A stretch of 64,000 nt of DNA from Clostridiales bacterium (GTDB taxonomy: Bacteria; Bacillota; Clostridia; Oscillospirales; CAG-272), in the NCBI GenBank assembly GCA_012800735.1, contig JAAZIU010000028.1, positions 3,245 to 67,244 on the forward strand, written 5' to 3'. Below are positions 1-64,000 of the stretch, one piece after another; positions within the stretch are counted from its first letter, which is position 1; each line of letters starts with the position of its first letter. Below the pieces are notes generated by a model. The model had not been told where the DNA came from. It saw nothing but the letters and a program-made list of their open reading frames with translations, and searched no databases. A program made the translations under genes and the position numbers.

Positions 1-882
1 CTTGTCACTACTATTTGTTATTTCACAAAGCCCTGGATTATCTCTCTCCCACAAGAAATAACAAATTCCGCCAGCAATATTCACTCCATCAAAACAATCC
101 TTACTGCTCTCAAAATCAACTAGCTTCCTAATACGACTGTCTGAGAGCATCATCTCTCTGAACTCATTAAGCCCTTTTCCTCCAGCATACCAACGTGCCG
201 GAATAATCATTGACAAATAACGTGGGGCAAGTTTTATGGCTTTTGACACAAAATGATGAAATATTGGTGCCGCACTAACACCATGACCTCCGTCATTAAG
301 CTGATACGGCGGATTCGATATTATCACATCAAACTTCATATTAAAAATCTCCTCGGGCTTTTTTGTATGAATCCACTCATATGCGTGGGTTTCAAGGTCG
401 TCGCTGCGCTTATACTGACTTTCGGCGGCTCCGCAAAAGACGCATCTTCCTTTGTTCCACTTATGCCGCGTCCGCTTAAACCGGATATTCCCCTGCTCGT
501 CGCCGAATTTTGTCACCGAAAACCGGCTGTTCGGGAATTTCGAGCAGTAAACGCTTCTGCGCGACAAAAGGCTTGTAAGCTCGGTTATCGCAATGCCGAA
601 AAGCTGCTTTTGAAAGATATGGTCGATCCGCTCCTGCAGATCCGGGATTATCGGCTCAAGCCCCTTCAAAAGGCGCTTGGCGATTTCGCGGAGAAAAACG
701 CCGGTCTTGCAGGCGGGGTCGAGAAAAGTGGTGTCCGGGCTGCAAAACAGCTCACGGGGCAGCATATCCAGCATGTCGTTTACAACGCCCGGCGGGGTGA
801 ATACCTCGTCGCTTGAAAGATTGGCGAGGCAGGACAGCACGTCCGGGTTATAGACGCTGTTATATAATCCTGTGTCAGTCAT
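1..882 (-). CDS. N6-adenine DNA methyltransferase (Eco57I/TaqI-like); C-terminus lies beyond the window edge
   Basis: Not in the ORF track because there is no stop inside the window. Manual minus-strand translation from ATG 882-880 gives [62 protein letters not shown] (SAM motif I) .. [18 protein letters not shown] (NPPY motif IV, nt ~300-340) .. [16 protein letters not shown], open to nt 1. The start overlaps the stop of the upstream ORF (ATGACTGA). Confidence 0.8.
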
Positions 883-1561
883 TATCCCAAAGCCTCCTGT
901 AATGTTTCATTTCCCATTCCTTTTTAAGCGTCGGCTCGGCTTCTTTTTCTTCATCGGCAAACAGCGACAGCTGCTTTGCTTTTTTGGTTTTAGCCGGTTT
1001 TTCCGAAGCCGACAGCAGCTCCGCCATCGTGTAATCCTTTCTCTGCATATTCGCGTTGTTGAAAGGGAGAGTCCATTCGGAAAATACGATGGGTTCGTCG
1101 GTATCCTGCTGCCGCTCGTCGACACACATAAGGGTAAGGGCGTTTCCGCAGACGATGTTCCGCTCAAGGATAAAGCGCGCCGATTTTTTTGTGTCTTCAT
1201 TGCATTCATTTTTGCAGACGTCGGCGTATTCCTTTTCCCATATCTCATAAAGCCGCTCGCGGCAACGCTGCGCGTTGTCGGCGAGGATATCGACGCCGTA
1301 AAGACTGCCTAAGGCAAGCAGCGACTTGCGCTCCCAGTCGAAAGCCAGCTTTCGGTATCTCTTCATTTCCGAGCAGGCGAGCTTTCTTGAGAGTATTTCG
1401 GCGAGGAAGTTGCCGTCACCGCAAGCCGGCTCCAAAAACCGCGAATCTATGCGGTTGCATTCGTTGTCGACAAGATCGCACATCGCCTTGACTTCGCGCT
1501 CAGCGGTGAATACCTCGCCGTGATCGGCGACGCGCCGGCGGGATTTTACCTGTTCGTTCAT
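875..1561 (-). CDS. DNA methyltransferase-like protein (SAM motif I present, catalytic NPPY-type motif absent)
   Basis: 228-aa ORF with [33 protein letters not shown] (motif I), LYGVDIL and NIVCGNAL. No [ND]PP[YFW] motif anywhere. Its stop overlaps the start of the downstream NPPY methyltransferase by 8 nt. Confidence 0.55.
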
Positions 1562-1651
1562 AATGCGCCGCCCGATTCGTCCGGCAGAGGAGTATGTTTA
1601 TCAATAAGAAATTTATGGTAATTGCTATAAAAAACAGGCATGCGTGTACCT

Positions 1652-1697
1652 CAAAAAAACATAAATAATAACTTAACTTTGGAACGGCGAGTTTTCA
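1652..1697 (-). repeat. Partial copy of the hairpin-train repeat family, abutting the carboxypeptidase stop codon
   Basis: The plus strand reads aaaaaaacataaataataacttaactttggaacggcgagttttcagtga. This aligns to the copies at 34986-35040 and 22283-22316. The TGA stop (1697-1695) lies inside the element's first stem arm. Confidence 0.6.
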
Positions 1698-2984
1698 GTG
1701 AGCTCTTCTATGCGCCGTCACTATAATCGCTATAAACGCCACGACGCCGAAAGCGGCTGCGGCGGCTAATGTCAGGGGGCGGATAAGCAGCTCTTTCAGT
1801 TGATTCAGGCGGTATTTGAATTCGCTGCGGTCGACGTTTGATACCGCAACGAGGTCGGTTGAGCCGATAATCTCTCCCGATGTCCTGTCGTAAACGGTGA
1901 TGACGCCGTTTTTTTGTCCCTTTTCGACGGGGGCTGTCAGTACTTCGTTTTCTACCACGTAGTCGACGCGGACGTCGGTGCTGATGTTAAAGTTGTTCGG
2001 CAGGAAGAGGTCGATATCATCCGCCGGCGCCAGCACGACATAGTCGGCGCCGCTTGCAAGCCGCACAGGCACCTCACAGATAAGGTCGGAGCGGGAGACC
2101 GCCGCCGAGTAGTTGTAACTTCGGTAAGCCCAGTCGAGCAGATCGGAGGCGATGATATAGCTGTAAACATTCTCAGAGTCGGTCGAGGCGCCTAAAATCA
2201 CGCATAAATAGGTAAACGAACCGTCGTCGGACGTCGCGACGAGGGAGGCGCCGCCGCCCATGCTGGAACCGGCGTTTAATCCGGTGACGTCGCGGCGTCG
2301 GTATTTGGCGGTGATGGCGGTCGAGATGAAGTAGTTGCGGTTGCGTATTGTCCGCTCCGGCGCGACGTTCGTCGCCGGCATGACATAGCTTCGCTCTCCG
2401 GCGATGGTTGCGATGATGTCTATCGACGCGGCGTACATCGCTATCCGCGCGGTGTCAGCGGCGGTGGAGTATACGCCCTCTTCGTCGACGCCGGTCGGGT
2501 TCACGTAATTGGTGTTTTCGCAGCCGAGTTCAAGCGCCCGCTCGTTCATCAGGGCGACGAAATCCGGAATTGAGCCGGAGACGGCTTCCGCCAGAACGTT
2601 CGCGGCGTCGTTCGCTCCGCCGATGACCATCGCGCAGAGCAGCGCTTCGACGGTGGTCCTCTCCCCCGCCGAAAGCTCGATATAGTTGCCGACAACGCCC
2701 CTGACAGCGGATGAGGATACGGTAACCGTCGTGTCGAGCGCGCCGGCGAAATGCTCGGCGGTCAGAATTGCCGTCATCAGCTTGACGGTCGAAGCGGGAT
2801 AAAGTCGGGTGTCGGGGTTTTTCGCATAAAGCACCGTCCCCGATTCGAGATGATACATCATGACGGCGCGGGTATACCCGGTATCCGGCGCGTTAGGCGC
2901 TTCAAGATAGGCCGCAAATGACGGCAGAGAGCATAAAAACGCCAAAACCGCCGCGAAAAACAATGAAAAAAGTCTTTTCTTCAT
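1695..2984 (-). CDS. D-alanyl-D-alanine carboxypeptidase (serine peptidase S11, PBP5-like)
   Basis: 429 aa with an N-terminal signal peptide, SxxK active-site motif (PASTVKLMT) and a C-terminal TM anchor. Sits next to murD. Confidence 0.85.
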   Translation of the reverse strand: MKKRLFSLFFAAVLAFLCSLPSFAAYLEAPNAPDTGYTRAVMMYHLESGTVLYAKNPDTRLYPASTVKLMTAILTAEHFAGALDTTVTVSSSAVRGVVGNYIELSAGERTTVEALLCAMVIGGANDAANVLAEAVSGSIPDFVALMNERALELGCENTNYVNPTGVDEEGVYSTAADTARIAMYAASIDIIATIAGERSYVMPATNVAPERTIRNRNYFISTAITAKYRRRDVTGLNAGSSMGGGASLVATSDDGSFTYLCVILGASTDSENVYSYIIASDLLDWAYRSYNYSAAVSRSDLICEVPVRLASGADYVVLAPADDIDLFLPNNFNISTDVRVDYVVENEVLTAPVEKGQKNGVITVYDRTSGEIIGSTDLVAVSNVDRSEFKYRLNQLKELLIRPLTLAAAAAFGVVAFIAIIVTAHRRAH

Positions 2985-3064
2985 AGAGTTGTTGTTTCTT
3001 TATATAAAAATAACGGAAATATCGTTTGATTTTAAAGATAATATATTCGCTCAAAGTCAACCGA

Positions 3065-4495
3065 TTAACCGCCTGTTCGGCGTGTCTGACAAATGAGACT
3101 TCTGAATTTTTCTCCCCGCGCCATGAAGTTCGGGAAAGCGTCGAAGCTGGCGCAGGCGGGGGAAAGGATCACGATGTCGCCGCTTTTTGCAAGCGCCGCA
3201 GCGGCGCGGACGGCTTCGTCGAAGTCGGGAACCGAGTGATATTCAAACGGCCGCTTTGAAAACTCGGCGCCGCGGGTGACGGTCTGCTTTATCTTCTCTC
3301 CGGCGGCTCCGGTGAAGACGACCGCCTTCGCAAGGCGGCAGAGCGGCTCGGAGAGCGGCTCAAACGGAATTTTCTTGTCATATCCGCCCATGATGACTAT
3401 CAGCCGCCGCTCGTCGGGCGATTTTTCCGTTATCGGCGCGCCGGGGAGGCGGTTCGGGTCGTAATCGAAAGACTCAAGCGCGGCTATCGTTCGGGCGGGG
3501 CTGGAGTCGATGCTGCTGTTGTAAAACTTGACCCCGTCCCTTTCGCAGACAAGCTCGATGCGGTGCTCAACTCCGCCGAAGCTGCGGGCGAAGCGGCGTA
3601 TTTCGTCGTCGGGGACGAATCCCTCAAGCGCGGCGATGACGGCCATATAGTTTTCGACGTTGTGATGACCCGGGACGCGGATTTCGTCCGCCGCTAAAAC
3701 AGGCTCGCCTCGGCGGCAGATGTAATTCCGGCCGTCGATGAACTGCTCGCGGACATCGCCGTCTTCTCCGAACAATACGACTTCAACGCCGTCCTGCGCG
3801 TCGTCGGCGAAGCGCCGGGTGATTTCGTTTGCGGCGTTCAGGACAAGGCGGCCGCCGGGGCGCTGGTGGCGGAAGATGTTGGATTTCGCCTGTATATACT
3901 CGTCCATGTCGAGGTGGTAGTCGAGGTGGTTGGGGGTGATGTTTGTTATGACGGCTACATTCGGGCTGCGCTTCATTGTCTGGAGCTGAAAGGAGGAAAG
4001 CTCGACCGCGGCGATGTCGGAAGGGGACATTTCCTCGACTTTCGGGAGCAGCGGCTCGCCGATGTTGCCGCCGAGGAAGACGCGGGGGAATGCCCGCTCA
4101 AGAAGTCTGCCGATGACGGTTGTCGTGGTGGTTTTGCCGTCGGAGCCGGTGACGCCGATTATCGGGCAGGGGCATAGCTCGAAAAAAAGCTCCATTTCCG
4201 AAGTGATGAGGGCGCCGCGCTCTGCCGCCGCCAGAAACTGCGGCTTGTCAAAGCGGATGCCGGGCGCGCGGAAGACGGCTTCGTCAGTAATGCCGTCGAG
4301 ATAAGCCTCTCCGCAGACGACCGTGACCCCGGCTTTTTCCAGCTCTTCCGCCAGCGGCTCAAGCTTGTCGCGGGGCTTTATGTCGCGCGCGGTGACGCGG
4401 ATTCCGCGGTCGGTAAGCCACCCGATGAGCGGGCGGTTTGATATGCCGATCCCGACGACCGACGCCGTCTTAAAGCCGAGGTTTGTGTATTTCAT
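3065..4495 (-). CDS. murD: UDP-N-acetylmuramoylalanine--D-glutamate ligase
   Basis: 476 aa with the Mur ligase P-loop GVTGSDGKTTTTT and an N-terminal Rossmann-like GIGISNRPL typical of MurD. Confidence 0.9.
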   Translation of the reverse strand: MKYTNLGFKTASVVGIGISNRPLIGWLTDRGIRVTARDIKPRDKLEPLAEELEKAGVTVVCGEAYLDGITDEAVFRAPGIRFDKPQFLAAAERGALITSEMELFFELCPCPIIGVTGSDGKTTTTTVIGRLLERAFPRVFLGGNIGEPLLPKVEEMSPSDIAAVELSSFQLQTMKRSPNVAVITNITPNHLDYHLDMDEYIQAKSNIFRHQRPGGRLVLNAANEITRRFADDAQDGVEVVLFGEDGDVREQFIDGRNYICRRGEPVLAADEIRVPGHHNVENYMAVIAALEGFVPDDEIRRFARSFGGVEHRIELVCERDGVKFYNSSIDSSPARTIAALESFDYDPNRLPGAPITEKSPDERRLIVIMGGYDKKIPFEPLSEPLCRLAKAVVFTGAAGEKIKQTVTRGAEFSKRPFEYHSVPDFDEAVRAAAALAKSGDIVILSPACASFDAFPNFMARGEKFRSLICQTRRTGG

Positions 4496-4590
4496 GGATG
4501 TGTTCTCCGTTGAATTTGAGTATAGATATATTATATAATATATTTGAGGTTTTTATTTGAAGAATTGAGGGAATTTACATTTAGTTCATT

Positions 4591-4861
4591 GATTCCGCCA
4601 ACACGGAGTGTTGGCGGAATCGCGAGTTTCGCCTTTGGCGAAATCATCGCTGACTTGCACCTGACGGCGCAAGTCGAGAGTTTCGGCAAAGCCGAAACAT
4701 CTCAAGTCCCAAAGTTAAGTCTTAGCTTATGTTTTTTCTATAGGAAGTGAATAACCGCTATGCGGTTATTCTGCGAGTTTCGACTTCGTCGAAACGTCGC
4801 TGTCCCAAAGCTAAGTCTTTATTTGTGTTTTTTCTAAGGATGATTTTGCTTCGCAAAATCA
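4591..4861 (+). repeat. Composite of hairpin-train repeat modules (two core units plus flanking palindromes)
   Basis: Palindrome gattccgccaac..gttggcggaatc; cores gcgagtttcgcctttggcgaaatcatcgc, gagagtttcggcaaagccgaaacatctc (4676-4703) and gcgagtttcgacttcgtcgaaacgtcgc (4773-4800); tails ccaaagttaagtct..gttttttcta. Segment 4731-4840 recurs almost identically at 6509-6618. Confidence 0.8.
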
Positions 4862-4950
4862 TTTAATCCGTTATCCCGATAATGTTGACAAACCCCGCCG
4901 ATGGTGCTATAATTACGGCAGGAAAAACATTGCCGAAACGAGATGATAAA

Positions 4951-6432
4951 ATGAAAAAAATATATCGCATTTCAGCGGCGCTGCTTGCCGCGACAGTTGC
5001 TTTTTCCGCGGGCGCCGTACTTGTCGGCTGCGGAGATGAAACCGGCGGGGCGGACGTTACCGCCGCCCCGGAAGTAACCGATATCGCCGAAACGGCCGCC
5101 GAACCCGAAACCACGGCGATGACCGAGCCGGAATTGCCCCCGGCCGATTTCGAAGGATATGAGTTCCGATTCGTCCTCCAGAACGACGGCTACGGCGAGT
5201 GGAAGGGTCGGGAACTCGGCGAGGGGGAGCAGACCGGCGACACGCTGAACGACGCCCTTTACGAGCGCGACCTTAAAGTCAGCGAGCTTTACAGCGTTTC
5301 GCTCAAACCGCTGTTCACCGGGGACCTCGTCCGGCTCTTAAAAAACACCGTTACAGCCGGGGACAACGCCTGCGACGCGCTGTTCATCCAGGCGCCTCAG
5401 CTAACCTCTCCCGCCATGAACGGGCTTTTGTTCGACATAAAACAACTGCCGGGGCTCGACCTTGAAAATCCCTGGTGGGACGCTTACGCTGCGAAGACGC
5501 TTTCGATCGGCGGGCGGCTGTTCTTCACCTACGGCGACATGAACATCTGCGACAAGGACCTCACCTGGCTCGTCATGTTCAACAAAAAAATCGCCGAGTC
5601 ATACGGCGTCGGGAATCTTTACGCCGAGGTTGCGGACGGAAAGTGGACTTTCGACCTCTTCCGCGGCAAGTGCGCCGGCGTTTATAACGACCTCAACGGC
5701 GACGGGGTTGTGAACGACGACGACCTGTTCGGGCTTGTCACTCCGTATGACCGCACTATGCTCGCTTTCCTCTACTCCTGCGGCGTCGAAACGATAAAAA
5801 AGGACGACGGCGACCTGCCGGTCTACGCGATGGATTCGCCGAAACTTGCGGAGGTATTTTCCCGGGTGCTGAGCCTTTATTTCGACGGCGGCTGCGCGCT
5901 GGATGTCATGCGTGTCAGCGGCTACTGGCGGCGCACCGAGACGATGTTCTCGTCGAATCAGATACTCTTTTACGTCGAGTGTATGCAGAACGTCGAGCGG
6001 ATGCGGGCGATGCAGGACGACTTCGGCATTCTTCCGGTGCCGAAATACGATGAAGCCCAGGGCGAATATATCAACATGGTCTGCGACTTTGCGACCGCTG
6101 TCTGCGTTCCGGCGTCGGCTCCCGATCCCGACAGGACCGGCGCGGTGCTTGAAGCGATGAACGCCTATTCGAAGATGCTTGTCATGCCGGCTTATTACGA
6201 GGTTTCGCTCAAGACGAAATACGCCCGCGACAACGACTCCGCCGAGATGATAGACCTTATCTTCGGCCGCAGATATTTCGACCTCGCATATATCTACCAG
6301 TGGGGCGGCAGCATCGGCGCCGTCATGAAGCTCGCCGGCAAGGGCGATGAAAACGTCGTGTCGAAGCTGGAATCGCTGAGGGAGAAAACGGAAACGGCGA
6401 TACAGAAGACGGTAGAAGCCTATATTGGCTAA
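4951..6432 (+). CDS. Lipoprotein, family-1 solute-binding-protein-like (paralog 1 of 10)
   Basis: Signal peptide plus lipobox (AVLVGCGDE) and a T/E/A-rich linker. Family landmarks: NPWWDAY, DLNGDGVVNDDDLFG, FGILPVPKYDEAQ. Start moved to ATG 4951 (MKKIYRIS), downstream of the ORF-track start. Confidence 0.8.
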   Translation: MKKIYRISAALLAATVAFSAGAVLVGCGDETGGADVTAAPEVTDIAETAAEPETTAMTEPELPPADFEGYEFRFVLQNDGYGEWKGRELGEGEQTGDTLNDALYERDLKVSELYSVSLKPLFTGDLVRLLKNTVTAGDNACDALFIQAPQLTSPAMNGLLFDIKQLPGLDLENPWWDAYAAKTLSIGGRLFFTYGDMNICDKDLTWLVMFNKKIAESYGVGNLYAEVADGKWTFDLFRGKCAGVYNDLNGDGVVNDDDLFGLVTPYDRTMLAFLYSCGVETIKKDDGDLPVYAMDSPKLAEVFSRVLSLYFDGGCALDVMRVSGYWRRTETMFSSNQILFYVECMQNVERMRAMQDDFGILPVPKYDEAQGEYINMVCDFATAVCVPASAPDPDRTGAVLEAMNAYSKMLVMPAYYEVSLKTKYARDNDSAEMIDLIFGRRYFDLAYIYQWGGSIGAVMKLAGKGDENVVSKLESLREKTETAIQKTVEAYIG

Positions 6433-6640
6433 TCGTTCCGCAGGAGCGATTAGCCGAGAGTTTTACCTTTGGCAAAACTCTCCGTTCCGAAGTTCAGTTA
6501 TTATCTGTGTTTTTTCTATAGGAAGTGAATAACCGCTATGCGGTTATTCTGCGAGTTTCGACTTCGTCGAAACGTCGCTGTCCCAAAGCTAAGTTTTTAT
6601 TTGTGTTTTTTCTAAGGAAGATTTTGCCATCAGCAAAATC
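6427..6640 (+). repeat. Composite of hairpin-train repeat modules; the first palindrome contains the stop codon of the upstream gene
   Basis: ggcTAAtcgttcc-gca-ggagcgattagcc (6427-6455), then gagagttttacctttggcaaaactctc, ccgaagttcagt..gttttttcta, then a near-identical copy of 4731-4840. Confidence 0.8.
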
Positions 6641-6651
6641 AATTAATTAAA

Positions 6652-6676
6652 ATATCCCCCGATTGCTCGGGGGATT
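6652..6676 (-). terminator. Hairpin downstream of rnpB
   Basis: The minus strand reads aatcccccgagcaatcgggggatatttt, a 7-bp GC stem followed by a T-rich tract. Confidence 0.6.
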
Positions 6677-6679
6677 ACT

Positions 6680-7045
6680 TATTAGGGAAACTTGTAAGCC
6701 GGGTTCTGTGCTTCTTGCGAAGCGGGAACCATCTATCTTGACAGACGCGTTGCCGCGCCGTTCTGTGCCACCCGCGGGGACGGGCCGGGCAAGCCTCTTG
6801 CCCCGCCTGCGGTGTTGCTTCGGATAGGGTTTACCGCGCCTCCCGGTTACCCGGGCGACGGGTGAGCTCTTACCTCACCGTTTCAGCCTTACCTCAAAAA
6901 GAGGCGGTTTGCTTTCTGTTGCACTTTCCCTGGGGTTTCCCCCGGCGGACGTTATCCGTTATCCTTGCCCTTCGAAGCCCGGACTTTCCTCACGGCAATA
7001 CCTTTCGGCAACATGCCGCGCGGCTCCCCCGTCTCCCATAAGTAA
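6680..7045 (-). ncRNA. rnpB: RNase P RNA (bacterial type A)
   Basis: The minus strand contains the universal GAGGAAAGTCCGGGC (complement of 6978-6992), GAAACGGTGAGGTAAGAGCTCACC, and a 3' ACAGAACCCGGCTTAC. The 5' acttatgggagac can pair with the 3' gtttccctaataagt (P1). Ends are approximate. ORF 6909-7178 is spurious. Confidence 0.88.
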
Positions 7046-7084
7046 GCAATATTATTATAACATAAATAGTGTTAATATTTCAAT

Positions 7085-7201
7085 GAATATCTGCTCAATA
7101 AGAGCAGATATTCGAGAGTTTCGACTACATCGAAACATCTCCGCCCCAAAGTCAAGTCTTTACCTATGTTTTTTCTGATGTAGGTTTTGCAAAGCAAAAC
7201 C
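7085..7201 (+). repeat. Hairpin-train repeat unit
   Basis: gaatatctgctc-aataa-gagcagatattc, then gagagtttcgactacatcgaaacatctc, then cgccccaaagtcaagtctttacctatgttttttct, then ggttttgcaaagcaaaacc. Confidence 0.8.
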
Positions 7202-7236
7202 AATTTATCCGGATGAGCTTTATGAAAGTCGGAGAC

Positions 7237-8715
7237 TCACAAATTCTCATAGCTCTCCAGCAATTTCTCCAGGTCCCCGCCAATCTTGTTCGCTATCTTC
7301 TCAAATTCGGTTACCGGGGATTTTGTCGACATCGCGACTTCGTTGAATTTGCCGTTCATGCCGCCTAATTGCAGCAGCAGTCCTAAATCGAAGGTCATGT
7401 TGTCGGTGAGGATTTTCAGCATCTCGACGGATTCTTCGTCGCGGGTAACTTTGCCCTGGATGTTTATCTCGTAATAGGCGGGCTTGAGGTCTCTGTACGA
7501 ATACGCACCGAGCATCTCGAGGATGGGGCCGTTCTCGGCGTAAGCTGCGTTTGAAACCGGCACGAACATTATCGCGGCGCCGCAGTAGCAGGTGCTCAGA
7601 TAATCCGGCTGGCTTTCATCGAACATCGGCATCGGAAGTATCCCGAAGTCGGCGTCCATCGCGCGGAGACCCCTGACTTCGCCCAGAACGTCGACGAAAA
7701 ACAGCGCGTGGTTCGAGGTGAAGGCGCCGATATAACCGTTGTTGTAACTTTCGTTGCCGGGGGTGTCGTAGCCGATATATTTTGCTTTGTCGGAGAAAAT
7801 CGTCTGCATCTTTTCGGCTATCGAAACGACGCGTTCGGAAAGTCCGTCATAGGTCACCGAATCGCCGCTTCTTTCGATAAAGCTGCCGCCGGCGCCCAAA
7901 ACAAAATAGCAGAGGGTAATAGTCGATGCGTCAATGCCGAAAAGGTCGTTTGCCGAGTTCATCGCGCCGTCTCCGTCGAGGTCGATGTTGACGGAGGAGG
8001 CGATTTCGAACATACGGTCAAGCGTCCACTTTTTGTCGCGGACGGTCTTGTATAAATCCTCAATGCCGTAATTCTTCGCGACGGTTTTGTTGAAACAGGG
8101 CGCTATCACCGACTCGTAATAATGCAGGTGCATCGGCGAATAGGTGTAAAATAGCCTGTCGCTTATCTGATAGAGTTCCACCGCATTCTGCTCCCACCAG
8201 GGGTTAGACCACTCGACGCCGGGGATTTCCAGCAGGTTGAGCATATATCCGCCGGCGGCGCTTTTGCCGGAAATTCCCGCTTCCGAGAACATCAAATCAA
8301 ACATATCGTCGCCGGACGCGGCGTTCTTGCGCAGCATGTTGTCGACCGCGCCGTAATCGCCGTCCGCGCCCTTGGTATTGATTATCCTGACGTTGAGCTT
8401 CTCTTCGACCGCGCGGTTTCGGTTGTAGATGGTGTCTTCGATAAGCTCTCCGGACATCGTGTCGAAGTCGAAGGCGGTGATTGCGTAGTTGGAAAACGCC
8501 GTCATCACGCGGAATTCATATCCGCCGTAGTCTTTTACGGCGAGGGCGTCAAAAAGCTGCTGTTCGGGGGAGACGGTCGTTTCTTCTTCCTCGGCGGTTG
8601 TGTCATCGCCCCGATCCGCCGGCGTCGGAGCCGAGCCGCAGGAAATTAGAGCGCCCGCCACGACGCCTGACAAGAGCAGCAGGGCAAGCGTCAGAGATAA
8701 AATATTCTTTTTCAT
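7237..8715 (-). CDS. Lipoprotein, family-1 solute-binding-protein-like (paralog 2 of 10)
   Basis: Lipobox GALISCGSA; SNPWWEQN, DLDGDGAMNSANDLFG, FGILPMPMFDESQ. Confidence 0.8.
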   Translation of the reverse strand: MKKNILSLTLALLLLSGVVAGALISCGSAPTPADRGDDTTAEEEETTVSPEQQLFDALAVKDYGGYEFRVMTAFSNYAITAFDFDTMSGELIEDTIYNRNRAVEEKLNVRIINTKGADGDYGAVDNMLRKNAASGDDMFDLMFSEAGISGKSAAGGYMLNLLEIPGVEWSNPWWEQNAVELYQISDRLFYTYSPMHLHYYESVIAPCFNKTVAKNYGIEDLYKTVRDKKWTLDRMFEIASSVNIDLDGDGAMNSANDLFGIDASTITLCYFVLGAGGSFIERSGDSVTYDGLSERVVSIAEKMQTIFSDKAKYIGYDTPGNESYNNGYIGAFTSNHALFFVDVLGEVRGLRAMDADFGILPMPMFDESQPDYLSTCYCGAAIMFVPVSNAAYAENGPILEMLGAYSYRDLKPAYYEINIQGKVTRDEESVEMLKILTDNMTFDLGLLLQLGGMNGKFNEVAMSTKSPVTEFEKIANKIGGDLEKLLESYENL

Positions 8716-8799
8716 GACATTTCCTCATAATTATAAAGACATAATGTATTTTTATTCTCTATTATTATGATTATATCATTTTTAATGGGGTTTGTCAAT

Positions 8800-9065
8800 G
8801 AATAATGTCGGTGCTTTCGCGCCGACATTATTCGAGAGTTTTGGCTTCGCCAAAACGTCTCCGTTCCAAAGTCAAGTTTTTACAGGTGTTTTTTCTAATG
8901 TAGGTTTTGGCTTTGCCAAAACCAATAATCAAGTGGTGCTTTCGCGCCGACATTATTCGCGAGTTTCGCCTTCGGCGAAACGTCGCTCGCCCCTGAACAG
9001 CGCGAAGCGCTGTTCGCGAATATTGCCAGCGGCAATATATCGCCGCTGGATAGTTAAGTTTTTAC
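8800..9065 (+). repeat. Composite of hairpin-train repeat modules
   Basis: gaataatgtcggtg-ctttcg-cgccgacattattc, then gagagttttggcttcgccaaaacgtctc (8834-8861), then ccaaagtcaagttttta..gttttttcta. A second unit has gcgagtttcgccttcggcgaaacgtcgc plus two more palindromes. Confidence 0.8.
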
Positions 9066-9538
9066 TTTTTTTCGTCCGTTGTGCCGAAGATTATTTCGGC
9101 GGCCGATCCGGGTTTTTTCTCCTCGTATTCGATTGCCTGTGCTATCGTCGCCTGGGCGAGTTTTGAGCGGATTTCCTCGTTTACCCGACAGATAAAGCAG
9201 TGGAAGTAACAGTCTTTCGGCGTGTTGCCGAGTTTTGCGGCGCGGGTGCACTCGTAGTCGGGGGAGAGACATTTGTTCACTATGATAGGTCCGTCAACGG
9301 CCTCTACTACCTCGAGAACGGTGATGTCGTCGTTTTCGCGGGCGAGGAAATACCCGCCGCCGGGACCCTGCTTTGAGTTTACAAAGCCGGATATCATCAG
9401 CTTGCGCAGTATCTTTAATGTGAATCTTTCGGGAACGGCGATTTGTTCGGCTATCATTTTTGAGCCGACTACCGTCCCGTGCTGTCCGAGACAGCGCAGA
9501 ATACGCAGGGCATAATCGGTTTCACTTGTAATCTTCAT
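9062..9538 (-). CDS. Rrf2-family transcriptional regulator
   Basis: MKITSETDYALRILRCLG..., a winged-helix Rrf2 signature, with C-terminal Cys residues (CLSPDYEC..C..C). Start placed at ATG 9538 rather than the longer ORF-track start. Confidence 0.8.
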   Translation of the reverse strand: MKITSETDYALRILRCLGQHGTVVGSKMIAEQIAVPERFTLKILRKLMISGFVNSKQGPGGGYFLARENDDITVLEVVEAVDGPIIVNKCLSPDYECTRAAKLGNTPKDCYFHCFICRVNEEIRSKLAQATIAQAIEYEEKKPGSAAEIIFGTTDEKK

Positions 9539-9757
9539 AAAAATCGGCAGAACCGCGATCCTGCATACCTCCTGAATTGTTTTTATTATACACCTAATCG
9601 GTACATGACATATTATACCTTGAGCGTTAAAAATTGTCAATATCATTTCAGATGGTTTAACAAATAATTAACAATAATTCGCGCTTCGGTATACTATTAA
9701 TAAACAGAGAAGCTCAATCAGCAGTTTTTTTGCGCGCAGGCAGCGGCGCGGCTGAGG

Positions 9758-10555
9758 TCAGCAGTCAGTCGGGGCAGTCAGCCGGAAGCTCGCTTCGGCG
9801 GCGATGTTGCCGTCGCTTAAACGGGCGGTGAAATAGTATGTTTCATCGGGGGCGCCGCCGTCGGAGACGCGGCTTATCGTCAGGATTTCTCCCAGCGGCG
9901 CTTCGCGCAGGAAGCTTATCGTAAATTCGGAGATTCTCCGGTCGTCAAGCATCCCCTCCGGCAGATAATCGCAGAACATATCTGCGTAAACGGTGTTGTT
10001 GAGATGGCGGTTCATGTCGGCCGACGACCAGGCGACGCGGAATTCTCCGACTTCTTCCATATTGATATCCCGCGGGATGGCTATCCTGCGGCAGGGAAAG
10101 TCGTGCGGCTCGGAAAAACCGAAGCCGAAATGCTTCTGTTCCGGGCGGACAAAACGGCGCGTTTCGGTGTCGCATATCGCCCAGACCGCCGCGCCCAGAG
10201 CGACTGTCTCGCCGCCGCGGCTGATTTCATAGCAGCGGTCAATCGACATTCCCCTGAACGGCACTATCCACGCCAGGCAGTCGATTTTGTCGTGCTCAAA
10301 CAAATCCGCTTTTATCGAAAGGGAAATGCGGCTTAAAATAAACGCGCGCTGCATCTCCGCCCGCAGCTGCGCCGTCGTCGGCGGATTCATCTCATGCTGC
10401 ATCGACGCCGTATCCTGAAGATATCGCATAAACGCCGACGGACGCGCGTACCCGCTGCAGCCGATGTCGTTTGAGACTACTCTTAAAGCTTCGTGGTGCT
10501 TCCGGTCGCGATCCGGCGCCGGAGAGGCGGTTTTTGAATCGGTAATGTTATTCAT
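9758..10555 (-). CDS. Acyl-ACP thioesterase family protein (double hot-dog)
   Basis: 265 aa. Two-repeat organisation with ..FMRYLQDTA.. and ..DMNRHLNNTVYADM.., typical of acyl-ACP thioesterases. Confidence 0.6.
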   Translation of the reverse strand: MNNITDSKTASPAPDRDRKHHEALRVVSNDIGCSGYARPSAFMRYLQDTASMQHEMNPPTTAQLRAEMQRAFILSRISLSIKADLFEHDKIDCLAWIVPFRGMSIDRCYEISRGGETVALGAAVWAICDTETRRFVRPEQKHFGFGFSEPHDFPCRRIAIPRDINMEEVGEFRVAWSSADMNRHLNNTVYADMFCDYLPEGMLDDRRISEFTISFLREAPLGEILTISRVSDGGAPDETYYFTARLSDGNIAAEASFRLTAPTDC

Positions 10556-10691
10556 GGCAAAAATAGTATATATAAGTTATCTGTGAATCAATATGTTTTA
10601 TAGGGCAAAACTCGCGGCTGGCGTGAAGCGCCAGCCGGTATAAGCAATCAGATTAATTTATTTTGCGAAGCGGAATATATTCACCGGCTAT

Positions 10692-10785
10692 CAGAAAAAA
10701 CACCTGTAAAGACTTAACTTTGGTGCGGAGATGTTTCGGCTTCGCCGAAACTCTCGCATAACTGCGGACGAAGTCCGCAGTTATG
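10692..10785 (-). repeat. Hairpin-train repeat unit directly after fba; the palindrome contains the fba stop codon
   Basis: The minus strand reads caTAActgcggac-ttc-gtccgcagttatg, then cgagagtttcggcgaagccgaaacatctc, then cgcaccaaagttaagtctttacaggtgttttttctg. Confidence 0.8.
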
Positions 10786-11716
10786 CCTTGCCTTCGCAGC
10801 CGAGGACATTCTTAATCTTATGCTTTACGATAGTCTTGACGTTGTCGCGGGCGACTTTGAGGTAGCTGCGCGGGTCGAAGACGTCGGGCTGTTCGAACAT
10901 GACTTTGCGGATGCCGGCGGTCATCGCGAGGCGGATATCCGAGTCGATGTTTATCTTGCAGACGGCGCCGCGGGCGGCCTGGCGGAGCTGCTCTTCCGGG
11001 ATGCCGATGGCGTCTTTGAGGGCGCCGCCGGTCGCGTTGATCTGGCGGACGTATTCCTGCGGCACCGAGGACGCGCCGTGGAGAACGATCGGGAAGCCGG
11101 GCAGGCGGCGGGCGATTTCTTCAAGGATGTCAAAGCGGAGATGCGGGTCTTCGCCGGGCTTGAACTTGTATGCGCCGTGAGAGGTGCCTATCGCGATGGC
11201 GAGGGAGTCGACGCCGGTCGACTTTACGAATTCCTCAACCTCGTCCGGGTCGGTATACATCGCCTTGTCGGCTTCGACGGAGACGGCGTCTTCGATGCCG
11301 GCGAGGGTTCCCAGCTCGGCTTCGACGGTGACGCCGCGGGCGCGCGCGTATTCTACGACTCTTTTTGTCTCGGCGATGTTGTCTTTAAACGGATGGGAGG
11401 AGTAGTCAATCATGACGGAGGTAAATCCGCTGTCGATGCAGTCGCGGCAGGTTTCGAAATCGCCGCCGTGGTCGAGGTGGAGGGCGAAATCGATGCCTAA
11501 GTCTTCGCAGGCGGCGTGCGCAAGCGCCTTTAAATAGGCGGGCTTTGCGTATTTGCGGGCGCCGGCGGAAGCCTGGAGGATGAGCGGAGCTTTCAGCTCG
11601 GCGGCGGCTTCGGTAACGCCCTGAATAATCTCCATATTGTTGATGTTGAAAGCGCCGACCGCGTATCCGCCTTCGTAGGCCTTCATCAGCATTTCTTTGG
11701 TGTTTATAAGAGCCAT
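10781..11716 (-). CDS. fba: Class II fructose-1,6-bisphosphate aldolase
   Basis: MALINTKEMLMKAYEGGYAVGAFNINNME.., LHLDHG, GTSHGAYKF, HGASS. Start ATG 11716 has an AAAGGA RBS. Confidence 0.9.
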   Translation of the reverse strand: MALINTKEMLMKAYEGGYAVGAFNINNMEIIQGVTEAAAELKAPLILQASAGARKYAKPAYLKALAHAACEDLGIDFALHLDHGGDFETCRDCIDSGFTSVMIDYSSHPFKDNIAETKRVVEYARARGVTVEAELGTLAGIEDAVSVEADKAMYTDPDEVEEFVKSTGVDSLAIAIGTSHGAYKFKPGEDPHLRFDILEEIARRLPGFPIVLHGASSVPQEYVRQINATGGALKDAIGIPEEQLRQAARGAVCKINIDSDIRLAMTAGIRKVMFEQPDVFDPRSYLKVARDNVKTIVKHKIKNVLGCEGKA

Positions 11717-11909
11717 TTTAAGGATCCTTTCATATAGGGTTATTTTATTCAATATAATATTATACCACTCGGCGGCGCCTATATCAAGCGATGAGGGGTG
11801 GGGTTTTGGTAAATTTTTTGTTATTATCCCCCAACCCCCCTAATCTTTCAAAGACTTTAGGTCATTTTTAATATCCGGCAAGATAAGTCTGATGGCAAAA
11901 CCGTTTATC

Positions 11910-13397
11910 TCACGGCTTCAGCGCCTTATATCCCTCGACGAGCTTCGCCAGAGACTTATTGTACTTCTTCTCGTTTCTGGCGTAGAGAGAGGTGTAGGGG
12001 GTGTTTTCATCGACCATGTAGCGGAAGATGTGGATCATGTTATCGCAGGAGACGGAGTTGACGAAACCGAAATTAAAGAGGGCGCCGGAGCGGATTATGT
12101 CGAGCATCTCGATGCTGTTTTCATCGGTGCTGTATTTGTATTTCATCGCCGTCTCGAAGAAGGCGGGGGTGACGGAGAAATACGACTCCGCCGCCATCGC
12201 CTCGGTCACGGCGCCGATCATATCAAGGTTTTCGGCGTTTTTCGGGACACAGAAAAGGGAATAGGCGTCCTGGGAGAGGGTATGGTAATTCTGCTGATTT
12301 TCGTCGTATTTCGGGGGCGGGATAATGCCGTATTCAAAAGAGGAATCGCGCAGAAAGTCGACGGCGAAGTTGAGCATGCTGATATCAAGCAGCGCGCGGC
12401 CGTTTAAAAACGGCGGATGGGTATCGTCTTCGTTTTCAATTCTTGCGTAAACCCCTTCGTTTTTCTTGTAAAGACGCAGCACCGCGTCGGCGATATTGAC
12501 GGCTCTCTCGTCATTCATCCGTATGACAAGCTCGCCGGATTCGTCGCGGGCGGTAAGCGGCTGATTGAAGGCGGGGAAGAAAAGGTCGCAGTTATTGCCT
12601 ATCGGAAGGACGAGTCCGTATTCGTCGTCAACGGTCATCTTTCCGTCGCCGTCGATGTCGTTTGCGATAGACGCGGCAAGCTCGTAAAGCGTGTTATATG
12701 TCCAGTCGCCGGCTCTGACGGTGTCGTAAAGGTCGGGAACTGCGTATCTCTCCGCCATGTCTTTGTTGAAGAAGACGGCGAACATCTGACCTATCATCGA
12801 GGTGGAAAGGTCGCCGCTTGCAAAATAGAGCTGATCGTAGAGCGTCAGCTCGTCGCGGAGGTTGGAATTCCACCACGGCTGATCGAAATTGAGGTAGGGA
12901 ATGTCCAAAAGATTGGTTAATACCCCCTCTATCGCCAGCGCCGTCACATAGTAGGCGTATCCGGCGACAAGCTGAAATTCGTCGTCTCCCGCCTGTACGT
13001 TGGCGCGGATGCGGTCGAGAAATTGAATATGGTTGCCCCAGGCGCCGAGAGCGCGGATGACGCCGATATCGACTCCGAGCCGGTCTTCGACGGCTTTTTG
13101 ACGGTTGTAAACGGCGTCGTTGACTATCTCGCCGTTCATCTCGTCGGTGACCATCTCGTTGCCGAAGATATATTCTTCGCGGCTGTAAATAATGTATTCT
13201 TCGCCGTCAAAGCGCAGGTCGGGCGGCAGGCCGTCGGGAGGAGCGGTTTCTTCGGTGGTTTCCGCGGTCGCCGTGCCGGTATCGGATTGTTCCCGGCTTT
13301 CACTTGACGAGCCGCAGCCGGTAAACGACATTGCAATAAGCGAGAGAAAAAGCAGCGCCGCAAGCAGAATCGAAACGGTTTTAATCTTTAATCGCAT
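11910..13397 (-). CDS. Lipoprotein, family-1 solute-binding-protein-like (paralog 3 of 10; tandem array A)
   Basis: Lipobox SFTGCGSS; DQPWWNSN, DIDGDGKMTVDDEYG, YGIIPPPKYDENQ. Its C-terminal third is near-identical to the next two genes. Confidence 0.85.
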   Translation of the reverse strand: MRLKIKTVSILLAALLFLSLIAMSFTGCGSSSESREQSDTGTATAETTEETAPPDGLPPDLRFDGEEYIIYSREEYIFGNEMVTDEMNGEIVNDAVYNRQKAVEDRLGVDIGVIRALGAWGNHIQFLDRIRANVQAGDDEFQLVAGYAYYVTALAIEGVLTNLLDIPYLNFDQPWWNSNLRDELTLYDQLYFASGDLSTSMIGQMFAVFFNKDMAERYAVPDLYDTVRAGDWTYNTLYELAASIANDIDGDGKMTVDDEYGLVLPIGNNCDLFFPAFNQPLTARDESGELVIRMNDERAVNIADAVLRLYKKNEGVYARIENEDDTHPPFLNGRALLDISMLNFAVDFLRDSSFEYGIIPPPKYDENQQNYHTLSQDAYSLFCVPKNAENLDMIGAVTEAMAAESYFSVTPAFFETAMKYKYSTDENSIEMLDIIRSGALFNFGFVNSVSCDNMIHIFRYMVDENTPYTSLYARNEKKYNKSLAKLVEGYKALKP

Positions 13398-13624
13398 TTT
13401 ATACCTCCTGATTATATGGCCTGTGGTGATTTATAATTTTTTTTAAACCGCGCTTCACGCGTAAGCAGCGGGGGCAGCCGTTTTTTCCCCGAACACGGCT
13501 ACGGCGGTCAGTTTGTTACGGTTAATAAAGAAGAGCCGCAGCCCCGAACCCGGCGGCTGCAAACCGCCGGATTCAAGTCCGCGCAGTCAATGCGCCGTCA
13601 AACTTACCCCTGCAGCTACTGCAG

Positions 13625-15124
13625 CTACTGCAGCTGCTGCAGCTCTTTATACGCCTCGACAAGCTTCGTCAGAGCCGCCTGATATTTCGACTCGTTTTTG
13701 GCATAGAGCGAAGTATACGGAGTATTGTTCTTGACCATGGCGCGGAAGATGTGGATCATGTTCTCGCAGGAGACGGAGTTGACGAATCCGAAGTTGAAGA
13801 GAGCGCCGGAGCGGATGATGTCAAGCATCTCGATGCTGTTTTCGTCGGTGCTGTATTTGTATTTCATCGCCGTCTCGAAGAAGGCGGGGGTGACGGAGAA
13901 GTAGGATTCCGCCGCCATCGCCTCGGTCACGGCGCCGATCATGTCAAGGTCTCCGGCGTTTTTCGGGATGCAGAAGAGGGAATAGGCGTCCTGTGAGAGG
14001 GTGTGATAATCCTTCTGACTTTCGTCGTATTTCGGGGGCGGGATAATGCCGTATTCGAAAGAGGAGTCGCGGAGCCTGTCGATGGCGAAATTCAGCACGT
14101 TGATGTTGAGCAGCGCGCGGCCGTGAATGAACGGGGTGTGAGCATCCGGCTCCATCTCGATTATCGAGAAAACGCCTTCGTTTTCCTTGTAAATGCGCAG
14201 TACCGCGTCGGCTATCATGACGGCTCTCTCGTCGCCCATCCTTATCACTATCTCTCCCGATTCGTCGCGGGCGGTAAGCGGCTGGTCGAATGCCGGGAAG
14301 AAAAGGTCGCAGTTGTTGCCTATCGGCATAACGAGGCCGTATTCGTCGTCGACGGTCATCTCCCCGTCGCCGTCGATGTCGTTTGCGATAGACGCGGAAA
14401 GCTCGTAGAGCGTGTCATATGTCCATTTGCCCGCCCGGACGGTTTCGTAAAGGTCGGGGACTGCGTATTTTTCCGCCATACTCTTGTTGAAGAAGGTGGC
14501 GAACATCTGAGCTATCATCGTGTAGGAAAGGTCGCCGCCGGCAAAATAGAGCTGCCCGTAAAGCGTCAGCTCGTCGCGGAGGTTGGAGTTCCACCACGGC
14601 CGGTCGAAATCGAGGTAAGGTACTTCGAGCAGATTCGTGAATATTCCCTCGGTCGCCAGCGCCGTTACGTAGTAGGCGTAACCGGCGACTAATTGGAACT
14701 CGTTGTCTCCCGACTGCACCGAGCCGCGGAGCCTGTCGAAGAATTTGCCCTCGTTGCCCCAGATGCCGGGCGCGCGGACAACGCCGATGTCGACGCCGAG
14801 TTTTTCCTCAACGGCGCGCTGACGGTTGTAGACGGCATCGTTTACGATTTCGCCGTTCATCTCGTCGGTGACCATTTCATTCGGCCAGAGCAGGTCTTCT
14901 CGGCAATAGATTACGTATTTCTCGCCGTCGAAGCGGAGATTCGGCGGCAGTCCGTCGGAAGGGGCGGTTTCGGCGGCGGTTTCGGTTGTAATTTCGCCCG
15001 GGTCTGCGGTTTGTTCGGCGGTGTCTTTTTGCGGCGAACCGCAGCCGGCAAAGGAAATAGCTGAAAGCGTAACAAGCGTCAGCGCCGCAAGCAGCGCCGA
15101 TACGGTTTTTATCCGGAGTCTCAT
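13625..15124 (-). CDS. Lipoprotein, family-1 solute-binding-protein-like (paralog 4 of 10; tandem array A)
   Basis: Lipobox SFAGCGSP and the same landmarks. The 3' end carries a 9-nt CTGCAGCTA stutter (13610-13645). Confidence 0.85.
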   Translation of the reverse strand: MRLRIKTVSALLAALTLVTLSAISFAGCGSPQKDTAEQTADPGEITTETAAETAPSDGLPPNLRFDGEKYVIYCREDLLWPNEMVTDEMNGEIVNDAVYNRQRAVEEKLGVDIGVVRAPGIWGNEGKFFDRLRGSVQSGDNEFQLVAGYAYYVTALATEGIFTNLLEVPYLDFDRPWWNSNLRDELTLYGQLYFAGGDLSYTMIAQMFATFFNKSMAEKYAVPDLYETVRAGKWTYDTLYELSASIANDIDGDGEMTVDDEYGLVMPIGNNCDLFFPAFDQPLTARDESGEIVIRMGDERAVMIADAVLRIYKENEGVFSIIEMEPDAHTPFIHGRALLNINVLNFAIDRLRDSSFEYGIIPPPKYDESQKDYHTLSQDAYSLFCIPKNAGDLDMIGAVTEAMAAESYFSVTPAFFETAMKYKYSTDENSIEMLDIIRSGALFNFGFVNSVSCENMIHIFRAMVKNNTPYTSLYAKNESKYQAALTKLVEAYKELQQLQ

Positions 15125-15166
15125 TTTTCTGCCTCGTGTTTTTCTTTTATGTTGTAAGCATTAAAT

Positions 15167-16657
15167 TCACGGCTTCATCGCCTTATATCCCTCAACAAGC
15201 TTTGTCAGGGCCGCCTGATACCTCGACTCGTTTTTGGCGTAGAGGGAGGTAAACGGCTTCTTCTCCATTACCATGTAGCGGAAGATGTGGATCATGTTCT
15301 CGCAGGAGACGGAGTTGACAAAGCCGAAGTTGAAGAGGGCGCCCCCTCGGACGATGTCGAGCATCTCGATGCTGTTTTCGTCGGTGCTGTATTTGTATTT
15401 CATCGCCGTCTCGAAGAAGGCGGGGGTGACGGAGAAGTAGGATTCCGCCGCCATCGCCTCGGTCACGGCGCCGATCATCTCAAGGTCGCCGGCGTTTTTC
15501 GGGATGCAGAAGAGGGAATAGGCGTCCTGGGAGAGGGTGTGGTAGTTCTGCTGATTTTCGTCGTATTTCGGCACCGGGATGATTCCGTATTCAAAAGAGG
15601 AGTCGCGGAGTCTGTCGATGGCGAAATTCAGCACGTTGATGTCAAGCAGCGCGCGGCCGTGAATGAACGGGGTGTGGGCGTCCGGATCCCCTTCGTTTAC
15701 CGTGTAGACGCCTTCGTTTTTAGTGAAGAGCTGCAGCACCGCGTCGGCGATCATGACGGCTCGCTCGTCGTTCATTCTCAGCACTATCTCGCCGGATTCG
15801 TCGCGGGCGGTAAGCGGCTGGTTGAAGGCGGGCCAGAAAAGGTCGCACTGGTTTCCGTCGGGTATGACAAGGCCGTATTCGTCGTTGACGGTCATCTTCC
15901 CGTCGCCGTCTATGTCGTTTGATATCGACGCGACAAGCGTGTAAATCGTGTCATATGTCCATTTGCCTTCGCGGACGGTGTCGTAAAGGTCGGGAACGCT
16001 GAATTTCTCCGCCATGTCCTTGTTGAAGAAGGTGGCGAACATCTGGCCGATCATCGTGTAGGAGAGGTCGCCGCCGGCATAGTAGAGCTGATCGTAGAGC
16101 GTCAGCTCGTCGCGGAGGTTGGAGTTCCACCACGGCCGGTCGAAGTTGAGATAGGGGACGTGCAGAAGGTTTGTAAACACCCCTTCTATCGCCATCGACG
16201 TCACATAGTAGGCGTATCCGGCGACGAGTTGGAATTCGTTGTCTCCCGCCTGCACGTTGGCGCGTACTTTGTCATGGAACTGGATATGGCTGCCCCAGCT
16301 GCCGGGCGCGCGGACGACGCCGATATCGACGCCGAGCCGGTCTTCGACGACTTTCTGGCGATTGTATACCGCGTCGTTGACGATCTCGCCGTTCATGTCG
16401 TCGGTGACCATCTCGTTCATCCAGAGATGCTCCTCTCGGCTGTAAATTATATATTTTTCGCCGTCGAAACGGAGATCCGGCGGCAGGCCGTCGGAAGGGG
16501 CGGTTTCTTCGGTCGTGGTTTCGGCGGCCGCCGTGCCGGTATCCTGTCCGGGGGCGTCGCTTTTTTTCGAGCCGCAGCCGGCGAAGGAGAGCGCCAGAAG
16601 CGAGATTAGCAGCAGCGCCGCAAGCAGCGCCGATGTAGTTTTGATGCGTGTTGTCAT
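15167..16657 (-). CDS. Lipoprotein, family-1 solute-binding-protein-like (paralog 5 of 10; tandem array A)
   Basis: Lipobox SFAGCGSK and the same landmarks. Only 42 nt separate it from paralog 4. Confidence 0.85.
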   Translation of the reverse strand: MTTRIKTTSALLAALLLISLLALSFAGCGSKKSDAPGQDTGTAAAETTTEETAPSDGLPPDLRFDGEKYIIYSREEHLWMNEMVTDDMNGEIVNDAVYNRQKVVEDRLGVDIGVVRAPGSWGSHIQFHDKVRANVQAGDNEFQLVAGYAYYVTSMAIEGVFTNLLHVPYLNFDRPWWNSNLRDELTLYDQLYYAGGDLSYTMIGQMFATFFNKDMAEKFSVPDLYDTVREGKWTYDTIYTLVASISNDIDGDGKMTVNDEYGLVIPDGNQCDLFWPAFNQPLTARDESGEIVLRMNDERAVMIADAVLQLFTKNEGVYTVNEGDPDAHTPFIHGRALLDINVLNFAIDRLRDSSFEYGIIPVPKYDENQQNYHTLSQDAYSLFCIPKNAGDLEMIGAVTEAMAAESYFSVTPAFFETAMKYKYSTDENSIEMLDIVRGGALFNFGFVNSVSCENMIHIFRYMVMEKKPFTSLYAKNESRYQAALTKLVEGYKAMKP

Positions 16658-16757
16658 TGGGTCCTCCGTGTATTTTATTTTTTTATATCAATAATTGCGG
16701 GGGGCAATTTTTTTTATTGGGTGCGGGGAAGGGGGATTTGGCGCGGCAGGATGGGAT

Positions 16758-17507
16758 TTATATCAATATACCGTCCAATTCTTCAATCATTATTTGCGGG
16801 GAAAACAGCATGTTTTCACAATGAGACTTGCCTTTAAATTCTTTTATAAAACTGTTTTTGCAGTGTTTCGATATAAATCCGGCCGATTTTTTTGCAAGCA
16901 ATTCGTTGATTGTCGTTCCGTGAAAGTAATAAATCCGGGTGTTTTCGGCGTCGAGATTCGGGGGCAGCCGATAATCGACCACGCCTTTTACGCAGTTTTG
17001 TATCGTGGTGTCCGTCATAAAATCCAAAACGTTTAAAAATTCGTCGAAACAGTCTTTCGGACACATGCTTTCTGCTTGCTTTAAAGCCTTTTTATCCCTC
17101 TTTTGCGATTTATGCGTTGCGGTCAGATAAAAATTGAGTATCATTTTTTTCATCAGGAAATTTACGGGTATAAGCGGAGAGCTGTCAAAAATCAGCTTTT
17201 CGATTTTAAGCCGATCCCGCCGCCACAGGGTCGCGGCTAAAACGCCGCCCATAGACATTGCGTAAACGGCAAAGACATCCGCGCCGTATTTCGGAATATA
17301 ATAGTTTTCGAATTCTTCGGCAGATACGGAAAATGAGACAAAATCCTCTTCATGATTCGGATAATGCCCGGGCAGGATAGGAACGATTATGTGAAAATTA
17401 CTCGAATAATGCTCTATATATTTATTCCAAATCTGATAAGGCATTTGAAAACCGTGTATCAAAACGAGCTTTCTTTTTGAACTGTCTCCGAATTCGAGGG
17501 CTTTCAA
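16758..17507 (-). CDS. Alpha/beta hydrolase
   Basis: 249 aa with LVLIHGF and nucleophile elbow AMSMGG. Visibly AT-richer than its flanks. Confidence 0.7.
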   Translation of the reverse strand: MKALEFGDSSKRKLVLIHGFQMPYQIWNKYIEHYSSNFHIIVPILPGHYPNHEEDFVSFSVSAEEFENYYIPKYGADVFAVYAMSMGGVLAATLWRRDRLKIEKLIFDSSPLIPVNFLMKKMILNFYLTATHKSQKRDKKALKQAESMCPKDCFDEFLNVLDFMTDTTIQNCVKGVVDYRLPPNLDAENTRIYYFHGTTINELLAKKSAGFISKHCKNSFIKEFKGKSHCENMLFSPQIMIEELDGILI

Positions 17508-17562
17508 TTTTCTGTCTCCTTGTCTGTTTTGAGGTTTTAAATAATTTGGGCAGCGGGACGGC

Positions 17563-17751
17563 TTATTTCAGAACTTCCCATGTCGGGGCTTTTTTAGAGC
17601 CGATCCGCCGGATATATCCCTTTTTTGTAAGCGAATTCAGCGTTCTCTGAACCGTCCTTACGGTTTTGGAAATTTTGTCGGAAAGTTCTTCTCTTGAGGA
17701 ATCGGGTTTTTGTTTCAAGATGGCATAAACCGCTTTTTCGGTTTTGTTCAA
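17563..17751 (-). CDS. Small winged-helix DNA-binding protein; possibly the C-terminal remnant of a larger regulator
   Basis: 62 aa from a TTG start: ..SSREELSDKISKTVRTVQRTLNSLTKKGYIRRIGSKKAPTWEVLK. The frame stays open upstream to 17871 and encodes degenerate DKNVTSDV repeats without any ATG or GTG. Confidence 0.5.
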   Translation of the reverse strand: MNKTEKAVYAILKQKPDSSREELSDKISKTVRTVQRTLNSLTKKGYIRRIGSKKAPTWEVLK

Positions 17752-17831
17752 AGTGACGTTTTCGTCCGAAGTGACATCCGAAGTGACATTTTTGTCCGAG
17801 GGGACGTCTGAAGTGACATTTTTGTCACTTC
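17752..17831. repeat. Four to five copies of GAAGTGACA, ending in a perfect 9-4-9 palindrome
   Basis: gaagtgaca at 17768, 17780 and 17810. gaagtgaca-tttt-tgtcacttc spans 17810-17831, directly upstream of the wHTH ORF. Confidence 0.7.
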
Positions 17832-17962
17832 GCTGTTTTTCCGTTTCCGGCGACGCTTTTCTTATTACCCCTCAACGTTTCCCGCGTGTTCGATTTCCGT
17901 CGACGCGCAAATACAACCGCCGTATCGTTCCTTCGACAGCGCCTTTTTCCGAAGCGGTTATT

Positions 17963-18763
17963 TTACTCGGTATAAAAATCCCCTATTATCTTCACCAGCA
18001 GCTTTTCCGGGATGAACGCGGCGCCGCGGGAGAGTATTTCGTTTATCGGACTTGTGAAGATAATCGGGTCTTCGCGGAACATTCCGTTGAGGGCGGCGAC
18101 GGCCACATGTCGGGCGGTCTGTTCCGGCAGGCGGAAGGCGGTTCCGGCGCGCTCGAAGAATTTGCTGCCGTTGGTGGGGCCGGGGCAGACGGCGCCGACA
18201 TAAACCGGACTGCCGCTTTTCTTCAGCTCCTCGTTTACGGCGAGGGAGAGGCTTAATATATACGCCTTCGACGCGAAGTATTCCGACATATGCACTCCCG
18301 GCATAAACGCGGCGATCGACGAATAATTCAGCACATACCCCCCGCCGCGCTTCACCATCTGCGGCAGGTATCCCGCCATAAGCTGCTGGGCGGCGCGGAC
18401 GTTTACGTCAAGCAAGGCAAGTCCGCTTTTTCCGCCGTCTTTTTCGGCGCGGCTGACAAAGTCGCCGTAAATGCCGTATCCGGCGCAGTTTATCAGGATA
18501 TCGGCGGTCGGTCTCAATTTCAGCAGATTTGAGACGGATTTTTCATTTGAAAGGTCGCAGACGACGGCGGAGCAGCCGGTTTCGACGGCGATTTTCCGCA
18601 GCTTCGCTTCGTCCCGTCCGACGGCGGTGACGCTGTATCCCATTTTGGAGAGCAGGCGCACCGTCTCGGCGCCGATGCCGGAAGAGCCGCCGGTGACTAC
18701 GGCGGAGTAGCGTTTTCTGATTACTTTGCCTTTATTATAAGGCGATTTTTGCGGTGTGTACAT
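17963..18763 (-). CDS. SDR-family oxidoreductase
   Basis: VVTGGSSGIGAE (TGxxxGxG), NCAG, YxxxK (YFASK). Confidence 0.85.
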   Translation of the reverse strand: MYTPQKSPYNKGKVIRKRYSAVVTGGSSGIGAETVRLLSKMGYSVTAVGRDEAKLRKIAVETGCSAVVCDLSNEKSVSNLLKLRPTADILINCAGYGIYGDFVSRAEKDGGKSGLALLDVNVRAAQQLMAGYLPQMVKRGGGYVLNYSSIAAFMPGVHMSEYFASKAYILSLSLAVNEELKKSGSPVYVGAVCPGPTNGSKFFERAGTAFRLPEQTARHVAVAALNGMFREDPIIFTSPINEILSRGAAFIPEKLLVKIIGDFYTE

Positions 18764-19003
18764 TTTTTATACCTCCTGCCGGCGTTCCGCGCCGACCGCT
18801 GTCCAAGGTTTTTATCGGTGTTTTTTATGTATTATATTTAAAAAAACTTTTGATTTTTTCTTGAGCGTTTACAATTTATTGTAGAATTACTTTTACGGTT
18901 ATGTTACTATATGAATAACCGCGCGGCGGTTATTCGCCGCCGGATAATCAAGTTTTTATCGGTTTTTATAAAACAAATTCAGAATATTATCGGGGAGGAA
19001 ACC

Positions 19004-20482
19004 ATGGATAAAAAGCTATTTATCTTTCGATTGACGGCGCTGCTCCTTGCGGCGGCGCTCAGCCTTGCGCTGATTTCCTGCGGAGGCGACAAGACTTCTC
19101 CCGGGGGCGAATCGGATTCGGGCGCGACGGAGGCTGTCGCCGAAACGACGGATCCTTACAGCGACGATTTGCCGGAGGGGCTTGATTTCGACGGGACGGA
19201 GATCCGTTTTCTGTCTGCCGTCGAAAAAACCTGCATCGCGATAGGCGAGGACGACGATTTGGGCGATATCGTCAACGCCGCTCTCTGGCAGCGCAATTTA
19301 GACCTTGAAAACCGGCTGAATGTAAAGATAGTGCTTGTCCGCACCACCGGCTTCGGCGATTTCAACAAAGCCGCCACCGAGTCCATCGCCGCAGGTTCCG
19401 ACGACTACGAAGTTCTCTGCGGACACACAAGGTTCAACATCAGCCTCGCCGCCGAGAAAATGCTGCTCAACCTGAACGACGTCGAATATCTCGACTTCAC
19501 AAAACCCTACTGGAGCGAGCTTTACACATCGAACGTAAACTACAAGGACAACTACTACTGGGCGGCCGGAGATATAACCACCAGCTTCATCCGATATATC
19601 TACGCGGTGTTTGTCAACTCCCGCACCTGGCAGAATTATCACTCCGGAATCGACCTTTACGCGGAAGTCGAGGCGGGCAGATGGACGCTTGACAAGCTCT
19701 CCGAATACGCCTCCGGCGCGTACGCCGACCTTAACGGCAACGGCGAAGCCGACGACGAGGACGCCTGGGGAATTGTCATGCAGAAAGGCCACGTGCTGAA
19801 CGGCATGGCTTTCGCCACCGGTACGAAGTATACGTCGAAGGACGAAAACGGCGACTATGTCATCGCCCTCAACAACGAGCACACAATCGACGTCTTCATG
19901 AAGCTGCACAGTCTTTTCTATGAGACCGATTACGCAAAGATGCTTCTGAACGAAGAATTCGACGAGAAGTCGAAAAATATGTTCGTCGAGGGGCGGCTGC
20001 TGTTCGAGCCTCATACCTTCGGATTTGCCGACAACACGGCCGTCCGCGGCATGGAGGACGATTTCTTCATCATCCCGATGCCGAAATACGACGAAAGCCA
20101 GGAAAAATACCGGGTCAATCAGTATGACGGAGTTCCGCTGTTCGGAATCCCGGTAACTGTGCCGGAGGAGCGGGCGGATATCGTCGGCGCGTCGCTTGAG
20201 GCGATGTGCTCTATGAGCTCGGATACGGTTATTCCGGTCTATTACGACCTCGCGCTGAAAAACAAATACAGCCGCGACGAGACGACCGCCCGCATGATCG
20301 ACCTTATCCACGAAAGCATAACGGCCGACTTCGCCTTCGCCTGGGGCGATACCATCGGCGGGATAATGAACATCTTCTACGACAACATACAGAATAAAGA
20401 TATTTCCAGCACGCTCAGCCGTCAGGAAAAAAGATGGACAAAAAATCTCGAAAAATTAATGGAAAAACTCTCTGACGAATAA
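19004..20482 (+). CDS. Lipoprotein, family-1 solute-binding-protein-like (paralog 6 of 10)
   Basis: ATG 19004 follows a GGGGAGGAA RBS. Lipobox ALISCGGD; TKPYWSEL, DLNGNGEADDEDAWG, FFIIPMPKYDESQ. Confidence 0.8.
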   Translation: MDKKLFIFRLTALLLAAALSLALISCGGDKTSPGGESDSGATEAVAETTDPYSDDLPEGLDFDGTEIRFLSAVEKTCIAIGEDDDLGDIVNAALWQRNLDLENRLNVKIVLVRTTGFGDFNKAATESIAAGSDDYEVLCGHTRFNISLAAEKMLLNLNDVEYLDFTKPYWSELYTSNVNYKDNYYWAAGDITTSFIRYIYAVFVNSRTWQNYHSGIDLYAEVEAGRWTLDKLSEYASGAYADLNGNGEADDEDAWGIVMQKGHVLNGMAFATGTKYTSKDENGDYVIALNNEHTIDVFMKLHSLFYETDYAKMLLNEEFDEKSKNMFVEGRLLFEPHTFGFADNTAVRGMEDDFFIIPMPKYDESQEKYRVNQYDGVPLFGIPVTVPEERADIVGASLEAMCSMSSDTVIPVYYDLALKNKYSRDETTARMIDLIHESITADFAFAWGDTIGGIMNIFYDNIQNKDISSTLSRQEKRWTKNLEKLMEKLSDE

Positions 20483-20552
20483 CCGCGCAGCCTACGGGTG
20501 TTGCCCTTGGTGAAATATCTCCGCTTTAAGATCAAATTTTATTCGATATTCT

Positions 20553-20586
20553 GCAATGCAGCTTCTTTTGGAGCTGCATTTTTTCT
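20553..20586 (+). terminator. Rho-independent terminator between convergent genes
   Basis: atgcagct-tcttttgg-agctgcat followed by tttttc. Confidence 0.7.
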
Positions 20587-20591
20587 TAAAA

Positions 20592-22229
20592 TCAACCGAT
20601 CGCCCTTATCAGCCCGCTTATCCCTTCGGATTTGAAAATTTCTTTGAAGTCGGATATTTCGTCTTCGATAATTTTATCAAGCGCCGCCATGCCCAGCAGC
20701 TCAACCGGCGCTTTGTCGTCTGTTAAGATACGGCCGCCCGGTATATATCTTTCAAGGCGGAGATATATTTGACGCATGTGGGAGGTGAGGGCGGGATCGG
20801 CGCAGGCGGTGATGTTTTTTGCAAAGATGTCGAGCAGCTGATCGGCGTCTCGCGTTGACGCGAAAATTTCGCGGTTGGTTGAACCGTATACGTCGCCGGA
20901 GAAGACCGAGCTGAAAACCGAGGCGGCGGTGTCGCAGAGGTAGCCGTTTATTCCGTCTTCTCCGCTTCGCATGTTCATGTTCATTACCATTACCCCGCCG
21001 GGGGAAAGCGAGTCGCGCAGCTTTGTGAAAAACTCGACGCTTGACATTGAAAAGGGGATGGTGATGTCCTGATAGGCGTCTACCATTATGACGTCGTATT
21101 TCTTGGTGTTTGCGTTGATAAAGGCGCGGCCGTCGCCGGTATAAACTTTGATTTGCGGGTCGGAGAGGTCGAGACCGAAATATTCGTCGGCGAGGGCGGT
21201 AATCTTTTCGTCTATCTCGACGCCGTCGACATGGCTGCCGGGGAAATACCTCCTCAGCTGGTTCATATAAGTGCCGGTGCCGTTGCCTAATATTAGAACC
21301 CTTGGGCTGTCGCCGGCCTCTGTCATCATCGGCGCGGCGAGGGCGTCGTCGTAATAAAAGCCGGTGAGAACGCCCTGTTTCATCCGGATAGATTGGACGC
21401 CGACGAGTACGTTGGTCGAGAGGACGACTCTTGTGTCGTCTTCCTTTACCTGAAGGTAATTATAGACCGATTCGCCTTCGTAGGCAAGTCCCTTCTCCCA
21501 GAACGCAAATGAGCCGCCGTGTCCGAGGACGCAGAATACCGCGAAAAGCAGGCAGGATATGATAAGTCCGACAAGCCCCCGGCGTTTTCCGCCGACGGCT
21601 TCGCCGATGAAGTAGACTGCCGCGACGGCGAGCAGCACTCCGCCGAAGATGAGGAAGGTGACAGCCGTTCCCGCCGCCGGAATTGTGACGAATGTCGGCA
21701 GGAAGGTGCCGATGATTGAGCCTATCGTGTTCGCCGCGCCTAATTTGCCGACGACGGAGCCGGAGTCTTCGGTGCTTTTAATGATATAGCGGCAGAGGGA
21801 GGGGGTTGTCGTTCCGAGCAGAAAAAGCGGGAAGACGAACAGCGCGATGCAGGAAGCCAGCGCCGCCCAGACAAGATAATTGCCGCTGACGGCGAAGATG
21901 ACAAGCCCGGAGATGCCTATTATAACATACTTTCCGACAGACGGAATAGCCGCTATCCATATCGCGGCCACAAGAAATCGCCGAAACAGCCGGTCGGGGT
22001 TCGGGTCGCGGTCGGCTGTCCGCCCACCCCAAACGTTGCCCAGCGCCATCGCGATCATAATAGTGCCGATGACAATCGTCCAGACAATCTGCGAGGAGGA
22101 AAAATACGGCGCGAGCAGCCGGTTCGCTCCGATCTCGACTGCCATAAGCGACATTCCGGCGAAAAATCCGGCTGCGTACAAAAAGAATCGGCTGTTGAGG
22201 GCAGACGCAGGTTTTGTTGTAGGTGTCAT
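20592..22229 (-). CDS. Fused membrane domain / spermidine-synthase-like aminopropyltransferase
   Basis: 545 aa with about 8 N-terminal TM helices, then VLILGNGTGTYMNQL.., VDGVEIDEKI, YDVIMVDAYQD (class I SAM/dcSAM fold of the spermidine synthase family). Confidence 0.7.
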   Translation of the reverse strand: MTPTTKPASALNSRFFLYAAGFFAGMSLMAVEIGANRLLAPYFSSSQIVWTIVIGTIMIAMALGNVWGGRTADRDPNPDRLFRRFLVAAIWIAAIPSVGKYVIIGISGLVIFAVSGNYLVWAALASCIALFVFPLFLLGTTTPSLCRYIIKSTEDSGSVVGKLGAANTIGSIIGTFLPTFVTIPAAGTAVTFLIFGGVLLAVAAVYFIGEAVGGKRRGLVGLIISCLLFAVFCVLGHGGSFAFWEKGLAYEGESVYNYLQVKEDDTRVVLSTNVLVGVQSIRMKQGVLTGFYYDDALAAPMMTEAGDSPRVLILGNGTGTYMNQLRRYFPGSHVDGVEIDEKITALADEYFGLDLSDPQIKVYTGDGRAFINANTKKYDVIMVDAYQDITIPFSMSSVEFFTKLRDSLSPGGVMVMNMNMRSGEDGINGYLCDTAASVFSSVFSGDVYGSTNREIFASTRDADQLLDIFAKNITACADPALTSHMRQIYLRLERYIPGGRILTDDKAPVELLGMAALDKIIEDEISDFKEIFKSEGISGLIRAIG

Positions 22230-22238
22230 TTTGGTTTT

Positions 22239-22544
22239 TTACCGTTTATATGAAACGAAACTTATTTTAATGGGCTTCTCTTGGAACGGCGACGTTTCAC
22301 CGAAGGTGAAACTCGCAGCGGACGCGAAGCGTCCGCAGACGCCCCAGACGTTGCCCAGCGCCATCGCTATCATTATCGTGCCGATGACAATCGTCCAGAC
22401 TATCTGCGAGGAGGAAAAATACGGCGCGAGCAGCCGGTTCGCTCCGATCTCGACCGCCATAAGCGACATTCCGGCGAAAAATCCGGCTGCGTACAAGAAG
22501 AATCGGCTGTTGAGGGCGGACGCAGGTTTTGTTGTAGGTGTCAT
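22239..22544 (-). pseudogene. Duplicated 5' fragment (leader plus first 68 codons) of the spermidine-synthase-like gene, reading through into a repeat element
   Basis: The first 68 aa are identical to CDS 20592-22229. The leader ttttaccgtttatatgaaacgaaactt is also duplicated (22241-22272 and 22556-22587). Confidence 0.8.
22276..22340 (-). repeat. Hairpin-train repeat unit at the duplication junction
   Basis: The plus strand reads ttggaacggcgacgtttcaccgaaggtgaaactcgc (core 22289-22316) followed by palindrome gcggacgc-gaa-gcgtccgc. Confidence 0.75.
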
Positions 22545-22622
22545 TTTGGTTTTTTACCGTTTATATGAAACGAAACTTGTTGTAAAGGGATTTTGCAGGA
22601 ATTGGATTTAACGGCGGAGCCG

Positions 22623-23576
22623 TTAAATCCACCTTTCATTATAGAACAAATACTGCTGGGCGACGCCGCGGAACCGGCCGAGGGCGTCGATGTCAAGCCC
22701 GTCGGGGTAGCGCAGGGCGAGGACTTTTTTCATCCAGACGTCGACCGGGAAGGCGTCCAGATGGTGCAGTCCGAACAGCGAGACGCATCCGGCGACTTTG
22801 GGTCCGACGCCGCGGAGCTGCTGCAGTCGTTCCCGCGCTTCCTCTCCGTCCGCGGCGGCGAGGGCGGCAAGGTCGAGTGAGCCTTCGGCGACAGCCTCCG
22901 CCGCTCCGACGATGTATTTTGCGCGGAAGCCGGTTTTGAGGGCGCGGATTCCTTCTTCTCCGGCGGCGGCGATGGCCTCCGGCGTCGGAAAAGCGTATCT
23001 TGTCTGCGCCTCATCGCCGGAAATGTTTCGGTCAACCTTAATCGGCTCGCCGTAGGCGGCGCAGAGGGCGGCTATCGTCTTTTTTATCCGCGGGATGTTG
23101 TTATTCTGGCTGATTATGAAGGAAATCAGCGTCTCGAACGGGTCGGCGCGGAGGATTCGGATGCCGCAGCCGCGCTCGACGGCCTGGCGGATGGTTTTGT
23201 CTTCGCGGCGGCAGGCTTCGTCGAAGCGGGAGATTATCTCGGTCTTTATCGCCGAATAGTCGGTCTGAAGGTCGAAGTAATCCGCCCAGACGGTTTTGAA
23301 TTCTTCCTCGGTCACCCCTTCGGCGAGAAGTACGGCGCCGTTTTCGTCCGGGGGGAGGTCGGTGAACGCGGCGAAACGCCCGAACGCGACGCCGCTGAAT
23401 TTTGTCGCGCCGCGAAGCGACGCCCGGTCGCCGGAGCCCTCCTCGCCGCCGTCGAAGCGGAAGCACTGCCCGCAGTCGAATATCTGCGCTGCGGAAAAAT
23501 CCCGGAGTCCGGAGACGATGAGTCCTTTGTCGGTTGTGGTGAGGGCGCAGGCGGTTTTTTGTGAATTATTTTGCAT
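22623..23576 (-). CDS. ogg: 8-oxoguanine DNA glycosylase (OGG1-type, HhH-GPD)
   Basis: From ATG 23576 (MQNNSQKT..). HhH with catalytic Lys LRGVGPKVAGCVSLFGL, followed by FPVDVW (Asp). The Arg-rich upstream extension in ORF 22623-24044 is rejected. Confidence 0.8.
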   Translation of the reverse strand: MQNNSQKTACALTTTDKGLIVSGLRDFSAAQIFDCGQCFRFDGGEEGSGDRASLRGATKFSGVAFGRFAAFTDLPPDENGAVLLAEGVTEEEFKTVWADYFDLQTDYSAIKTEIISRFDEACRREDKTIRQAVERGCGIRILRADPFETLISFIISQNNNIPRIKKTIAALCAAYGEPIKVDRNISGDEAQTRYAFPTPEAIAAAGEEGIRALKTGFRAKYIVGAAEAVAEGSLDLAALAAADGEEARERLQQLRGVGPKVAGCVSLFGLHHLDAFPVDVWMKKVLALRYPDGLDIDALGRFRGVAQQYLFYNERWI

Positions 23577-23632
23577 ATATTGTTTTATTCGGGTGGTTTT
23601 TGTGATATAATGTGATTGCGGAGCGCTGCGGC

Positions 23633-24190
23633 TTATTCCCGGCGCAGATATTTCTGCATATGGAATTCGCTTCTGTATCTTCCGTCTTTGAGCTTGAAAG
23701 CGTTCGGCTTTTCGCAGACGACTTTGAATCCGAATTTTTCGTAGAGACGCTTTGCGCGGTCGTTGCCCTCGACGAATTCGAGTTCGATGATTTCGGCGCC
23801 TCTTTCTTCCGCCGCTGCGATGAGTTCCGTCATCATGGCAGAGCCTATCCCCAGATTCCAATAGTCTTTGAGAATAGCCATGCCGATTGATGCGCGGTGA
23901 GACGTTTTTATCCCGCTTTTGAATCCTATCTCGCAGTTTCCGGCGATTTCGTTTTCGACACAGCAGGTTATCGCCACGGCGTTCGGGGATGTGCGCAGGC
24001 TGTTCACCCACGCCTCTTCCTGCTCGACGGTGGTGTTGTCCCATTCTTCGGGGTAGCGCGCCAGAAAATCGGTTTCGCCGCAGGCTTTCTTTATATAGTT
24101 CAGCAGCTTTTCCGCGTCTTCGGCGCTGGGGCTTTTGAGGACGGCCGCGCGGCCGTCTTTGAGGGAGATTTGTTTTTCTTCGAATATCAT
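23633..24190 (-). CDS. GNAT-family N-acetyltransferase
   Basis: From ATG 24190 (MIFEEKQISL..). The motif A region WNLGIGSAMM and ..AKRLYEKFGF.. are typical GNAT. Confidence 0.8.
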   Translation of the reverse strand: MIFEEKQISLKDGRAAVLKSPSAEDAEKLLNYIKKACGETDFLARYPEEWDNTTVEQEEAWVNSLRTSPNAVAITCCVENEIAGNCEIGFKSGIKTSHRASIGMAILKDYWNLGIGSAMMTELIAAAEERGAEIIELEFVEGNDRAKRLYEKFGFKVVCEKPNAFKLKDGRYRSEFHMQKYLRRE

Positions 24191-24340
24191 GGCGGGGTGT
24201 CCTTTTTTGGGTGGTTTGGTATTGATTGGAGGCGGTTTTATGAAATAGTTGTTACGGGATAATATAGGCAAAGACTGTATTCCGAACGGGGATACGGGGA
24301 AAATATTTGAGTTTGTTATGTGAAAAACGGAGGTAAACAA

Positions 24341-25039
24341 ATGGTTAATTACTTGGGGAATTTTGATTTCGAAAAACTTATCACCCAGCATCAAAATATT
24401 AAAAGAAAGCTAAAAAGGTTAAAGAAGAACGGAAACTATAGCGATAAGTGTTGTCCCGATCAACTTGTAGGAAAAATGGTGGATGGGGATTTTATTGAGG
24501 TTTGTCGTCAAAATATTGACTACCAAACCATGAGCGGAAAAAATTATGTAAACAACAAATTGTCTAGTCCGATTGCAATTGTTTTGGAAAGTCCACACAG
24601 GGATGAATTTGATGCCAATGGTTATCCGATTGGTCCGGCTATGGGGTCAACAGGAACATTGTTTTTCAAAAATTTCGTTAAAGCGATTAATAAATCAAAT
24701 AATATAAATTTAAAATCAGGTACATATGATATTGTTTTAATTAATTCAATTCAATATCAGTGCAGTTTGGGGGAAAATCTTGACAAAAATGATGATAACC
24801 AAAAACAACGTGATATAAACTGGATACTTTGCTTTATTCACGAAGATTCATGCGATATAGAAAGAAGACTTAAGGCACTGAGTCCTTTTGCAACAATTAA
24901 TTTGTGTACCAAGGGTAAAGGCTCCGGTTTGAGTAATTTGCGTCAATTATTAGAGAGAAAAATCGGCAGTATGATAAACTACACATCGGGCAATCATCCT
25001 TCGTCTTGGCGGAATCAAAGGAATACTGTTATAAACTAA
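24341..25039 (+). CDS. Hypothetical protein with uracil-DNA-glycosylase-superfamily-like motif order (divergent)
   Basis: ATG 24341 lies 7 nt after GGAGG. AIVLESPHRDEF..GYPIGPAMGSTGTLF aligns by eye to UDG motif 1 (GExPG..PF.G.AG.LL); LINSIQYQCS to N..kC; GNHPSSW to the HPS motif 2. Strongly AT-rich relative to the flanks. Confidence 0.45.
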   Translation: MVNYLGNFDFEKLITQHQNIKRKLKRLKKNGNYSDKCCPDQLVGKMVDGDFIEVCRQNIDYQTMSGKNYVNNKLSSPIAIVLESPHRDEFDANGYPIGPAMGSTGTLFFKNFVKAINKSNNINLKSGTYDIVLINSIQYQCSLGENLDKNDDNQKQRDINWILCFIHEDSCDIERRLKALSPFATINLCTKGKGSGLSNLRQLLERKIGSMINYTSGNHPSSWRNQRNTVIN

Positions 25040-25335
25040 TATCAAGTTATTGTTTTCCAATACTATAACTTATGTGTTTATACATATCATATGAATTAAA
25101 TACCATATGTTTTTCTATTATTTACCTAAATTTCCAACAACTAAAACACCTCAAGACTACCGTATCCAGAATCAACAGTTTCGGTTTTTCCCGACTTTCA
25201 TCGGACTCGAATACCTATTCGTCACCCCGCACCCTTTAAAATAAAGCCAAAACCCGAAAGGGCAATCCGCCAACGCCGCCTGACCGCTTTAAAACACAAA
25301 ACAAGCGGCGTTATAAATACTATATATTCCCGCCC

Positions 25336-26019
25336 TCACTCCTCATGCAGATTCCCGCACAGGAACTTTACCACCCGTTCCGGCGAGTCCTTCGCGGTGC
25401 CCCAGGGCTCGTCGTCGTAGCGGTAGTCGAATTTCTTGCAGAACCAGCTTATGTCCGCCGAAAGGCTTTCGAAATAGGGGCGGAATACTGCGTCGACGTC
25501 GGTTTTGAAGTCGGCGAAGTTCCGGCGCCGGCCGACGATGTATTTCCCGGCGGCGAGATAGCCGCGGTAGTGCGGCAGGCAGATCATCTTCTGCGCCGCC
25601 AGCTTCTTTTTGAACGCCGGGTCGCGCGTCCAGAGGATTGCCGCCGTTTCCAGCATCCGCGGGAATTTTTCGTCTATCCGGGCGCAGATGTAGCAGGATT
25701 TTTCGAGCTTCGGCAGGTCCTTTTCGACGAAGGAGCCGCGGCGGGATTTGTCGTCGATTTCCTTTAAGTGGCTCTCCATCATCAGCGCGAAGGGCAGGCG
25801 GTTGCGCCGCGCGAGCATCAGCTCGTAGTGCTTCGGGCAGAAGCCGAGGTCGTTTACCCGTATCCGCACGTCGGATTCCATCATCGACGCGCCTAAAATA
25901 TAGCCGAGTTCGTTTTCCTCAAGCTCCCTGTACAGCTTGCAGAAAGGGCAGGCGATTTCTTCGGATTCGGCGCACGCCTCAAACGCCATATTTACCGGGA
26001 TTGTGTATAATGTTTCCAT
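25336..26019 (-). CDS. Cys-rich hypothetical protein (DUF6062-like by recollection)
   Basis: 227 aa: YTIPVNMAFE..CPFCKLYRELE..LGASMMESDVRIRVNDLGFCPKHY..CYIC..CLPHY. Confidence 0.5.
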   Translation of the reverse strand: METLYTIPVNMAFEACAESEEIACPFCKLYRELEENELGYILGASMMESDVRIRVNDLGFCPKHYELMLARRNRLPFALMMESHLKEIDDKSRRGSFVEKDLPKLEKSCYICARIDEKFPRMLETAAILWTRDPAFKKKLAAQKMICLPHYRGYLAAGKYIVGRRRNFADFKTDVDAVFRPYFESLSADISWFCKKFDYRYDDEPWGTAKDSPERVVKFLCGNLHEE

Positions 26020-26297
26020 GCTGTCCTCTCTTTATTTATGTTTATTACCAAAGATTATAGCACAAAAATTCTTTGAATTCAATATATAATTATGTAGAGA
26101 GTGACAATGATTATAGACGCGGAGGTTGTTTTTGCGGGATTTATGCCGGTTTTTTAAAAAGTCGAGGGGAAATCTCCCCCCGCGCGAAAATTGCCGGAGC
26201 ATATCCGGATTTTTCGTTAAAATGCGGCAACGAAACAATATTTACAAAATTACCGGCGCGGCGGACGTAAAAGCCCGGATTTTGCGTCCCGGAATTC

Positions 26298-26326
26298 TTG
26301 ACAACGCATATCGTTTGTGATATAAT
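26298..26326 (+). promoter_or_regulatory. Consensus sigma-70/sigA promoter for the sugar operon
   Basis: TTGACA (26298-26303), exactly 17 nt, then TATAAT (26321-26326), 32 nt upstream of the ATG at 26359. Confidence 0.7.
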
Positions 26327-26358
26327 TCGATTGATAAAATACACCGGAGGTACACGCA

Positions 26359-27066
26359 ATGCTGCCGAAAATTCGCGCCCCCTTTTTTGAAATCGGACTG
26401 AAAAACTACGTCTGGGGCGACGTCGCCCTGAAATACGCTGTTGCCGCCGACCGCGCGGCCGAAAAATACGACATCGACGTCCTGATAACCGCCCCGGCGG
26501 TCGAGATACGGCGGATTGCCGAACACTGCCCAAGGCTTGTCATCCTCGCGCCGTATATGGACACGCTGCGTCCCGGCCGGGGGATGGCGGACATCCTGCC
26601 GGAAGGGATTTACGCCGCGGGAGCGCGCGGGGTCGTCGTCAACCACTGCGAAAAGCCGATGAGCCTGCCCGCGATTAAGGCGACGATCGACCGGGCGCAC
26701 GAGCTTTCGATGCTGGTATTTGCCTGCGCCGACACTCCCGCCGAGGCGATGGCGGTAGCGCAGTTAGGTCCGGATATCATAAACCCCGAACCTTCCGCCC
26801 TTATCGGAGGCGGGACCGGCGAAGTTTCCGACATGGGCTATGTCCGCGAGTGCATTGAGTCGATAAAGAGCATTAACCCGGATATTTTAGTCGAGCAGGC
26901 CGCCGGGATAACCAACGGGCAGCAGGTTTACGACTTCATCATGGCGGGTTCGGAGGGGGCGGGCGCCGCGTCCGGCATATGCAATGCCGCCGATCCTACC
27001 GCGATGATAGACGAGATGATAGCCGCCGTAAGGCGCGCGGCGGACGACCTTGCCCGAAATAAGTAA
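26359..27066 (+). CDS. Triosephosphate-isomerase-family protein (archaeal-type TIM-like)
   Basis: 235 aa. EIGLKNY (Lys), VVNHCE (His), NPEPSALIGGG (Glu), AAGI and ASG loops line up with short archaeal TIMs. Confidence 0.65.
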   Translation: MLPKIRAPFFEIGLKNYVWGDVALKYAVAADRAAEKYDIDVLITAPAVEIRRIAEHCPRLVILAPYMDTLRPGRGMADILPEGIYAAGARGVVVNHCEKPMSLPAIKATIDRAHELSMLVFACADTPAEAMAVAQLGPDIINPEPSALIGGGTGEVSDMGYVRECIESIKSINPDILVEQAAGITNGQQVYDFIMAGSEGAGAASGICNAADPTAMIDEMIAAVRRAADDLARNK

Positions 27067-27102
27067 AATCAAACCGACAAATACATTAAAAAGAGGTGCA
27101 TC

Positions 27103-27594
27103 ATGGTATATCGCGAAGCTGTCGAGCTTATGTCAAACAACGGCGTTGTCACTTTTCATAATGTGACCGCCGACGTGAAGCGGATTGTTGAGAAATCCGG
27201 GATAAAAAACGGGCTTGTCTCCGTCTATTCCCATCACACGACCTGCGCCGTCATCACTCAGGAAGCGGCGTTCGATATGTCGATAACCGGGCTTGAGACG
27301 CTGCAGCAGGATTTTGTCGAGGTGCTGGAAAACGCGGTTCCGACCCAGACCCGCGAGGGAATTTACCTGCATCCGGGACCGAAGGCGCTCAAATTCGCCG
27401 AGGAGCACGACGAGGACGCCCGCGGCTGCCACAACACCGACGCCCATCTCCGCTCGGCGCTGATAGGCCGCTCGGAGACGATTCCGATTATTGACGGCGA
27501 GGTTGATTTAGGCTCTTTCGGGTTCATTTATTTCATCGACTTCGACACCACCCGCGCCAGAAAAAGAGTCGCGCAGGTGACGGTCATCGGCTGA
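27103..27594 (+). CDS. YjbQ/UPF0047 family protein (secondary thiamine-phosphate synthase-like)
   Basis: 163 aa: SHHTTCAVITQE, HLRSALIGRSETIPI, LGSFGFIYFIDFD. Confidence 0.75.
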   Translation: MVYREAVELMSNNGVVTFHNVTADVKRIVEKSGIKNGLVSVYSHHTTCAVITQEAAFDMSITGLETLQQDFVEVLENAVPTQTREGIYLHPGPKALKFAEEHDEDARGCHNTDAHLRSALIGRSETIPIIDGEVDLGSFGFIYFIDFDTTRARKRVAQVTVIG

Positions 27595-27680
27595 TTTTCG
27601 GTTTGCGCCGATCCGAAATATATAAATATTCAAATATAAAAAATTCTTATAAAAAACATATAAAACAAGAGGTAATAAAG

Positions 27681-29057
27681 ATGAAAAAGCCGAAGATAGG
27701 GCTTCTGCCGCTTTATATCGCGCTTTACGACAAAGCCGCTCCGGAAATGCGTCCGGCGGTCGAGGGGTTTGCGCGGGAAGTTGCCGGTCTTTTCGAAAAA
27801 CAGGGACTCGACGTCATCGCAGCGCCGGTCTGCGCCGTCGAGCCGGAGTTCAAAGCCGCCGTTGCGTCCTTTGAAGAGGGAGGCGCCGACGCCATTGTCA
27901 CCCTGCACCTTGCGTACAGCCCGTCGCTTGAGTCGGCGGCTGTTCTGGCGGCGACAAAACTGCCGATACTTATTCTCAACACCACTCCGACGCTGAGCTT
28001 CGTGCCGACTATCGAAGCCGGAGACGGCATCAGCTACAACCACGGCATCCACGGCGTTCAGGATATGGCGAATCTGCTTATCCGCAACGGCAAGCGGTTT
28101 CGGATTTTCACCGATCATTACATCTATTCAAACGTAATCGAGCGGGTTGCTAACGCCGCCAAAGCCGCCGCGGCGGCTCATGCGCTCAGGGGCACGAAGG
28201 TGGGCATGATAGGCGAGCCTTTCGCCGGAATGGGCGACTTTGACTGCGGAGCCGAGGGCTACGAAGCTTTAGGCATCGAAACGGTGAGCTGCAAAGGGCT
28301 TCGCCCCGATCTCGTCTCCGACTCCGACATCGCAACCGAATACGAGCTCGACAAGAGCCGCGCCGAGATCCGCTGCAGCTATGAAGAATACGCAAAAACC
28401 GAGCGGGTCGGGCTTGCCGTCCGCCGCTGGCTTGAAGACGAGGGCATCGGCGGATTTACCATGAATTTCCTCTCCGCCGGAACGCTGCCCGGATTTGACA
28501 CCATGCCGTTTACCGAGGCTTCAAAAGCGATGGCGCGCGGCATCGGCTACGCCGGAGAGGGAGATATGCTCACCGCCGCTCTCTGCGCCGCACTGCTCCG
28601 TTCCTTTAAGCACACCACGTTCATGGAGATGTTCTGCCCCGACTGGGCGGGAAATCACATCTTCTTCTCGCACATGGGAGAGCTGAATCTCAACGTTATG
28701 GAGCGGCGGCATATCGTCATGCGCAGCTTCAAATACGCCGACTGCTTTGAGCCGACTACGATGTACGGCATCTTCCGCCAGGGGCGGGCGACGGTTGTGA
28801 ATTTAGCGCCGATCGGTCCCGGAAAATTCCGCCTTATTCTCGCGAGCGGGCGGATGATCGACCTGCCCGACAACATCGGCGGCTTTGAAAATACCATCGC
28901 CGGCTGGTTCCGCCCGAACATCGGCGTCAACAAGCTGCTTGAGCAGTACAGCATCGCCGGAGGCACTCACCACAGCGCGCTTGTTTACGGCGCGTCGGCA
29001 GAGGAGCTTTCGGTGTTTGCCGACGAGCTGGGCATTGAGTCGGTTGTTATCTGCTGA
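27681..29057 (+). CDS. Sugar isomerase of the L-arabinose/L-fucose isomerase superfamily
   Basis: ATG 27681 has an AAGAGG RBS. The KIGLLPLYIALYD N-terminus, the ~458-aa size and the operon context with a FGGY kinase support the call. The assignment is by resemblance only. Confidence 0.5.
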   Translation: MKKPKIGLLPLYIALYDKAAPEMRPAVEGFAREVAGLFEKQGLDVIAAPVCAVEPEFKAAVASFEEGGADAIVTLHLAYSPSLESAAVLAATKLPILILNTTPTLSFVPTIEAGDGISYNHGIHGVQDMANLLIRNGKRFRIFTDHYIYSNVIERVANAAKAAAAAHALRGTKVGMIGEPFAGMGDFDCGAEGYEALGIETVSCKGLRPDLVSDSDIATEYELDKSRAEIRCSYEEYAKTERVGLAVRRWLEDEGIGGFTMNFLSAGTLPGFDTMPFTEASKAMARGIGYAGEGDMLTAALCAALLRSFKHTTFMEMFCPDWAGNHIFFSHMGELNLNVMERRHIVMRSFKYADCFEPTTMYGIFRQGRATVVNLAPIGPGKFRLILASGRMIDLPDNIGGFENTIAGWFRPNIGVNKLLEQYSIAGGTHHSALVYGASAEELSVFADELGIESVVIC

Positions 29058-29118
29058 TTTTCTTTCTCCTGCTTCTGTTTTAGCACGCTTAAGCTCGGAA
29101 TCTTTGAGGTTTATATCA

Positions 29119-29667
29119 ATGAAGAAAATCAAACCCGGGAAGCTGATGTCGGATATATTAAAAATGTTCAAAGAAAGCAAAGACGGCGATTATATGCCGG
29201 GAAAGGCCGAAGATTACAGCCGGAAAGCCGCGCGATTGGAGCCGAGCCGGCTCATTTCCTTCGAGTGCGATTTTTCGACATTTTCCCGCAGCGACGACGT
29301 TCCGCTCGGCAGATTTGCGTTTTATCTTGACGCCGGGCGGGGGTCTGCGTCGAAAAGCCTCAGATACGGCGGCGACGGCGGCTATTACGCCGAATTTGCT
29401 TCATCGGACGAGCTTCTCATGCGGCTGGCGGAACTCATAAAGGAACTTGACCTTGAGAGCCACAACGGGGAGCAATATTTTGTAAACGGCTTGCCGGACG
29501 ATTTCGGCTACCGGCTTTATATAAAATATGAATCCGGCAATGTCGGCGCTTCGAACAATCAGTCAAACCATCTGAGCGTCAAAGCGATAAACGCTCTCGT
29601 CCGCTTCTTTGAAAGTTCGGCGGGGGTTGATTCGTCGTTTGAAGCCGCTGATGAATATTACGATTAA
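29119..29667 (+). CDS. Hypothetical protein
   Basis: 182 aa from ATG 29119, in the operon between isomerase and kinase. No recognisable motif. Confidence 0.5.
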   Translation: MKKIKPGKLMSDILKMFKESKDGDYMPGKAEDYSRKAARLEPSRLISFECDFSTFSRSDDVPLGRFAFYLDAGRGSASKSLRYGGDGGYYAEFASSDELLMRLAELIKELDLESHNGEQYFVNGLPDDFGYRLYIKYESGNVGASNNQSNHLSVKAINALVRFFESSAGVDSSFEAADEYYD

Positions 29668-29691
29668 AATAATTATATATCGGAGACGGAT

Positions 29692-31041
29692 ATGGAATAT
29701 TTCATAGGTCTTGACATCGGCACTTCATCGATAAAAGGGGTGCTGCTCTCCCATGACGGAGATAAAGAAAGCCTCGCGTCGATCGCAGGGACAAAGACGG
29801 TCTATCACCCGGCGCGGCTCGGAGACGGCCCCGAATACGTCGGCTACTCCGCCGAAAAGCTCTATCAAAACGCCTGCGGCGTTATCCGCGCGCTGCTGAA
29901 TTCTCTGTCTTTGACTCAGCTCGTCGCGGTCAAAGGGCTGGCTATCGCCTCCGCTTCCGGCAACACGGTTTTAGTGTCGGATAAAGGGGAGCCGCTGCAC
30001 GACGCCTTTTCCTGGACGTCCCCTCCGGCGCAGGAGGAATACGACCGGTTTTTCGGGGAAAAATCCCCCTTCGGCGCCGTCGACCCGGAGGAGGTTTACC
30101 GCGCCTGCGGCTGGCCGATATCCGCGACATTCCCGCCCGGGCACCTTTCGTATATCGCCGCGCATCGGCCGGAGCTGATAAAGAACGCCTCGAAGGCGGC
30201 GATGACTACCGAATATATAATTTACCGCCTCTGCGGCGAGTGGGCGACCGATCCTTCCACCGCGACTCCGAGTTATCTCTGCGATCAGGAAAAGGCCGAG
30301 TGGCTGCCGTCGATGTATGAGCGGGTCGGGGTGCGTCAAGAGCAGCTGCCGCGCATAGGTTATACCGGCGAAACTGTCGGGAAGATAACTCCGGCGGCCG
30401 CCGCCGACAGCGGACTGCCGACTTCCTGCCGGGTGGTATTGGGGTCTTTTGACCATCCTTCTGCGGCAAGGGGAGCTGCGCCGAGGGTCCTCCGAGAGGG
30501 ACAGCTGCTGCTTTCCTGCGGCACTTCCTGGGTGGTGTTCGCGCCGATAAACGAAAAAGAGACGGTTATACGCGAGCGGCTGCTCTGCGATCCGTTCGAG
30601 ACTATGCGCGGCGGCGCCTGGGGCGGGATGTTCAGCCTTGAGTCGGTCGCGGCGAAAATCGATAAAATCGTAACGAAATACGTCAGTTCGGCTCCCAACC
30701 GCGCAAAGCATTTCGACGCCGCCGCCGAGCAGGCCGAACCCGGCTCGGGTGGGCTTGTCATCGACCCGACAGCGGACGCCGGCCGCGACTTCTCCGCCTA
30801 TGAGCCGAAAAATGTCGCCCGCGCCGTGATGGAAGGCACCGCAAGGCTCTTAAAAGACCGCCTCGACGCGCTTGCCGAATCATCGGGACTTCGTTTTTCC
30901 TCCGCCGCGATGGCGGGAGGTCCGTCGAACAGCAAAATCTGGCGGAAGATAATCGAAGATACTCTCGGTTATGAAGTGACGGTAAGCTACGCTGCCCACA
31001 CCGGCGCCCTTGGCGCGGCGAGAGTCGCGAGGGGAAAGTGA
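29692..31041 (+). CDS. FGGY-family carbohydrate kinase
   Basis: MEYFIGLDIGTSSIKGVLL (phosphate-1), GNTVL.., and C-terminal GGPSNSKIWRKIIEDTLG. Confidence 0.85.
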   Translation: MEYFIGLDIGTSSIKGVLLSHDGDKESLASIAGTKTVYHPARLGDGPEYVGYSAEKLYQNACGVIRALLNSLSLTQLVAVKGLAIASASGNTVLVSDKGEPLHDAFSWTSPPAQEEYDRFFGEKSPFGAVDPEEVYRACGWPISATFPPGHLSYIAAHRPELIKNASKAAMTTEYIIYRLCGEWATDPSTATPSYLCDQEKAEWLPSMYERVGVRQEQLPRIGYTGETVGKITPAAAADSGLPTSCRVVLGSFDHPSAARGAAPRVLREGQLLLSCGTSWVVFAPINEKETVIRERLLCDPFETMRGGAWGGMFSLESVAAKIDKIVTKYVSSAPNRAKHFDAAAEQAEPGSGGLVIDPTADAGRDFSAYEPKNVARAVMEGTARLLKDRLDALAESSGLRFSSAAMAGGPSNSKIWRKIIEDTLGYEVTVSYAAHTGALGAARVARGK

Positions 31042-31081
31042 CTCCGGCAGCCGTTTCACCGCTTCGAGGGCTACCCGCCCC

Positions 31082-31503
31082 GGGGCGGGATGTTCAGCCT
31101 TGAGTCGGTCGCGGCGAAAATAGATAAAATCGTAACGAAATACGTCAGTTCGGCTCCCAACCGCGCAAAGCATTTCGACGCCGCCGCCGAGCAGGCCGAA
31201 CCCGGCTCGGGCGGGCTTGTCATCGACCCGACAGCGGACGCCGACCGCGATTTTTCCGCCTATGAGCCGAAAAATGTCGCGCGCGCTTTGATGGAAGGCA
31301 CCGCAAGGCTCTTGAAAGACCGCCTCGACGCGCTTGCCGAATCGTCGGGACTGCGCTTCTCCTCCGCCGCGATGGCGGGAGGTCCGTCGAACAGCAAAAT
31401 CTGGCGGAAGATAATCGAAGATACTCTCGGTTATGAAGTGACGGTAAGCTACGCCGCCCACACCGGCGCCCTTGGCGCGGCGAGAGTCGCGAGGGGAAAG
31501 TAA
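31082..31503 (+). pseudogene. Tandem duplicate of the last 422 nt of the FGGY kinase gene
   Basis: ORF 31090-31503 matches the kinase C-terminus at 135 of 137 aa. It is separated from the parent stop by a 40-nt junction (31042-31081). Confidence 0.85.
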
Positions 31504-31670
31504 CCGCCTGCGAGCGCCAAGGAGCGTTGGCCGCGGCGAGAGTCGCGAGGGGAAAGTAATTGCAGCAACGCGCCGAGGAGCGGCGGCCGCGGCGAGAGTC
31601 GCACAGGGAAAGTAACCCCCTGCGAGCGCCGAGGAGCGGCGGCGCGGCGAGAGTCGCGAAGGGGAATTAA
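31504..31670 (+). repeat. Three further ~57-nt units repeating the last ~30 nt of the kinase gene, each including a stop codon
   Basis: ..gcggcgagagtcgcgaggggaaagtaa / ..gcggcgagagtcgcacagggaaagtaa / ..gcggcgagagtcgcgaaggggaattaa. Confidence 0.8.
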
Positions 31671-31724
31671 CTCCGGCGGATTTGTTCTGAATTTATATTT
31701 TAATCTCGGAGGTGTTTTCGACAT

Positions 31725-32798
31725 ATGCTTGATATAATCGGATTTCTCCGCGAATTCTGCGGGACGGAGAGCATCTCCGGCTTTGAGCGGAGGGCGCATG
31801 AAAAGGCGAAGGCGCTGATCAAACCCTTCTTCGGCGACTGCGCCGAAACTTCGTCGGGCGGGCTTATCTTCAACCGCCGCTGCGCCGATGAAGCGGCGCC
31901 GACTCTGATGTTCGACACCCATCTTGACGACGTCGGCGGCGTTGTGACCGGAATTTACGAGGGCGGATTTCTTACTTTCAGGTCGATCGGCGGGCTTGAC
32001 GCGCGGATACTTCCGGCGGCGGATATGCTTATATTCGGCCGCGAAACGATACCCGGAGTCATCGCGTCGACCCCGCCGCACCTGACATCGGCTGAGGAGA
32101 GAGGAAAGCTGCCGCAGATTGGCGATCTTCTGATAGACACCGGATATGAACTCGCCGAACTTGAAAAAATCGTCGGGACAGGCGATCCCGTCGCATTTCG
32201 CCCCCGCTTCGGGCGGCTGCTCGGAAGCGCCGTCGTCGGCCGCTCCTTCGATGACAAAGCCTGCGCCGCCTGCGTTCTGCGGGCGATGGAATATCTTTCG
32301 AAAAACTGCGATAATCTTAAGTGGAATATCGCATATTCGCTTGCCTCTGGCGAGGAAGTCGGCGCGGGCGGCGCGGCGGTCGGTACGATAAACGTCATGC
32401 CGGACGCGGCTTTCGTGCTCGACGTCGATTTCGCGGCTCAGCCGGGGGTCAGCGGGTCCGGCGCCGGCAAGCTGGGCGACGGGCCGATGATAGCCATATC
32501 CGGCGCGACCGACCGGCCGCTCACCGACGCGCTTATCGAATTTGCCAGAAAAAAAGAGCGGAAATTCCAGACGGTCGTCTCGGCCGGCGGCACCGGCACG
32601 AACGCCGACGAAGTCAATATCGCCCTCGAAGGGGTTCCGACGGCGGTTGTTTCGCTGCCTTTGCGGAACATGCACACCTATTCGGAAGTTATCGACACGA
32701 AAGACATCGAATATACAGGCGACCTTCTGGGCGAGTTTATCGCCGACCCCGACGGACTCGGCCTGTGGTACAAAAATGCGAAGGAGGCGATGTTATGA
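31725..32798 (+). CDS. M42-family metallopeptidase (FrvX/CelM/TET-like), copy 1
   Basis: FDTHLDDVGGVVTGI..GGFLTFRSIGGLD, and SFDDKACAAC. Confidence 0.8.
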   Translation: MLDIIGFLREFCGTESISGFERRAHEKAKALIKPFFGDCAETSSGGLIFNRRCADEAAPTLMFDTHLDDVGGVVTGIYEGGFLTFRSIGGLDARILPAADMLIFGRETIPGVIASTPPHLTSAEERGKLPQIGDLLIDTGYELAELEKIVGTGDPVAFRPRFGRLLGSAVVGRSFDDKACAACVLRAMEYLSKNCDNLKWNIAYSLASGEEVGAGGAAVGTINVMPDAAFVLDVDFAAQPGVSGSGAGKLGDGPMIAISGATDRPLTDALIEFARKKERKFQTVVSAGGTGTNADEVNIALEGVPTAVVSLPLRNMHTYSEVIDTKDIEYTGDLLGEFIADPDGLGLWYKNAKEAML

Positions 32799-33877
32799 GC
32801 CGGGGCGCTGAACTTCTGGCGGCGCTTTCCCTTGCTTTCGGCCCTTCCGGATGCGAAAACGAGGTAAGGCGGCTTATCGCCCGCGAGATCGGCGACGCCG
32901 ACTCGATGACAATTCTTCCCATCGGCAATCTGATAGTCAGGATAAACGGGAAAAAACGCGACACCCGCCCGCGTCTGGTCTTCGACGCGCATATGGACGA
33001 AGTCGGATTTATGATCCGCTCGATCGGCGACGACGGTTTTCTCAGCTTCACGACGCTCGGCGGCATCGATACCCGGGTGCTTTCCGCGCGGCGGGTGATT
33101 CTCGGTTCCTATGACGGCAGCCGGCGGATTTCCGGGTATATCACTTCAAAGCCGATACATCTGCAGGGCGGCTCCGACGCGCCGGGAGTTGATTCGCTTT
33201 ATATCGATATCGGCGCGAAAAACAAAGCCGAGGCGGAGAAGTTCGTCCGTCCCGGCGATTACGGCGTTTTCGACTCGGAATTTATCCGGCTCGGAGAACA
33301 TAAAGTCAAGTGCAAGGCGATGGACGACCGATTCGGCTGCGCAGTTATGATAGAGGCTATCCGCGCGCTTAAGGCGGAGCGGCCGGATTTTGACACCTAT
33401 TTTGCCTTCAGCGTCCGCGAGGAGCTGGGGATGCAGGGAGCGGCCGCGGCGGCGTGGCATATCCGCCCCGATTTTGCCGTCGCGCTTGAGGCGACGGCTT
33501 GCGCCGATCTTCACGATGTGCCGCAGGGCAGCCGTATCGGCGAGCAGGGGGAGGGCGGGCTTGTTTCTCCGGTCGATGCGGCGACGGTTTACGACGAGCG
33601 TTTTGTGAAATTTGCGCTTGACCTTGCGGCGGAGCGCGGCATCAAGGCTCAGCCAAAGCGGCTCGCATCCGGAGGCAACGACGCGGCGGCATTTCAGCGT
33701 TCGCGGGACGGCGCCGCCGTGCTCGCTCTTTCCGCTCCGGCGAGGTATATTCATTCGGCTAACAGTGTCGTTGACATGAGAGATTATGAGAGCGTAGTCG
33801 CGCTGACTGTTCAGATTGCAAGGAACATCGGCAGACTTGCCGGCGGGGAAACTCCCGCCGAAACGGCGATGAATTAA
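32795..33877 (+). CDS. M42-family metallopeptidase, copy 2
   Basis: ATG 32795 overlaps the upstream TGA (ATGA). GPSGCENEVRRLI, FDAHMDEVGFMIRSI..GFLSFTTLGGID, AMDDRFGCAV. The upstream 158-aa extension of ORF 32321-33877 is rejected. Confidence 0.85.
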   Translation: MSRGAELLAALSLAFGPSGCENEVRRLIAREIGDADSMTILPIGNLIVRINGKKRDTRPRLVFDAHMDEVGFMIRSIGDDGFLSFTTLGGIDTRVLSARRVILGSYDGSRRISGYITSKPIHLQGGSDAPGVDSLYIDIGAKNKAEAEKFVRPGDYGVFDSEFIRLGEHKVKCKAMDDRFGCAVMIEAIRALKAERPDFDTYFAFSVREELGMQGAAAAAWHIRPDFAVALEATACADLHDVPQGSRIGEQGEGGLVSPVDAATVYDERFVKFALDLAAERGIKAQPKRLASGGNDAAAFQRSRDGAAVLALSAPARYIHSANSVVDMRDYESVVALTVQIARNIGRLAGGETPAETAMN

Positions 33878-33897
33878 AATAACAACGGGTACTTGAA

Positions 33898-34896
33898 ATG
33901 GATATTGAACTTATAAGAAAGCTAATCGAAACCGCGGCTATCGCGGGGCGGGAGAGGGCGGCGGCGGAGCTTATCTCGGAGCTTATCGCGCCGTATGTGG
34001 ATAAAGTCAAAGTCGACCGGCTCGGTTCGGTCATTGCGCACCTGCCCGGAGGTTTTGCCCCCGATTCCGACTCCAAGCGGATAGTGCTTGAAGCGCCGAT
34101 GGCGTCGCCGGGATTCCTGGCAAACGATTACCGCGAAAACGGGCGGATTTGCCTGACGCCTATCGGATTTGCCGAGACGGACGCCACGGTCGGCGCGCAT
34201 ATCGTGTTCGGCGGCGGCGCCGAAGGTGTTGTCGTGTCGGACGAAGACAATCCGGGCGGATTTGCCGCCGAAACCGGCGCTTCTGCCATTGATGAGGCGA
34301 AAGAGCTTGTCGCGGTCGGCGAATGGGCGGTCTATAAGCCGTTTCTTTCGGAAATTTCGGACGGCTGTCTTATCGGCTGGCCGCTTTCCTCCGCCGTCGC
34401 CTGCGCGGCGCTGATAACTGCCGCAAAGATGGTTCCGAAGCCGGAGAACGACGTCTGGTTCGTGTTTGCCTCCCAGAAGACTCCGGCGGGCAGCCGCGGC
34501 GCCGGCGCGGCGCTTTACAGTTTAGGCGAGGACGGCGACGTTGACTTCGCGCTTGAGATAGGCGGCTGCCCCGAGACGCGCTCAAAGAAACGGACGGCGG
34601 GAGTTTTAGGCGCCGGCGCGGCAATCCGCATCTCCGACGGCCGTGTCGTCTGCGACCCGGAAATATCGTCCGGGCTTGAAGCGCTTGCCGCCGATTCCGG
34701 CATAAAAACTCAGCGCTACATGGGAACCGAGCGGATGAGCGACGCCCTCGCGATGGGACGCGCCGGTTACGGAGTACGAACCGGCGGAATTCTGGCGCCG
34801 GTAAGGAGTCATCACCGACCGGCGGAGATAGTGTCGTTGGCGGATGCAGAAGCCGTCGCGGAATTGGCGGCGGAAGTGGTGCGGCGGGGAGTGTAA
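33898..34896 (+). CDS. M42-family peptidase-like protein, copy 3 (divergent)
   Basis: IAGRERAAAELISELIAPYVDKVKVDRLGSVIAHL. Same length class and domain order. The metal ligands are less obvious. Confidence 0.65.
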   Translation: MDIELIRKLIETAAIAGRERAAAELISELIAPYVDKVKVDRLGSVIAHLPGGFAPDSDSKRIVLEAPMASPGFLANDYRENGRICLTPIGFAETDATVGAHIVFGGGAEGVVVSDEDNPGGFAAETGASAIDEAKELVAVGEWAVYKPFLSEISDGCLIGWPLSSAVACAALITAAKMVPKPENDVWFVFASQKTPAGSRGAGAALYSLGEDGDVDFALEIGGCPETRSKKRTAGVLGAGAAIRISDGRVVCDPEISSGLEALAADSGIKTQRYMGTERMSDALAMGRAGYGVRTGGILAPVRSHHRPAEIVSLADAEAVAELAAEVVRRGV

Positions 34897-34929
34897 ATGT
34901 TTTGAGCATCCCCGGATTCTCAATAAAAT

Positions 34930-34977
34930 AAAAAACTCCCTCTCACGGCAGAAAACCCAACCTGCCGCGGGAGGGAA
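34930..34977 (-). terminator. Duplicate copy of the ddl terminator hairpin (no minus-strand gene feeds it)
   Basis: aaaaaactccctctcacggcagaaaacccaacctgccgcgggaggga, which matches 36484-36529 apart from 2 differences. Confidence 0.6.
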
Positions 34978-34985
34978 CTTTTATT

Positions 34986-35097
34986 AGAAAAAACATAAAT
35001 AAAAACTTTACTTTGGTGCGGAGATGTTTTTCCGTAGGAAAAACTCTCGAATGGCGCGGAGCGCCATTCAGCGAAGACAAAATCCTCCTTAGAAAAA
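34986..35097 (-). repeat. Hairpin-train repeat unit
   Basis: agaaaaaacataaataaaaactttactttggtgcggagatgtttttccgtaggaaaaactctc, then gaatggcgcggagcgccattc, then ..gacaaaatcctccttagaaaaaac (the last module is shared with 36553-36580). Confidence 0.75.
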
Positions 35098-35101
35098 ACT
35101 A

Positions 35102-35130
35102 TTGACATTATAACGGTTTTCCGTTATAAT
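35102..35130 (+). promoter_or_regulatory. Consensus promoter with a perfect palindrome in the spacer (candidate operator)
   Basis: TTGACA (35102-35107), 17 nt, then TATAAT (35125-35130). TTATAACGG-tttt-CCGTTATAA spans the spacer and -10. AGGAGG lies 8 nt before ATG 35151. Confidence 0.7.
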
Positions 35131-35150
35131 AGTATCAGGAGGTGAGCTTG

Positions 35151-35717
35151 ATGCTTGCGCAGAGACTGCAAAAGAAAAACATGACCGCATACAGATGCTC
35201 GAAGCTCAGCGGCGTTCCGTATACGACGCTGTCAGAGCTTTTGCGCGGGAAAACAAAAATCAAAAATTGTACGGCGGAAACGGTATTCAAGCTTGCAAAA
35301 GTTCTTGACGTCCCGATGGAAGAACTGCTCTCCGACAGCATTGAATACCGCAGTGCGTTTGAGACATTTAAGAGCAATGTTTGTCATCTTGTCAAAGACA
35401 AAGGCGATATTGATTTCATCGTTGATACCTTGAAATCCGACGACATTCGGCGCTATTTTGATAAAAAATGGTATCCGGAAGCGTTTTATCTGCTTGCCAT
35501 GGTGGATTATCTCAGCCGTATCAACGATATTCCGCTTTGTAATAATTACAATGATATCCGCGGCTGCACATTGAAGCAAACGCTGTATCCCCGCGACATT
35601 GAATTTGCGGCGAGGCTCAGCGACGAGCTTGATTTGAGAGAAGCAAGCAAACGCGACGCCATACCGGAGTTTTTGCGTCATAATATCATAGAAAGCGACA
35701 TACGAAATGTCTGTTGA
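35151..35717 (+). CDS. XRE-type HTH protein with a C-terminal domain of unknown function
   Basis: LAQRLQKKNMTAYRCSKLSGVPYTTLSELLRGKTKIKNCTAETVFKLAKVLDVPMEELL (HTH_3-like), then ~120 aa with no recognised motif. Overlaps the next gene by 11 nt. Confidence 0.7.
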   Translation: MLAQRLQKKNMTAYRCSKLSGVPYTTLSELLRGKTKIKNCTAETVFKLAKVLDVPMEELLSDSIEYRSAFETFKSNVCHLVKDKGDIDFIVDTLKSDDIRRYFDKKWYPEAFYLLAMVDYLSRINDIPLCNNYNDIRGCTLKQTLYPRDIEFAARLSDELDLREASKRDAIPEFLRHNIIESDIRNVC

Positions 35718-36438
35718 TTTTCCCTTTACAAAAACCAATCTCGACGGATATCTCAAAGCGCTTGCGAAGGAATACCGTAAAAGAAGCGGAGGTGTCCGCG
35801 CGGAAATCATCCTTATCGGCGGTGCTTCCGTCCTGATTAATTACGGCTTCCGTGAATTGACTTACGATGTCGATGCATATTACAGCGCGCCCGGTGTGAT
35901 GAAGGAAGCCATCAATGCGGTGAGAGACACCCTCGGTCTGCCTAACGGCTGGCTGAATTCTGATTTTAAAAATACGAACTCGTTTACGCCGCGTTTGGCT
36001 CAGTATTCCGAATACTATCGAACCTACTCGAATGTACTTGAAATCAGGACGATACGCGCCGAATACCTTATTGCCATGAAACTCGTTTCCGGCAGAAAAT
36101 ATAAGAAAGATCTTTCCGATATCGTCGGGATATTGTACGAACAAAGCCGCGCCGGGAAGCCGATAACTTACGAAGCGGTGGATAAGGCGGTTATAAACCT
36201 ATACGGCAGTTGGGATAAAATCAACGAGTTTTCACGCAGTCTGCTGATGGCTGCTCTCGAAACGGACGACCTTGAAAGAATGTTCGTCGAACAGATTCAA
36301 AGCGAAGCCGAAGCAAGAGAAGCGGTATTGGAAATCGACAAAAAGTATCCCAATTACATACGCGAAGACAACATCAATGATGTTATCGAAAAAGCCCTTG
36401 CGAAAAAGAAGAAAGAACGCGATAGCGAAGCAAGGTAA
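35707..36438 (+). CDS. Nucleotidyltransferase-fold protein (AbiEii/DUF6036-like)
   Basis: 243 aa. ILIGGASVLINYGFRELTYDVDAYY fits the GG..(n)..R.T.D.D minimal NTase pattern, followed by KLVSGRKYKKDLSDIVGIL. Confidence 0.55.
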   Translation: MSVDFPFTKTNLDGYLKALAKEYRKRSGGVRAEIILIGGASVLINYGFRELTYDVDAYYSAPGVMKEAINAVRDTLGLPNGWLNSDFKNTNSFTPRLAQYSEYYRTYSNVLEIRTIRAEYLIAMKLVSGRKYKKDLSDIVGILYEQSRAGKPITYEAVDKAVINLYGSWDKINEFSRSLLMAALETDDLERMFVEQIQSEAEAREAVLEIDKKYPNYIREDNINDVIEKALAKKKKERDSEAR

Positions 36439-36483
36439 GAAACAAGGTGAATTTATCCGGCGCTCCGCGCCATCGCGAACGAT

Positions 36484-36529
36484 AAAAAACTCCCTCTCAC
36501 GACAGAAAACCAACCTGCCGCGGGAGGGA
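36484..36529 (-). terminator. Terminator of ddl
   Basis: The minus strand reads tccctcccgcggcaggttggttttctgtcgtgagagggag followed by ttttttatc. Confidence 0.65.
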
Positions 36530-36540
36530 AAATTCATTTA

Positions 36541-36707
36541 ATTGATTTTGTCTTCGACAAAATCCTCCTTAGAAAAAACACAAGCTATGACTAAACTGTC
36601 CAACGGCGATATATTGTCGAAGACAATATTCGCGACTAACGCGAAGCGTTAGTCAGAGATGATTTTGCCTTCGGCAAAACTCGCGAATAGCGCCTGCGGC
36701 GCTATTC
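36541..36707 (-). repeat. Composite hairpin-train repeat directly after ddl; the palindrome contains the ddl stop codon
   Basis: The minus strand reads gaaTAGcgcc-gca-ggcgctattc (36707-36685), then gcgagttttgccgaaggcaaaatcatctc, then two further palindromes, then ..tgtgttttttctaagga. Confidence 0.8.
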
Positions 36708-37796
36708 AAGGGTCGCTATTATCTCACACAGCCTCGGAAAGGTTATCCCCGCGGCCTTTGCTGCGGTGGGAATAAGGCTGGTGTCGGTCATGCCGGGGGA
36801 GGTGTTAACCTCAAGGGTGACTATCCGACCGGTCGATTCTTCGTATATCATGTCGGTGCGGCTGTAACCGCGAAGCCCTAAGGTACGGTGAACGGTCTCG
36901 GCGATTTTCGCGGCTCTTTGCGCTATGTCTTCGGGAATTTCGGCGGGGCAGATTTCCGCCGTCGCACCCGCCTGGTATTTGTTTACGTAGTCGTATCCGC
37001 CGACGCGCGGGATTATCTCAACCACGGGCAGGGCGCGCGCCCTGCGGGTGTCCGGGTCTTCGAGCACGCCTACCGTCAGCTCGCGGCCGGGGATGAATTT
37101 TTCGGCGATAAAATCGGATTGATATTTCTCGGCGAGCGCTATCGCCGCATTCAGCTCATATTCGCGGCGGACTATCGTAACTCCGCAGGAAGAGCCGCCG
37201 GTAAGCGGCTTTATAACGCAGGGGATTCCGATTTCGCGCAGGATTTTTTCGGCGCGGCCGTTGTGGTTTGAGTATTTGCCGCCGCCGTATTCGTCGGCGC
37301 CGGCGTTTTGATTATTGCCGTCAAAGCGCAGCCAGTCGGCGGTGTCAACTCCGGCAAAGCGGAGGAGGCGTTTGGTTATGTCTTTGTCGAGTGCGATTCC
37401 GGCTGCTGTGTGTCCCGAACCGGTGTAGCGGATGCCGAAGCAGTCGAGGGCGGCCTGAATCTGCCCGCCTTCCCCCTCGCCGCCGTGAAGCGCGATGAAT
37501 ACGACGTCGGCGCGGCGGCAGACGTCGATAACTCCGCGTCCGATGACAGAGCGGTCGCCGGGGGCGCGGTATTTTGCGCGCACTTCGTCAAGATTAGGTT
37601 CCGTTTTGGCAATAGACGGCACCGGGGATGGGTCTGTCGTAAAATTGGCGCTCGCGGGGTTATCGATTCCGGCGAAGGAATCGACGAGGGCGACGTGGTG
37701 TCCTAAGGTTTTAAGGGCGTTTGCGACAAGGGCGCCGGAGCGCAGCGAGACGTCCCGCTCCGGGCTGATGCCGCCGCATAATACGGTTATGTTCAT
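36702..37796 (-). CDS. ddl: D-alanine--D-alanine ligase
   Basis: MNITVLCGGISPERDVSLRSG.., with ATP-grasp motifs. Confidence 0.9.
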   Translation of the reverse strand: MNITVLCGGISPERDVSLRSGALVANALKTLGHHVALVDSFAGIDNPASANFTTDPSPVPSIAKTEPNLDEVRAKYRAPGDRSVIGRGVIDVCRRADVVFIALHGGEGEGGQIQAALDCFGIRYTGSGHTAAGIALDKDITKRLLRFAGVDTADWLRFDGNNQNAGADEYGGGKYSNHNGRAEKILREIGIPCVIKPLTGGSSCGVTIVRREYELNAAIALAEKYQSDFIAEKFIPGRELTVGVLEDPDTRRARALPVVEIIPRVGGYDYVNKYQAGATAEICPAEIPEDIAQRAAKIAETVHRTLGLRGYSRTDMIYEESTGRIVTLEVNTSPGMTDTSLIPTAAKAAGITFPRLCEIIATLE

Positions 37797-37874
37797 GTGT
37801 CGATTTATTTACTCTTTTTTCGTTATGATGGTTTCGTGTTTCCGCCGCGGTATTCGCCGCGGTTTTTTATCGCC

Positions 37875-39230
37875 TTATTTTTTCTTTATATCCTTCTGAA
37901 CGGCAACTCCGATGAGGTCGTAATCAAGGACTTCGGTTATCTTCACCCGGACGAAATCGCCCTCTTTCGGGCGGCGTTTCGCCGTGAAGTAGATTTTTCC
38001 GTCGATTTCCGGCGCGTCGGCGTAACTGCGGCCGTAGCAGCTTTCGGCGACGGGGTCCCAGCCCTCGTAAAGAACTTCGATGGTCTGACCGACCTTTTTT
38101 TCGTTCAGCTCTTCGTTTATTTCGTATTGGAGCTGCATTATCTTGTCGAGGCGGTCCTGCTTTGTCTGCTCGTCTGTCTGATCCGGGAAGTCGGCGGCGG
38201 GGGTGCCTTCCTCGCGGCTGTACGCGAACGCGCCGAAGCGGTCGAATTTCGTCTCCTCGATGAAATCGCAGAGCTCGTAAAAATCTTCTTCCTGCTCGCC
38301 GGGGAATCCGACGATGGCGGTGGTGCGGATAATCATATCCGGACCTATCGCGCGGAGCTTCGCAACGGCGTTCCGAACTGCGTCTTCACCGCCGTGGCGG
38401 TTCATCCGGCGGAGGATGTCTTTGTTTATATGCTGTATCGGAATGTCGATGTAGCGGAGCAGGCGGGGGTTTTCCCGGAATTCCCGGAGAAGTCCGTCGG
38501 TGATTTTGTCGGGGTAGCAGTAGAGCAGCCGTATCCACGGAATTTCCGTCTCCGCCGTGATTTGCCGGATCAGCTCGTCGAGACGGTATTCGCCGTAGAT
38601 GTCGAGGCCGTAGCGGGTGGTGTCCTGCGCGACTAAAATAAGCTCTCGGACGCCTAATTCTTCAAGCTCTTTGGCTTCATGTATTATGTCTTCGATTTTG
38701 CGGGAGCGGAAGCGGCCGCGCAGCGCCGGGATGGCGCAGTAGGTGCAGCGGCTGTCGCAGCCCTCGGCAATCTTAAGGTAAGCCGTGTATTCCGGCGTAG
38801 TCACGACGCGCTCGCCGCCTAAGGGACATTCGTCGACCGGCTCAAAGCTCTTGTATTCCTTCCCGCGCAGAACCGCGTCGACGGCGTCTTTTATCTTATG
38901 TATCGACCCGACGCCGAGCAGCGCGTCGACTTCGGGAAGCTCCTCCATAATCGAATCGCGGTAGCGCTCGGCGAGGCAGCCGGTGACGATTATCGCCTTG
39001 AGGCTGCGGTTTTTCTTCAGCCACGCGACGTCGAGGATGTTGTCTATCGACTCCTGCTTTGCCGGCGTTATGAAGGCGCAGGTGTTTATCAGCATGACGT
39101 CGGCTTCGTAGTCGTTTGCGACGAGCTCATATCCGGCGTCGACAAGTTCTCTGAGCATGACGTCGGTATCTATCTGATTTTTCGGGCATCCCAGCGAAAG
39201 GAAGCCGATTTTCGGTTTTTTATCTGACAT
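37875..39230 (-). CDS. rimO: Ribosomal protein S12 methylthiotransferase
   Basis: KIGFLSLGCPKNQIDTD, radical-SAM CDSRCTYC, and a C-terminal TRAM domain. Start ATG 39230 follows a GGAG RBS. Confidence 0.85.
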   Translation of the reverse strand: MSDKKPKIGFLSLGCPKNQIDTDVMLRELVDAGYELVANDYEADVMLINTCAFITPAKQESIDNILDVAWLKKNRSLKAIIVTGCLAERYRDSIMEELPEVDALLGVGSIHKIKDAVDAVLRGKEYKSFEPVDECPLGGERVVTTPEYTAYLKIAEGCDSRCTYCAIPALRGRFRSRKIEDIIHEAKELEELGVRELILVAQDTTRYGLDIYGEYRLDELIRQITAETEIPWIRLLYCYPDKITDGLLREFRENPRLLRYIDIPIQHINKDILRRMNRHGGEDAVRNAVAKLRAIGPDMIIRTTAIVGFPGEQEEDFYELCDFIEETKFDRFGAFAYSREEGTPAADFPDQTDEQTKQDRLDKIMQLQYEINEELNEKKVGQTIEVLYEGWDPVAESCYGRSYADAPEIDGKIYFTAKRRPKEGDFVRVKITEVLDYDLIGVAVQKDIKKK

Positions 39231-39513
39231 AGTACGCTCCAAAACGTTAAAAAAGTTCAAACATAGTTATTATATCATGCAATGCGGGTTGGATAAACGG
39301 TTTATTGTAAATAAACGATTTATTGTAAATATTTGGGGGATTTTTTCTCCGCATCTTCCGGATAACAGCGATTAATTCACGAATTTCGCTTTACAAACGA
39401 GGAGAATTATAGTATAATATATCCTGAATAGTTATCCTCTTGTGCCGGTTGGTTTCGGCTTTGCCGGCGGGCGGGGGAAATCCGAAAAAATTATATGTGT
39501 CAAAAATCCGATT

Positions 39514-40533
39514 ATGAACGAAAATAAGTATAAAACTACAATAAACGAAGCCGCGGAGGCGCTCAAAACAAAGCTTTCCGCCGCGGGCGCCGCCGCATTT
39601 GAGAAGATAAAAGCGGCAAAAGAGAAACGGACGGAGGTCTGTCCGGTATGCCGCAGCGCCGATTTCTGCTCCGAACGGGAAAAATGTCTTGCCGAGTCGC
39701 GCGGCCGTCCCTGCTGCGAGACGAGCACCCGCTTTGAGCAGCTGATGTGCGTCCTCGTCCGCGGCGCGCACGAAGTTCTGCGCGATATAAACGCGATACG
39801 CCGCCGCGACCCCGCCGCGACTTCGATTGCGGAGGTGCTGACTTATGCCGGTCTTCACGCGCTGCTGCTGCATCGCGTCGCGCACGCACTCTATCTGCGC
39901 GGCGACAAATTTCCGGCAAGGGTTGTCTCGCAGCTTTCCCGCTTTTTTACCGGCATCGAGATACACCCCGGCGCGAAGATAGGCAAGGGGCTGTTCATCG
40001 ACCACGGTTCCGGCGTCGTTATCGGCGAGACCAGCGAGATCGGGGACAACTGCACCATCTATCAGGGCGTCACCCTCGGCGGTACCGGCAAGGAGACCGG
40101 CAAGCGCCATCCGACGCTCGGCAACAACGTAATGGTCGGCACCGGCGCGAAGGTGTTAGGTCCGATGAAGATAGGCGACAATGTAAAAATCGCCGCCAAC
40201 GCGGTGGTACTTACCGAGATTCCGGAAAATTCGACCGCCGTCGGCATTCCGGCGCGGGTCGTCCGACGCGACAACCGCAAGGTCGACCCCTTCGACCAGA
40301 CCCGCACTCCCGACCCGCTGTCGCAGGAAATCTGCCGCCTGAATGTGCGGCTGGAAGCGCTCCGCCGCACCGTTGAGGAGATTGAAAGCGTCCTTGCCGC
40401 AACGGAGGAGGAAAAGTCCGCTATTCCGGTTTCGAAGAAACCGAAGAAGTCGAAGAAGCCGAAAAAAGAGGAAATTTCATCCGCCGCGGAAGAGGAAGTT
40501 CCTGATTTAGTCCCGGTTTCAAAGGACGAATAA
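39514..40533 (+). CDS. cysE: Serine O-acetyltransferase
   Basis: RRDPAATSIAEVLTY.GLHALLLHRVAH, then hexapeptide repeats GIEIHPGAKIGKGLFIDHGSGVVIGET..GVTLGGTG. The start is uncertain. ATG 39514 would add a 77-aa Cys-rich extension; the in-frame ATG 39745 would give a canonical short CysE. Confidence 0.85.
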   Translation: MNENKYKTTINEAAEALKTKLSAAGAAAFEKIKAAKEKRTEVCPVCRSADFCSEREKCLAESRGRPCCETSTRFEQLMCVLVRGAHEVLRDINAIRRRDPAATSIAEVLTYAGLHALLLHRVAHALYLRGDKFPARVVSQLSRFFTGIEIHPGAKIGKGLFIDHGSGVVIGETSEIGDNCTIYQGVTLGGTGKETGKRHPTLGNNVMVGTGAKVLGPMKIGDNVKIAANAVVLTEIPENSTAVGIPARVVRRDNRKVDPFDQTRTPDPLSQEICRLNVRLEALRRTVEEIESVLAATEEEKSAIPVSKKPKKSKKPKKEEISSAAEEEVPDLVPVSKDE

Positions 40534-40584
40534 CGCATATTCCGACATATAAAACTTAAAAGACAGATTTAAAAGGACAGATAT

Positions 40585-41988
40585 ATGGCTATCAGATTTT
40601 ACAACACCCTGACCCGCTCGAAAGAGGATTTTGCCCCGCTTGAGGGGAATACCGTCCGCATCTACTCCTGCGGTCCGACCGTCTATTCCTACGCGCACAT
40701 CGGCAATATGCGCACTTACATTTTCATGGACAGCCTTCGCCGGGTGCTGAAGCGCGGCGGGTATGACCTGCTTCACGTCATGAACATCACCGATGTCGGA
40801 CACCTTACCGACGACGGCGACGACGGCGAGGACAAGTTAGAAGTCGCGTCGAGGGAGCAGAAGAAAACCCCGTGGGAGATCGCCGAATATTACACCGACG
40901 TCTTCATGCGCGACGTCGACGCGCTGCACATCAGCCGCCCCGAAATTATCGCCAAAGCGACCGACAACATCGGCGAGATGATCGAGTTTGTAAAGGAGCT
41001 TTGCGACGGCGGGTTCGGCTACGAAATTTCCGACGGCATTTACTATGATATCAGCAAATTCCCCGAATACGGAATGCTTTCCCGGCTCAAGCTTGACGAC
41101 CAATTGAGCGGCGCGAGGGTTGAGGTGAACTCGGAGAAGCGGAATCCCGCCGACTTCGCGCTCTGGAAGAAAGCGCCGAAAGAGCATATAATGCAGTGGC
41201 CGAGTCCTTGGGGAATGGGTTATCCCGGCTGGCATATCGAGTGTTCCGCCATGGGGCTGAAATATTTAGGCGCGCGGTTTGATATCCACACCGGAGGCGT
41301 TGACCACATCCCGGTGCATCATGAAAACGAAATCGCCCAAGGCTGGGGCTGCTGCGGCGAGATTCCGGCGGCGTTCTGGCTGCACGGCGAATTTATGCTC
41401 GTCGACGGCGGCAAGATGTCGAAATCGCTGGGCAACACATACACGATAGCGCAGCTTGCCGAGATGGGATACAGTCCGCTCGATTTCCGTTATCTCTGCT
41501 TCAACTCGCATTATCGGCAGAAGCTGAATTTCACTTTTGAGGGGATGGACGGCGCGAAGCGCAGCCTCGCGAACCTTCGCCGCGCAGTTTCGGCGCATAA
41601 GGGAGCCGGGGAGGATTTCGACCGCGCCCGGCTGGATGAGCTGAAAGCCGAATTTGACGAGTCGGTGTTCGACGACCTAAATATCCCCCGCGCTTTAGGC
41701 GCTGTCTGGGGGATGGCGAAGCTCGACGGCAAAAACGACGAGATTTTCAGGGCGATAGTTGACGCCGACACGATTCTCGCGCTCGACCTTGACAAAGAGC
41801 CGGAAGAAGAAGCCGGATCAGACGCCGCCGACCCGGAAGCCGACGAGATAAACGCTCTCGTCGCCGAAAGGACCGCCGCGAAGAAGGCGAAAAACTACGC
41901 CGAAGCGGATCGGATAAGGGACGAACTCGCTTTAAGGGGCATCCGCCTCACCGACACCCCCGAGGGGACGACATGGAAGCGCGAATAA
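40585..41988 (+). CDS. cysS: Cysteine--tRNA ligase
   Basis: HIGN (YAHIGNMR) and KMSKS motifs; 467 aa. Confidence 0.92.
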   Translation: MAIRFYNTLTRSKEDFAPLEGNTVRIYSCGPTVYSYAHIGNMRTYIFMDSLRRVLKRGGYDLLHVMNITDVGHLTDDGDDGEDKLEVASREQKKTPWEIAEYYTDVFMRDVDALHISRPEIIAKATDNIGEMIEFVKELCDGGFGYEISDGIYYDISKFPEYGMLSRLKLDDQLSGARVEVNSEKRNPADFALWKKAPKEHIMQWPSPWGMGYPGWHIECSAMGLKYLGARFDIHTGGVDHIPVHHENEIAQGWGCCGEIPAAFWLHGEFMLVDGGKMSKSLGNTYTIAQLAEMGYSPLDFRYLCFNSHYRQKLNFTFEGMDGAKRSLANLRRAVSAHKGAGEDFDRARLDELKAEFDESVFDDLNIPRALGAVWGMAKLDGKNDEIFRAIVDADTILALDLDKEPEEEAGSDAADPEADEINALVAERTAAKKAKNYAEADRIRDELALRGIRLTDTPEGTTWKRE

Positions 41989-42770
41989 GCCCGGATGACG
42001 ATAAAAAGTATATAAACGATACCGAAGAAAACCTCCGGACACCGCCGGACAGCCGCGAAGACAGCGGCGAAAAAAAGTATATAATCCCCGAATGGCTCAG
42101 CCGCACCCGCGCGATGTTAGGCGACGCGGCGATATCCCGCCTTATGAGCGCGACGGTGCTTGTCGCCGGTCTCGGCGGCGTCGGAGGGCATTGCGTTGAA
42201 GCGCTCGCCCGCGCCGGGATTGGGAATATCAGCGTCTGCGATTGCGATGTTTTTGATGAGACGAATCTAAATCGGCAGCTTCTGGCTACCCGCGAAAACA
42301 TAGGCAGGAGCAAGGCACTTGTCGCGGCGGAGCGGATTCGTTCGATAAATCCCGACTGCCGCGTTACCGTGATAAACGAGCGGATAACGGCGGAGAATGC
42401 CGCCGCCGTAATCGGCGGCGCTTCCTGGGTTCTTGACTGCATCGACGACGTCGGTGGCAAGCTCGCCCTTATTTCCGCCGCGGCGGAGTCGGGCGCAGCG
42501 ATTGTCAGCTGCATGGGAACCGGCAACAAGCTTGACCCCTCCCGCTTCCGGGTGACGCCGGTCGAAAAAACGCACACCTGCCCGCTTGCGAAGGCGGTTC
42601 GGCTGAAATGCCGCGAAATGAACCTTGACTGTCTCGCCCTCTGGAGCGACGAGCCGCCGATGAGGAGCGATATCGGCGTTCCAATGTCGAACAGTTGGGT
42701 ACCGGCGGCCGCCGGGCTTATGATGGCGGGTCACGCGATACTCGGCATCTCCGGCGGAAGAAATAATTAA
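41973..42770 (+). CDS. tcdA: tRNA threonylcarbamoyladenosine dehydratase (ThiF/E1-like)
   Basis: LVAGLGGVGGHCVEALARAGIG..DCDVFDETNLNRQ. Confidence 0.75.
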   Translation: MEARISPDDDKKYINDTEENLRTPPDSREDSGEKKYIIPEWLSRTRAMLGDAAISRLMSATVLVAGLGGVGGHCVEALARAGIGNISVCDCDVFDETNLNRQLLATRENIGRSKALVAAERIRSINPDCRVTVINERITAENAAAVIGGASWVLDCIDDVGGKLALISAAAESGAAIVSCMGTGNKLDPSRFRVTPVEKTHTCPLAKAVRLKCREMNLDCLALWSDEPPMRSDIGVPMSNSWVPAAAGLMMAGHAILGISGGRNN

Positions 42771-42869
42771 ATAATGTATATATTGCGGCGTTTCGCGTGA
42801 AACATTCCGTAAAAATATAAATTCGTTCAAACGGGTAGACACCCCGAAATATAAGAGAAATAATATATA

Positions 42870-44042
42870 ATGTCAGACAAAAAGAAAAAAGAAAAGAACC
42901 CGCGTCTTGCGACCGTCGGCGGTCAGGCCGTCATCGAAGGCGTAATGATGCGGGGCGGCGACAACTTAGCCGTCGCCAGCCGTCTGCCGGACGGTTCGAT
43001 TAAAATCACAAAATCCCGCTGGCAGAGCATCAGGAAAAAGTATAAAATTCTGAATATCCCGCTCATTCGCGGCGCTGTCAACTTCGTCGAGATGATGATA
43101 CTCAGCTATAAAACGCTCAGCGTTTCCGCCGAAGCGCTGGGAATTGACGAAATTGAGCCGGAAAGCAAATTTGAAAAGTGGCTTGACCGCAAACTCGGCA
43201 GTAAAATTGTCGGCGTTATAATGGGAATTGCGTCGGTTTTAGGCGTCGGCATCGGGCTTTTGCTCTTTATGTGGCTGCCGGTATTTCTGACCCGCATCCT
43301 CGACACGGCTGTCGGCGGCGGACTCGGATTTTTCAAAAACCTGATAGAGGGCGTTGTGAAGATACTCATTTTCGTCCTGTATCTCTGGGGCGTCTCGCAT
43401 ATGAGCGACATCAAGCGGGTTTTCATGTACCACGGCGCCGAACATAAATCGATATTCTGCTACGAAAAAGGGCTGCCGCTGACGGTCGAAAACGTGGCGG
43501 CGCAGAGCCGCTTTCACCCGCGGTGCGGCACCAGCTTTCTCTTTGTCATGCTGCTGCTTTCGATACTTATCTATTCGCTGCCGATAGTTCCGTGGGACAA
43601 TACCTTGCTGCGGATGCTTGCGAAGATAGCGCTGATGCCGGTTATAGTCGGTATCGGCTTTGAGTTCATCATGTTTGCCGGAAAGCACGACAATCTGCTT
43701 ATCCGCGTCCTTTCGGCGCCCGGTCTCTGGATGCAGCGGATAACCACCCGCGAGCCTTCGGCTGATATGATCGAGTGCGGCATTGCCGCGCTGAAATCGG
43801 CTTTGCCCGACAATTTTCCCGGCTACGACCCGGTGAAGAATCCGGATGTTCTGCCGACTGACGGAATCGGCGTGACAGATGAGGACAGGGAACGGTTTGC
43901 GGCGAAAGCCGCCGCTGCTTTGGCTGCCGAAACCGAAACAAGCGCCGAAGATACCGAAGAGCCCGCAGCGGATGGCGATTCGGAAGACATAGCCCCGGAA
44001 CCTGCCGACGCCGGCGAAGACGATGAGCCGGTCATTCAGTAA
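42870..44042 (+). CDS. DUF1385 membrane protein (conserved prmC neighbour)
   Basis: VGGQAVIEGVMMR, YHGAEHK and TM helices. It has an acidic C-terminal tail and overlaps prmC. Confidence 0.8.
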   Translation: MSDKKKKEKNPRLATVGGQAVIEGVMMRGGDNLAVASRLPDGSIKITKSRWQSIRKKYKILNIPLIRGAVNFVEMMILSYKTLSVSAEALGIDEIEPESKFEKWLDRKLGSKIVGVIMGIASVLGVGIGLLLFMWLPVFLTRILDTAVGGGLGFFKNLIEGVVKILIFVLYLWGVSHMSDIKRVFMYHGAEHKSIFCYEKGLPLTVENVAAQSRFHPRCGTSFLFVMLLLSILIYSLPIVPWDNTLLRMLAKIALMPVIVGIGFEFIMFAGKHDNLLIRVLSAPGLWMQRITTREPSADMIECGIAALKSALPDNFPGYDPVKNPDVLPTDGIGVTDEDRERFAAKAAAALAAETETSAEDTEEPAADGDSEDIAPEPADAGEDDEPVIQ

Positions 44043-44865
44043 ACTATCAAAGCAGGACAAGGAACGACTGGTCGAAGTCTTTGGACATGGAGCCGAATTT
44101 GAATCGGCCGTCGCCCGCGCCGAAGCGGGAGAGCCTGTCGCGCTTATAACCGGCGAGCAGGCGTTTTTCCGCGAGAGCTATCTTGTCACGCCGGACACCC
44201 TCATCCCCCGCCCGGATACCGAGCGGGTCGTTGAGGCGGTTCTTTCCGCCCTTCGGGACATTGCCGCCCTGCGGGGCGTCGCCGCCCTTCGGAACGTTGC
44301 CGCCCCTTGGGGCGGGGCGCATTTTCTCGACCTCTGTACCGGAAGCGGCTGTATCGCGATATCCGCCGCAGCGAACACCCCGGCGCGGCTTTCCTCGGTC
44401 ACGGCGGTTGACATTTCCCCCGGCGCGCTTGCCGTGGCTCGGAAAAACGCCGACCGCAACCGCAATAAAGCCGTCAGACCGGAAAATTTCGACGTTTTTT
44501 GTTTTATTGCGGCGGATGTGACAGACAAAGAAGCCGCCGATGAAATCACCCGCGGCAAACATTTTGACGTAATCGCCGCGAACCCGCCTTATATAAAGAC
44601 TGCCGACCTCCAATCGCTTGACGCTTCGGTGAGGGACTTTGAGCCGCTCTGCGCCCTCGACGGCGGAGAGGACGGTTTTCGCTTCTACCGCGCGATAATT
44701 GAGAATTTTTCCCCGGCGCTCGCCGACGGCGGCGTGATGATATTTGAGATCGGCTACGACCAGCGCGAGGGGATTATTGATTTGGCGGAAAAATACGGCT
44801 TTTCCTGCAAGGTGACCCGCGACTGGGGAGGGAATGACCGGGTTGCGGAGATGAGAAAGAAGTAA
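44023..44865 (+). CDS. prmC: Release-factor glutamine N5-methyltransferase
   Basis: LIPRPDTE, LDLCTGSGCIA, IAANPPYI. Contains an in-frame 18-nt triple repeat (44251-44304). Confidence 0.88.
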   Translation: MSRSFSKLSKQDKERLVEVFGHGAEFESAVARAEAGEPVALITGEQAFFRESYLVTPDTLIPRPDTERVVEAVLSALRDIAALRGVAALRNVAAPWGGAHFLDLCTGSGCIAISAAANTPARLSSVTAVDISPGALAVARKNADRNRNKAVRPENFDVFCFIAADVTDKEAADEITRGKHFDVIAANPPYIKTADLQSLDASVRDFEPLCALDGGEDGFRFYRAIIENFSPALADGGVMIFEIGYDQREGIIDLAEKYGFSCKVTRDWGGNDRVAEMRKK

Positions 44866-44956
44866 ATATATATAAATTCGCACGCTAAACTCGCGTAAAT
44901 CCGCAAAACGACACAAGTCATTTGATGTAATATAAAAACAGAGGGGGGATATTTAT

Positions 44957-46417
44957 ATGAAAAAAATCAAAATCACAGCGGCGTTTCTGCTCCTCGTCAT
45001 GCTTTTCGGAACTTTCGCCGGCTGCGGCGATTCCGGCGGCGATACGGCCGTTACCACGGCGGCGCTGACCGACGCTCCCGAGGAGACCACCGAAGCGCCT
45101 GTCAAAGCCGACCTGCCCGATGTTGACTATAACGGCGATACTTTCACCGTATATATGCGGGTGAGCGACTGGTTCGCCGCCGACTTCGACGTGGAAGAGA
45201 TTACCGGCGACACCATGGACGACGCGATATTCGAGCGCAATTCAAGAGTCTCAGAGAAGTTCAACATTGTCTTCGAGTTCCTCCGCGACAACGACGATTT
45301 CGGTCTGAACACCGCCCGAACCGCCGTTCTTGCCGGAGATTCGAGTCTTGACCTGTTGCTGCCGCACGCCAGATTCGTATTCCCGTACGCCCTCGAAGGG
45401 CTGCTTTACGACTGGAATACCGACCTTCCTTATATCGACCTCGACAAGCCCTGGTGGAACGACGACGCGCGCGCCGCCTTCTCGCTCTGCAACCGCCTTT
45501 TCGCGATGGTGGGAGATATCAGCTACACCAATTTAGGCTCAACCAAGTGTATGCTCTTCAACAAGAACATCCTCGATCAGTTGGGAATCGAATCGCCGTA
45601 TCCGATGGTAGTTTCCGGAGAATGGACGATGGACAAAATGGCCGAGCTTACCAAAAGCGCGGCGTCCGACCTTAACGGCGACGGCAAGTATGACATCGCC
45701 GACGACCGCTACGGCTACATCACCACCCACTGGAGCGGACCGATACAGGTGCTCTATTCCGCCGATCAGCGCATCGCCCGGAAGGACGAAAACGACCTGC
45801 TTTATCTTACCCTCAACACCGAGACCACCGTCAATGCCTTTGAGAAGTTCTTCGCCATCACCGACGGCGAAGGCGGCTATATTCACTGCCAGGACGACGG
45901 TACTCTCGTAACTAACTGCTTCCGTTCCGGGCGCGCCCTTTTCTACGATGTCAACATCGGAGGGGTAGAGAGCCTGCGCGACATGGACGAGGATTTCGGC
46001 ATTATCCCCTGGCCGAAATATGACGAGACCATCGAAAACTATTACGCCAACGTCGACGCCGGCTGCAACCTCTACATCGTTCCGGTCACAAATCCCGACC
46101 CGGAGCAGGCGTCGGTCATTCTTGAGGCTCTCGCCTATGAGAGCTATCTTACCGTGCTGCCCACCTATTATGACGTGGTGCTGACAACCAAGTTCACCCG
46201 CGACGCCGAATCGGAGGATATGCTCGACATCATCCGCGCCGGCAGAGTATTCGATATCGGCTACTATTTCTTCGACAACTCCAACGACCTGAACAGCGTC
46301 GGCTGGTATCTGACTAAAACCCCCGACCGCAGCTTCGCCTCCGTCTACGCAAAGTATGAGAAGCTGGTTCTGAAACAGTATGAAAAGGTCAACGAGAAAT
46401 TCATGGAACTCGGCTGA
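44957..46417 (+). CDS. Lipoprotein, family-1 solute-binding-protein-like (paralog 7 of 10)
   Basis: Lipobox TFAGCGDS; DKPWWNDD, DLNGDGKYDIADDRYG, FGIIPWPKYDETI. Confidence 0.8.
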   Translation: MKKIKITAAFLLLVMLFGTFAGCGDSGGDTAVTTAALTDAPEETTEAPVKADLPDVDYNGDTFTVYMRVSDWFAADFDVEEITGDTMDDAIFERNSRVSEKFNIVFEFLRDNDDFGLNTARTAVLAGDSSLDLLLPHARFVFPYALEGLLYDWNTDLPYIDLDKPWWNDDARAAFSLCNRLFAMVGDISYTNLGSTKCMLFNKNILDQLGIESPYPMVVSGEWTMDKMAELTKSAASDLNGDGKYDIADDRYGYITTHWSGPIQVLYSADQRIARKDENDLLYLTLNTETTVNAFEKFFAITDGEGGYIHCQDDGTLVTNCFRSGRALFYDVNIGGVESLRDMDEDFGIIPWPKYDETIENYYANVDAGCNLYIVPVTNPDPEQASVILEALAYESYLTVLPTYYDVVLTTKFTRDAESEDMLDIIRAGRVFDIGYYFFDNSNDLNSVGWYLTKTPDRSFASVYAKYEKLVLKQYEKVNEKFMELG

Positions 46418-46499
46418 CGCATCGATTAAAAATAATATATAAATTCATCCGTCAAACCGGCACGGACTCTGCTTTTTTGAGCCGAAAGGAGTTTCTGAT

Positions 46500-48614
46500 A
46501 TGGACGAAAAACTGAAACCGCTTTATAATGAAATTTATTCGCCGAAAAAGGCGGTATACGCCGCGAACCTTTACAAGGGACGGGGATACTACGCCGACCT
46601 TTCCGTCTCTCCGGCGCGCGCCCGCGCGAATGCCTTTTCGGCGCTGCTTTCCCAGTCGGAGGTTCATGTTTACGAAAACGACCTCATCGCCGGCTCCCTC
46701 CGCGGGCTTTTCCTTGACGAGGGCGAATTCGACCCCTCCGAGCTTGAAAGGGGCAACGCCGTCTGCGGCGCTTACGGCGAACGCGGTTTCCGCGAACAGG
46801 CGGACCACTACGCTCCGCTTTATTCAAAGCTGCTTTCTCGCGGAATTCCGGGGCTGCTCGAAGACATCGCCGAATCGAAGAAAAAGTATATAAACGACCC
46901 CGGCAAGGTGGATTTCTTAGAGTGCTGCCGCGTCTCGATGGAGGCGTTCCGGACGCTGCTTTTAAATTACGCCGACGAGGCGAATTCTCCCGAGATGAAA
47001 GAGACGCTTGAAGCCGTCGCTTACTCGGCTCCGAAGACTTTCCGCCAGGCGCTCCAGCTTGTCTGGATGGCGCACATCGTCTTTGCGATGCAGGGGCTTT
47101 ACGCGATGGCGTTCGGGCGCATCGACCAGTATCTGTACCCGTTCTATAAAGCCGATATCGAGGCGGGCAGGGAGAGCTGCGAATCGGCGGAGACGCTTAT
47201 TGCCAACGCCTTTATGAAGATCGCCGAGCGGCGCGCTTTTACCGGCGGCGACGACGTCTGCAACATCTGCATCGGCGGCGTCAGGCCGGACGGCGAAAAC
47301 GGGGTAAACGAGCTTTCTTATGCGGTATTAGGCGCCGTCCGCCGCTGCAATATCCCCGGCCCCAACCTGTCCGCGAGGATTGGCTCCGGCGACCCCGCAG
47401 AGTTTCTGCCCGAATGCCTTAAAGTCATCGGCACCGGCCTCGGATATCCGGCGCTGATGAACGATGAGGTCAACGTCGATTCTATGGCGCGACTGGGCTA
47501 TCCAATTGAGCATGCCCGCGACTTCTGCATGGTCGGCTGCATTGAGAATCTGATTGAGGGGCGGCAGGAGCCGTGGAACGACGGCCGTTTTGACACCCCG
47601 AAATACATCGAGCTGACGCTGAACCGCGGCGTCGATATGCTGACCGGCAAAAAGACCGGCGTCGACTGCGGCGACCCCGCCGGGTTCAACACAATGGAAC
47701 AGTTCATGGACGCCTACAAAAAGCAGCTTGACATCGCAATTAAGGGCTATGTTCTGAACATCAACGCGACGATGAAGAAGCTGAATCCGAAGAATTTCGT
47801 CAATCCGTTCATGTCCTGTATTACCGACGACTGCATCGGCCGCGGACTCGACGTCTGCGACGGCGGCGCGCTTTATCCCGGAAACCACGGCGCGGCGGTA
47901 ATGGGCATCGGCACCGTCGCCGACTCGCTTGCCGCAATCGAGAAGTGCGTCTACGACGACAAGACCGTCACGATGGAGGAGCTTGTCGCGGCGCTTCGCG
48001 CCGATTTCGACGGCTTTGAAGAAACCCGCCGTCAGCTTCTGTCAGCGCCTAAATACGGCAACAACGACGATTACGCCGACAAATACGCGATAGAGTTCGT
48101 CGACTTCCTCGCCGCCCGGTTTGATTCATACAAAACGCCGAACGGCGGTCATTTCGTGATACTTTGCGCCGCGAACACCTCAAATATCTGGAGCGGACGC
48201 AACACCGCCGCCACCCCCGACGGCCGCCGCGCCCGCGAGCCTATCTCCGACGCCGGCAGCCCGACTTACGGCTGCGACAGAAGCGGCGTCACCCAAACGG
48301 TATTGAGCCTTGTTAAGCCCGACTACACAAAGGTTTCCGGCGGTTCGGTAGTGAACCAGAAATTTACCCCGAATGTCTTTACCGAGGCAAATCTGCCGGC
48401 GCTGACGGCGCTTCTGCGGGTTTATTTCGCCCGCGGCGGCCAGGAGATGCAGATAAACAGCGTCAGCCGCGAAACGCTGAAAGACGCGATGGAGCATCCG
48501 GAGAAATACGAGAACTTAGTTGTCCGCGTTTCCGGTTTCAGCGCATACTTTACCCGACTCGACCGAAGCGTCCAGAGCGATATACTTGAGCGCACCGAAC
48601 ACTCGGCGGTGTGA
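46500..48614 (+). CDS. Glycyl radical enzyme (PFL2/dehydratase-lyase class), short form
   Basis: 704 aa. C-terminal glycyl radical motif VVRVSGFSAYFTRL..QSDILERTEH, and thiyl loop MVGCIENL (Cys-x-Glu as in the eliminating GREs). Confidence 0.85.
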   Translation: MDEKLKPLYNEIYSPKKAVYAANLYKGRGYYADLSVSPARARANAFSALLSQSEVHVYENDLIAGSLRGLFLDEGEFDPSELERGNAVCGAYGERGFREQADHYAPLYSKLLSRGIPGLLEDIAESKKKYINDPGKVDFLECCRVSMEAFRTLLLNYADEANSPEMKETLEAVAYSAPKTFRQALQLVWMAHIVFAMQGLYAMAFGRIDQYLYPFYKADIEAGRESCESAETLIANAFMKIAERRAFTGGDDVCNICIGGVRPDGENGVNELSYAVLGAVRRCNIPGPNLSARIGSGDPAEFLPECLKVIGTGLGYPALMNDEVNVDSMARLGYPIEHARDFCMVGCIENLIEGRQEPWNDGRFDTPKYIELTLNRGVDMLTGKKTGVDCGDPAGFNTMEQFMDAYKKQLDIAIKGYVLNINATMKKLNPKNFVNPFMSCITDDCIGRGLDVCDGGALYPGNHGAAVMGIGTVADSLAAIEKCVYDDKTVTMEELVAALRADFDGFEETRRQLLSAPKYGNNDDYADKYAIEFVDFLAARFDSYKTPNGGHFVILCAANTSNIWSGRNTAATPDGRRAREPISDAGSPTYGCDRSGVTQTVLSLVKPDYTKVSGGSVVNQKFTPNVFTEANLPALTALLRVYFARGGQEMQINSVSRETLKDAMEHPEKYENLVVRVSGFSAYFTRLDRSVQSDILERTEHSAV

Positions 48615-48774
48615 CCCCCGGATTAATCTGAATAAAACGGCGGCTTTTACCGAAAACGGCGAAAGCCGCCGAAATTTTGCGCCGTGTGTTAAAATTAACA
48701 CAATCCGCTTTAAATTTCACCTTAATTGGTGTATAATATAGAGGAAGAAAATAATCAAACAAGGAGTATATAAT

Positions 48775-49350
48775 ATGTCAAACAAGTTCATCGTCGAGAC
48801 TTCCGCTCACCACCTTCATTTGAGCGCCGAACACCTTGCAATTCTTTTCGGCGAAGACGCCGAGCTTACCGTCAGAAAGATGCTGAGCCAGCCGGGGCAG
48901 TTTGCCTGCGAAGAGCAGGTTGCAGTTGAAGGCCCCCGCGGCCGTCTTGAGCGCGTTCGCGTTTTAGGTCCCGTCCGCGCCGAGAGCCAGGTCGAGCTTT
49001 CCGCCACCCACGCCCGCACCCTCGGCATCAAAGCTCCCGTCCGCGAATCCGGCGTAATCGACGGCACTCCCGGCTGCAAGCTGATCGGCCCTTGCGGCGA
49101 AGTTGAGCTCGACAAGGGCGTCATCATAGCCAAGCGCCACATCCATATGACCCCCGCCGACGCCGAAGCTTTCGGAGTCGCCGACAAAGACATCGTCTCC
49201 GTTAAAATAGACACCCCCGACCGTTCCCTGATTTTCGGCGACACCGTCGTCCGCGTTTCCCCCAAGTTCGCCCTTGCGATGCACATTGACACCGACGAAT
49301 CAAACGCCGCCAACGCCGGCGGAGAAGTTTACGGAGAGATAGTCAGGTAA
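48775..49350 (+). CDS. pduL: Phosphate propanoyltransferase
   Basis: ETSAHHLHLS..., RVLGPVR, AKRHIHMTP, AMHIDTDE (duplicated PduL His motifs). Confidence 0.85.
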   Translation: MSNKFIVETSAHHLHLSAEHLAILFGEDAELTVRKMLSQPGQFACEEQVAVEGPRGRLERVRVLGPVRAESQVELSATHARTLGIKAPVRESGVIDGTPGCKLIGPCGEVELDKGVIIAKRHIHMTPADAEAFGVADKDIVSVKIDTPDRSLIFGDTVVRVSPKFALAMHIDTDESNAANAGGEVYGEIVR

Positions 49351-49408
49351 TCTAAGGTTTTTCAGCCGCCGCGCTGAGTTACGGCTTAAAACCGGATATT
49401 ACATATAA

Positions 49409-49475
49409 TAACTAAACTTCGGAACAGCGATGTTTTGCCCCCGGCAAAACTCGCGAATAGCGCGAAGCGCTATTC
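49409..49475 (-). repeat. Hairpin-train repeat unit
   Basis: taactaaacttcggaacagcgatgttttgcccccggcaaaactcgc followed by gaatagcgcgaagcgctattc. Confidence 0.75.
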
Positions 49476-49540
49476 ATAGTAAGTTAAGTTTTTTGGGTGT
49501 GAGAAAAACCTTTTTTTAAAAAAGGTCTTTCTCTTTAATC

Positions 49541-49657
49541 TCCGGCGACACCGTCGTCCGCGTCTCCCCCAAGTTCGCCCTCGCGATGCACATCGACACC
49601 GACGAATCGAACGCCGCCAACGCCGGCGGAGAAGTTTACGGAGAGATAGTCAGGTAA
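49541..49657 (+). pseudogene. Tandem duplicate of the last ~115 nt of pduL
   Basis: Encodes GDTVVRVSPKFALAMHIDTDESNAANAGGEVYGEIVR*, identical in aa to the parent. All 4 nt differences are synonymous. The 3' UTR is also copied, to ~49698. Confidence 0.8.
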
Positions 49658-49700
49658 TCTAAGGTGTTTCAGCCGCCGCGCCGAGGTACGGCTTAAACCA

Positions 49701-49833
49701 ATAAAAACTAAACTTTGGTGCGGCGATGTTTTGCCTCCGGCAAAACTCGCGAATGGCGCGAAGCAGCCATTCAGGGGCGAGTGATGTTTCACCGAAGGTG
49801 AAACTCACAGCCGGCGCGGAGCGCCGGCAGACG
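49701..49833 (-). repeat. Composite hairpin-train repeat (two cores)
   Basis: ..aaactttggtgcggcgatgttttgcctccggcaaaactcgc, then gaatggcgcgaagcagccattc, then gtgatgtttcaccgaaggtgaaactcac (49781-49808), then gccggcgcggagcgccggc. Confidence 0.75.
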
Positions 49834-50008
49834 CAGTAAACATTCTGTGAATTTATCACATTCGGTCTTTTAAATACAGGCGGAATATGATATAATTATA
49901 ATAATCGCAGTGCGGAAAGCACTGCGAAAACACCGTAAGCACGGTCGGCGGCGCCTCAGGCCCCGGCTTTGTTTTCGGCAAGAATATATTTTATGAGGAG
50001 ATTTTATT

Positions 50009-50272
50009 ATGCTCAAAGAAAAGAAACAGGAAATTATGCAGGAGTACGGCATCCATGAGAACGATACCGGCTCCCCCGAGGTTCAGATAGCGCTGCTTAC
50101 CTATCGTATCACAAGCCTTACCGAACACCTTAAGGCAAATCCGAAGGATAACCACTCCCGCCGCGGTCTTCTTATGATGGTCGGCCGCCGCCGCGGACTT
50201 TTGGGTTATCTCCAGAAGAACGACATCATGCGTTATCGCGCCATCGTCGACAAACTCGGTCTGCGTAAATAA
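50009..50272 (+). CDS. rpsO: 30S ribosomal protein S15
   Basis: 87 aa: ..[37 protein letters not shown]. Confidence 0.95.
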
Positions 50273-50278
50273 CAGCAA

Positions 50279-50325
50279 AACGGTTCGCCCCGAGGCGTCT
50301 GTCCCGGGCGAACCGTCGTTTTTTG
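50279..50325 (+). terminator. rpsO terminator/attenuator
   Basis: aacggttcgccc..gggcgaaccgt followed by cgttttttg. Confidence 0.8.
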
Positions 50326-50509
50326 TGTTGTATTTCCCAATCGCTTTTTTATTATGTACCCCATTAACGTCAAAGGACGCAGTTTATAAACAAGCATTCA
50401 TCCGTATAAGGATTAGCAGTTCAATATGCCGCATATCGGCTGTCCGATTTGCCGTGTATTCGAGTGCTAAACCTCTGCGGATGAAAAAACAAACCACAGG
50501 AGGTTTTTA

Positions 50510-52699
50510 ATGTTCAGTAATTTCAAGGTTTTTGAGTACGAGCTTGCCGGACGCAAACTCGTAATCGAAACCGGCAAGATGGCGGGGCTCGCCAACGGCT
50601 CCTGCCTCGTCCGCTACGGCGACACCGCGGTGCTTTGCAGCGCGACGGCGTCTAAAATGCCCCGCGAAGGCATCGATTTTCTGCCGCTTTCCGTCGATTA
50701 TGAAGAAAGACTTTACGCCGTCGGTCATATTCCCGGCTCCTTCCTTAAGCGCGAAGGCCGTCCGACCGAAAACGCGGTTCTCTCTTCCCGCGTAATCGAC
50801 CGCCAGATTCGCCCGCTTTTCCCGAAAGATCTGCGCAACGACATCGCTATCAACCTGATGGTTATGAGCGTTGAACAGGACTGCAGCCCGGAGTTTTGCG
50901 GAATGCTCGGCGCGTCTGTCGCCCTTTCGATTTCCGATATTCCGTGGAACGGCCCTACCGCCGGCGTTCTCGTCGGCATGGTCGACGGAGAATTTTGCAT
51001 CAACCCGACGCAGGAACAGCGCGCGAAGTCGGACCTTGAGCTGACCGTCGCGGGTTCCGAAGCAAAGGTCGTCATGATCGAAGCCGGCGCAAACGAAGTC
51101 GGCGACAAAGACATGTTCGACGCCATCATGCTCGCGCATGAGGAAGTTAAAGGGCTTTGCCGCTTCATCAACGGCATAGTAGCCGAGATAGGCAAGCCGA
51201 AATTCGAATATCCCTCCGGCGCGATTGACGCAGAGCTTTTAGCCGAAATCGAGGCGATGGTAAAAGAGGATGTGAAGCTCGCGCTTGACACCGACGACAA
51301 GTCTGTCCGCGACGCCCGCCTCCAGCCGATAATTGAGCGCGTTTACGCCGAATACGACGAGAAGTATCCGAATCAGCGCGGAATGCTCGACGAGATACTT
51401 TATCAGATACAGAAGCATATCGTCCGCGAATGGCTGATAACCGACAAGAAGCGCGTCGACGGCCGCGGTATGGATCAGATTCGTCCGCTCGCCGCCGAAG
51501 TAGGTCTCTTCCCGCGCGTTCACGGAAGCGGAATGTTCGCCCGCGGTCAGACGCAGGTGGTTACAAACTGCACTTTGGGTTCTCTCGCCGAATCTCAGCT
51601 GCTTGACGGCATCGACGAGGCGACCTCGAAGAGATATATGCACCATTACAATATGCCGCCCTTCTCGACCGGCGAAGCGAGATCGGTTCGCTCTCCCGGC
51701 CGCCGCGAGATAGGTCACGGCGCTCTCGCAGAACGCGCGCTGAGCCCGGTGCTTCCGACGGTTGAAGACTTCCCGTACGCTATCCGCTGCGTCTCCGAAG
51801 TCGTTTCCTCCAACGGCTCCACCTCTCAGGCCGCCGTCTGCGGCTCTACGCTCGCGCTGATGGACGCCGGCGTTCCGATTACCGCCGCCGTCGCCGGAAT
51901 CTCCTGCGGACTTATCACCGAGGGAGAACGCTGGATGACGATGATTGACATCCAGGGACTTGAAGACTTCTACGGCGACATGGACTTCAAGGTTGCCGGT
52001 ACCCTCAAGGGCATCACCGCGATTCAGATGGACCTCAAAATCGACGGTCTTACCCCGGAAATTATCTGGGCCGCGCTGACGACTACCCACGCCGCCCGCA
52101 ACTATATAATCGAGAATGTGATGCTTCGCGCAATCCCGGCGCCGCGTCCCGACGTTTCGAAGTACGCGCCGAAGATGATTACCATGCATATCAACCCCGA
52201 CTTTATCCGCGATGTCATCGGCAGCGGCGGAAAGGTCATTCAGAAGATTACCGCCGACACCGGCGCGAAGATAGACATCGAAGACGACGGAACCATCTTT
52301 ATCGCCGCCGTCGACCGCGACGCAGGTCTTTTAGCTCAGAAGATTATCGAAAACATCTGCTTCGAGCCGGAGGAAGGCGCGATTTACGAAGGCGTTGTAA
52401 CAAGGATCATCCCGATCGGCGCTTTCGTCGAGTTCGCTCCCGGCAAGGAGGGAATGGTTCACATCTCCAAGCTTGCCGACTACCGCGTTGAAAAAGTCGA
52501 GGACATCTGCAAGGAAGGCGACACCATGCGGGTCAAGTATCTCGGTGTCGATGAAAAAGGCCGCATGAATCTCAGCCGCCGCGACGCCCTGACCGCCGAC
52601 GAGAAGGCCGCCGAGGTGCCGAAAGCGCCCTCGGTCGACCCGGAAGCCCGCCGCAGTCCTTATGTTCCGAGAAGCCAGCGGCGCGGAAGAGACGATTAA
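50510..52699 (+). CDS. pnp: Polyribonucleotide nucleotidyltransferase
   Basis: 729 aa with two RNase PH domains, KH and S1 (GAIYEGVVTRIIPIGAFVEF). Confidence 0.95.
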   Translation: MFSNFKVFEYELAGRKLVIETGKMAGLANGSCLVRYGDTAVLCSATASKMPREGIDFLPLSVDYEERLYAVGHIPGSFLKREGRPTENAVLSSRVIDRQIRPLFPKDLRNDIAINLMVMSVEQDCSPEFCGMLGASVALSISDIPWNGPTAGVLVGMVDGEFCINPTQEQRAKSDLELTVAGSEAKVVMIEAGANEVGDKDMFDAIMLAHEEVKGLCRFINGIVAEIGKPKFEYPSGAIDAELLAEIEAMVKEDVKLALDTDDKSVRDARLQPIIERVYAEYDEKYPNQRGMLDEILYQIQKHIVREWLITDKKRVDGRGMDQIRPLAAEVGLFPRVHGSGMFARGQTQVVTNCTLGSLAESQLLDGIDEATSKRYMHHYNMPPFSTGEARSVRSPGRREIGHGALAERALSPVLPTVEDFPYAIRCVSEVVSSNGSTSQAAVCGSTLALMDAGVPITAAVAGISCGLITEGERWMTMIDIQGLEDFYGDMDFKVAGTLKGITAIQMDLKIDGLTPEIIWAALTTTHAARNYIIENVMLRAIPAPRPDVSKYAPKMITMHINPDFIRDVIGSGGKVIQKITADTGAKIDIEDDGTIFIAAVDRDAGLLAQKIIENICFEPEEGAIYEGVVTRIIPIGAFVEFAPGKEGMVHISKLADYRVEKVEDICKEGDTMRVKYLGVDEKGRMNLSRRDALTADEKAAEVPKAPSVDPEARRSPYVPRSQRRGRDD

Positions 52700-52707
52700 C
52701 CGCCGAC

Positions 52708-52743
52708 GCGGGGATGGGCAAGCGCCTCTCCCCGCGTTTTTTG
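52708..52743 (+). terminator. pnp terminator
   Basis: gcgggga-tgggcaagcgcctc-tccccgc followed by gtttttt. Confidence 0.75.
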
Positions 52744-52857
52744 ACTTTAAAATAATATATATTCTCACGGCGCTCTTCCCGTAATTTGATTTTTTTCGGC
52801 GAATGCGCCGAAAATGCCGCAAATGAAAATATTTATCCGAAAGGAAGTTATAAAATC

Positions 52858-53496
52858 ATGGAACAGCTCAGAATGCTTCTCGTCGACGGAACTCATATCC
52901 CGGCGAACGCGCCGGACGGCTGGTATATATTATCGCACGCCGACATGATGCGGCGGTACGCCGAAGCAAACCCGAAGGCTTCAAAGGAACAGCTCGAAGA
53001 ATACGACGGAAAGCTGGCCGACGGCTGGCTTCTTGCCTGCGAAAGCCTGAACGGCAGCATAAAGCCGCGCGAGACTTTTTATAAAGACATGATAGGCGAC
53101 CCCGACTGCGGCGCCGAGCGGATTTTCTATATCGTCCGCCGCTCCGACGACTTTATCGGCGGCACCGCCACCGCCAAAATTAACCCGGAAACTCCGTCGC
53201 TGCACATGGTCGGCGTCGCCAACTGCTGCCAGGGGCAGGGGCTTTCCTTTTCCGTCTGCGCCGCCGCGACAAACGCGATGATCGACGCCGGTATCAGAAG
53301 CATCCGGCTGCTGACAAACGATTTCCGCATCCCGGCGCTGAAAACGTATCTTAAATTGGGGTATATGCCGTGGTATTATCTCGACGATATGCGTGACCGC
53401 TGGAACGTCGTTTTTGACGAGCTGGGCGAGAAATACGACCGGAAGAAATTTTTTGCGTATGAGGAAGACGGGGAAACTAAAAGGACGATTGAATAA
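52858..53496 (+). CDS. GNAT-family acetyltransferase-like protein
   Basis: ATG 52858 follows an AAAGGAAG RBS. VANCCQGQGLS.. and LKTYLKLGY resemble GNAT motifs A and B. Confidence 0.55.
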   Translation: MEQLRMLLVDGTHIPANAPDGWYILSHADMMRRYAEANPKASKEQLEEYDGKLADGWLLACESLNGSIKPRETFYKDMIGDPDCGAERIFYIVRRSDDFIGGTATAKINPETPSLHMVGVANCCQGQGLSFSVCAAATNAMIDAGIRSIRLLTNDFRIPALKTYLKLGYMPWYYLDDMRDRWNVVFDELGEKYDRKKFFAYEEDGETKRTIE

Positions 53497-53550
53497 CCGC
53501 AAAGCGCTTATTCAAAGCAAATTAATTAAAATATAATTATATAAAATAAA

Positions 53551-53997
53551 ATGAAACTTAAAGTTAAAGTCAAGCGGGTGCGTGACAGCGCGAAGCTGCC
53601 GCACTCGGGTTCTGTGATTGCCGCCGGATATGACCTTTCCGCCGCGATCAATGAAGATATTATTATTCCGCCCGGCTGCTGGGCGGCTGTCCCCACCGGG
53701 ATTGCGATTGAGCCGGAGAGCGACGCCGTCGTCGGCTTTGTCCTGCCGCGGTCGGGGCTCGGCGCGAAACACGGCGTTGTGCTGCGGAACTCTGTCGGCG
53801 TAATTGACGCCGATTACCGCGGCGAGATAATTGTCACCCTCGTGAATACCGGGGAGGAGAGTTTCGTCGTTCATCCCGGCGACAGGATAGCGCAGCTCGT
53901 CTTTCTGCCGGTCTTTGCGGCGGAGTTTATCGAGGCAGAGGAGCTTTCCGAGACGGGGAGGGGCGCCTCCGGATTCGGGTCTACCGGGGTGAAGTAA
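53551..53997 (+). CDS. dut: dUTP diphosphatase
   Basis: AAGYDL, PRSGLG.KHG, VIDADYRGEI, GDRIAQL, RG..GFGSTG. Confidence 0.92.
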   Translation: MKLKVKVKRVRDSAKLPHSGSVIAAGYDLSAAINEDIIIPPGCWAAVPTGIAIEPESDAVVGFVLPRSGLGAKHGVVLRNSVGVIDADYRGEIIVTLVNTGEESFVVHPGDRIAQLVFLPVFAAEFIEAEELSETGRGASGFGSTGVK

Positions 53998-54117
53998 TAA
54001 AGGGAAGTGGTTCTCTGAAATACGGTGGAATCCGGCTCCGGATTCGGTTCTACCGGGGTGAAGTAATTGACATAAGCTGGAATCCGGCGGGGGTTTGGGT
54101 CGACGGGGATAAAATAA
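53967..54117 (+). repeat. Three-fold stutter of the dut 3' end, including the stop codon
   Basis: ctccggattcgggtctaccggggtgaagtaa (53967-53997), ctccggattcggttctaccggggtgaagtaa (54036-54066), and a degenerate third copy at 54078-54117. Confidence 0.8.
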
Positions 54118-54223
54118 AGCGGTGAAGGGAGTTGAATCTCAGGGATAACGTTCAATTTTCACACAGGCGCCGCGGATGAAGGCGGAGAGGAATTCATCGC
54201 GGAAACGAAAGGGAAATTTTGCG

Positions 54224-55387
54224 ATGAAAATAGTATGGTTTTGCATCCCGGCGCACGGACATACCAATCCCACTCTGGGAGTGGTAAAGGAATTGACGAA
54301 CGCCGGACATGAAGTTTATTACTTTTCCTTTGAAATGCTTCGCGAGAAGATTGAGCGGGCGGGGGCGGTGTTTATCTCCTGCGACGGCTTTGATTTTGAT
54401 ATACGGGACAAGAACGCCGCCGACAGGGTCGGGAAAGATATCGCCTTTGCAACGGAACTTCTGGTCAAAGCGACATTGGCGCTGGATGAGATGATTTCCG
54501 AAAAGGTAAAGGAAATCAAGCCGGATCTGATTGTGTCGGACTCTATCGCTTATTGGGGAAAACTGACTGCGATGAAATACGGTATTCCCTATGTTTCTTC
54601 GACCACGACTTTCGCGTTCAACCGGTATTCGTCAAGATATCTGAAACGCGGGGCGGGGGAGATTATCAAAATGATTTTCACCATGCCCAAGATAAACAAA
54701 TATCTGCAGCTGCTCCGCGATAACGGCTATCCGGTGAAAAACATATATGATATCGTCAGCAACGACAACGAGACAAATACTATCGTTTACACTTCAAAAG
54801 AGTTTCAGCCCTGCTCGGAGACTTTTTCCGACAGATACCGCTTTATCGGCCCGTCGATCAGGCCCATCGAGAGCGAAATGAAGAAAACGGCCGCAAAAAC
54901 CGTTTATATTTCGATGGGAACCGTGATGAAAAACAAAGAGATATACGTAAACTGCATTAAAGCCCTCGGAAACACCGATTATCAGGTGATTATTTCGCTG
55001 GGAGACAACAGCGTTGAGATTGAAGATATACCGGAAAATATCGGGATTTACAAGTCCGTCGACCAGATGGCGGTGTTGTCGATAGCCGATGTGTTTTTGA
55101 CGCACTGCGGGATGAATTCCGTTTCGGAGGCGCTGTATTACGAGGTGCCGCTCGTTATGCTGCCGCAGACGCCGGAGCAGGGCGCCGTTGCAAAAAGAGC
55201 CGAAGAACTGAATGCGGGAGTGTTTCTTAAAAACACAGGCGAGAGCGCCATTATTTCGGCGATTGAGACGATTTTGTCGAACGCGGAATATAAAAGCGCG
55301 GCGAAGAAAATTTCCGAAAGCTTCAAGAGGTGCGGCGGAGTTTTTGCCGCGAGGGAGTTTTTGGAGAAGATTTATCGGGGAGATTGA
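54224..55387 (+). CDS. MGT-family (macrolide-type) UDP-glycosyltransferase, GT1
   Basis: MKIVWFCIPAHGHTNPTLGVVKEL, and C-terminal THCGMNSVSEALYYEVPLVMLPQ..EQ. AT-richer than the flanks. Confidence 0.8.
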   Translation: MKIVWFCIPAHGHTNPTLGVVKELTNAGHEVYYFSFEMLREKIERAGAVFISCDGFDFDIRDKNAADRVGKDIAFATELLVKATLALDEMISEKVKEIKPDLIVSDSIAYWGKLTAMKYGIPYVSSTTTFAFNRYSSRYLKRGAGEIIKMIFTMPKINKYLQLLRDNGYPVKNIYDIVSNDNETNTIVYTSKEFQPCSETFSDRYRFIGPSIRPIESEMKKTAAKTVYISMGTVMKNKEIYVNCIKALGNTDYQVIISLGDNSVEIEDIPENIGIYKSVDQMAVLSIADVFLTHCGMNSVSEALYYEVPLVMLPQTPEQGAVAKRAEELNAGVFLKNTGESAIISAIETILSNAEYKSAAKKISESFKRCGGVFAAREFLEKIYRGD

Positions 55388-55467
55388 AAAACCGTTTGTT
55401 CGCTCAAGCGACAACTTATACTATTAATAAACAACATATACACAAACAAGCAAAGGCTGACTTTACA

Positions 55468-56079
55468 ATGTACGAAATCGACACAAACCATATAACCAAA
55501 GACACAATAATTTTAGCGTCTAAATCCCCGCGGCGGCGGGAGCTGATGGAGCTTATCGGGCTGCCTTTTGCGGTTCTTGCCGTTGACACCGAGGAAGACC
55601 TGCCCGACGGTACGGGGGCGGAAGAAACCGTATCCCTGCTTTCCCGCCGCAAAGCGGAGGCGGTGGCGAACCTGCTTTCCCGTGATACCGATATAAGCGG
55701 AAATATCATCATCGGCGCCGACACCGTTGTCTGGAACGGCGAGATATACGGCAAGCCGAAGGACTACGACGACGCGCGCAGGATGCTCCGCTCCCTTTCC
55801 GGACGGGGGCATGAAGTCTGGACCGGGATTACCGTTCTGCGCGGCGATATCTGCGTTACCGAGGCGGTTCGCACCGACGTTTATTTCCGCGAGCTTTCCG
55901 ATTACGAAATTGACAGGTATATCCGCGAATGTCCGCCGTATGACAAGGCGGGCGGGTACGCGATTCAGGAGCGCGCCGCGATATTCGCCGACCGCGTCGA
56001 CGGGGATTTTTACAACGTCATCGGACTGCCGGTCAGCCGTCTCTGGCATATCCTGCACGACAGGTTCGGGGTGACGTGA
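55468..56079 (+). CDS. maf: Maf-like nucleoside triphosphate pyrophosphatase
   Basis: ILASKSPRRRELM, GADTVV, DKAGGYAIQ. Confidence 0.88.
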   Translation: MYEIDTNHITKDTIILASKSPRRRELMELIGLPFAVLAVDTEEDLPDGTGAEETVSLLSRRKAEAVANLLSRDTDISGNIIIGADTVVWNGEIYGKPKDYDDARRMLRSLSGRGHEVWTGITVLRGDICVTEAVRTDVYFRELSDYEIDRYIRECPPYDKAGGYAIQERAAIFADRVDGDFYNVIGLPVSRLWHILHDRFGVT

Positions 56080-56942
56080 TGACGGGCGTAAAGAAAACCG
56101 GCGGGAAAACTGCCGGCGCGGAACAGGCAAAACCGAAACTTACCGAAGAAAAAACAGCCGAAATGAAAGAGATAAAAACGAAAAACGCCGTCAAACAGGC
56201 CGATATAAAGAAATCCGGCGCGAAGAAAGCGCCGTCAAAGAAGACCGCCGCGGCGAAGAAAACCGCTAAAAAAACCGCTTCAAAAAAGCCGGTATTTGTT
56301 CCCGACAAAGCCCTGCTTAAAAAGGGCGCGGAGCTTGTCGCGCGGCTGAAAACCGTCTATCCCGACGGCGAATGTCAGCTCAAATACGAGGGCGAGCCGT
56401 GGCGGCTGCTTGTGATGGGCATCCTTTCGGCGCAATGCACCGATATCAGGGTGAATATTATCGCCGAGGAGCTTTTCGCCGCTTATCCCGATGTCTATTC
56501 GATGGCGGAAGCGGATATCTCGGAAATCGAGAGGCTTATCCGCACCTGCGGCCTCTGGCGGGGCAAGGCGGCGGCGATAAAGGGCTCCTGTGAAATTATC
56601 GTCTCAAAACACGGCGGGGAGCTGCCGTCGTCGATGGAGGATCTTACCGCGCTTCCCGGCGTCGGGCGGAAGATAGCGAATCTCATTCGCGGCGACATCT
56701 TCGGATTTCCGGCGATAGTCGCCGATACTCACTGCATAAGACTTTCCGCGCGCATAGGGCTGACCGAGGCGGGGGAGCGCGACCCGTACCGCACCGAGAT
56801 GCGGCTGTCCGAGATTATAGCGCCGGAGGAACAGGTAGAGTTCTGCCACCGTTTTGTCTTATTCGGCCGCGAATACTGCACCGCCCGCTCGCCGAAGTGC
56901 GAGGGCTGCCTGATGGCCGATATCTGCGACAAAAACCTATGA
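56076..56942 (+). CDS. nth: Endonuclease III with an ~80-aa Lys/Ala-rich N-terminal extension
   Basis: HhH LPGVGRKIAN and the 4Fe-4S cluster motif C..ARSPKCEGCLMADIC. The start GTG 56076 or ATG 56079 overlaps the maf stop. Confidence 0.88.
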   Translation: MMTGVKKTGGKTAGAEQAKPKLTEEKTAEMKEIKTKNAVKQADIKKSGAKKAPSKKTAAAKKTAKKTASKKPVFVPDKALLKKGAELVARLKTVYPDGECQLKYEGEPWRLLVMGILSAQCTDIRVNIIAEELFAAYPDVYSMAEADISEIERLIRTCGLWRGKAAAIKGSCEIIVSKHGGELPSSMEDLTALPGVGRKIANLIRGDIFGFPAIVADTHCIRLSARIGLTEAGERDPYRTEMRLSEIIAPEEQVEFCHRFVLFGREYCTARSPKCEGCLMADICDKNL

Positions 56943-56966
56943 GTATTATTAAATCAAACAGAAAAA

Positions 56967-57008
56967 TTCCGCGGAAGTGTAAAATACGTCACTTCCGCGG
57001 AAAAATTA
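56967..57008 (+). terminator. nth terminator
   Basis: ttccgcggaagtg-taaaatacgt-cacttccgcggaa followed by aaatt. 13-bp stem. Confidence 0.65.
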
Positions 57009-57011
57009 TTG

Positions 57012-57050
57012 AAAAAAACCGGGGAAACTTCGTTTATGAAGCTCCCCGGT
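57012..57050 (-). terminator. Terminator of the small membrane protein gene
   Basis: The minus strand reads accgggga..tccccggt followed by ttttttc. Confidence 0.7.
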
Positions 57051-57115
57051 GAAAACAAAGAAAGGAGTTGGTTGTTTGCGCGGTTGTTTACCCGTCGGTT
57101 TCGGGTAAGCTCTTG

Positions 57116-57451
57116 TTATTCCGGCTTGTCGGCGGGAGCCGGCTCGTCGAAATCTGCTTCGTCGGCGACTTCAACTTCAATGTCGCGGTCGCAGCAATCT
57201 TCGTCAAGGAAAATCGCTTCGTCATCGTCGTCAAATTCAAAACCGCAGCACTCGTCGAGGTAGTCCTCGCAGTTGGCTTCGCAAAGGTTGCGCATATATT
57301 CGTTGAATTTCTTATATGCCATATAAGCGAGGGCGGCGATGCCGGCGACGGTGATGATGAAGAGGATTATCTTAAGAGCCTTGTCAAGCTTTGATTCTTT
57401 CGGCTCAGGCACGGGCACAAAGCGATCTCTGATATCCTGTATTACTTTCAT
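57116..57451 (-). CDS. Small single-pass membrane protein with a Cys- and Asp/Glu-rich tail
   Basis: ATG 57451 lies 7 nt after AGGAGG. TM helix ALKIILFIITVAGIAALAYMAY, then CEANCEDYLDECCGFEFDDDDEAIFLDEDCCDRD. Confidence 0.6.
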   Translation of the reverse strand: MKVIQDIRDRFVPVPEPKESKLDKALKIILFIITVAGIAALAYMAYKKFNEYMRNLCEANCEDYLDECCGFEFDDDDEAIFLDEDCCDRDIEVEVADEADFDEPAPADKPE

Positions 57452-57589
57452 TGTTATGCCTCCTAAATAGATTATTCGTTGCTTCATAATAAATTATACC
57501 ACATAAGCGGCGTTTTGTACACCGCGCGAGTGAAAAAAATTGTTAATTTTTTGATAAAGCTCGATATATCAACCAAAAAGACCGGCATT

Positions 57590-57730
57590 ATGCTCCTCAG
57601 GGTATTTTGTCATATGCTTTTCGGCTGATTTTTTGACGCTTGCGCAGGTCGAGACATGGCTGTTCTTGCCGCCGGGCTATATCCGCAGGTCTTGTCGCAG
57701 AAATCCGTTTCGGTTTTAAGCGAAGAATTT
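57590..57730 (-). pseudogene. Decayed 3'-terminal fragment of an eleventh lipoprotein paralog
   Basis: 57630-57715 aligns by eye to 60818-60905 (ggct..ttgacgcttgcg.aggtcga...cttgccg....atgtcgcaggtcttg.cg.agaatccg). There is no intact frame. It lies immediately downstream of the paralog 8 stop. Confidence 0.55.
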
Positions 57731-57737
57731 ATGCTTC

Positions 57738-59225
57738 TCACCCCGCCGCGCCTTCTCTTATCGCTTCGATGTATTTATCCATCGCTTTGTCGACGGATTT
57801 CTTTACGCTCGCGTAGGTCGACGCCAATTTGTTATTGCCGGACATGACAATGCCTATCGTTTTGCCGTAATATCCGCCCCAGTCGAGGGTATAAACGAGG
57901 TCGTAGACTTTGCTTGCGAAGATGATTTTAAACATATCGTAGCTGTCTTCGTCGCGGACGCCTTTTATCAGGACGCTCTGATCTATCGCGGCTTCGGTGA
58001 GGCCGGGCGTGGCAAAGTAGCCCATCGCTTCAAGCACCGCGCCGGAGAATTCCGCGTCGCAGCCGATCGGCAGGGTGTAGACCGGCGCCCCGCCTGTATT
58101 TGAAAGACCGTAATATTTTTCCTGATTTTCGTCGTATTTCGGGAAGGGGACAACGCCGATGTCAAAGTCAAGCGAGCGGTAGGAGAGGCAGGCGCCGATT
58201 GTGTTGTATGCAAAATAGGTGTTTCCGAAGCCGAAAATCTGACCTCCCAAGTCGTAGCCGAACTTGCGCTCAACGATGACGGTTGACGGGCTGTTCGAAA
58301 TGACGCCTACGGCAAGGTCGAACTTGGTGAAATAAGCGTCGTCGAGGACGAATTCAATCTCCCCTTCGCCGGTTTTGCGGGTGGTAAGCGAACCCATCCC
58401 GACGACCATGTTGAAGGCGTTGGAGCCGTTCGTCACATAGCCGTAGCGGTCGTGTTCGTCTTCTTCGCCGTTGCCGTTGAGATCGAGATAACCGTCCTTT
58501 TCAATCTCGCGGAAGGCGTCGAAGGTCCACTTGCCTTCGCGGACTTTGTCATAGGGGAATTCGATGTTGGTATTTCTGAAAAGGTCTTTGTTGAAGTAGA
58601 GGCAGATCGTCGAAAGATCGTCGGTATAGCAGATTTCGCCGTTTATCATATACACTTTCCCCGAGTCGAAATCAAAGGTTTCGATTGTGGTCTGGTCCCA
58701 CCAGGGGTTGTCAAGGTCGATGGACTCGACTTCGCGGAAGTCCATCAGATAATGATTCGGCAGCACTTTCGCAATCTGTTCCAAAAAGGGGAAGGCGGCG
58801 TCGAATTCGCCGGTGTTTGCAAGCACCGCGGCGCTCAGTTTGTTATTAAGGTCTTCCACTTCGACGACATTGACCGATTTTAGCTTTATGTTCAAAAGCT
58901 CCTCGGTATTCAGGTTGCGCTCGTGGATCGCTTCAATGATGACATCGCCGCGCTTTACGCTTTCGTCAAGGTCAATCGGTTCGGCGATTTCGCGTTTTAA
59001 AACGGTGAAAGTCCGTCCGCCGAAGTCCTGCGGATATTTAAGGAAATCGTAAGGCGGCTCGGTTGCGGCTTCCGTCGTTTCGGCGGCGCCGCCGTCAGAT
59101 TTCGCGCCGTCGGGCGCGGCCGTTTCCGCGGGTTTTGAGCCGCAGGCGGATAATATAAATGCCGCAAGCAGCGCTGCCGCGAGTATAATCAAAGATGTTC
59201 GGGAGGATATTTTCATTGTATTCAC
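57738..59225 (-). CDS. Lipoprotein, family-1 solute-binding-protein-like (paralog 8 of 10; tandem array B)
   Basis: Lipobox ILSACGSK; DNPWWDQT, DLNGNGEEDEHDRYG, IGVVPFPKYDENQ. Confidence 0.85.
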   Translation of the reverse strand: MNTMKISSRTSLIILAAALLAAFILSACGSKPAETAAPDGAKSDGGAAETTEAATEPPYDFLKYPQDFGGRTFTVLKREIAEPIDLDESVKRGDVIIEAIHERNLNTEELLNIKLKSVNVVEVEDLNNKLSAAVLANTGEFDAAFPFLEQIAKVLPNHYLMDFREVESIDLDNPWWDQTTIETFDFDSGKVYMINGEICYTDDLSTICLYFNKDLFRNTNIEFPYDKVREGKWTFDAFREIEKDGYLDLNGNGEEDEHDRYGYVTNGSNAFNMVVGMGSLTTRKTGEGEIEFVLDDAYFTKFDLAVGVISNSPSTVIVERKFGYDLGGQIFGFGNTYFAYNTIGACLSYRSLDFDIGVVPFPKYDENQEKYYGLSNTGGAPVYTLPIGCDAEFSGAVLEAMGYFATPGLTEAAIDQSVLIKGVRDEDSYDMFKIIFASKVYDLVYTLDWGGYYGKTIGIVMSGNNKLASTYASVKKSVDKAMDKYIEAIREGAAG

Positions 59226-59238
59226 CTGATATTATTTT

Positions 59239-60717
59239 TTATCCCGCCGCGCCGGTCCGAATCGCCTCGATATATTTTTCAAGGTCCTTATCGACGGATT
59301 TCTTTATACTTGCGTAAGTCGAGGCCAACTTATTTTTGCCGCTTTGTACCATGCCGCAGGTCTTGCCGTAATATCCGCCCCAGTCGAGGGTATATATGAG
59401 GTCGTGGACCTTGCTTTCGAAAATTATCTTGAACATATCAAAGCTGTCTTCGTCGCGGACGCCTTTTATCAGGACGCTTTGATCTATTACGGCTTCGGTC
59501 AGGCAATGCGATGCGAACCAGCCCATCGCTTCAAGCACCGCGCCGGAGAACTCCGCGTCGCAGCCGAGCGGCAGCACATAGACAGTTGCGTAGCCGGTGT
59601 TGACAAGGCAGTAATATCTGTCCTGATTTTCGTCGTATTTCGGGAACGGCACAACGCCGATGTCAAATTCAAGGGAACGGTAGGAAAGACAGGAGCCGAT
59701 CAGGTTATAGGCAAAATAGGTGTTGCCGAAGCCGAATATCTCGTTGCCAAGACCGTATCCGAACTTGCGCTCCATGATGACGGTGGACGGACTGTTCGAG
59801 AGGACATCTATAACAAGGTCGAATTTGGAGAAATACGCCTCGTCGAGGACGAATTCAACATCTCCGTCGCTGTTCTTGCGGGTTGTAAGCGAACCCATTC
59901 CGGTGACCATGTTGAAAGCGTTTGAGCCGTTTGTTACATAGCCGTAGCGGTCGTTTTCATCGGCTTCGCCGTTGCCGTTGAGGTCGAGGTAGCCGTCCTT
60001 TTCTATCTCGCGGAAGGCGTCGAAAGTCCAGCTTCCGTCGCGGACTTTGTCATAGGGAAGTTCAAGGCCGACATTTGTAAGCAGATCCTTGTTAAAATAG
60101 AGGCAGATGATCGAGAGGTCATCCATGTAGTTTATTTCGCCGTCTATCATATATGTTTTTCCGGAGTCGAAGTCGAAGGTTTCGATGGTAGTTTTTCCCC
60201 ACCAGGGGTTTTCGAGGTCGATGGACTCAACTTCGCGGAAGTCGACCATATAGTGATTCGGCAGCGCCAGCGCGGCATGCCAGATACTTGGGAAGGCGGC
60301 GTCGTAGTCGCCGGTGTTGGCAAGCACCGCTTCGCTCATCTTTTTTATAACGTCGATTTCCGACTTTACCGAGCGTATTTTTACATTGAGCAGCTCCTCG
60401 GTATTCAGATTGCGCTCGTGGATCGCTTCTATTATAACATCGCCGCGCTTTACGCTGTCGTCAAGGTCGATGGGTTCGGCGTTTCCCGTCAGTACCGTGA
60501 AAGTTCTTCCGCCGAAATCCTGAGGATTTTTGAGAAATTCATACGGCGGTTCGGTGACGGCTTCGGTGGTTTCGGCGCCGGCGCCGTCAGATTTCGAGCC
60601 ATCGGGCGCGGTTGTTTCGCCGGATTTGCCGGAATCGGAGCCGCAGGAGGTAATAACAAACGATATCAGCAGCGCCGCTAAAAGCAGAGCTGATAAAAGA
60701 CGAATTTTCGGTTTCAT
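59239..60717 (-). CDS. Lipoprotein, family-1 solute-binding-protein-like (paralog 9 of 10; tandem array B)
   Basis: ATG 60717 follows an AAGGAA RBS. Lipobox VITSCGSD and the same landmarks. It sits 13 nt upstream of paralog 8. Confidence 0.85.
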   Translation of the reverse strand: MKPKIRLLSALLLAALLISFVITSCGSDSGKSGETTAPDGSKSDGAGAETTEAVTEPPYEFLKNPQDFGGRTFTVLTGNAEPIDLDDSVKRGDVIIEAIHERNLNTEELLNVKIRSVKSEIDVIKKMSEAVLANTGDYDAAFPSIWHAALALPNHYMVDFREVESIDLENPWWGKTTIETFDFDSGKTYMIDGEINYMDDLSIICLYFNKDLLTNVGLELPYDKVRDGSWTFDAFREIEKDGYLDLNGNGEADENDRYGYVTNGSNAFNMVTGMGSLTTRKNSDGDVEFVLDEAYFSKFDLVIDVLSNSPSTVIMERKFGYGLGNEIFGFGNTYFAYNLIGSCLSYRSLEFDIGVVPFPKYDENQDRYYCLVNTGYATVYVLPLGCDAEFSGAVLEAMGWFASHCLTEAVIDQSVLIKGVRDEDSFDMFKIIFESKVHDLIYTLDWGGYYGKTCGMVQSGKNKLASTYASIKKSVDKDLEKYIEAIRTGAAG

Positions 60718-60765
60718 GATATTCCTTTTCTTTTTGTCTTGCATTATTTTTATGTGCGTGATGCT

Positions 60766-62241
60766 TTAACCCGCCGCGCCGGTCTGCACCGCTTCGATGA
60801 ATTTCGCCATCTCTTTGTCGGTGGCTTTCTTGACGCTTGCGTAGGTCGACGCGAGTTTATCCTTGCCGGAGATGACCATGTCGCAGGTCTTGCCGTAGAA
60901 TCCGCCCCAGTTGAAGTTGTAGATAAGGTCGTAGGTCTTCGAGTCGAAGATGATATGGAACATATCATAGCTGTCCTGATCGCGGACGCCTTTTATCAGG
61001 ACGCTGGTATCGATGACCGCCTCTTTGAGCTGCGGCATTGCAAACCAGCTCATCGTTTCAAGTACCGTTCCGGCAAATTCCGCGTCGGCGCCGGCGGGGA
61101 TGCCGTAGACATTGGCGTACATGGTATTGCAGACGCCGTGGTATTTTTCCTGATTTTCGTCGAATTTCGGGAAGGGCACAACGCCGATGTCAAATTCAAG
61201 GGCGCGGTAGGAGAGGCAGGAGCCTATCATCGAGTAATCGAAATAGGTGTTGCCGAAGCTGAATATCTGACCGCCTAAATCGTAACCGAACTTGCGTTCT
61301 TTGACGACGGTGGCGTCGGTGTTGCAGAAGTCGTTTATCGCGCGGCTGAATTTTACGAAATACTCCTCGTCGAGGATAAACTCGTATTTTCCCTCGCTGT
61401 CCGGAACGACGGTGAGGGTGTCGAAGCCGACCATCATGTTGAAAGCGTGCGAGGCGGTGCAAACATAGCCGTATTGGTCGTACTCGTCGGTCTCGCCGTT
61501 GCCGTTGAGGTCGAGATAGGCGTTTGTGACGAGAACCTTGAAGGCGTCGCAGGTCCACTGATTGTCCCGGACGGCGTCATAGGGATAGGGGATGTTGTTT
61601 GCGGCCATCAGGCTTTTGTTGAAATAGAGGCAGACGGTCGAAAGGTCGTCCCAGAAGTTTATCTCGCCGCACGCCATGAACGCTTTGCCGGTTCCGAAGC
61701 CGAAGATGTCGATGACTTCCTTGTCCCACCACGGGTGAGTCATATCCATCGTCTCGACGGTGTTCATGTCGATGAGATAATGCTTGTCGAGAGTGCCGGA
61801 GACTTTCTCTATCGAGCCGAAGACAGCCGAATATTCGCCGTCGCCGGCCATCACGATTTTCTGAATATCCGCGCCGATTGCGGTCCAGTCTTCGGTTTTG
61901 GTTGAAGTTATTTTGATGTTGAGCAGTTCTTCCGTCTTTGAGTTGCGCTCGTAAACGGCTTCGACGATGACGTCGCCGCGTTTTACGCTGTCGTCGAGGT
62001 CGATATAGTCGCCTTTTGTGTAGGCGCCGTTCAGCACCTTGAATTCCCGCCCGCCGAAGTCTTCCGGGTTTTTGAGGAACTCATACGGCGGTTCGGTTGT
62101 GGCTTCGGTGGTTTCGGCGGCGGCGGTCGCGTCGGGCGCGGTTGTTTCGCCGGATTTTCCGGAATTGGAGCCGCAGGCGAGGGCGGTAAGCAGCATTGCC
62201 GCGGCGAGCGCGATGAATAAAAGGCGTTTAAAAACAGTCAT
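60766..62241 (-). CDS. Lipoprotein, family-1 solute-binding-protein-like (paralog 10 of 10; tandem array B)
   Basis: Lipobox TALACGSN; THPWWDKE, DLNGNGETDEYDQYG, IGVVPFPKFDENQ. Confidence 0.85.
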   Translation of the reverse strand: MTVFKRLLFIALAAAMLLTALACGSNSGKSGETTAPDATAAAETTEATTEPPYEFLKNPEDFGGREFKVLNGAYTKGDYIDLDDSVKRGDVIVEAVYERNSKTEELLNIKITSTKTEDWTAIGADIQKIVMAGDGEYSAVFGSIEKVSGTLDKHYLIDMNTVETMDMTHPWWDKEVIDIFGFGTGKAFMACGEINFWDDLSTVCLYFNKSLMAANNIPYPYDAVRDNQWTCDAFKVLVTNAYLDLNGNGETDEYDQYGYVCTASHAFNMMVGFDTLTVVPDSEGKYEFILDEEYFVKFSRAINDFCNTDATVVKERKFGYDLGGQIFSFGNTYFDYSMIGSCLSYRALEFDIGVVPFPKFDENQEKYHGVCNTMYANVYGIPAGADAEFAGTVLETMSWFAMPQLKEAVIDTSVLIKGVRDQDSYDMFHIIFDSKTYDLIYNFNWGGFYGKTCDMVISGKDKLASTYASVKKATDKEMAKFIEAVQTGAAG

Positions 62242-62403
62242 GATGTATCCTCTTTTTATTTTACTTTCAGAATTTTGTTATTTATTATTAACTTAAAACA
62301 GTCGCTCGACCACACAATATTATACATTGTCAAAGGGGAAAAGTCAACAAGCAGGGGGCAAAGCTTACACGGAGTTGCCGGCGATTTTACAGCGGCGGTT
62401 TCC

Positions 62404-62438
62404 AAAATGAAAACCCCCGCCGGATTTAACAGGCGGGG
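62404..62438 (-). terminator. Terminator after the ABC ATPase gene
   Basis: The minus strand reads ccccgcc-tgttaaatc-cggcgggg followed by gttttcatttt. Confidence 0.65.
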
Positions 62439-62455
62439 TTTAAGCGGATTTACGG

Positions 62456-63121
62456 TCATTCTCTTTTTATCTCCCCGCCGTCCATCACCCATACGGTATC
62501 CGCCGAGGCGGCGATCTTCTCATCGTGGGTGACTATAGCTATAGTTGTGCCGATCGAATGGAGGCGGAGGAAAAGGCTTATTATCTCCTGCGCCGTTTCG
62601 CGGTCGAGGCTGCCGGTCGGCTCGTCGGCAAGAAGTACTGCGGGGCGATTTATCAGGGCGCGGGCTATCGCAACGCGCTGAAGCTGTCCGCCGGAAAGCT
62701 CGGAGGGCAGGTGTTCGAGGCGATCCCTGATTCCTAACATTTCGGTCAGTTCGTCGAACCATTTCTCATCCGGCTTTTTTTCGTCGAGCAGCGAGGGCAG
62801 GATGATGTTTTCGCGGGCGGTGAAGATATCGACCAAATTGAACTGCTGATAAACGAATCCAATTTCCCGGCGGCGGATTTCGGCGAGCGCCTTTGAGTCG
62901 AGGGAGGCGATATCTTTGTTCCGCAGGAATATCTTTCCGTGGGAGGGGCGGTCAAGCCCTGCAAGAAGGTGGAGCAGCGTTGACTTTCCCGAACCCGACG
63001 CGCCTTTTATCGCCGCCATTTCGCCGTCGTCAAGCTCGAAATTCGCGTCATGCACCGCGTATATCGTCTCGTCGCCCTGGCGGTAGATTTTCGTCAGCCC
63101 TTCGGTTTTCAGCGCTTTCAT
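62456..63121 (-). CDS. ABC transporter ATP-binding protein (MacB/LolD-type)
   Basis: Walker A GASGSGKSTLL, signature LSGGQLQRVAIARAL, Walker B VLLADEPTGSLD. Confidence 0.9.
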   Translation of the reverse strand: MKALKTEGLTKIYRQGDETIYAVHDANFELDDGEMAAIKGASGSGKSTLLHLLAGLDRPSHGKIFLRNKDIASLDSKALAEIRRREIGFVYQQFNLVDIFTARENIILPSLLDEKKPDEKWFDELTEMLGIRDRLEHLPSELSGGQLQRVAIARALINRPAVLLADEPTGSLDRETAQEIISLFLRLHSIGTTIAIVTHDEKIAASADTVWVMDGGEIKRE

Positions 63122-64000
63122 GATTCTGCCTCCGTGATCGCGTTTTCTGTTTTTTGTCTGCCTGTTTCGTCCGGCAGCATTTTCTTTCCCGAAGCGACTG
63201 CCGGAAGGATATACGCCGCGGTCGTCACCGCCGTGGCCGCGAGGGAAAAGATTATCGCCCCCGCCGACAGCTTCACCGACACCGGGAACGCCGCCCGCAT
63301 CAAAAGATACACGACAAGCGCCGCCAGCATAAGCGCCGCGATGTTCATAGCCCCGCGCAGCGCGTATTCCGCCGAAATGAGCCTTATAAGCCCGCCGTCG
63401 TCAAGTCCGCAGTTGTGTATCGTCGTCCATTTTTTCTTTTTCGAGGATATATCTTCCGCGACGAAAGCCGCGAGCGACAGGGCGGCGGAGAGCAGCATCG
63501 GCGCCGCCGAAATCAGGGCAAGGGCGTTCAGGCTGCGCATAAGTTCGGCCTCAGCCGCAGCTTCCGTTTTGTTGTTTACAAGGTTGAAGCGGTCTTCCGG
63601 AAAGAGGGCGGATATCTCCCCGAAAAGCCCGTCGATGTCGGCGCCGGAGGCGGCGTAAATCTCTATCCGGTTCGGAACCGCTTCAAAGCCGCTCAATTCT
63701 TCATAATCGGCTTTTTTGGCGTATATGTCGAAAAATCCGGTGTGGCCGCTTTCAAAGTAGCCGCTGACGGTGAGCTTTGTCGTTTCGCCTTCGGCCCTCC
63801 GGGCGGATTCAATTACCGAGCCGATCGGCAGATGGCGTTTCAGGCGGGAATTTACGAGAATATGCATCGGTTTTGAGAAAAGTTCCGTGTCATACTCGGC
63901 GGCTTTCCGGCCGTCGGCGCTGTTCTCATCGAAAAGATACAAGGTGATGTGATACCAGCCGCCGCGGTCGCCGATGGAGGTATATCCGGGCAGGTTGTCG
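63118..64000 (-). CDS. FtsX-like ABC permease; N-terminus lies beyond the window edge
   Basis: C-terminal TM helices follow an extracytoplasmic region. The frame stays open upstream of the ORF-track TTG start to nt 64000 (..DNLPGYTSIGDRGGWYHIT-LYLFDE..). Its stop overlaps the ATPase start. Confidence 0.6.
   Translation of the reverse strand, partial: DNLPGYTSIGDRGGWYHITLYLFDENSADGRKAAEYDTELFSKPMHILVNSRLKRHLPIGSVIESARRAEGETTKLTVSGYFESGHTGFFDIYAKKADYEELSGFEAVPNRIEIYAASGADIDGLFGEISALFPEDRFNLVNNKTEAAAEAELMRSLNALALISAAPMLLSAALSLAAFVAEDISSKKKKWTTIHNCGLDDGGLIRLISAEYALRGAMNIAALMLAALVVYLLMRAAFPVSVKLSAGAIIFSLAATAVTTAAYILPAVASGKKMLPDETGRQKTENAITEAES

What the first reader, a model, noticed from the sequence alone, without database searches (positions are those of the whole stretch)
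1652..49833. Modular hairpin-train intergenic repeat family whose core stem covaries
At least 11 intergenic sites carry combinations of the same modules: 1652, 4591, 6427, 7085, 8800, 10692, 22276, 34986, 36541, 49409 and 49701. Module (a) is a variable perfect palindrome, often GAATA-N-loop-N-TATTC. Module (b) is a core hairpin [GC][AC]GAGTTTY-NNNN-loop-NNNN-RAAAC-RTC[TG]C. Module (c) is a tail CCAAAGTYAAGT...TGTTTTTTCT. In the core, the four stem positions next to the loop differ between copies but stay complementary: cggc/gccg, cgac/gtcg, tggc/gcca, cgcc/ggcg, tgcc/ggca, cacc/ggtg. So the structure is conserved rather than the sequence. Loops are frequently TTCG or GAAG. Copies occur in both orientations and are concatenated into trains of 2-5 hairpins. 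Segments up to ~110 nt are near-identical (4731-4840 and 6509-6618). No transposase, integrase or TnpA-REP-like gene is in the window. The family behaves like REP/BIME or MITE elements, and I do not recognise it as a described one.
Basis: seen in the sequence. Interest (0 to 1): 0.65.

Follow-up and report, generated by a model that had tools for sequence, protein, structure and literature searches.

The report
Modular palindromic intergenic DNA repeat family
An uncultured biogas-reactor Clostridiales bacterium has about a third of the larger gaps between its genes filled with trains of short DNA hairpins that behave like the REP/BIME repeats of E. coli, and their core hairpin matches the unexplained TD-1/TD-2 "RNA motifs" of Treponema denticola.

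Summary

The core is a 12-bp stem with one bulged purine. Six of its pairs covary, and 98.7% of cells pair across 48 distinct copies.

The family is not wholly undescribed. Rfam's TD-1/TD-2 models hit the copies below threshold, and their consensus core, CUGCGAGUUU…AAACAUCGC, is the same.

The evidence favours a DNA-level REP/BIME-like element over a dedicated RNA:
- Pairing is almost purely Watson-Crick, with no excess of G·U.
- Loops invert between strains.
- Orientation relative to transcription is 5 sense, 5 antisense.
- Whole units and flanked gene cassettes come and go between sister genomes.
- Elements sit at the joints of tandem duplications.

No transposase is in the window, so the mobilising factor is unknown. 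Only 2 of 185,579 reference species carry core plus tail.

Verdict: a new variant of a known kind, of moderate interest.

The parts
1644..1725 (-). Truncated unit: the 3' arm of the core plus the tail (c), fused to the stop codon of the D-Ala-D-Ala carboxypeptidase gene (1695..2984)
   Evidence: Model R1 scores 37 bits; sequence. The sister genome locus L007 carries two full trains flanking a nucleotidyltransferase gene at this position.
4591..4872 (+). Train a-b1-a'-b-c | a-b-c-d with seven hairpins, lying just upstream of the consensus promoter at 4885
   Evidence: The unit 4730-4825 (96 nt) is absent from L007 and is bounded by an 11-nt direct repeat, TGTTTTTTCTA. Two hairpin loops are inverted relative to L007.
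6430..6648 (+). Train a*-b(symmetric variant)-c | a-b-c-d, lying between the stop codon of the lipoprotein gene (ends 6432) and the shared terminator at 6654-6675
   Evidence: Modules a and d differ from the orthologous copy in L007.
7085..7210 (+). Single a-b-c-d unit abutting the -35 box of the RNase P RNA promoter (7083, minus strand)
8800..9083 (+). Train a-b-c-d | partial a-b-a''-b'(ATATTG variant)-c', abutting the -35 box of the promoter at 8798 (minus strand)
   Evidence: L026 has a different module content here, plus a rubrerythrin gene.
10595..10790 (-). a-b-c with a degenerate d, then a further hairpin and a truncated core; lies between the fba gene and the acyl-ACP thioesterase gene
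18785..18978 (+).
   Evidence: Model R1 scores 18.8 and 22.8 bits. The sequence shows ATTC-GC|CGCC, the junction left when the core hairpin is removed exactly.
22278..22341 (-). a-b plus a tail fragment, lying exactly between two tandem copies (22027-22277 and 22342-22592, 95% identical) of the 5' end of the spermidine-synthase-like gene
34930..35110 (-). c/d fragment, then a-b-c, then a bidirectional terminator (34930-34976)
   Evidence: This copy is orthologous to the single copy in L024.
36485..36707 (-). Train a-b1-a'-b'-c-d, then a second copy of the same terminator (36485-36530); lies in the 3' UTR of ddl
   Evidence: Together with 35052-36485 (an HTH_3 + DUF6036 gene pair) it is absent from L024.
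49385..49475 (-). a-b-c unit lying inside the proximal copy of a roughly 300-bp tandem duplication (49236-49476 and 49543-49773, 88% identical) that includes the 3' end of the PTAC gene
49684..49828 (-). Train a-b | a-b-c, partly inside the distal copy of the same duplication, upstream of rpsO
   Evidence: The L010 orthologue carries an extra tail plus a further module here.

Best explanation
This is a REP/BIME-like family of modular palindromic DNA repeats that populates intergenic DNA in a small clade of biogas-reactor Clostridiales.

The unit is a-b-c. Units are strung head to tail and usually closed by module d. Module b is the constant part: a 12-bp hairpin, G-N-GAGTTTY-NNN / NNN-RAAAC-(R)-TC-N-C, with one bulged purine.

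Inference: this hairpin forms in single-stranded DNA, and a trans-acting protein recognises it through its invariant lower stem and bulge. That protein has not been identified. It also exists in Treponema, where the same core defines the TD-1/TD-2 motifs.

Shown here:
- Whole units are gained or lost.
- Modules are swapped between copies.
- Loops flip.
- Hairpins are excised exactly.
- Trains mark the joints of tandem duplications and the borders of small accessory-gene indels.

The perfect Watson-Crick 'covariation' is therefore best read as palindrome maintenance at the DNA level, with one arm templating the other together with inter-copy conversion, and not as selection on an RNA.

When a train lies in a transcribed region, its hairpins will fold in the RNA in either orientation. 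They may then stabilise or process transcripts. I regard that as a side effect, not the reason the family exists.
For: - Copy number, intergenic restriction and modularity. Trains occupy 11 of 38 intergenic gaps of at least 60 nt, and none lies in coding sequence.
- Pairing is Watson-Crick. Of 528 cells, 3 are G·U. Seven do not pair, and 5 of those are A·C or C·A. There is thus no strand-specific excess of wobble pairs.
- Loop inversions between orthologous hairpins (GGA↔TCC and TTC↔GAA). TTC and GAA are the two commonest loops.
- A 96-nt unit indel bounded by TGTTTTTTCTA, with a 109/110-identical copy 1.8 kb away.
- Module replacement at orthologous sites.
- Core-less a-c copies.
- Elements at the joints of tandem duplications in five loci.
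- Accessory genes flanked by direct copies of trains.
- Orientation relative to flanking transcription is 5 sense, 5 antisense and 1 upstream of a promoter, from the gene map and promoters. Strand counts are 6 plus to 7 minus.
- Patchy distribution: core plus tail occurs in only 2 of 185,579 species representatives.
- The same core in Treponema-type loci that pass the TD-1/TD-2 thresholds.
- Density reaches 6 cores in 9 kb of housekeeping genes in L104.
Against: - Mobility by a dedicated enzyme is inferred, not shown.
- The direction of each indel (insertion or deletion) is unknown.
- The long, variable duplications of 58-260 bp fit no classical transposition mechanism.
- The authors of TD-1/TD-2 judged those motifs 'probably' RNA (PMC1950547).
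- Several trains lie between a stop codon and a terminator (6430-6648 and 36540-36707), so they are transcribed.
- The RNA data available were assembled contigs only, so they could not test for discrete transcripts or processing.
Confidence: 0.6

Rival explanations
1. The trains are structured RNA elements. Either they are members of a TD-1/TD-2-like class of cis-regulatory or small RNAs, or they are UTR modules that stabilise, terminate or direct processing of mRNAs. In this reading the covariation reflects selection on RNA folding.
For: - Strong covariation and very stable predicted folds.
- Sub-threshold hits to the TD-1/TD-2 models, which Rfam types as cis-regulatory and sRNA.
- Two trains lie between a stop codon and a terminator.
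- A U-rich single-stranded tail between hairpins would suit RNase or Hfq binding (inference).
Against: - Orientation relative to transcription is 5 sense to 5 antisense.
- Three trains lie upstream of -35 boxes, and so outside the transcripts those promoters start.
- There is no excess of G·U over A·C.
- Loops invert freely.
- No module scores as an intrinsic terminator.
- Modules are swapped or lost between close strains with no change in the flanking genes.
Confidence: 0.2
2. The core hairpin is an attC-like, structure-specific recombination site. A single-strand recombinase would exchange small gene cassettes and modules between sites, which would make the trains cassette borders rather than transposons.
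For: - An HTH_3 + DUF6036 pair, a nucleotidyltransferase gene and a rubrerythrin gene are each present in one genome and absent from its sister, and each lies beside trains. The first two are flanked by direct copies of trains.
- The core has a hairpin with a conserved base, a variable top and an extrahelical purine.
- TD-1 was reported upstream of a wide range of poorly characterised genes (PMC1950547).
Against: - Most trains flank housekeeping genes such as ddl, rpsO, fba, RNase P RNA, gyrA and recA.
- There is no integrase gene and no cassette array.
- The attC boxes (RYYYAAC…GTTRRRY) are absent.
- One gene indel, L010 4872-6350 against window 54036-54135, has no element.
- Plain homologous recombination between direct repeats explains the same indels.
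Confidence: 0.1
3. The elements are non-autonomous derivatives of an IS200/IS605-type or RAYT-type element. A Y1 HUH transposase would move them as single-stranded hairpins ('peel and paste') into a preferred target, TTTTTTCTA.
For: - One unit-sized indel is bounded on both sides by TGTTTTTTCTA, and a near-identical donor lies 1.8 kb away.
- The b and d hairpins at the two ends of a unit resemble each other.
- The irregular stem with a bulged base is the kind of feature Y1 transposases read (established knowledge of IS608 and RAYT).
- GTAG precedes hairpin d in about a quarter of units.
Against: - No Y1 gene was seen.
- Left flanks of trains in unique DNA show no common target.
- There is no strand bias (6 plus to 7 minus), though the replication direction is unknown.
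- GTAG is not invariant.
- The long flanking duplications are not expected from this mechanism.
Confidence: 0.1

Closest known systems
Rfam TD-1 (RF03155) and TD-2 (RF03162), clan CL00124: repeated motifs of Treponema denticola (Weinberg et al. 2007, PMC1950547)
   Same: - The core hairpin consensus is identical, CUGCGAGUUU-stem-loop-stem-AAACAUCGC.
- An upstream variable hairpin abuts the core.
- There is a U-run downstream.
- The motifs occur on both strands: TD-2 partly equals the reverse complement of TD-1.
- Stems are modular and variable.
- The function is unknown.
   Different: - Window copies score 27-32 bits, against gathering scores of 64.5 and 48.7.
- The loop has 3 nt, not 4.
- Tail (c) and hairpin (d) are specific to this family; model R1 matches Treponema-type loci only over the core.
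- The host is a Clostridiales bacterium, not a spirochaete.
- Density is much higher.
- Treponema-type TD-2 copies often lie inside PDDEXK_9 genes.
REP / BIME of enterobacteria and REPIN-RAYT systems (Bertels & Rainey 2011, PMC3116915)
   Same: - Extragenic imperfect palindromes.
- Probably hundreds per genome.
- Combined into mosaics with conserved linkers.
- Transcribed when they lie in UTRs.
- Found at the joints of duplications.
- Vary between strains.
   Different: - Modules here follow one another in the same direction, not in alternating or inverted orientation.
- There is no invariant GTAG.
- No RAYT has been found so far.
- The unit includes a roughly 40-nt unstructured tail.
BOX elements of Streptococcus pneumoniae (boxA-boxB(n)-boxC)
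   Same: A Firmicutes intergenic repeat built from ordered modules, with a variable number of internal modules and strong predicted folding (from my own knowledge of the family).
   Different: No sequence similarity was tested. BOX ends pair with each other and carry short target duplications, and these trains do neither.
Integron attC sites
   Same: Structure rather than sequence is conserved. The base of the hairpin is conserved, the top is variable, and there is an extrahelical base. Some trains lie next to small accessory genes.
   Different: The R/L boxes are absent. There is no intI gene and no cassette array. Most neighbouring genes are housekeeping genes.

Membership tests
Rfam TD-1 / TD-2 (CL00124) | Score at or above the family's gathering threshold | tested here: not met
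   The best TD-1 hit scores 31.7 bits against 64.5. The best TD-2 hit scores 31.9 bits against 48.7. Treponema-type metagenome loci do pass, at 67-77 bits.
Rfam TD-1 / TD-2 (CL00124) | Core hairpin CUGCGAGUUU…AAACaUCGC directly preceded by a variable hairpin | tested here: met
   The cmscan alignment of 4765-4871 shows the core matched letter for letter. The TD-2 alignment also covers module (a).
Rfam TD-1 / TD-2 (CL00124) | The 3' long A/U-rich hairpin of TD-1 | tested here: inconclusive
   It aligns to tail plus module d, but with several non-standard pairs. Model R1 does not match Treponema-type loci beyond the core.
REP / REPIN-RAYT | Short extragenic palindromes in high copy number | tested here: met
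REP / REPIN-RAYT | Two REPs in inverted orientation forming a REPIN | tested here: not met
   All modules of a train share one orientation.
REP / REPIN-RAYT | A RAYT (Y1 transposase) gene flanked by the repeats | not testable with these tools
   None is present in the window or in the loci held. The whole genome could not be scanned.
REP / REPIN-RAYT | An invariant GTAG at the foot of the hairpin | tested here: not met
   GTAG precedes hairpin d in about 8 of 30 units. The other units have GAAG, GATG or GTAA.
BIME | A mosaic of distinct palindrome types joined by conserved linkers, with successive palindromes in alternating orientation | tested here: not met
   The mosaic and the conserved linkers are present. 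The alternating orientation is not.
MITE | Terminal inverted repeats and a short target-site duplication of fixed length | tested here: not met
   The ends are GAATA… and …AATTWAT, which are not inverted repeats of each other. The insertion in L026 is flanked by a roughly 58-87-bp duplication.
IS200/IS605-derived element (PATE) | Insertion 3' of a fixed short target without duplication, and an orientation bias linked to replication | tested here: inconclusive
   There is one indel bounded by TGTTTTTTCTA. Other left flanks share no common target. Strand counts are 6 plus to 7 minus.
Integron attC | R''/L''…L'/R' boxes (RYYYAAC…GTTRRRY) within an array of cassettes next to intI | tested here: not met
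   The sequence reads GTTT…AAAC, which is the reverse order. There is no integrase, and the neighbouring genes are housekeeping genes.
Intrinsic terminator | A G+C-rich hairpin followed directly by a T-run | tested here: not met
   No a, b or d module is called as a terminator. The real terminators lie after the trains, at 6654-6675, 34930-34976 and 36485-36530.

The most novel reading that the evidence does not exclude
The constant core hairpin, with its bulged purine, may be the recognition site of an enzyme that acts on single-stranded DNA and has not been identified. That enzyme would be shared by Treponema and a clade of Clostridia. The TD-1/TD-2 'RNA motifs' would then be mobile DNA. The elements would drive gain and loss of small accessory genes and a peculiar hairpin-anchored tandem duplication of 58-260 bp of flanking DNA. 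That would amount to a new mechanism of bacterial genome plasticity.
Probability: 0.2. Interest if true: 0.7.

Novelty: new variant of a known kind. Interest (0 to 1): 0.45.

Why it matters
- It gives a second, distant host for the TD-1/TD-2 motif clan, which has been unexplained since 2007. It also argues that the clan is a DNA repeat and not an RNA.
- It explains why metagenome assemblies of these abundant biogas organisms break between genes. Many contigs end at the trains.
- It warns annotators against calling the trains sRNAs or ORFs.
- It offers natural material for studying how palindromes cause duplications, deletions and gene-cassette turnover in Firmicutes, where REP-like systems are poorly known.

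Tried and rejected
- Rfam at gathering thresholds finds only RNase P RNA in the window. At lax thresholds nothing besides TD-1/TD-2 and noise appears, so there is no group II intron, ωRNA/HEARO, riboswitch or T-box.
- There are no tRNA or tmRNA genes.
- A DGR reading of the 49236/49543 duplicate was rejected. The differences are ordinary transitions, not adenine-specific changes.
- K-turn and attC box readings of the core were rejected by inspecting the sequence.
- A viral-contig scan for core plus tail found nothing.
- A screen of ORFs in related loci for HUH/Y1 motifs was too noisy and gave no candidate.
- tblastn with the Treponema-type PDDEXK_9 and Rpn-like proteins found nothing in the Clostridiales DNA held.
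- RNA and DNA runs were available only as assembled contigs. They showed raised depth and broken contigs at the repeats, but no usable transcript ends or excision joints.
- A 99.3%-identical strain (L117) has all its differences in the first 2 kb, so it gave no rate information.
- An apparent longer spacer in L119/L121 turned out to be a difference in gene calling, not an insertion.
- Literature searches found no follow-up on TD-1/TD-2.

Full report
**Source**

The window comes from an uncultured Clostridiales bacterium of biogas fermenters. It is identical to ENA and Logan metagenome contigs from such samples. The genes are ordinary chromosomal ones: ddl, cysS, a pyruvate-formate-lyase-like gene, rpsO, pnp, fba, RNase P RNA, peptidases, sugar kinases and a set of paralogous lipoproteins. 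About 85% of the window is coding.

**Observation**

The key words are enriched over dinucleotide shuffles: GAGTTTY occurs 40 times against 21, and the tail word 9 times against 2.5.

Of 56 perfect hairpins with a stem of at least 8 bp in the window, 46 fall in the 2.3 kb of trains. About 3 are expected for the whole window. The train 4591-4872 folds into seven hairpins with z of about -12, whether folded as DNA or as RNA.

A covariance model built from 34 distinct core-plus-tail copies (A8, R1) finds 17 copies at E < 0.01 in the window. It also finds two core-less a-c copies, at 18785-18837 and 18907-18978, that were not listed. Trains occupy 11 of the 38 intergenic gaps of at least 60 nt, and none lies in coding sequence.

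**Anatomy**

The unit has three ordered modules.

- Module (a) is a perfect palindrome. Its base is conserved (GAATA…TATTC, or GACT…AGTC, or GCNG…CNGC) and its top is free.
- Module (b) is the core.
- Module (c) is a roughly 40-nt unstructured tail, CGYWCCAAAGTNAAGTYNTTAT-NNN-TGTTTTTTCTRR.

After the tail comes one of two things. Either the next unit's (a) follows, or a closing hairpin (d) does: GRTTTTGNC-loop-GNCAAAAYC followed by AATTWAT.

RNAalifold places the core as a 12-bp stem with a single bulged purine: G-N-G-A-G-T-T-T-Y-N-N-N / N-N-N-R-A-A-A-C-(R)-T-C-N-C. A variant core, GCGAATATTGYC…GRCAATATATCGC, occurs at 9016-9043 and 36607-36633.

**Covariation**

In 48 distinct copies from the window and two sister genomes, 98.7% of cells pair. 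Six of 11 scored pairs change on both sides. There are 83 double-change cells against 25 ± 6.5 in shuffles, and slid controls drop to 41-54% paired.

Those copies were picked with a mild pairing filter, so I repeated the test on copies chosen by the tail alone. Of 32, 22 have all 12 pairs Watson-Crick. Most of the rest are register shifts or carry one or two mismatches.

**What kind of constraint is it?**

The pairing is almost purely Watson-Crick. There are 3 G·U cells in 528. Seven cells do not pair, and 5 of those are A·C or C·A. There is therefore no strand-specific tolerance of wobble pairs, which selection on an RNA would be expected to leave.

Between the window and the sister genome DUUJ01, two orthologous hairpins differ only in that the 3-nt loop is replaced by its reverse complement (GGA↔TCC and TTC↔GAA). 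TTC and GAA are also the commonest loops overall. This is the signature of a palindrome flipping at the DNA level.

Relative to the flanking genes and their promoters, trains are sense at five sites and antisense at five. One lies upstream of a promoter in a divergent gap. Three trains abut -35 boxes, at 4885, 7083 and 8798. No module looks like an intrinsic terminator; the true terminators follow the trains.

**Dynamics**

*Unit-level change.* A whole a-b-c unit (4730-4825) is absent from L007. It is bounded by the 11-nt repeat TGTTTTTTCTA, and a 109/110-identical copy lies at 6509-6618. Modules a and d differ at orthologous sites while b-c stays put. Train composition differs at 8990-9054 and at 49690-49780.

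*Accessory genes.* Three small accessory genes or gene pairs are present in one genome and absent from its sister, and each lies beside trains:
- HTH_3 + DUF6036 at 35142-36438 in the window
- a nucleotidyltransferase gene in L007
- a rubrerythrin gene in L026

The first two are flanked by direct copies of trains.

*Tandem duplications.* In five independent loci an element sits at the joint of a tandem duplication of unique flanking DNA:
- the 5' end of the gene at 22027/22342
- the 3' end of the PTAC gene at 49236/49543, which is present in three independent assemblies
- the RNase P promoter in L026
- a spacer in L028
- a gene start repeated three times in L008

These are shown. Such long and variable duplications (58-260 bp) fit no classical transposition mechanism. 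I leave them as unexplained; template switching at hairpins is the most economical idea.

**Distribution and relatives**

A scan of 185,579 species representatives for core plus tail found the family in only two MAGs, both from biogas reactors (DUUJ01 and JAAZGC01). There were also four single matches that are probably chance. Three further biogas or sludge metagenome contigs carry it. One of them has six cores in 9 kb, lying between pfkB, gyrA, lipase genes and recA.

Rfam at lax thresholds gives repeated sub-threshold hits of TD-1 and TD-2 on the trains and on nothing else. The alignment shows the same core letter for letter, along with the abutting upstream hairpin.

TD-1/TD-2 were described in 2007 as repeated motifs found only in T. 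denticola, of unknown function (PMC1950547). I found no later work on them.

A metagenome scan for the shared core returned 82 loci, of which 41 have a palindromic centre. Thirty-six or so of those 41 are of a different, Treponema-like type. The sampled ones pass the TD-1 or TD-2 gathering scores. Nine of these loci carry an AAA-ATPase_like + PDDEXK_9 gene within 3 kb of the core. The ORF reads through the element in frame in L074, L050 and L090, and stops close to it in L098 and L106.

My model matches these Treponema-type loci only over the core. That match is partly circular, because the loci were retrieved by a core pattern.

The window family is thus a distant relative that shares the core module. 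It is not a member of the Rfam families.

**Mechanism**

I commit to a DNA-level, REP/BIME-like repeat (confidence 0.6). An unidentified factor recognises the core hairpin. Modules spread and reshuffle by recombination and possibly by transposition. Any RNA effects are incidental.

- Shown: the structure, the covariation, the polymorphism, the loop flips, the association with duplications, the lack of orientation bias, and the absence of transposases in the window.
- Inferred: folding in single-stranded DNA, a trans-acting protein, and the direction of the indels.

The rivals are a structured RNA (0.2), attC-like cassette sites (0.1) and a Y1-transposase derivative (0.1). Their tests are set out in the Rival explanations section.

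**Limits**

- Only the window plus about 200 kb of related DNA could be examined, so a single-copy mobilising gene could easily be missed.
- The RNA and DNA runs were available only as assembled contigs.
- Orthologous copies are not independent, so cell counts overstate the number of evolutionary events.

Noticed in passing
window 30617-31670: The 3' part of the FGGY sugar-kinase gene (29692..31041) is tandemly duplicated: 30617-31042 and 31079-31504 are 96% identical. Further short repeats of its last roughly 30 codons follow. No hairpin-family element lies at these joints. The end of contig k127_867114 maps here, at about window position 30895.
   Followed up: partly
window 7237-8715, 11910-16657, 57738-62241, 4951-6432: Eight paralogous lipoproteins of about 495 aa have lipobox signal peptides and no Pfam hit. 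They lie in two arrays of three plus two singletons, and are probably sugar-binding proteins of ABC transporters.
   Followed up: partly
L074 636-733, L050 1224-1320, L043, L057 (metagenome loci): Bona fide TD-2 matches (67-72 bits) were found in L043, L050, L057 and L074. In L074 and L050 the match lies inside an AAA-ATPase_like + PDDEXK_9 gene, just before the nuclease domain, and the ORF reads through it in frame. In L098 and L106 the ORF stops close to the element. An Rpn/YhgA-like putative transposase gene lies next door in L050.
   Followed up: partly
window 34930-34976 and 36485-36530: The same bidirectional terminator, CCCTCCCGCGGCAGG…GAGGGAGTTTTTTAT, occurs twice, each time right after a train. 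The two copies bracket an HTH_3 + DUF6036 nucleotidyltransferase pair (a toxin-antitoxin-like module) that the related genome L024 lacks.
   Followed up: yes
window 5678-5725, 19716-19763, 45657-45704: Repeated coding motif for D-L-N-G-D-G-type calcium-binding (dockerin-like) segments in several secreted proteins. This hints at a cellulosome-type lifestyle.
   Followed up: no
L031 8748-8860 (IMG/VR contig UViG_3300011973_000007): A TD-1 match above the gathering score (77.5 bits) lies near the end of a contig classed as viral. Treponema-type elements may therefore travel on phages.
   Followed up: no
L062 8132-8218 and L115 ~5222: A single TD-2-like copy (42 bits in L062) lies about 130 nt upstream of a gene whose product starts MARIAG, which resembles ribosomal protein S13.
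   Followed up: no
window 875-1561 and upstream (L117 18995-20798): An MmeI-like methyltransferase / Eco57I-type restriction-modification gene lies at the left edge of the window. A 99.3%-identical strain (L117) has all 149 of its differences in the first 2 kb of the window, which suggests a recombination tract.
   Followed up: partly

Follow-up and report, generated by a model that had tools for sequence, protein, structure and literature searches.

Tandem duplication of housekeeping gene ends in an uncultured Clostridia bacterium from biogas reactors, with copies resembling alleles of different strains

Introduction

Homology-facilitated illegitimate recombination (HFIR) goes back to three primary papers (de Vries and Wackernagel, 2002; Prudhomme et al., 2002; Meier and Wackernagel, 2003). 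In laboratory systems it is rare (PMC3240628, PMC5361080), and the usual outcome is a gain of heterologous DNA with loss of recipient DNA. In an E. coli conjugation study, single-crossover integration of the Campbell type led to 109-950 bp duplications of the end of lacZ (PMC3240628). C-terminal displacement and orphan 3' arrays are known from rhs, CDI, and T6SS effector loci (PMC5361080; Jackson et al., 2009, cited therein): an incoming 3' end captures the gene and the old 3' end is pushed downstream, leaving strings of orphan fragments with different toxin tips and immunity genes. These are believed to be under selection, and a mechanism akin to HFIR has been suggested for them (PMC5361080). 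Transformation-induced merodiploidy in Streptococcus pneumoniae yields tandem duplications of 100-900 kb, from recombination with incoming DNA and alternative pairing, with IS repeats on both sides and a hybrid repeat at the junction (PMC3784515). Repair-associated or template-switch tandem duplications with snap-back junctions are described for yeast and human cells (PMC10592705; bioRxiv 10.1101/2024.02.20.581123).

An uncultured Clostridia bacterium from biogas reactors, whose nearest species genome is the MAG "Clostridiales bacterium AS10tlH2TH_327," carries housekeeping gene ends two to three times in tandem, at several genes, within one 64-kb stretch of DNA (the window: all of the DNA analysed here). 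Its larger arrays consist of a copy within the intact gene (c1), a short spacer (B), and a truncated copy (c2). As in HFIR, a single anchor would be homologous and a single joint illegitimate, the latter at short microhomology (2-3 nt, at locus i below); the donor would be DNA of a related lineage, and the foreign segment would be kept beside the anchor. Unlike in the laboratory cases, the segment is itself allelic to the gene beside it, and a tandem duplication results. Also different, and new here, are near-loopless palindromes of 8-16 nt at three junctions; to our knowledge, palindromic junctions are not a described feature of HFIR. Campbell-type integration matches in topology (A-insert-A), in duplicating gene ends, and in size range, but here the copies are separated by just 40-61 nt that contain no vector or marker; a circle of no more than 307-462 bp would be required, and the 52-56 nt units found here cannot be accounted for. 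Capture of a gene by an incoming end, as at effector loci, is a further likeness, except that these are housekeeping genes whose copies encode the same amino acids, and the copies look like a neutral by-product. Recombination with incoming DNA and alternative pairing would be shared with the pneumococcal duplications, although these arrays span 0.3-0.46 kb and have one end inside a coding region. The yeast and human duplications are likewise short and arise where a one-ended break copies an allelic template before switching, and the junction palindromes found here would be compatible with their snap-back repair. Those systems are eukaryotic, however, and we know of no bacterial counterpart with another strain's allele as template.

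Results and Discussion

Duplicated gene ends and their junctions

The original prediction described six loci as one phenomenon. All six features are present where it placed them, or within a few nucleotides, but a common phenomenon can be upheld only for loci i-iii and the third unit of locus iv, which have the silent-site pattern described below; loci v and vi fall outside it. The large duplications of gene termini are three, at the 5' end of a spermidine-synthase-like gene and the 3' ends of an FGGY kinase gene and pduL; all have the topology A-B-A, and none A-B-A-B.

Locus i (repeat 22027-22280 versus 22342-22595, offset 315)
22027-22280, minus strand: c1, leader and first 68 codons of the intact fused MFS/spermidine-synthase-like gene (20592-22229)
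22281-22341, minus strand: spacer B, partial hairpin-train element with two hairpins (nhmmer E = 3e-6)
22342-22595, minus strand: c2, leader and 68 codons, truncated
Locus ii (repeat 30617-31041 versus 31079-31503, offset 462, then 56-nt units to ~31678)
30617-31041, plus strand: c1, last 140 codons of the intact FGGY kinase gene (29692-31041)
31042-31081, plus strand: spacer B, 40 nt
31082-31503, plus strand: c2, truncated kinase 3' end, 137-aa ORF
31504-31678, plus strand: three 56-nt units
Locus iii (first alignment 49231-49390 versus 49538-49697, offset 307; with an 11-nt indel allowed, 49222-49476 versus 49529-49773, hairpin-train element included)
49222-49476, plus strand: c1, last ~43 codons of pduL (48775-49350), 3' UTR type 1, hairpin-train element
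49477-49528, plus strand: spacer B, 52 nt
49529-49773, plus strand: c2, truncated pduL 3' end, UTR type 2, hairpin-train element

In a scan of all gene ends in the window, the outliers were exactly these loci (3/51 genes). The identical scan of 485 genes in unrelated control loci found no duplication of comparable strength, an enrichment with a Fisher estimate of ~8e-4.

At locus i, spacer B and the truncated c2 end meet at a microhomology (CG/GCG) that falls precisely on the element terminus. The distal leader of c1 is "Type 2," as in strain L114, and its upstream flank (element plus AGCCCATTAAAATAAG) also matches L114; c2 is in the native "Type 1" upstream context, matching single-copy strain L113 at 102/108 positions. 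The two flanks are thus two allelic architectures, each found separately in a single-copy strain (L113, L114).

The c1 stop codon of locus ii is TGA, followed by CTCCGGC, and the c1 end resembles an allele without the 56-nt units. Spacer B consists, in order, of CTCCGGCA, which resembles the native downstream flank, a 24-nt filler with the motif GTTTCACC, and CCCGCCCC; together with the beginning of c2, its last 8 nt make up a perfect 8+8 palindrome (31074-31089). Each 56-nt unit repeats the last ~47 nt of the kinase gene, including the stop codon, plus ~9 nt. Two units occur in single-copy strains and the sister species, so the units are older. The unit array terminates in CTCCGGC, and the insert as a whole (filler, c2, and units) is flanked on both sides by this direct repeat.

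Spacer B of locus iii contains a near-loopless palindrome (GAGAAAAACCTTTTTT T AAAAAAGGTCTTTCTC) directly beside the truncated pduL fragment. The UTR types of c1 and c2 differ, strain L011 having the c2 type. This duplication predates the split of 95%-identical strains and is mosaic: the 5' half is specific to array position, while in any one strain the 3' half of c1 is the same as that of c2. Most differences between the copies are derived in the functional c1.

Inclusion of UTRs, variable 5' truncation, and a palindrome at the truncated end could also be expected of cDNA from mRNA 3' (or 5') ends, given a snap-back second strand and inserted beside the parent gene. This is extremely improbable: the window and its flanks showed no reverse transcriptase, one of the duplicated ends (locus i) is a 5' end, and divergence between strains and lineage-specific flanks would go unexplained. 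It also seems improbable that the arrays are scars of a site-specific integrative element, or of hairpin-train element transposition, that targeted gene ends and brought a replacement gene end, on the model of att duplications at tRNA or gene 3' ends or of aberrant or one-ended transposition. A gene end carried by an element would experience coding selection for as long as it stayed integrated; at locus i the junction falls on an element terminus, there are elements in or next to the locus iii arrays, and the dut 3' flank (locus iv) varies by an AbiH gene in L008 and L010. The Pfam lists for the window and its flanks, however, include no integrase, transposase, or reverse transcriptase; spacers are merely 40-61 nt long, the locus ii spacer has no match to the element model, duplicates of 30-420 nt are unlike target-site duplications, and the AbiH indel lies outside any dut-repeat bracket.

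Reproducibility of the junctions

The original prediction had warned of strain-variant contig ends, or bubble arms, concatenated at repeat-induced assembly breaks. The data are all metagenomic, divergence between copies equals that between strains, and several contigs end in or next to the repeats (L002, L003, L004, L005, L011, L013-15, L016). Such an artefact is nonetheless very unlikely. The junctions are 100% identical in at least five independent projects with different pipelines: in contigs from ENA ERZ27280797/99, ENA ERZ925067/75/76, NCBI GCA_046128195.1, JGI 3300058959, and JGI 3300002168. Spacers of 40-61 nt are shorter than the assembly k (127/141), so every k-mer across B includes parts of both copies and must occur in reads; adjacent SNPs distinguishing c1 from c2 are <100 nt apart, so their phasing is k-mer-supported as well. 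A 98.5%-identical strain has both alleles as in the window, diverged strains have the same array or a three-copy version, and contig breaks are explained by real copy-number variants, as in L003. With linkage resting on reproducibility and k-mer logic, the duplicated termini are evidently real, heritable structural variants.

Silent-site divergence

Codon differences were counted between the coding parts of c1 and c2 at loci i-iii, and compared by binomial test with an expected synonymous proportion of 0.25. Pooled, 25/28 are synonymous (p = 9e-13). Earlier manual counts of 8/8 at locus i and 13/15 at locus ii were reproduced: locus i has 8 synonymous and no non-synonymous changes, and the 15 differing positions at locus ii comprise 12 synonymous, one stop-to-stop, and 2 non-synonymous changes. 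The 4/4 reported for locus iii holds for the four synonymous changes, but there is one additional non-synonymous change, in the boundary codon (TTC>TCC). A dN/dS comparison, also proposed earlier, gave dS of 0.13-0.20 and dN/dS of 0-0.05 between copies. These match orthologs of ~95%-identical strains, with dS of 0.11-0.15 and dN/dS of 0.06-0.15.

When kinase differences are polarised with two outgroups, c2-derived changes number four synonymous and one stop-to-stop, with none non-synonymous; the distances among c1, c2, and the L110 allele are broadly similar (15, 17, and 23 differences). The silent c2-derived changes in the kinase and the strain-like dS and dN/dS support the original prediction that both copies at loci i-iii diverged inside intact genes, and therefore that one of them is an allele fragment from another lineage. 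The locus i flanks, matching the architectures of L113 and L114, agree with this, and each copy carries a lineage-specific flank.

The same bias would arise if the truncated copies were functional and diverged silently in place under purifying selection, whether as the 137-aa FGGY_C ORF, as a 101-aa N-terminal membrane fragment, or at the RNA level. Locus ii c2 is an intact ORF from an internal ATG, and locus i c2 retains its leader and start codon. This is highly doubtful, however: the fragments lack whole domains, single-copy strains are common, and a deletion variant was found in a sample of the same project. The L008 pduL c2 is frameshifted, and the F>S boundary change is in every downstream, non-functional pduL copy seen. 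Divergence in place to a dS of 0.13-0.2 would also require escape from homogenisation of the kind that locus iii shows.

Strain variation and possible origin

At the same loci, a comparison also proposed earlier, other strains carry one, two, or three copies: L003 lacks c2, L110-112 and L113 are single-copy, and L008 has three, including a frameshifted one. Homologous recombination between strains is frequent and directly visible. L004 and the window have 66 differences, all at ~27.0-29.0 kb and 63 of them within 27.5-29.0 kb, with none across the next 2.5 kb, a sharp tract. Among the strains compared, no single-copy strain was found with the predicted donor architecture for locus ii (kinase-TGA-CTCCGGCA-GCCGTTTCACC...) or locus iii (pduL-UTR1-element-B).

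The arrays most likely arose when the allele of a diverged strain recombined one-sidedly, by homology at one end and illegitimately at the other, and only events that spared an intact gene survived (probability about 0.52). Each large array would be the product of a single event, in which DNA of a co-resident strain, ~4-5% diverged, recombined homologously with the chromosome at one side only and was joined illegitimately at the other. An illegitimate joint just outside the intact gene copy would leave a complete gene and a truncated second allele in tandem, each allele retaining its own lineage's flank, the flanks differing in hairpin-train elements or short repeat units. Arrays would be seen at gene termini because selection spares only events leaving one intact gene. 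Unequal crossing-over could later alter copy number (1-3 copies among strains), accompanied by partial homogenisation through gene conversion and slow decay. We infer that duplication and allele capture happened together in one event, and likewise the molecular route, which could be HFIR, a Campbell-type single crossover with a small circularised fragment, or break repair that over-copied the diverged allele and ended in end-joining. The first two had been proposed earlier; single-crossover or illegitimate recombination is supported, but the two are indistinguishable here. Three events within 64 kb are many for a process as rare in the laboratory as HFIR, which counts against one-sided recombination.

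Tandem duplication in situ might instead have come first, through template switching, slippage promoted by hairpins or palindromes, or repair of a break from the sister chromosome, with one copy later replaced by a diverged allele through homologous recombination and the untouched copy frozen. Overall this is rather unlikely, although possible for loci i and iii. Sharp recombination tracts do exist in the population, and loopless junction palindromes are typical of template-switch or snap-back repair (PMC10592705; bioRxiv 10.1101/2024.02.20.581123). Locus iii, shared by strains 5% apart, has the mosaic 5'/3' pattern, and most of its differences are derived in functional c1; with a duplication older than the strain split and 3' halves identical within strains, it can be read equally well as an old duplication whose functional copy later underwent allelic turnover. 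At locus ii, however, differences span from 41 nt inside c2 to the c1 stop codon, and a replacement tract would have to end within 7 nt of homology (in c1, past the last difference) or 41 nt (in c2, before the first); the start of B (CTCCGGCA) copies native downstream flank, as random filler would not. The distal leaders at locus i match two natural architectures and would need an extra replacement event, and simple duplication predicts A-A or A-B-A-B rather than A-B-A.

Loci iv, v, and vi

53967-54117, plus strand: locus iv, dut 3' end and two further stop-containing units (three units in total)
54036-54065, plus strand: locus iv unit 2
54088-54117, plus strand: locus iv unit 3, encoding GFGSTGIK* (GFGSTGVK* in the dut gene)
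~57572-57715, minus strand: locus v, decayed 3' fragment of a ~495-aa tandem paralog family
13610-13644, minus strand: locus vi, 9-nt repeat CTGCAGCTA x3.9 (CTGCAGTAG on the gene strand)

In dut unit 3, 6/7 differences are at third codon positions, which fits the silent-site pattern; locus iv also contains a palindrome, GAATCCGGCTCCGGATTC, at 54028-54045. The dut 3' flank is a variable spot, L008 and L010 having an AbiH gene at this position without dut repeats on both sides of the indel. Locus v, at ~40% amino-acid identity and with an in-frame stop, shows neutral decay and is an ordinary pseudogene, the remnant of a decayed paralog. The locus vi repeat includes the stop codon of the paralog at 13625-15124 and is simple slippage of a 9-nt microsatellite.

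Duplicated gene ends

All six sites of repeated gene ends that the original prediction placed in the window are present, and by repeat finders and fixed-offset comparison three of them are large tandem duplications. A scan of every gene end in the window against its outside flank returned exactly these loci, with scores of 105–385 over a background of ~11–15. The same scan of 485 genes from unrelated control loci gave nothing above 33, and no further terminal duplications were found in the next 10 kb of the same genome, beyond the window's right end. Promoter and terminator scans added nothing.

Repeated gene ends in the window
22027-22280 vs. 22342-22595, gene on minus strand: locus i, leader plus 68 codons of a fused MFS/spermidine-synthase-like gene (20592-22229, minus strand)
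30617-31041 vs. 31079-31503: locus ii, final 140 codons of the FGGY kinase; behind the second copy comes a train of 56-nt units, each with a stop, to ~31678
49231-49390 vs. 49538-49697: locus iii, pduL; allowing an 11-nt indel, 49222-49476 vs. 49529-49773
53967-54117: locus iv, dut 3′ end, three times
~57572-57715: locus v, decayed paralog 3′ fragment
13610-13644: locus vi, 9-nt stutter, 3.9 copies, 96% matches

The extended repeat at locus iii takes in the 3′ UTR and a copy of the dispersed intergenic “hairpin-train” element. Loci i, ii, and iii share the layout A-B-A, in which a copy belonging to the intact gene (c1) and a truncated second copy (c2) are separated by a spacer (B). The arrangement (A-B)2-A occurs in L008, a 95% strain with three pduL units, one of them frameshifted; A-B-A-B was never seen.

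Junctions in independent assemblies

The duplications could be assembly chimeras, strain-variant contig ends concatenated at repeats, but this is very unlikely. Exact-protein look-ups returned contigs of several unrelated projects (two ENA MEGAHIT series, k141 and k127; one NCBI metagenome assembly; and JGI assemblies) that match the window and its junctions at 99.9–100% identity, and the junctions recur at 100% identity in independent assemblies. The spacers (40–61 nt) are shorter than k, and adjacent SNPs between c1 and c2 are less than 100 nt apart; junctions and allele phase must therefore exist in the reads. Arrays of this kind break short-read assemblies and may pass for chimeras: the contigs that end in repeat regions are an effect of copy-number polymorphism on de Bruijn graphs.

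Strain variants

Comparison of the same loci in related genomes, suggested along with the original prediction, turned up strains with one, two, and three copies. Locus i is single-copy in strains L113 and L114, and locus ii in L110-112. In L003, a variant found in one run, the kinase c1 runs straight into the second 56-nt unit. Strain L004 (98.5% identical to the window) carries the same c1 and c2 alleles. It differs from the window at 66 positions between ~27.0 and 29.0 kb, a stretch that takes in araA and its surroundings (63 within 27.5–29.0 kb, ~4%), and at none in the 2.5 kb after ~29.0 kb, which defines a sharp recombination tract in which homologous exchange among ~95% strains is directly visible.

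A metagenome scan with PduL found only relatives of at most 71% identity, of no use for strain comparison. A genome scan with the kinase found one fragmented sister-species MAG (AS10tlH2TH_327), an outgroup for locus ii and of no help for loci i and iii. Two contigs of this MAG, L016 and L017, share a 127-nt overlap; the end of L016 is at most 8 nt from the left boundary of the duplication. At ~535-700 of L017, the kinase stop codon reads TGC, not TGA; the ORF would extend ~55 codons through the 56-nt units.

Divergence between copies

The original prediction gave synonymous proportions of 8 of 8, 13 of 15, and 4 of 4 for loci i–iii. The first two are confirmed (8:0 and 13:2, synonymous to non-synonymous codon differences between c1 and c2); locus iii has one non-synonymous change (4:1). 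Pooled, 25 of 28 differences are synonymous where a fraction of 0.25 is expected (p = 9e-13). By the Nei-Gojobori method, c1 and c2 have dS 0.20 and dN/dS 0 at locus i, and dS 0.127 and dN/dS 0.05 at locus ii. Orthologs in different strains give the same picture: dS 0.114 and dN/dS 0.145 for the kinase (window vs. L110), 0.117 and 0.059 for spermidine synthase (window vs. L113), and 0.151 and 0 for pduL (window vs. L008). Copy-to-copy dS (0.13–0.20) is thus at the inter-strain level.

Locus ii was polarized with sister-species contig L017 and single-copy strain L110. The changes unambiguously derived in c2 are four synonymous ones and TGA>TAA, with none non-synonymous; with L017 as sole outgroup, both non-synonymous differences are derived in the functional c1. 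Because the c2-derived kinase changes are all silent, c2 cannot have been dead while the copies diverged. The c1, c2, and L110 kinase alleles are roughly equidistant (15, 17, and 23 differences). Relative to L110 and L017, no clear switch of allele phase is seen across the 422 nt.

The observation is solid and statistically strong for loci i–iii and unit 3 of locus iv. At loci i–iii, the claim that the copies diverged inside intact genes, one being an allele from another lineage, is borne out by the silent bias, the inter-strain level of dS, and the silent c2 changes. Together with the two flank architectures described below, the dS level and these changes suggest that the inserted segment comes from a lineage other than the recipient's.

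A diversity-generating retroelement with a TR/VR pair was rejected as the source of the paired copies: all substitution types are present with no adenine-specific pattern, 25 of 28 differences are silent, and no reverse transcriptase is found in the Pfam annotations, nor any integrase or transposase.

Junction anatomy

The 115-nt upstream flank of c2 at locus i agrees with single-copy strain L113 at 102 of 108 positions (a terminator, then a “Type 1” leader). The upstream flank of c1 is a hairpin-train element followed by AGCCCATTAAAATAAG, the arrangement of L114, where it reads AGCCCGTTAAAATTAG. The element terminus is joined to the truncated end of c2 with only CG/GCG in common; on the opposite side homology is continuous.

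At locus ii, c1 ends TGA-CTCCGGCA, and looks like an allele whose stop codon abuts the native downstream flank, without 56-nt units. The insert consists of a 24-nt filler, CCCGCCCC, c2, and the units, the whole bracketed by a direct CTCCGGC repeat. Its right side is seamless at CTCCGGC; its left side is filler and palindrome. A search of the window and all fetched loci for a source of spacer B matched only the junction itself. In shuffle tests of spacers against repeat units, the sole significant similarity is an inverted match for dut spacer 1 (p = 0.007).

At locus iii, c1 and c2 carry different UTR types, and the c2 type is present in another strain (L011).

Proposed origin of loci i–iii

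The simplest account of loci i–iii would be a one-sided recombination in which the DNA came from a diverged co-resident strain. Homologous exchange would resolve one side; the other would be closed by an illegitimate joint that chanced to fall just outside an intact gene copy, leaving a complete gene and a truncated second allele, each keeping its own lineage's flank. Events leaving no intact gene would be removed by selection, which would be why the duplications are located at termini.

The same product could come from homology-facilitated illegitimate recombination (HFIR), from Campbell-type integration of a small circle, or from break repair in which an allelic template is copied too far and the end is then joined; these routes cannot be separated here. 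One seamless homologous junction and one illegitimate junction, as in HFIR, are seen at loci i and ii. Direct repeats of a homology segment around a non-homologous insert, as in Campbell integration, are seen at all three. The reading originally proposed, an allele fragment of another lineage joined in a Campbell-type or HFIR-like manner, is supported for these loci. In E. coli, the Campbell route has produced lacZ-end duplications of 109–950 bp (PMC3240628); the over-copying route is known from work on eukaryotes (PMC10592705; bioRxiv 10.1101/2024.02.20.581123).

In the main rival account, the duplication arises in situ and one of the two copies is later replaced by another allele. Locus iii suits it well, the duplication there being older than the strain split, but it would need two separate architectural replacements at locus i. 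At locus ii it is strained: the crossover it requires has no space to fall in, and spacer B starts with a copy of the native flank.

One-step capture from another strain predicts a single-copy kinase donor of the form ...GGGGAAAGTGACTCCGGCAGCCGTTTCACC, and a single-copy donor pduL-UTR1(AAAACCGGATATTACATATAATAAC)-element-AGTAAGTTAAG..., neither with a c2 after it. Three kinds of later change would account for the variants: unequal crossing-over, giving one to three copies and the L003 deletion; gene conversion, which left pduL c1 and c2 with the same 3′ half in any one strain; and slow decay, seen as the L008 c2 frameshift and F>S at the boundary codon.

An att scar left by an integrative element was rejected: the 40–61 nt spacers hold no ORF, there is no integrase in the window, and an AbiH indel beside dut is not bracketed by the dut repeats.

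In the way the process works, loci i–iii are like HFIR or single-crossover integration. They also resemble “C-terminal displacement” at rhs/T6SS loci, where old 3′ ends are pushed downstream (PMC5361080). In the window, by contrast, housekeeping genes are affected and their displaced ends code for the same protein, and nothing therefore points to a diversifying function. The loci are best regarded as a new natural variant of a known event type, unusual in local density and in the association of their junctions with palindromes and hairpin elements.

The traces left by one-sided illegitimate recombination have been studied thoroughly in laboratory work and, to our knowledge, have seldom been recorded in wild genomes. 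Here there are three in 64 kb of housekeeping genes in an uncultured organism, with junction sequences and population variants preserved. They offer a read-out of how often and in what manner co-resident biogas strains exchange DNA. They also indicate that short tandem “pseudo-fragments” beside genes can be foreign alleles, not decayed self-copies, which bears on annotation and on dN/dS-based inference.

Palindromes and the hairpin-train element

Perfect palindromes with arms of 8 nt or more and a loop no longer than 2 nt number nine in the 64 kb. Three lie at truncated ends of duplicated fragments, with an estimated chance of ~1e-5; this position-specific count is more informative than shuffle tests. 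The locus iii palindrome of L008 is perfect, 14+14 with a 2-nt centre.

Palindromes at truncated ends
31074-31089
49508-49526
54028-54045

Snap-back synthesis, hairpin opening, and template switching are candidate origins. As snap-back copies of the fragment's own end, the palindromes fail at locus iii, where the arm is not gene-derived, and at dut unit 3; this reading fits ii-462, the 56-nt units, and dut unit 2. For the short arrays, a stem around the stop codon is an equally good reading of the inverted repeat. Given these two failures and the possible stop-codon stem, the palindromes are a signature, not a proven mechanism.

The hairpin-train element is ~120 nt long, with three hairpins and conserved linkers such as AGAAAAAACA...ACTTTGG...CGGAGA. 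The 64 kb hold at least 16 significant copies, all intergenic. Their stems vary with compensatory changes (GTTTCGAC/GTCGAAAC, GTTTTGGC/GCCAAAAC, GTTTCACC/GGTGAAAC), and the element is polymorphic among strains: L114 has one where L113 has none. An Rfam search matched RNase P only, and no family corresponding to the element. The RNase P hit (bacterial class A RNA gene, 6679-7039, minus strand, 248 bits) has hairpin-train elements on both sides.

Hairpin-train copies, among others
4591-4864
6444-6644
7083-7205
8799-9073
10655-10786
22281-22316
34962-35072
36540-36708
49401-49477
49697-49808

As originally predicted, the element occurs at junctions i and iii: it supplies spacer B of locus i and sits within the units of locus iii. 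The element model does not match spacer B of locus ii. Duplication between two copies of a dispersed repeat (REP-REP) does not explain the arrays: at every locus the inner end point is within a coding sequence, loci i and iii have the element on just one side, and locus ii has no significant match to it.

The loci do associate near-loopless palindromes and a dispersed hairpin element with illegitimate joints. It is rather unlikely that a characteristic, perhaps dedicated, break-processing activity of this lineage captures pieces of other strains' alleles at gene termini, with such palindromes as its signature. Candidates would be snap-back polymerase repair, or a hairpin-forming or -opening nuclease or transposase linked to the hairpin-train elements. 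If so, such “terminal allele capture” would be a bacterial route not described before, and the same activity could also generate the variable stems of the elements.

Smaller loci

The six loci were originally taken as one phenomenon; this stands for i–iii and for unit 3 of locus iv, and fails for v and vi. Dut unit 3 encodes GFGSTGIK* where the gene encodes GFGSTGVK*; third codon positions account for six of its seven differences (p ~0.007), and three strains share it unchanged. It represents the old displaced 3′ end of a more distant allele. Locus v, with an in-frame stop and ~40% identity, is a decayed remnant of the ordinary kind where a tandem paralog array ends, and locus vi is slippage of a 9-mer containing a stop codon. 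Changes in the number of 56- and 52-nt units are plausibly due to slippage as well. Every relative has the 56-nt kinase units; the sister species has two of them and the window ~3.5. The short-period, near-identical head-to-tail units without a spacer that mark simple slippage occur only at locus vi, and slippage does not account for how the large A-B-A arrays arose.

Additional variation

The paralogs of which locus v is a further, decayed copy are ~495 aa long with no Pfam match. They form two arrays of three in tandem (11910-16657 and 57738-62241; 74–89% DNA identity within an array), with single relatives at 4882-6432, 7237-8715, and 18911-20482.

An abortive-infection gene, AbiH, lies between dut and a UDPGT glycosyltransferase gene in L008 (15566-16834) and in L010, another compared strain (9833-11119); the window strain lacks it, at ~54123-54133. 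The interval between the M42 peptidase genes and ddl is also variable (L110 9964-13805 vs. window ~34900-36700): L110 has a restriction-modification-like island (Vsr, two DNA methylases, and an HTH protein), and the window has HTH_3 and DUF6036 genes with flanking hairpin-train elements. L008 has DNA methylases upstream of a 363-aa gene. Within a methyltransferase gene (44023-44865) is an 18/36-nt tandem repeat (44246-44314); the protein has 280 aa in the window strain against 275 aa in L008, L010, and L011, a difference that points to variation in copy number that keeps the frame.
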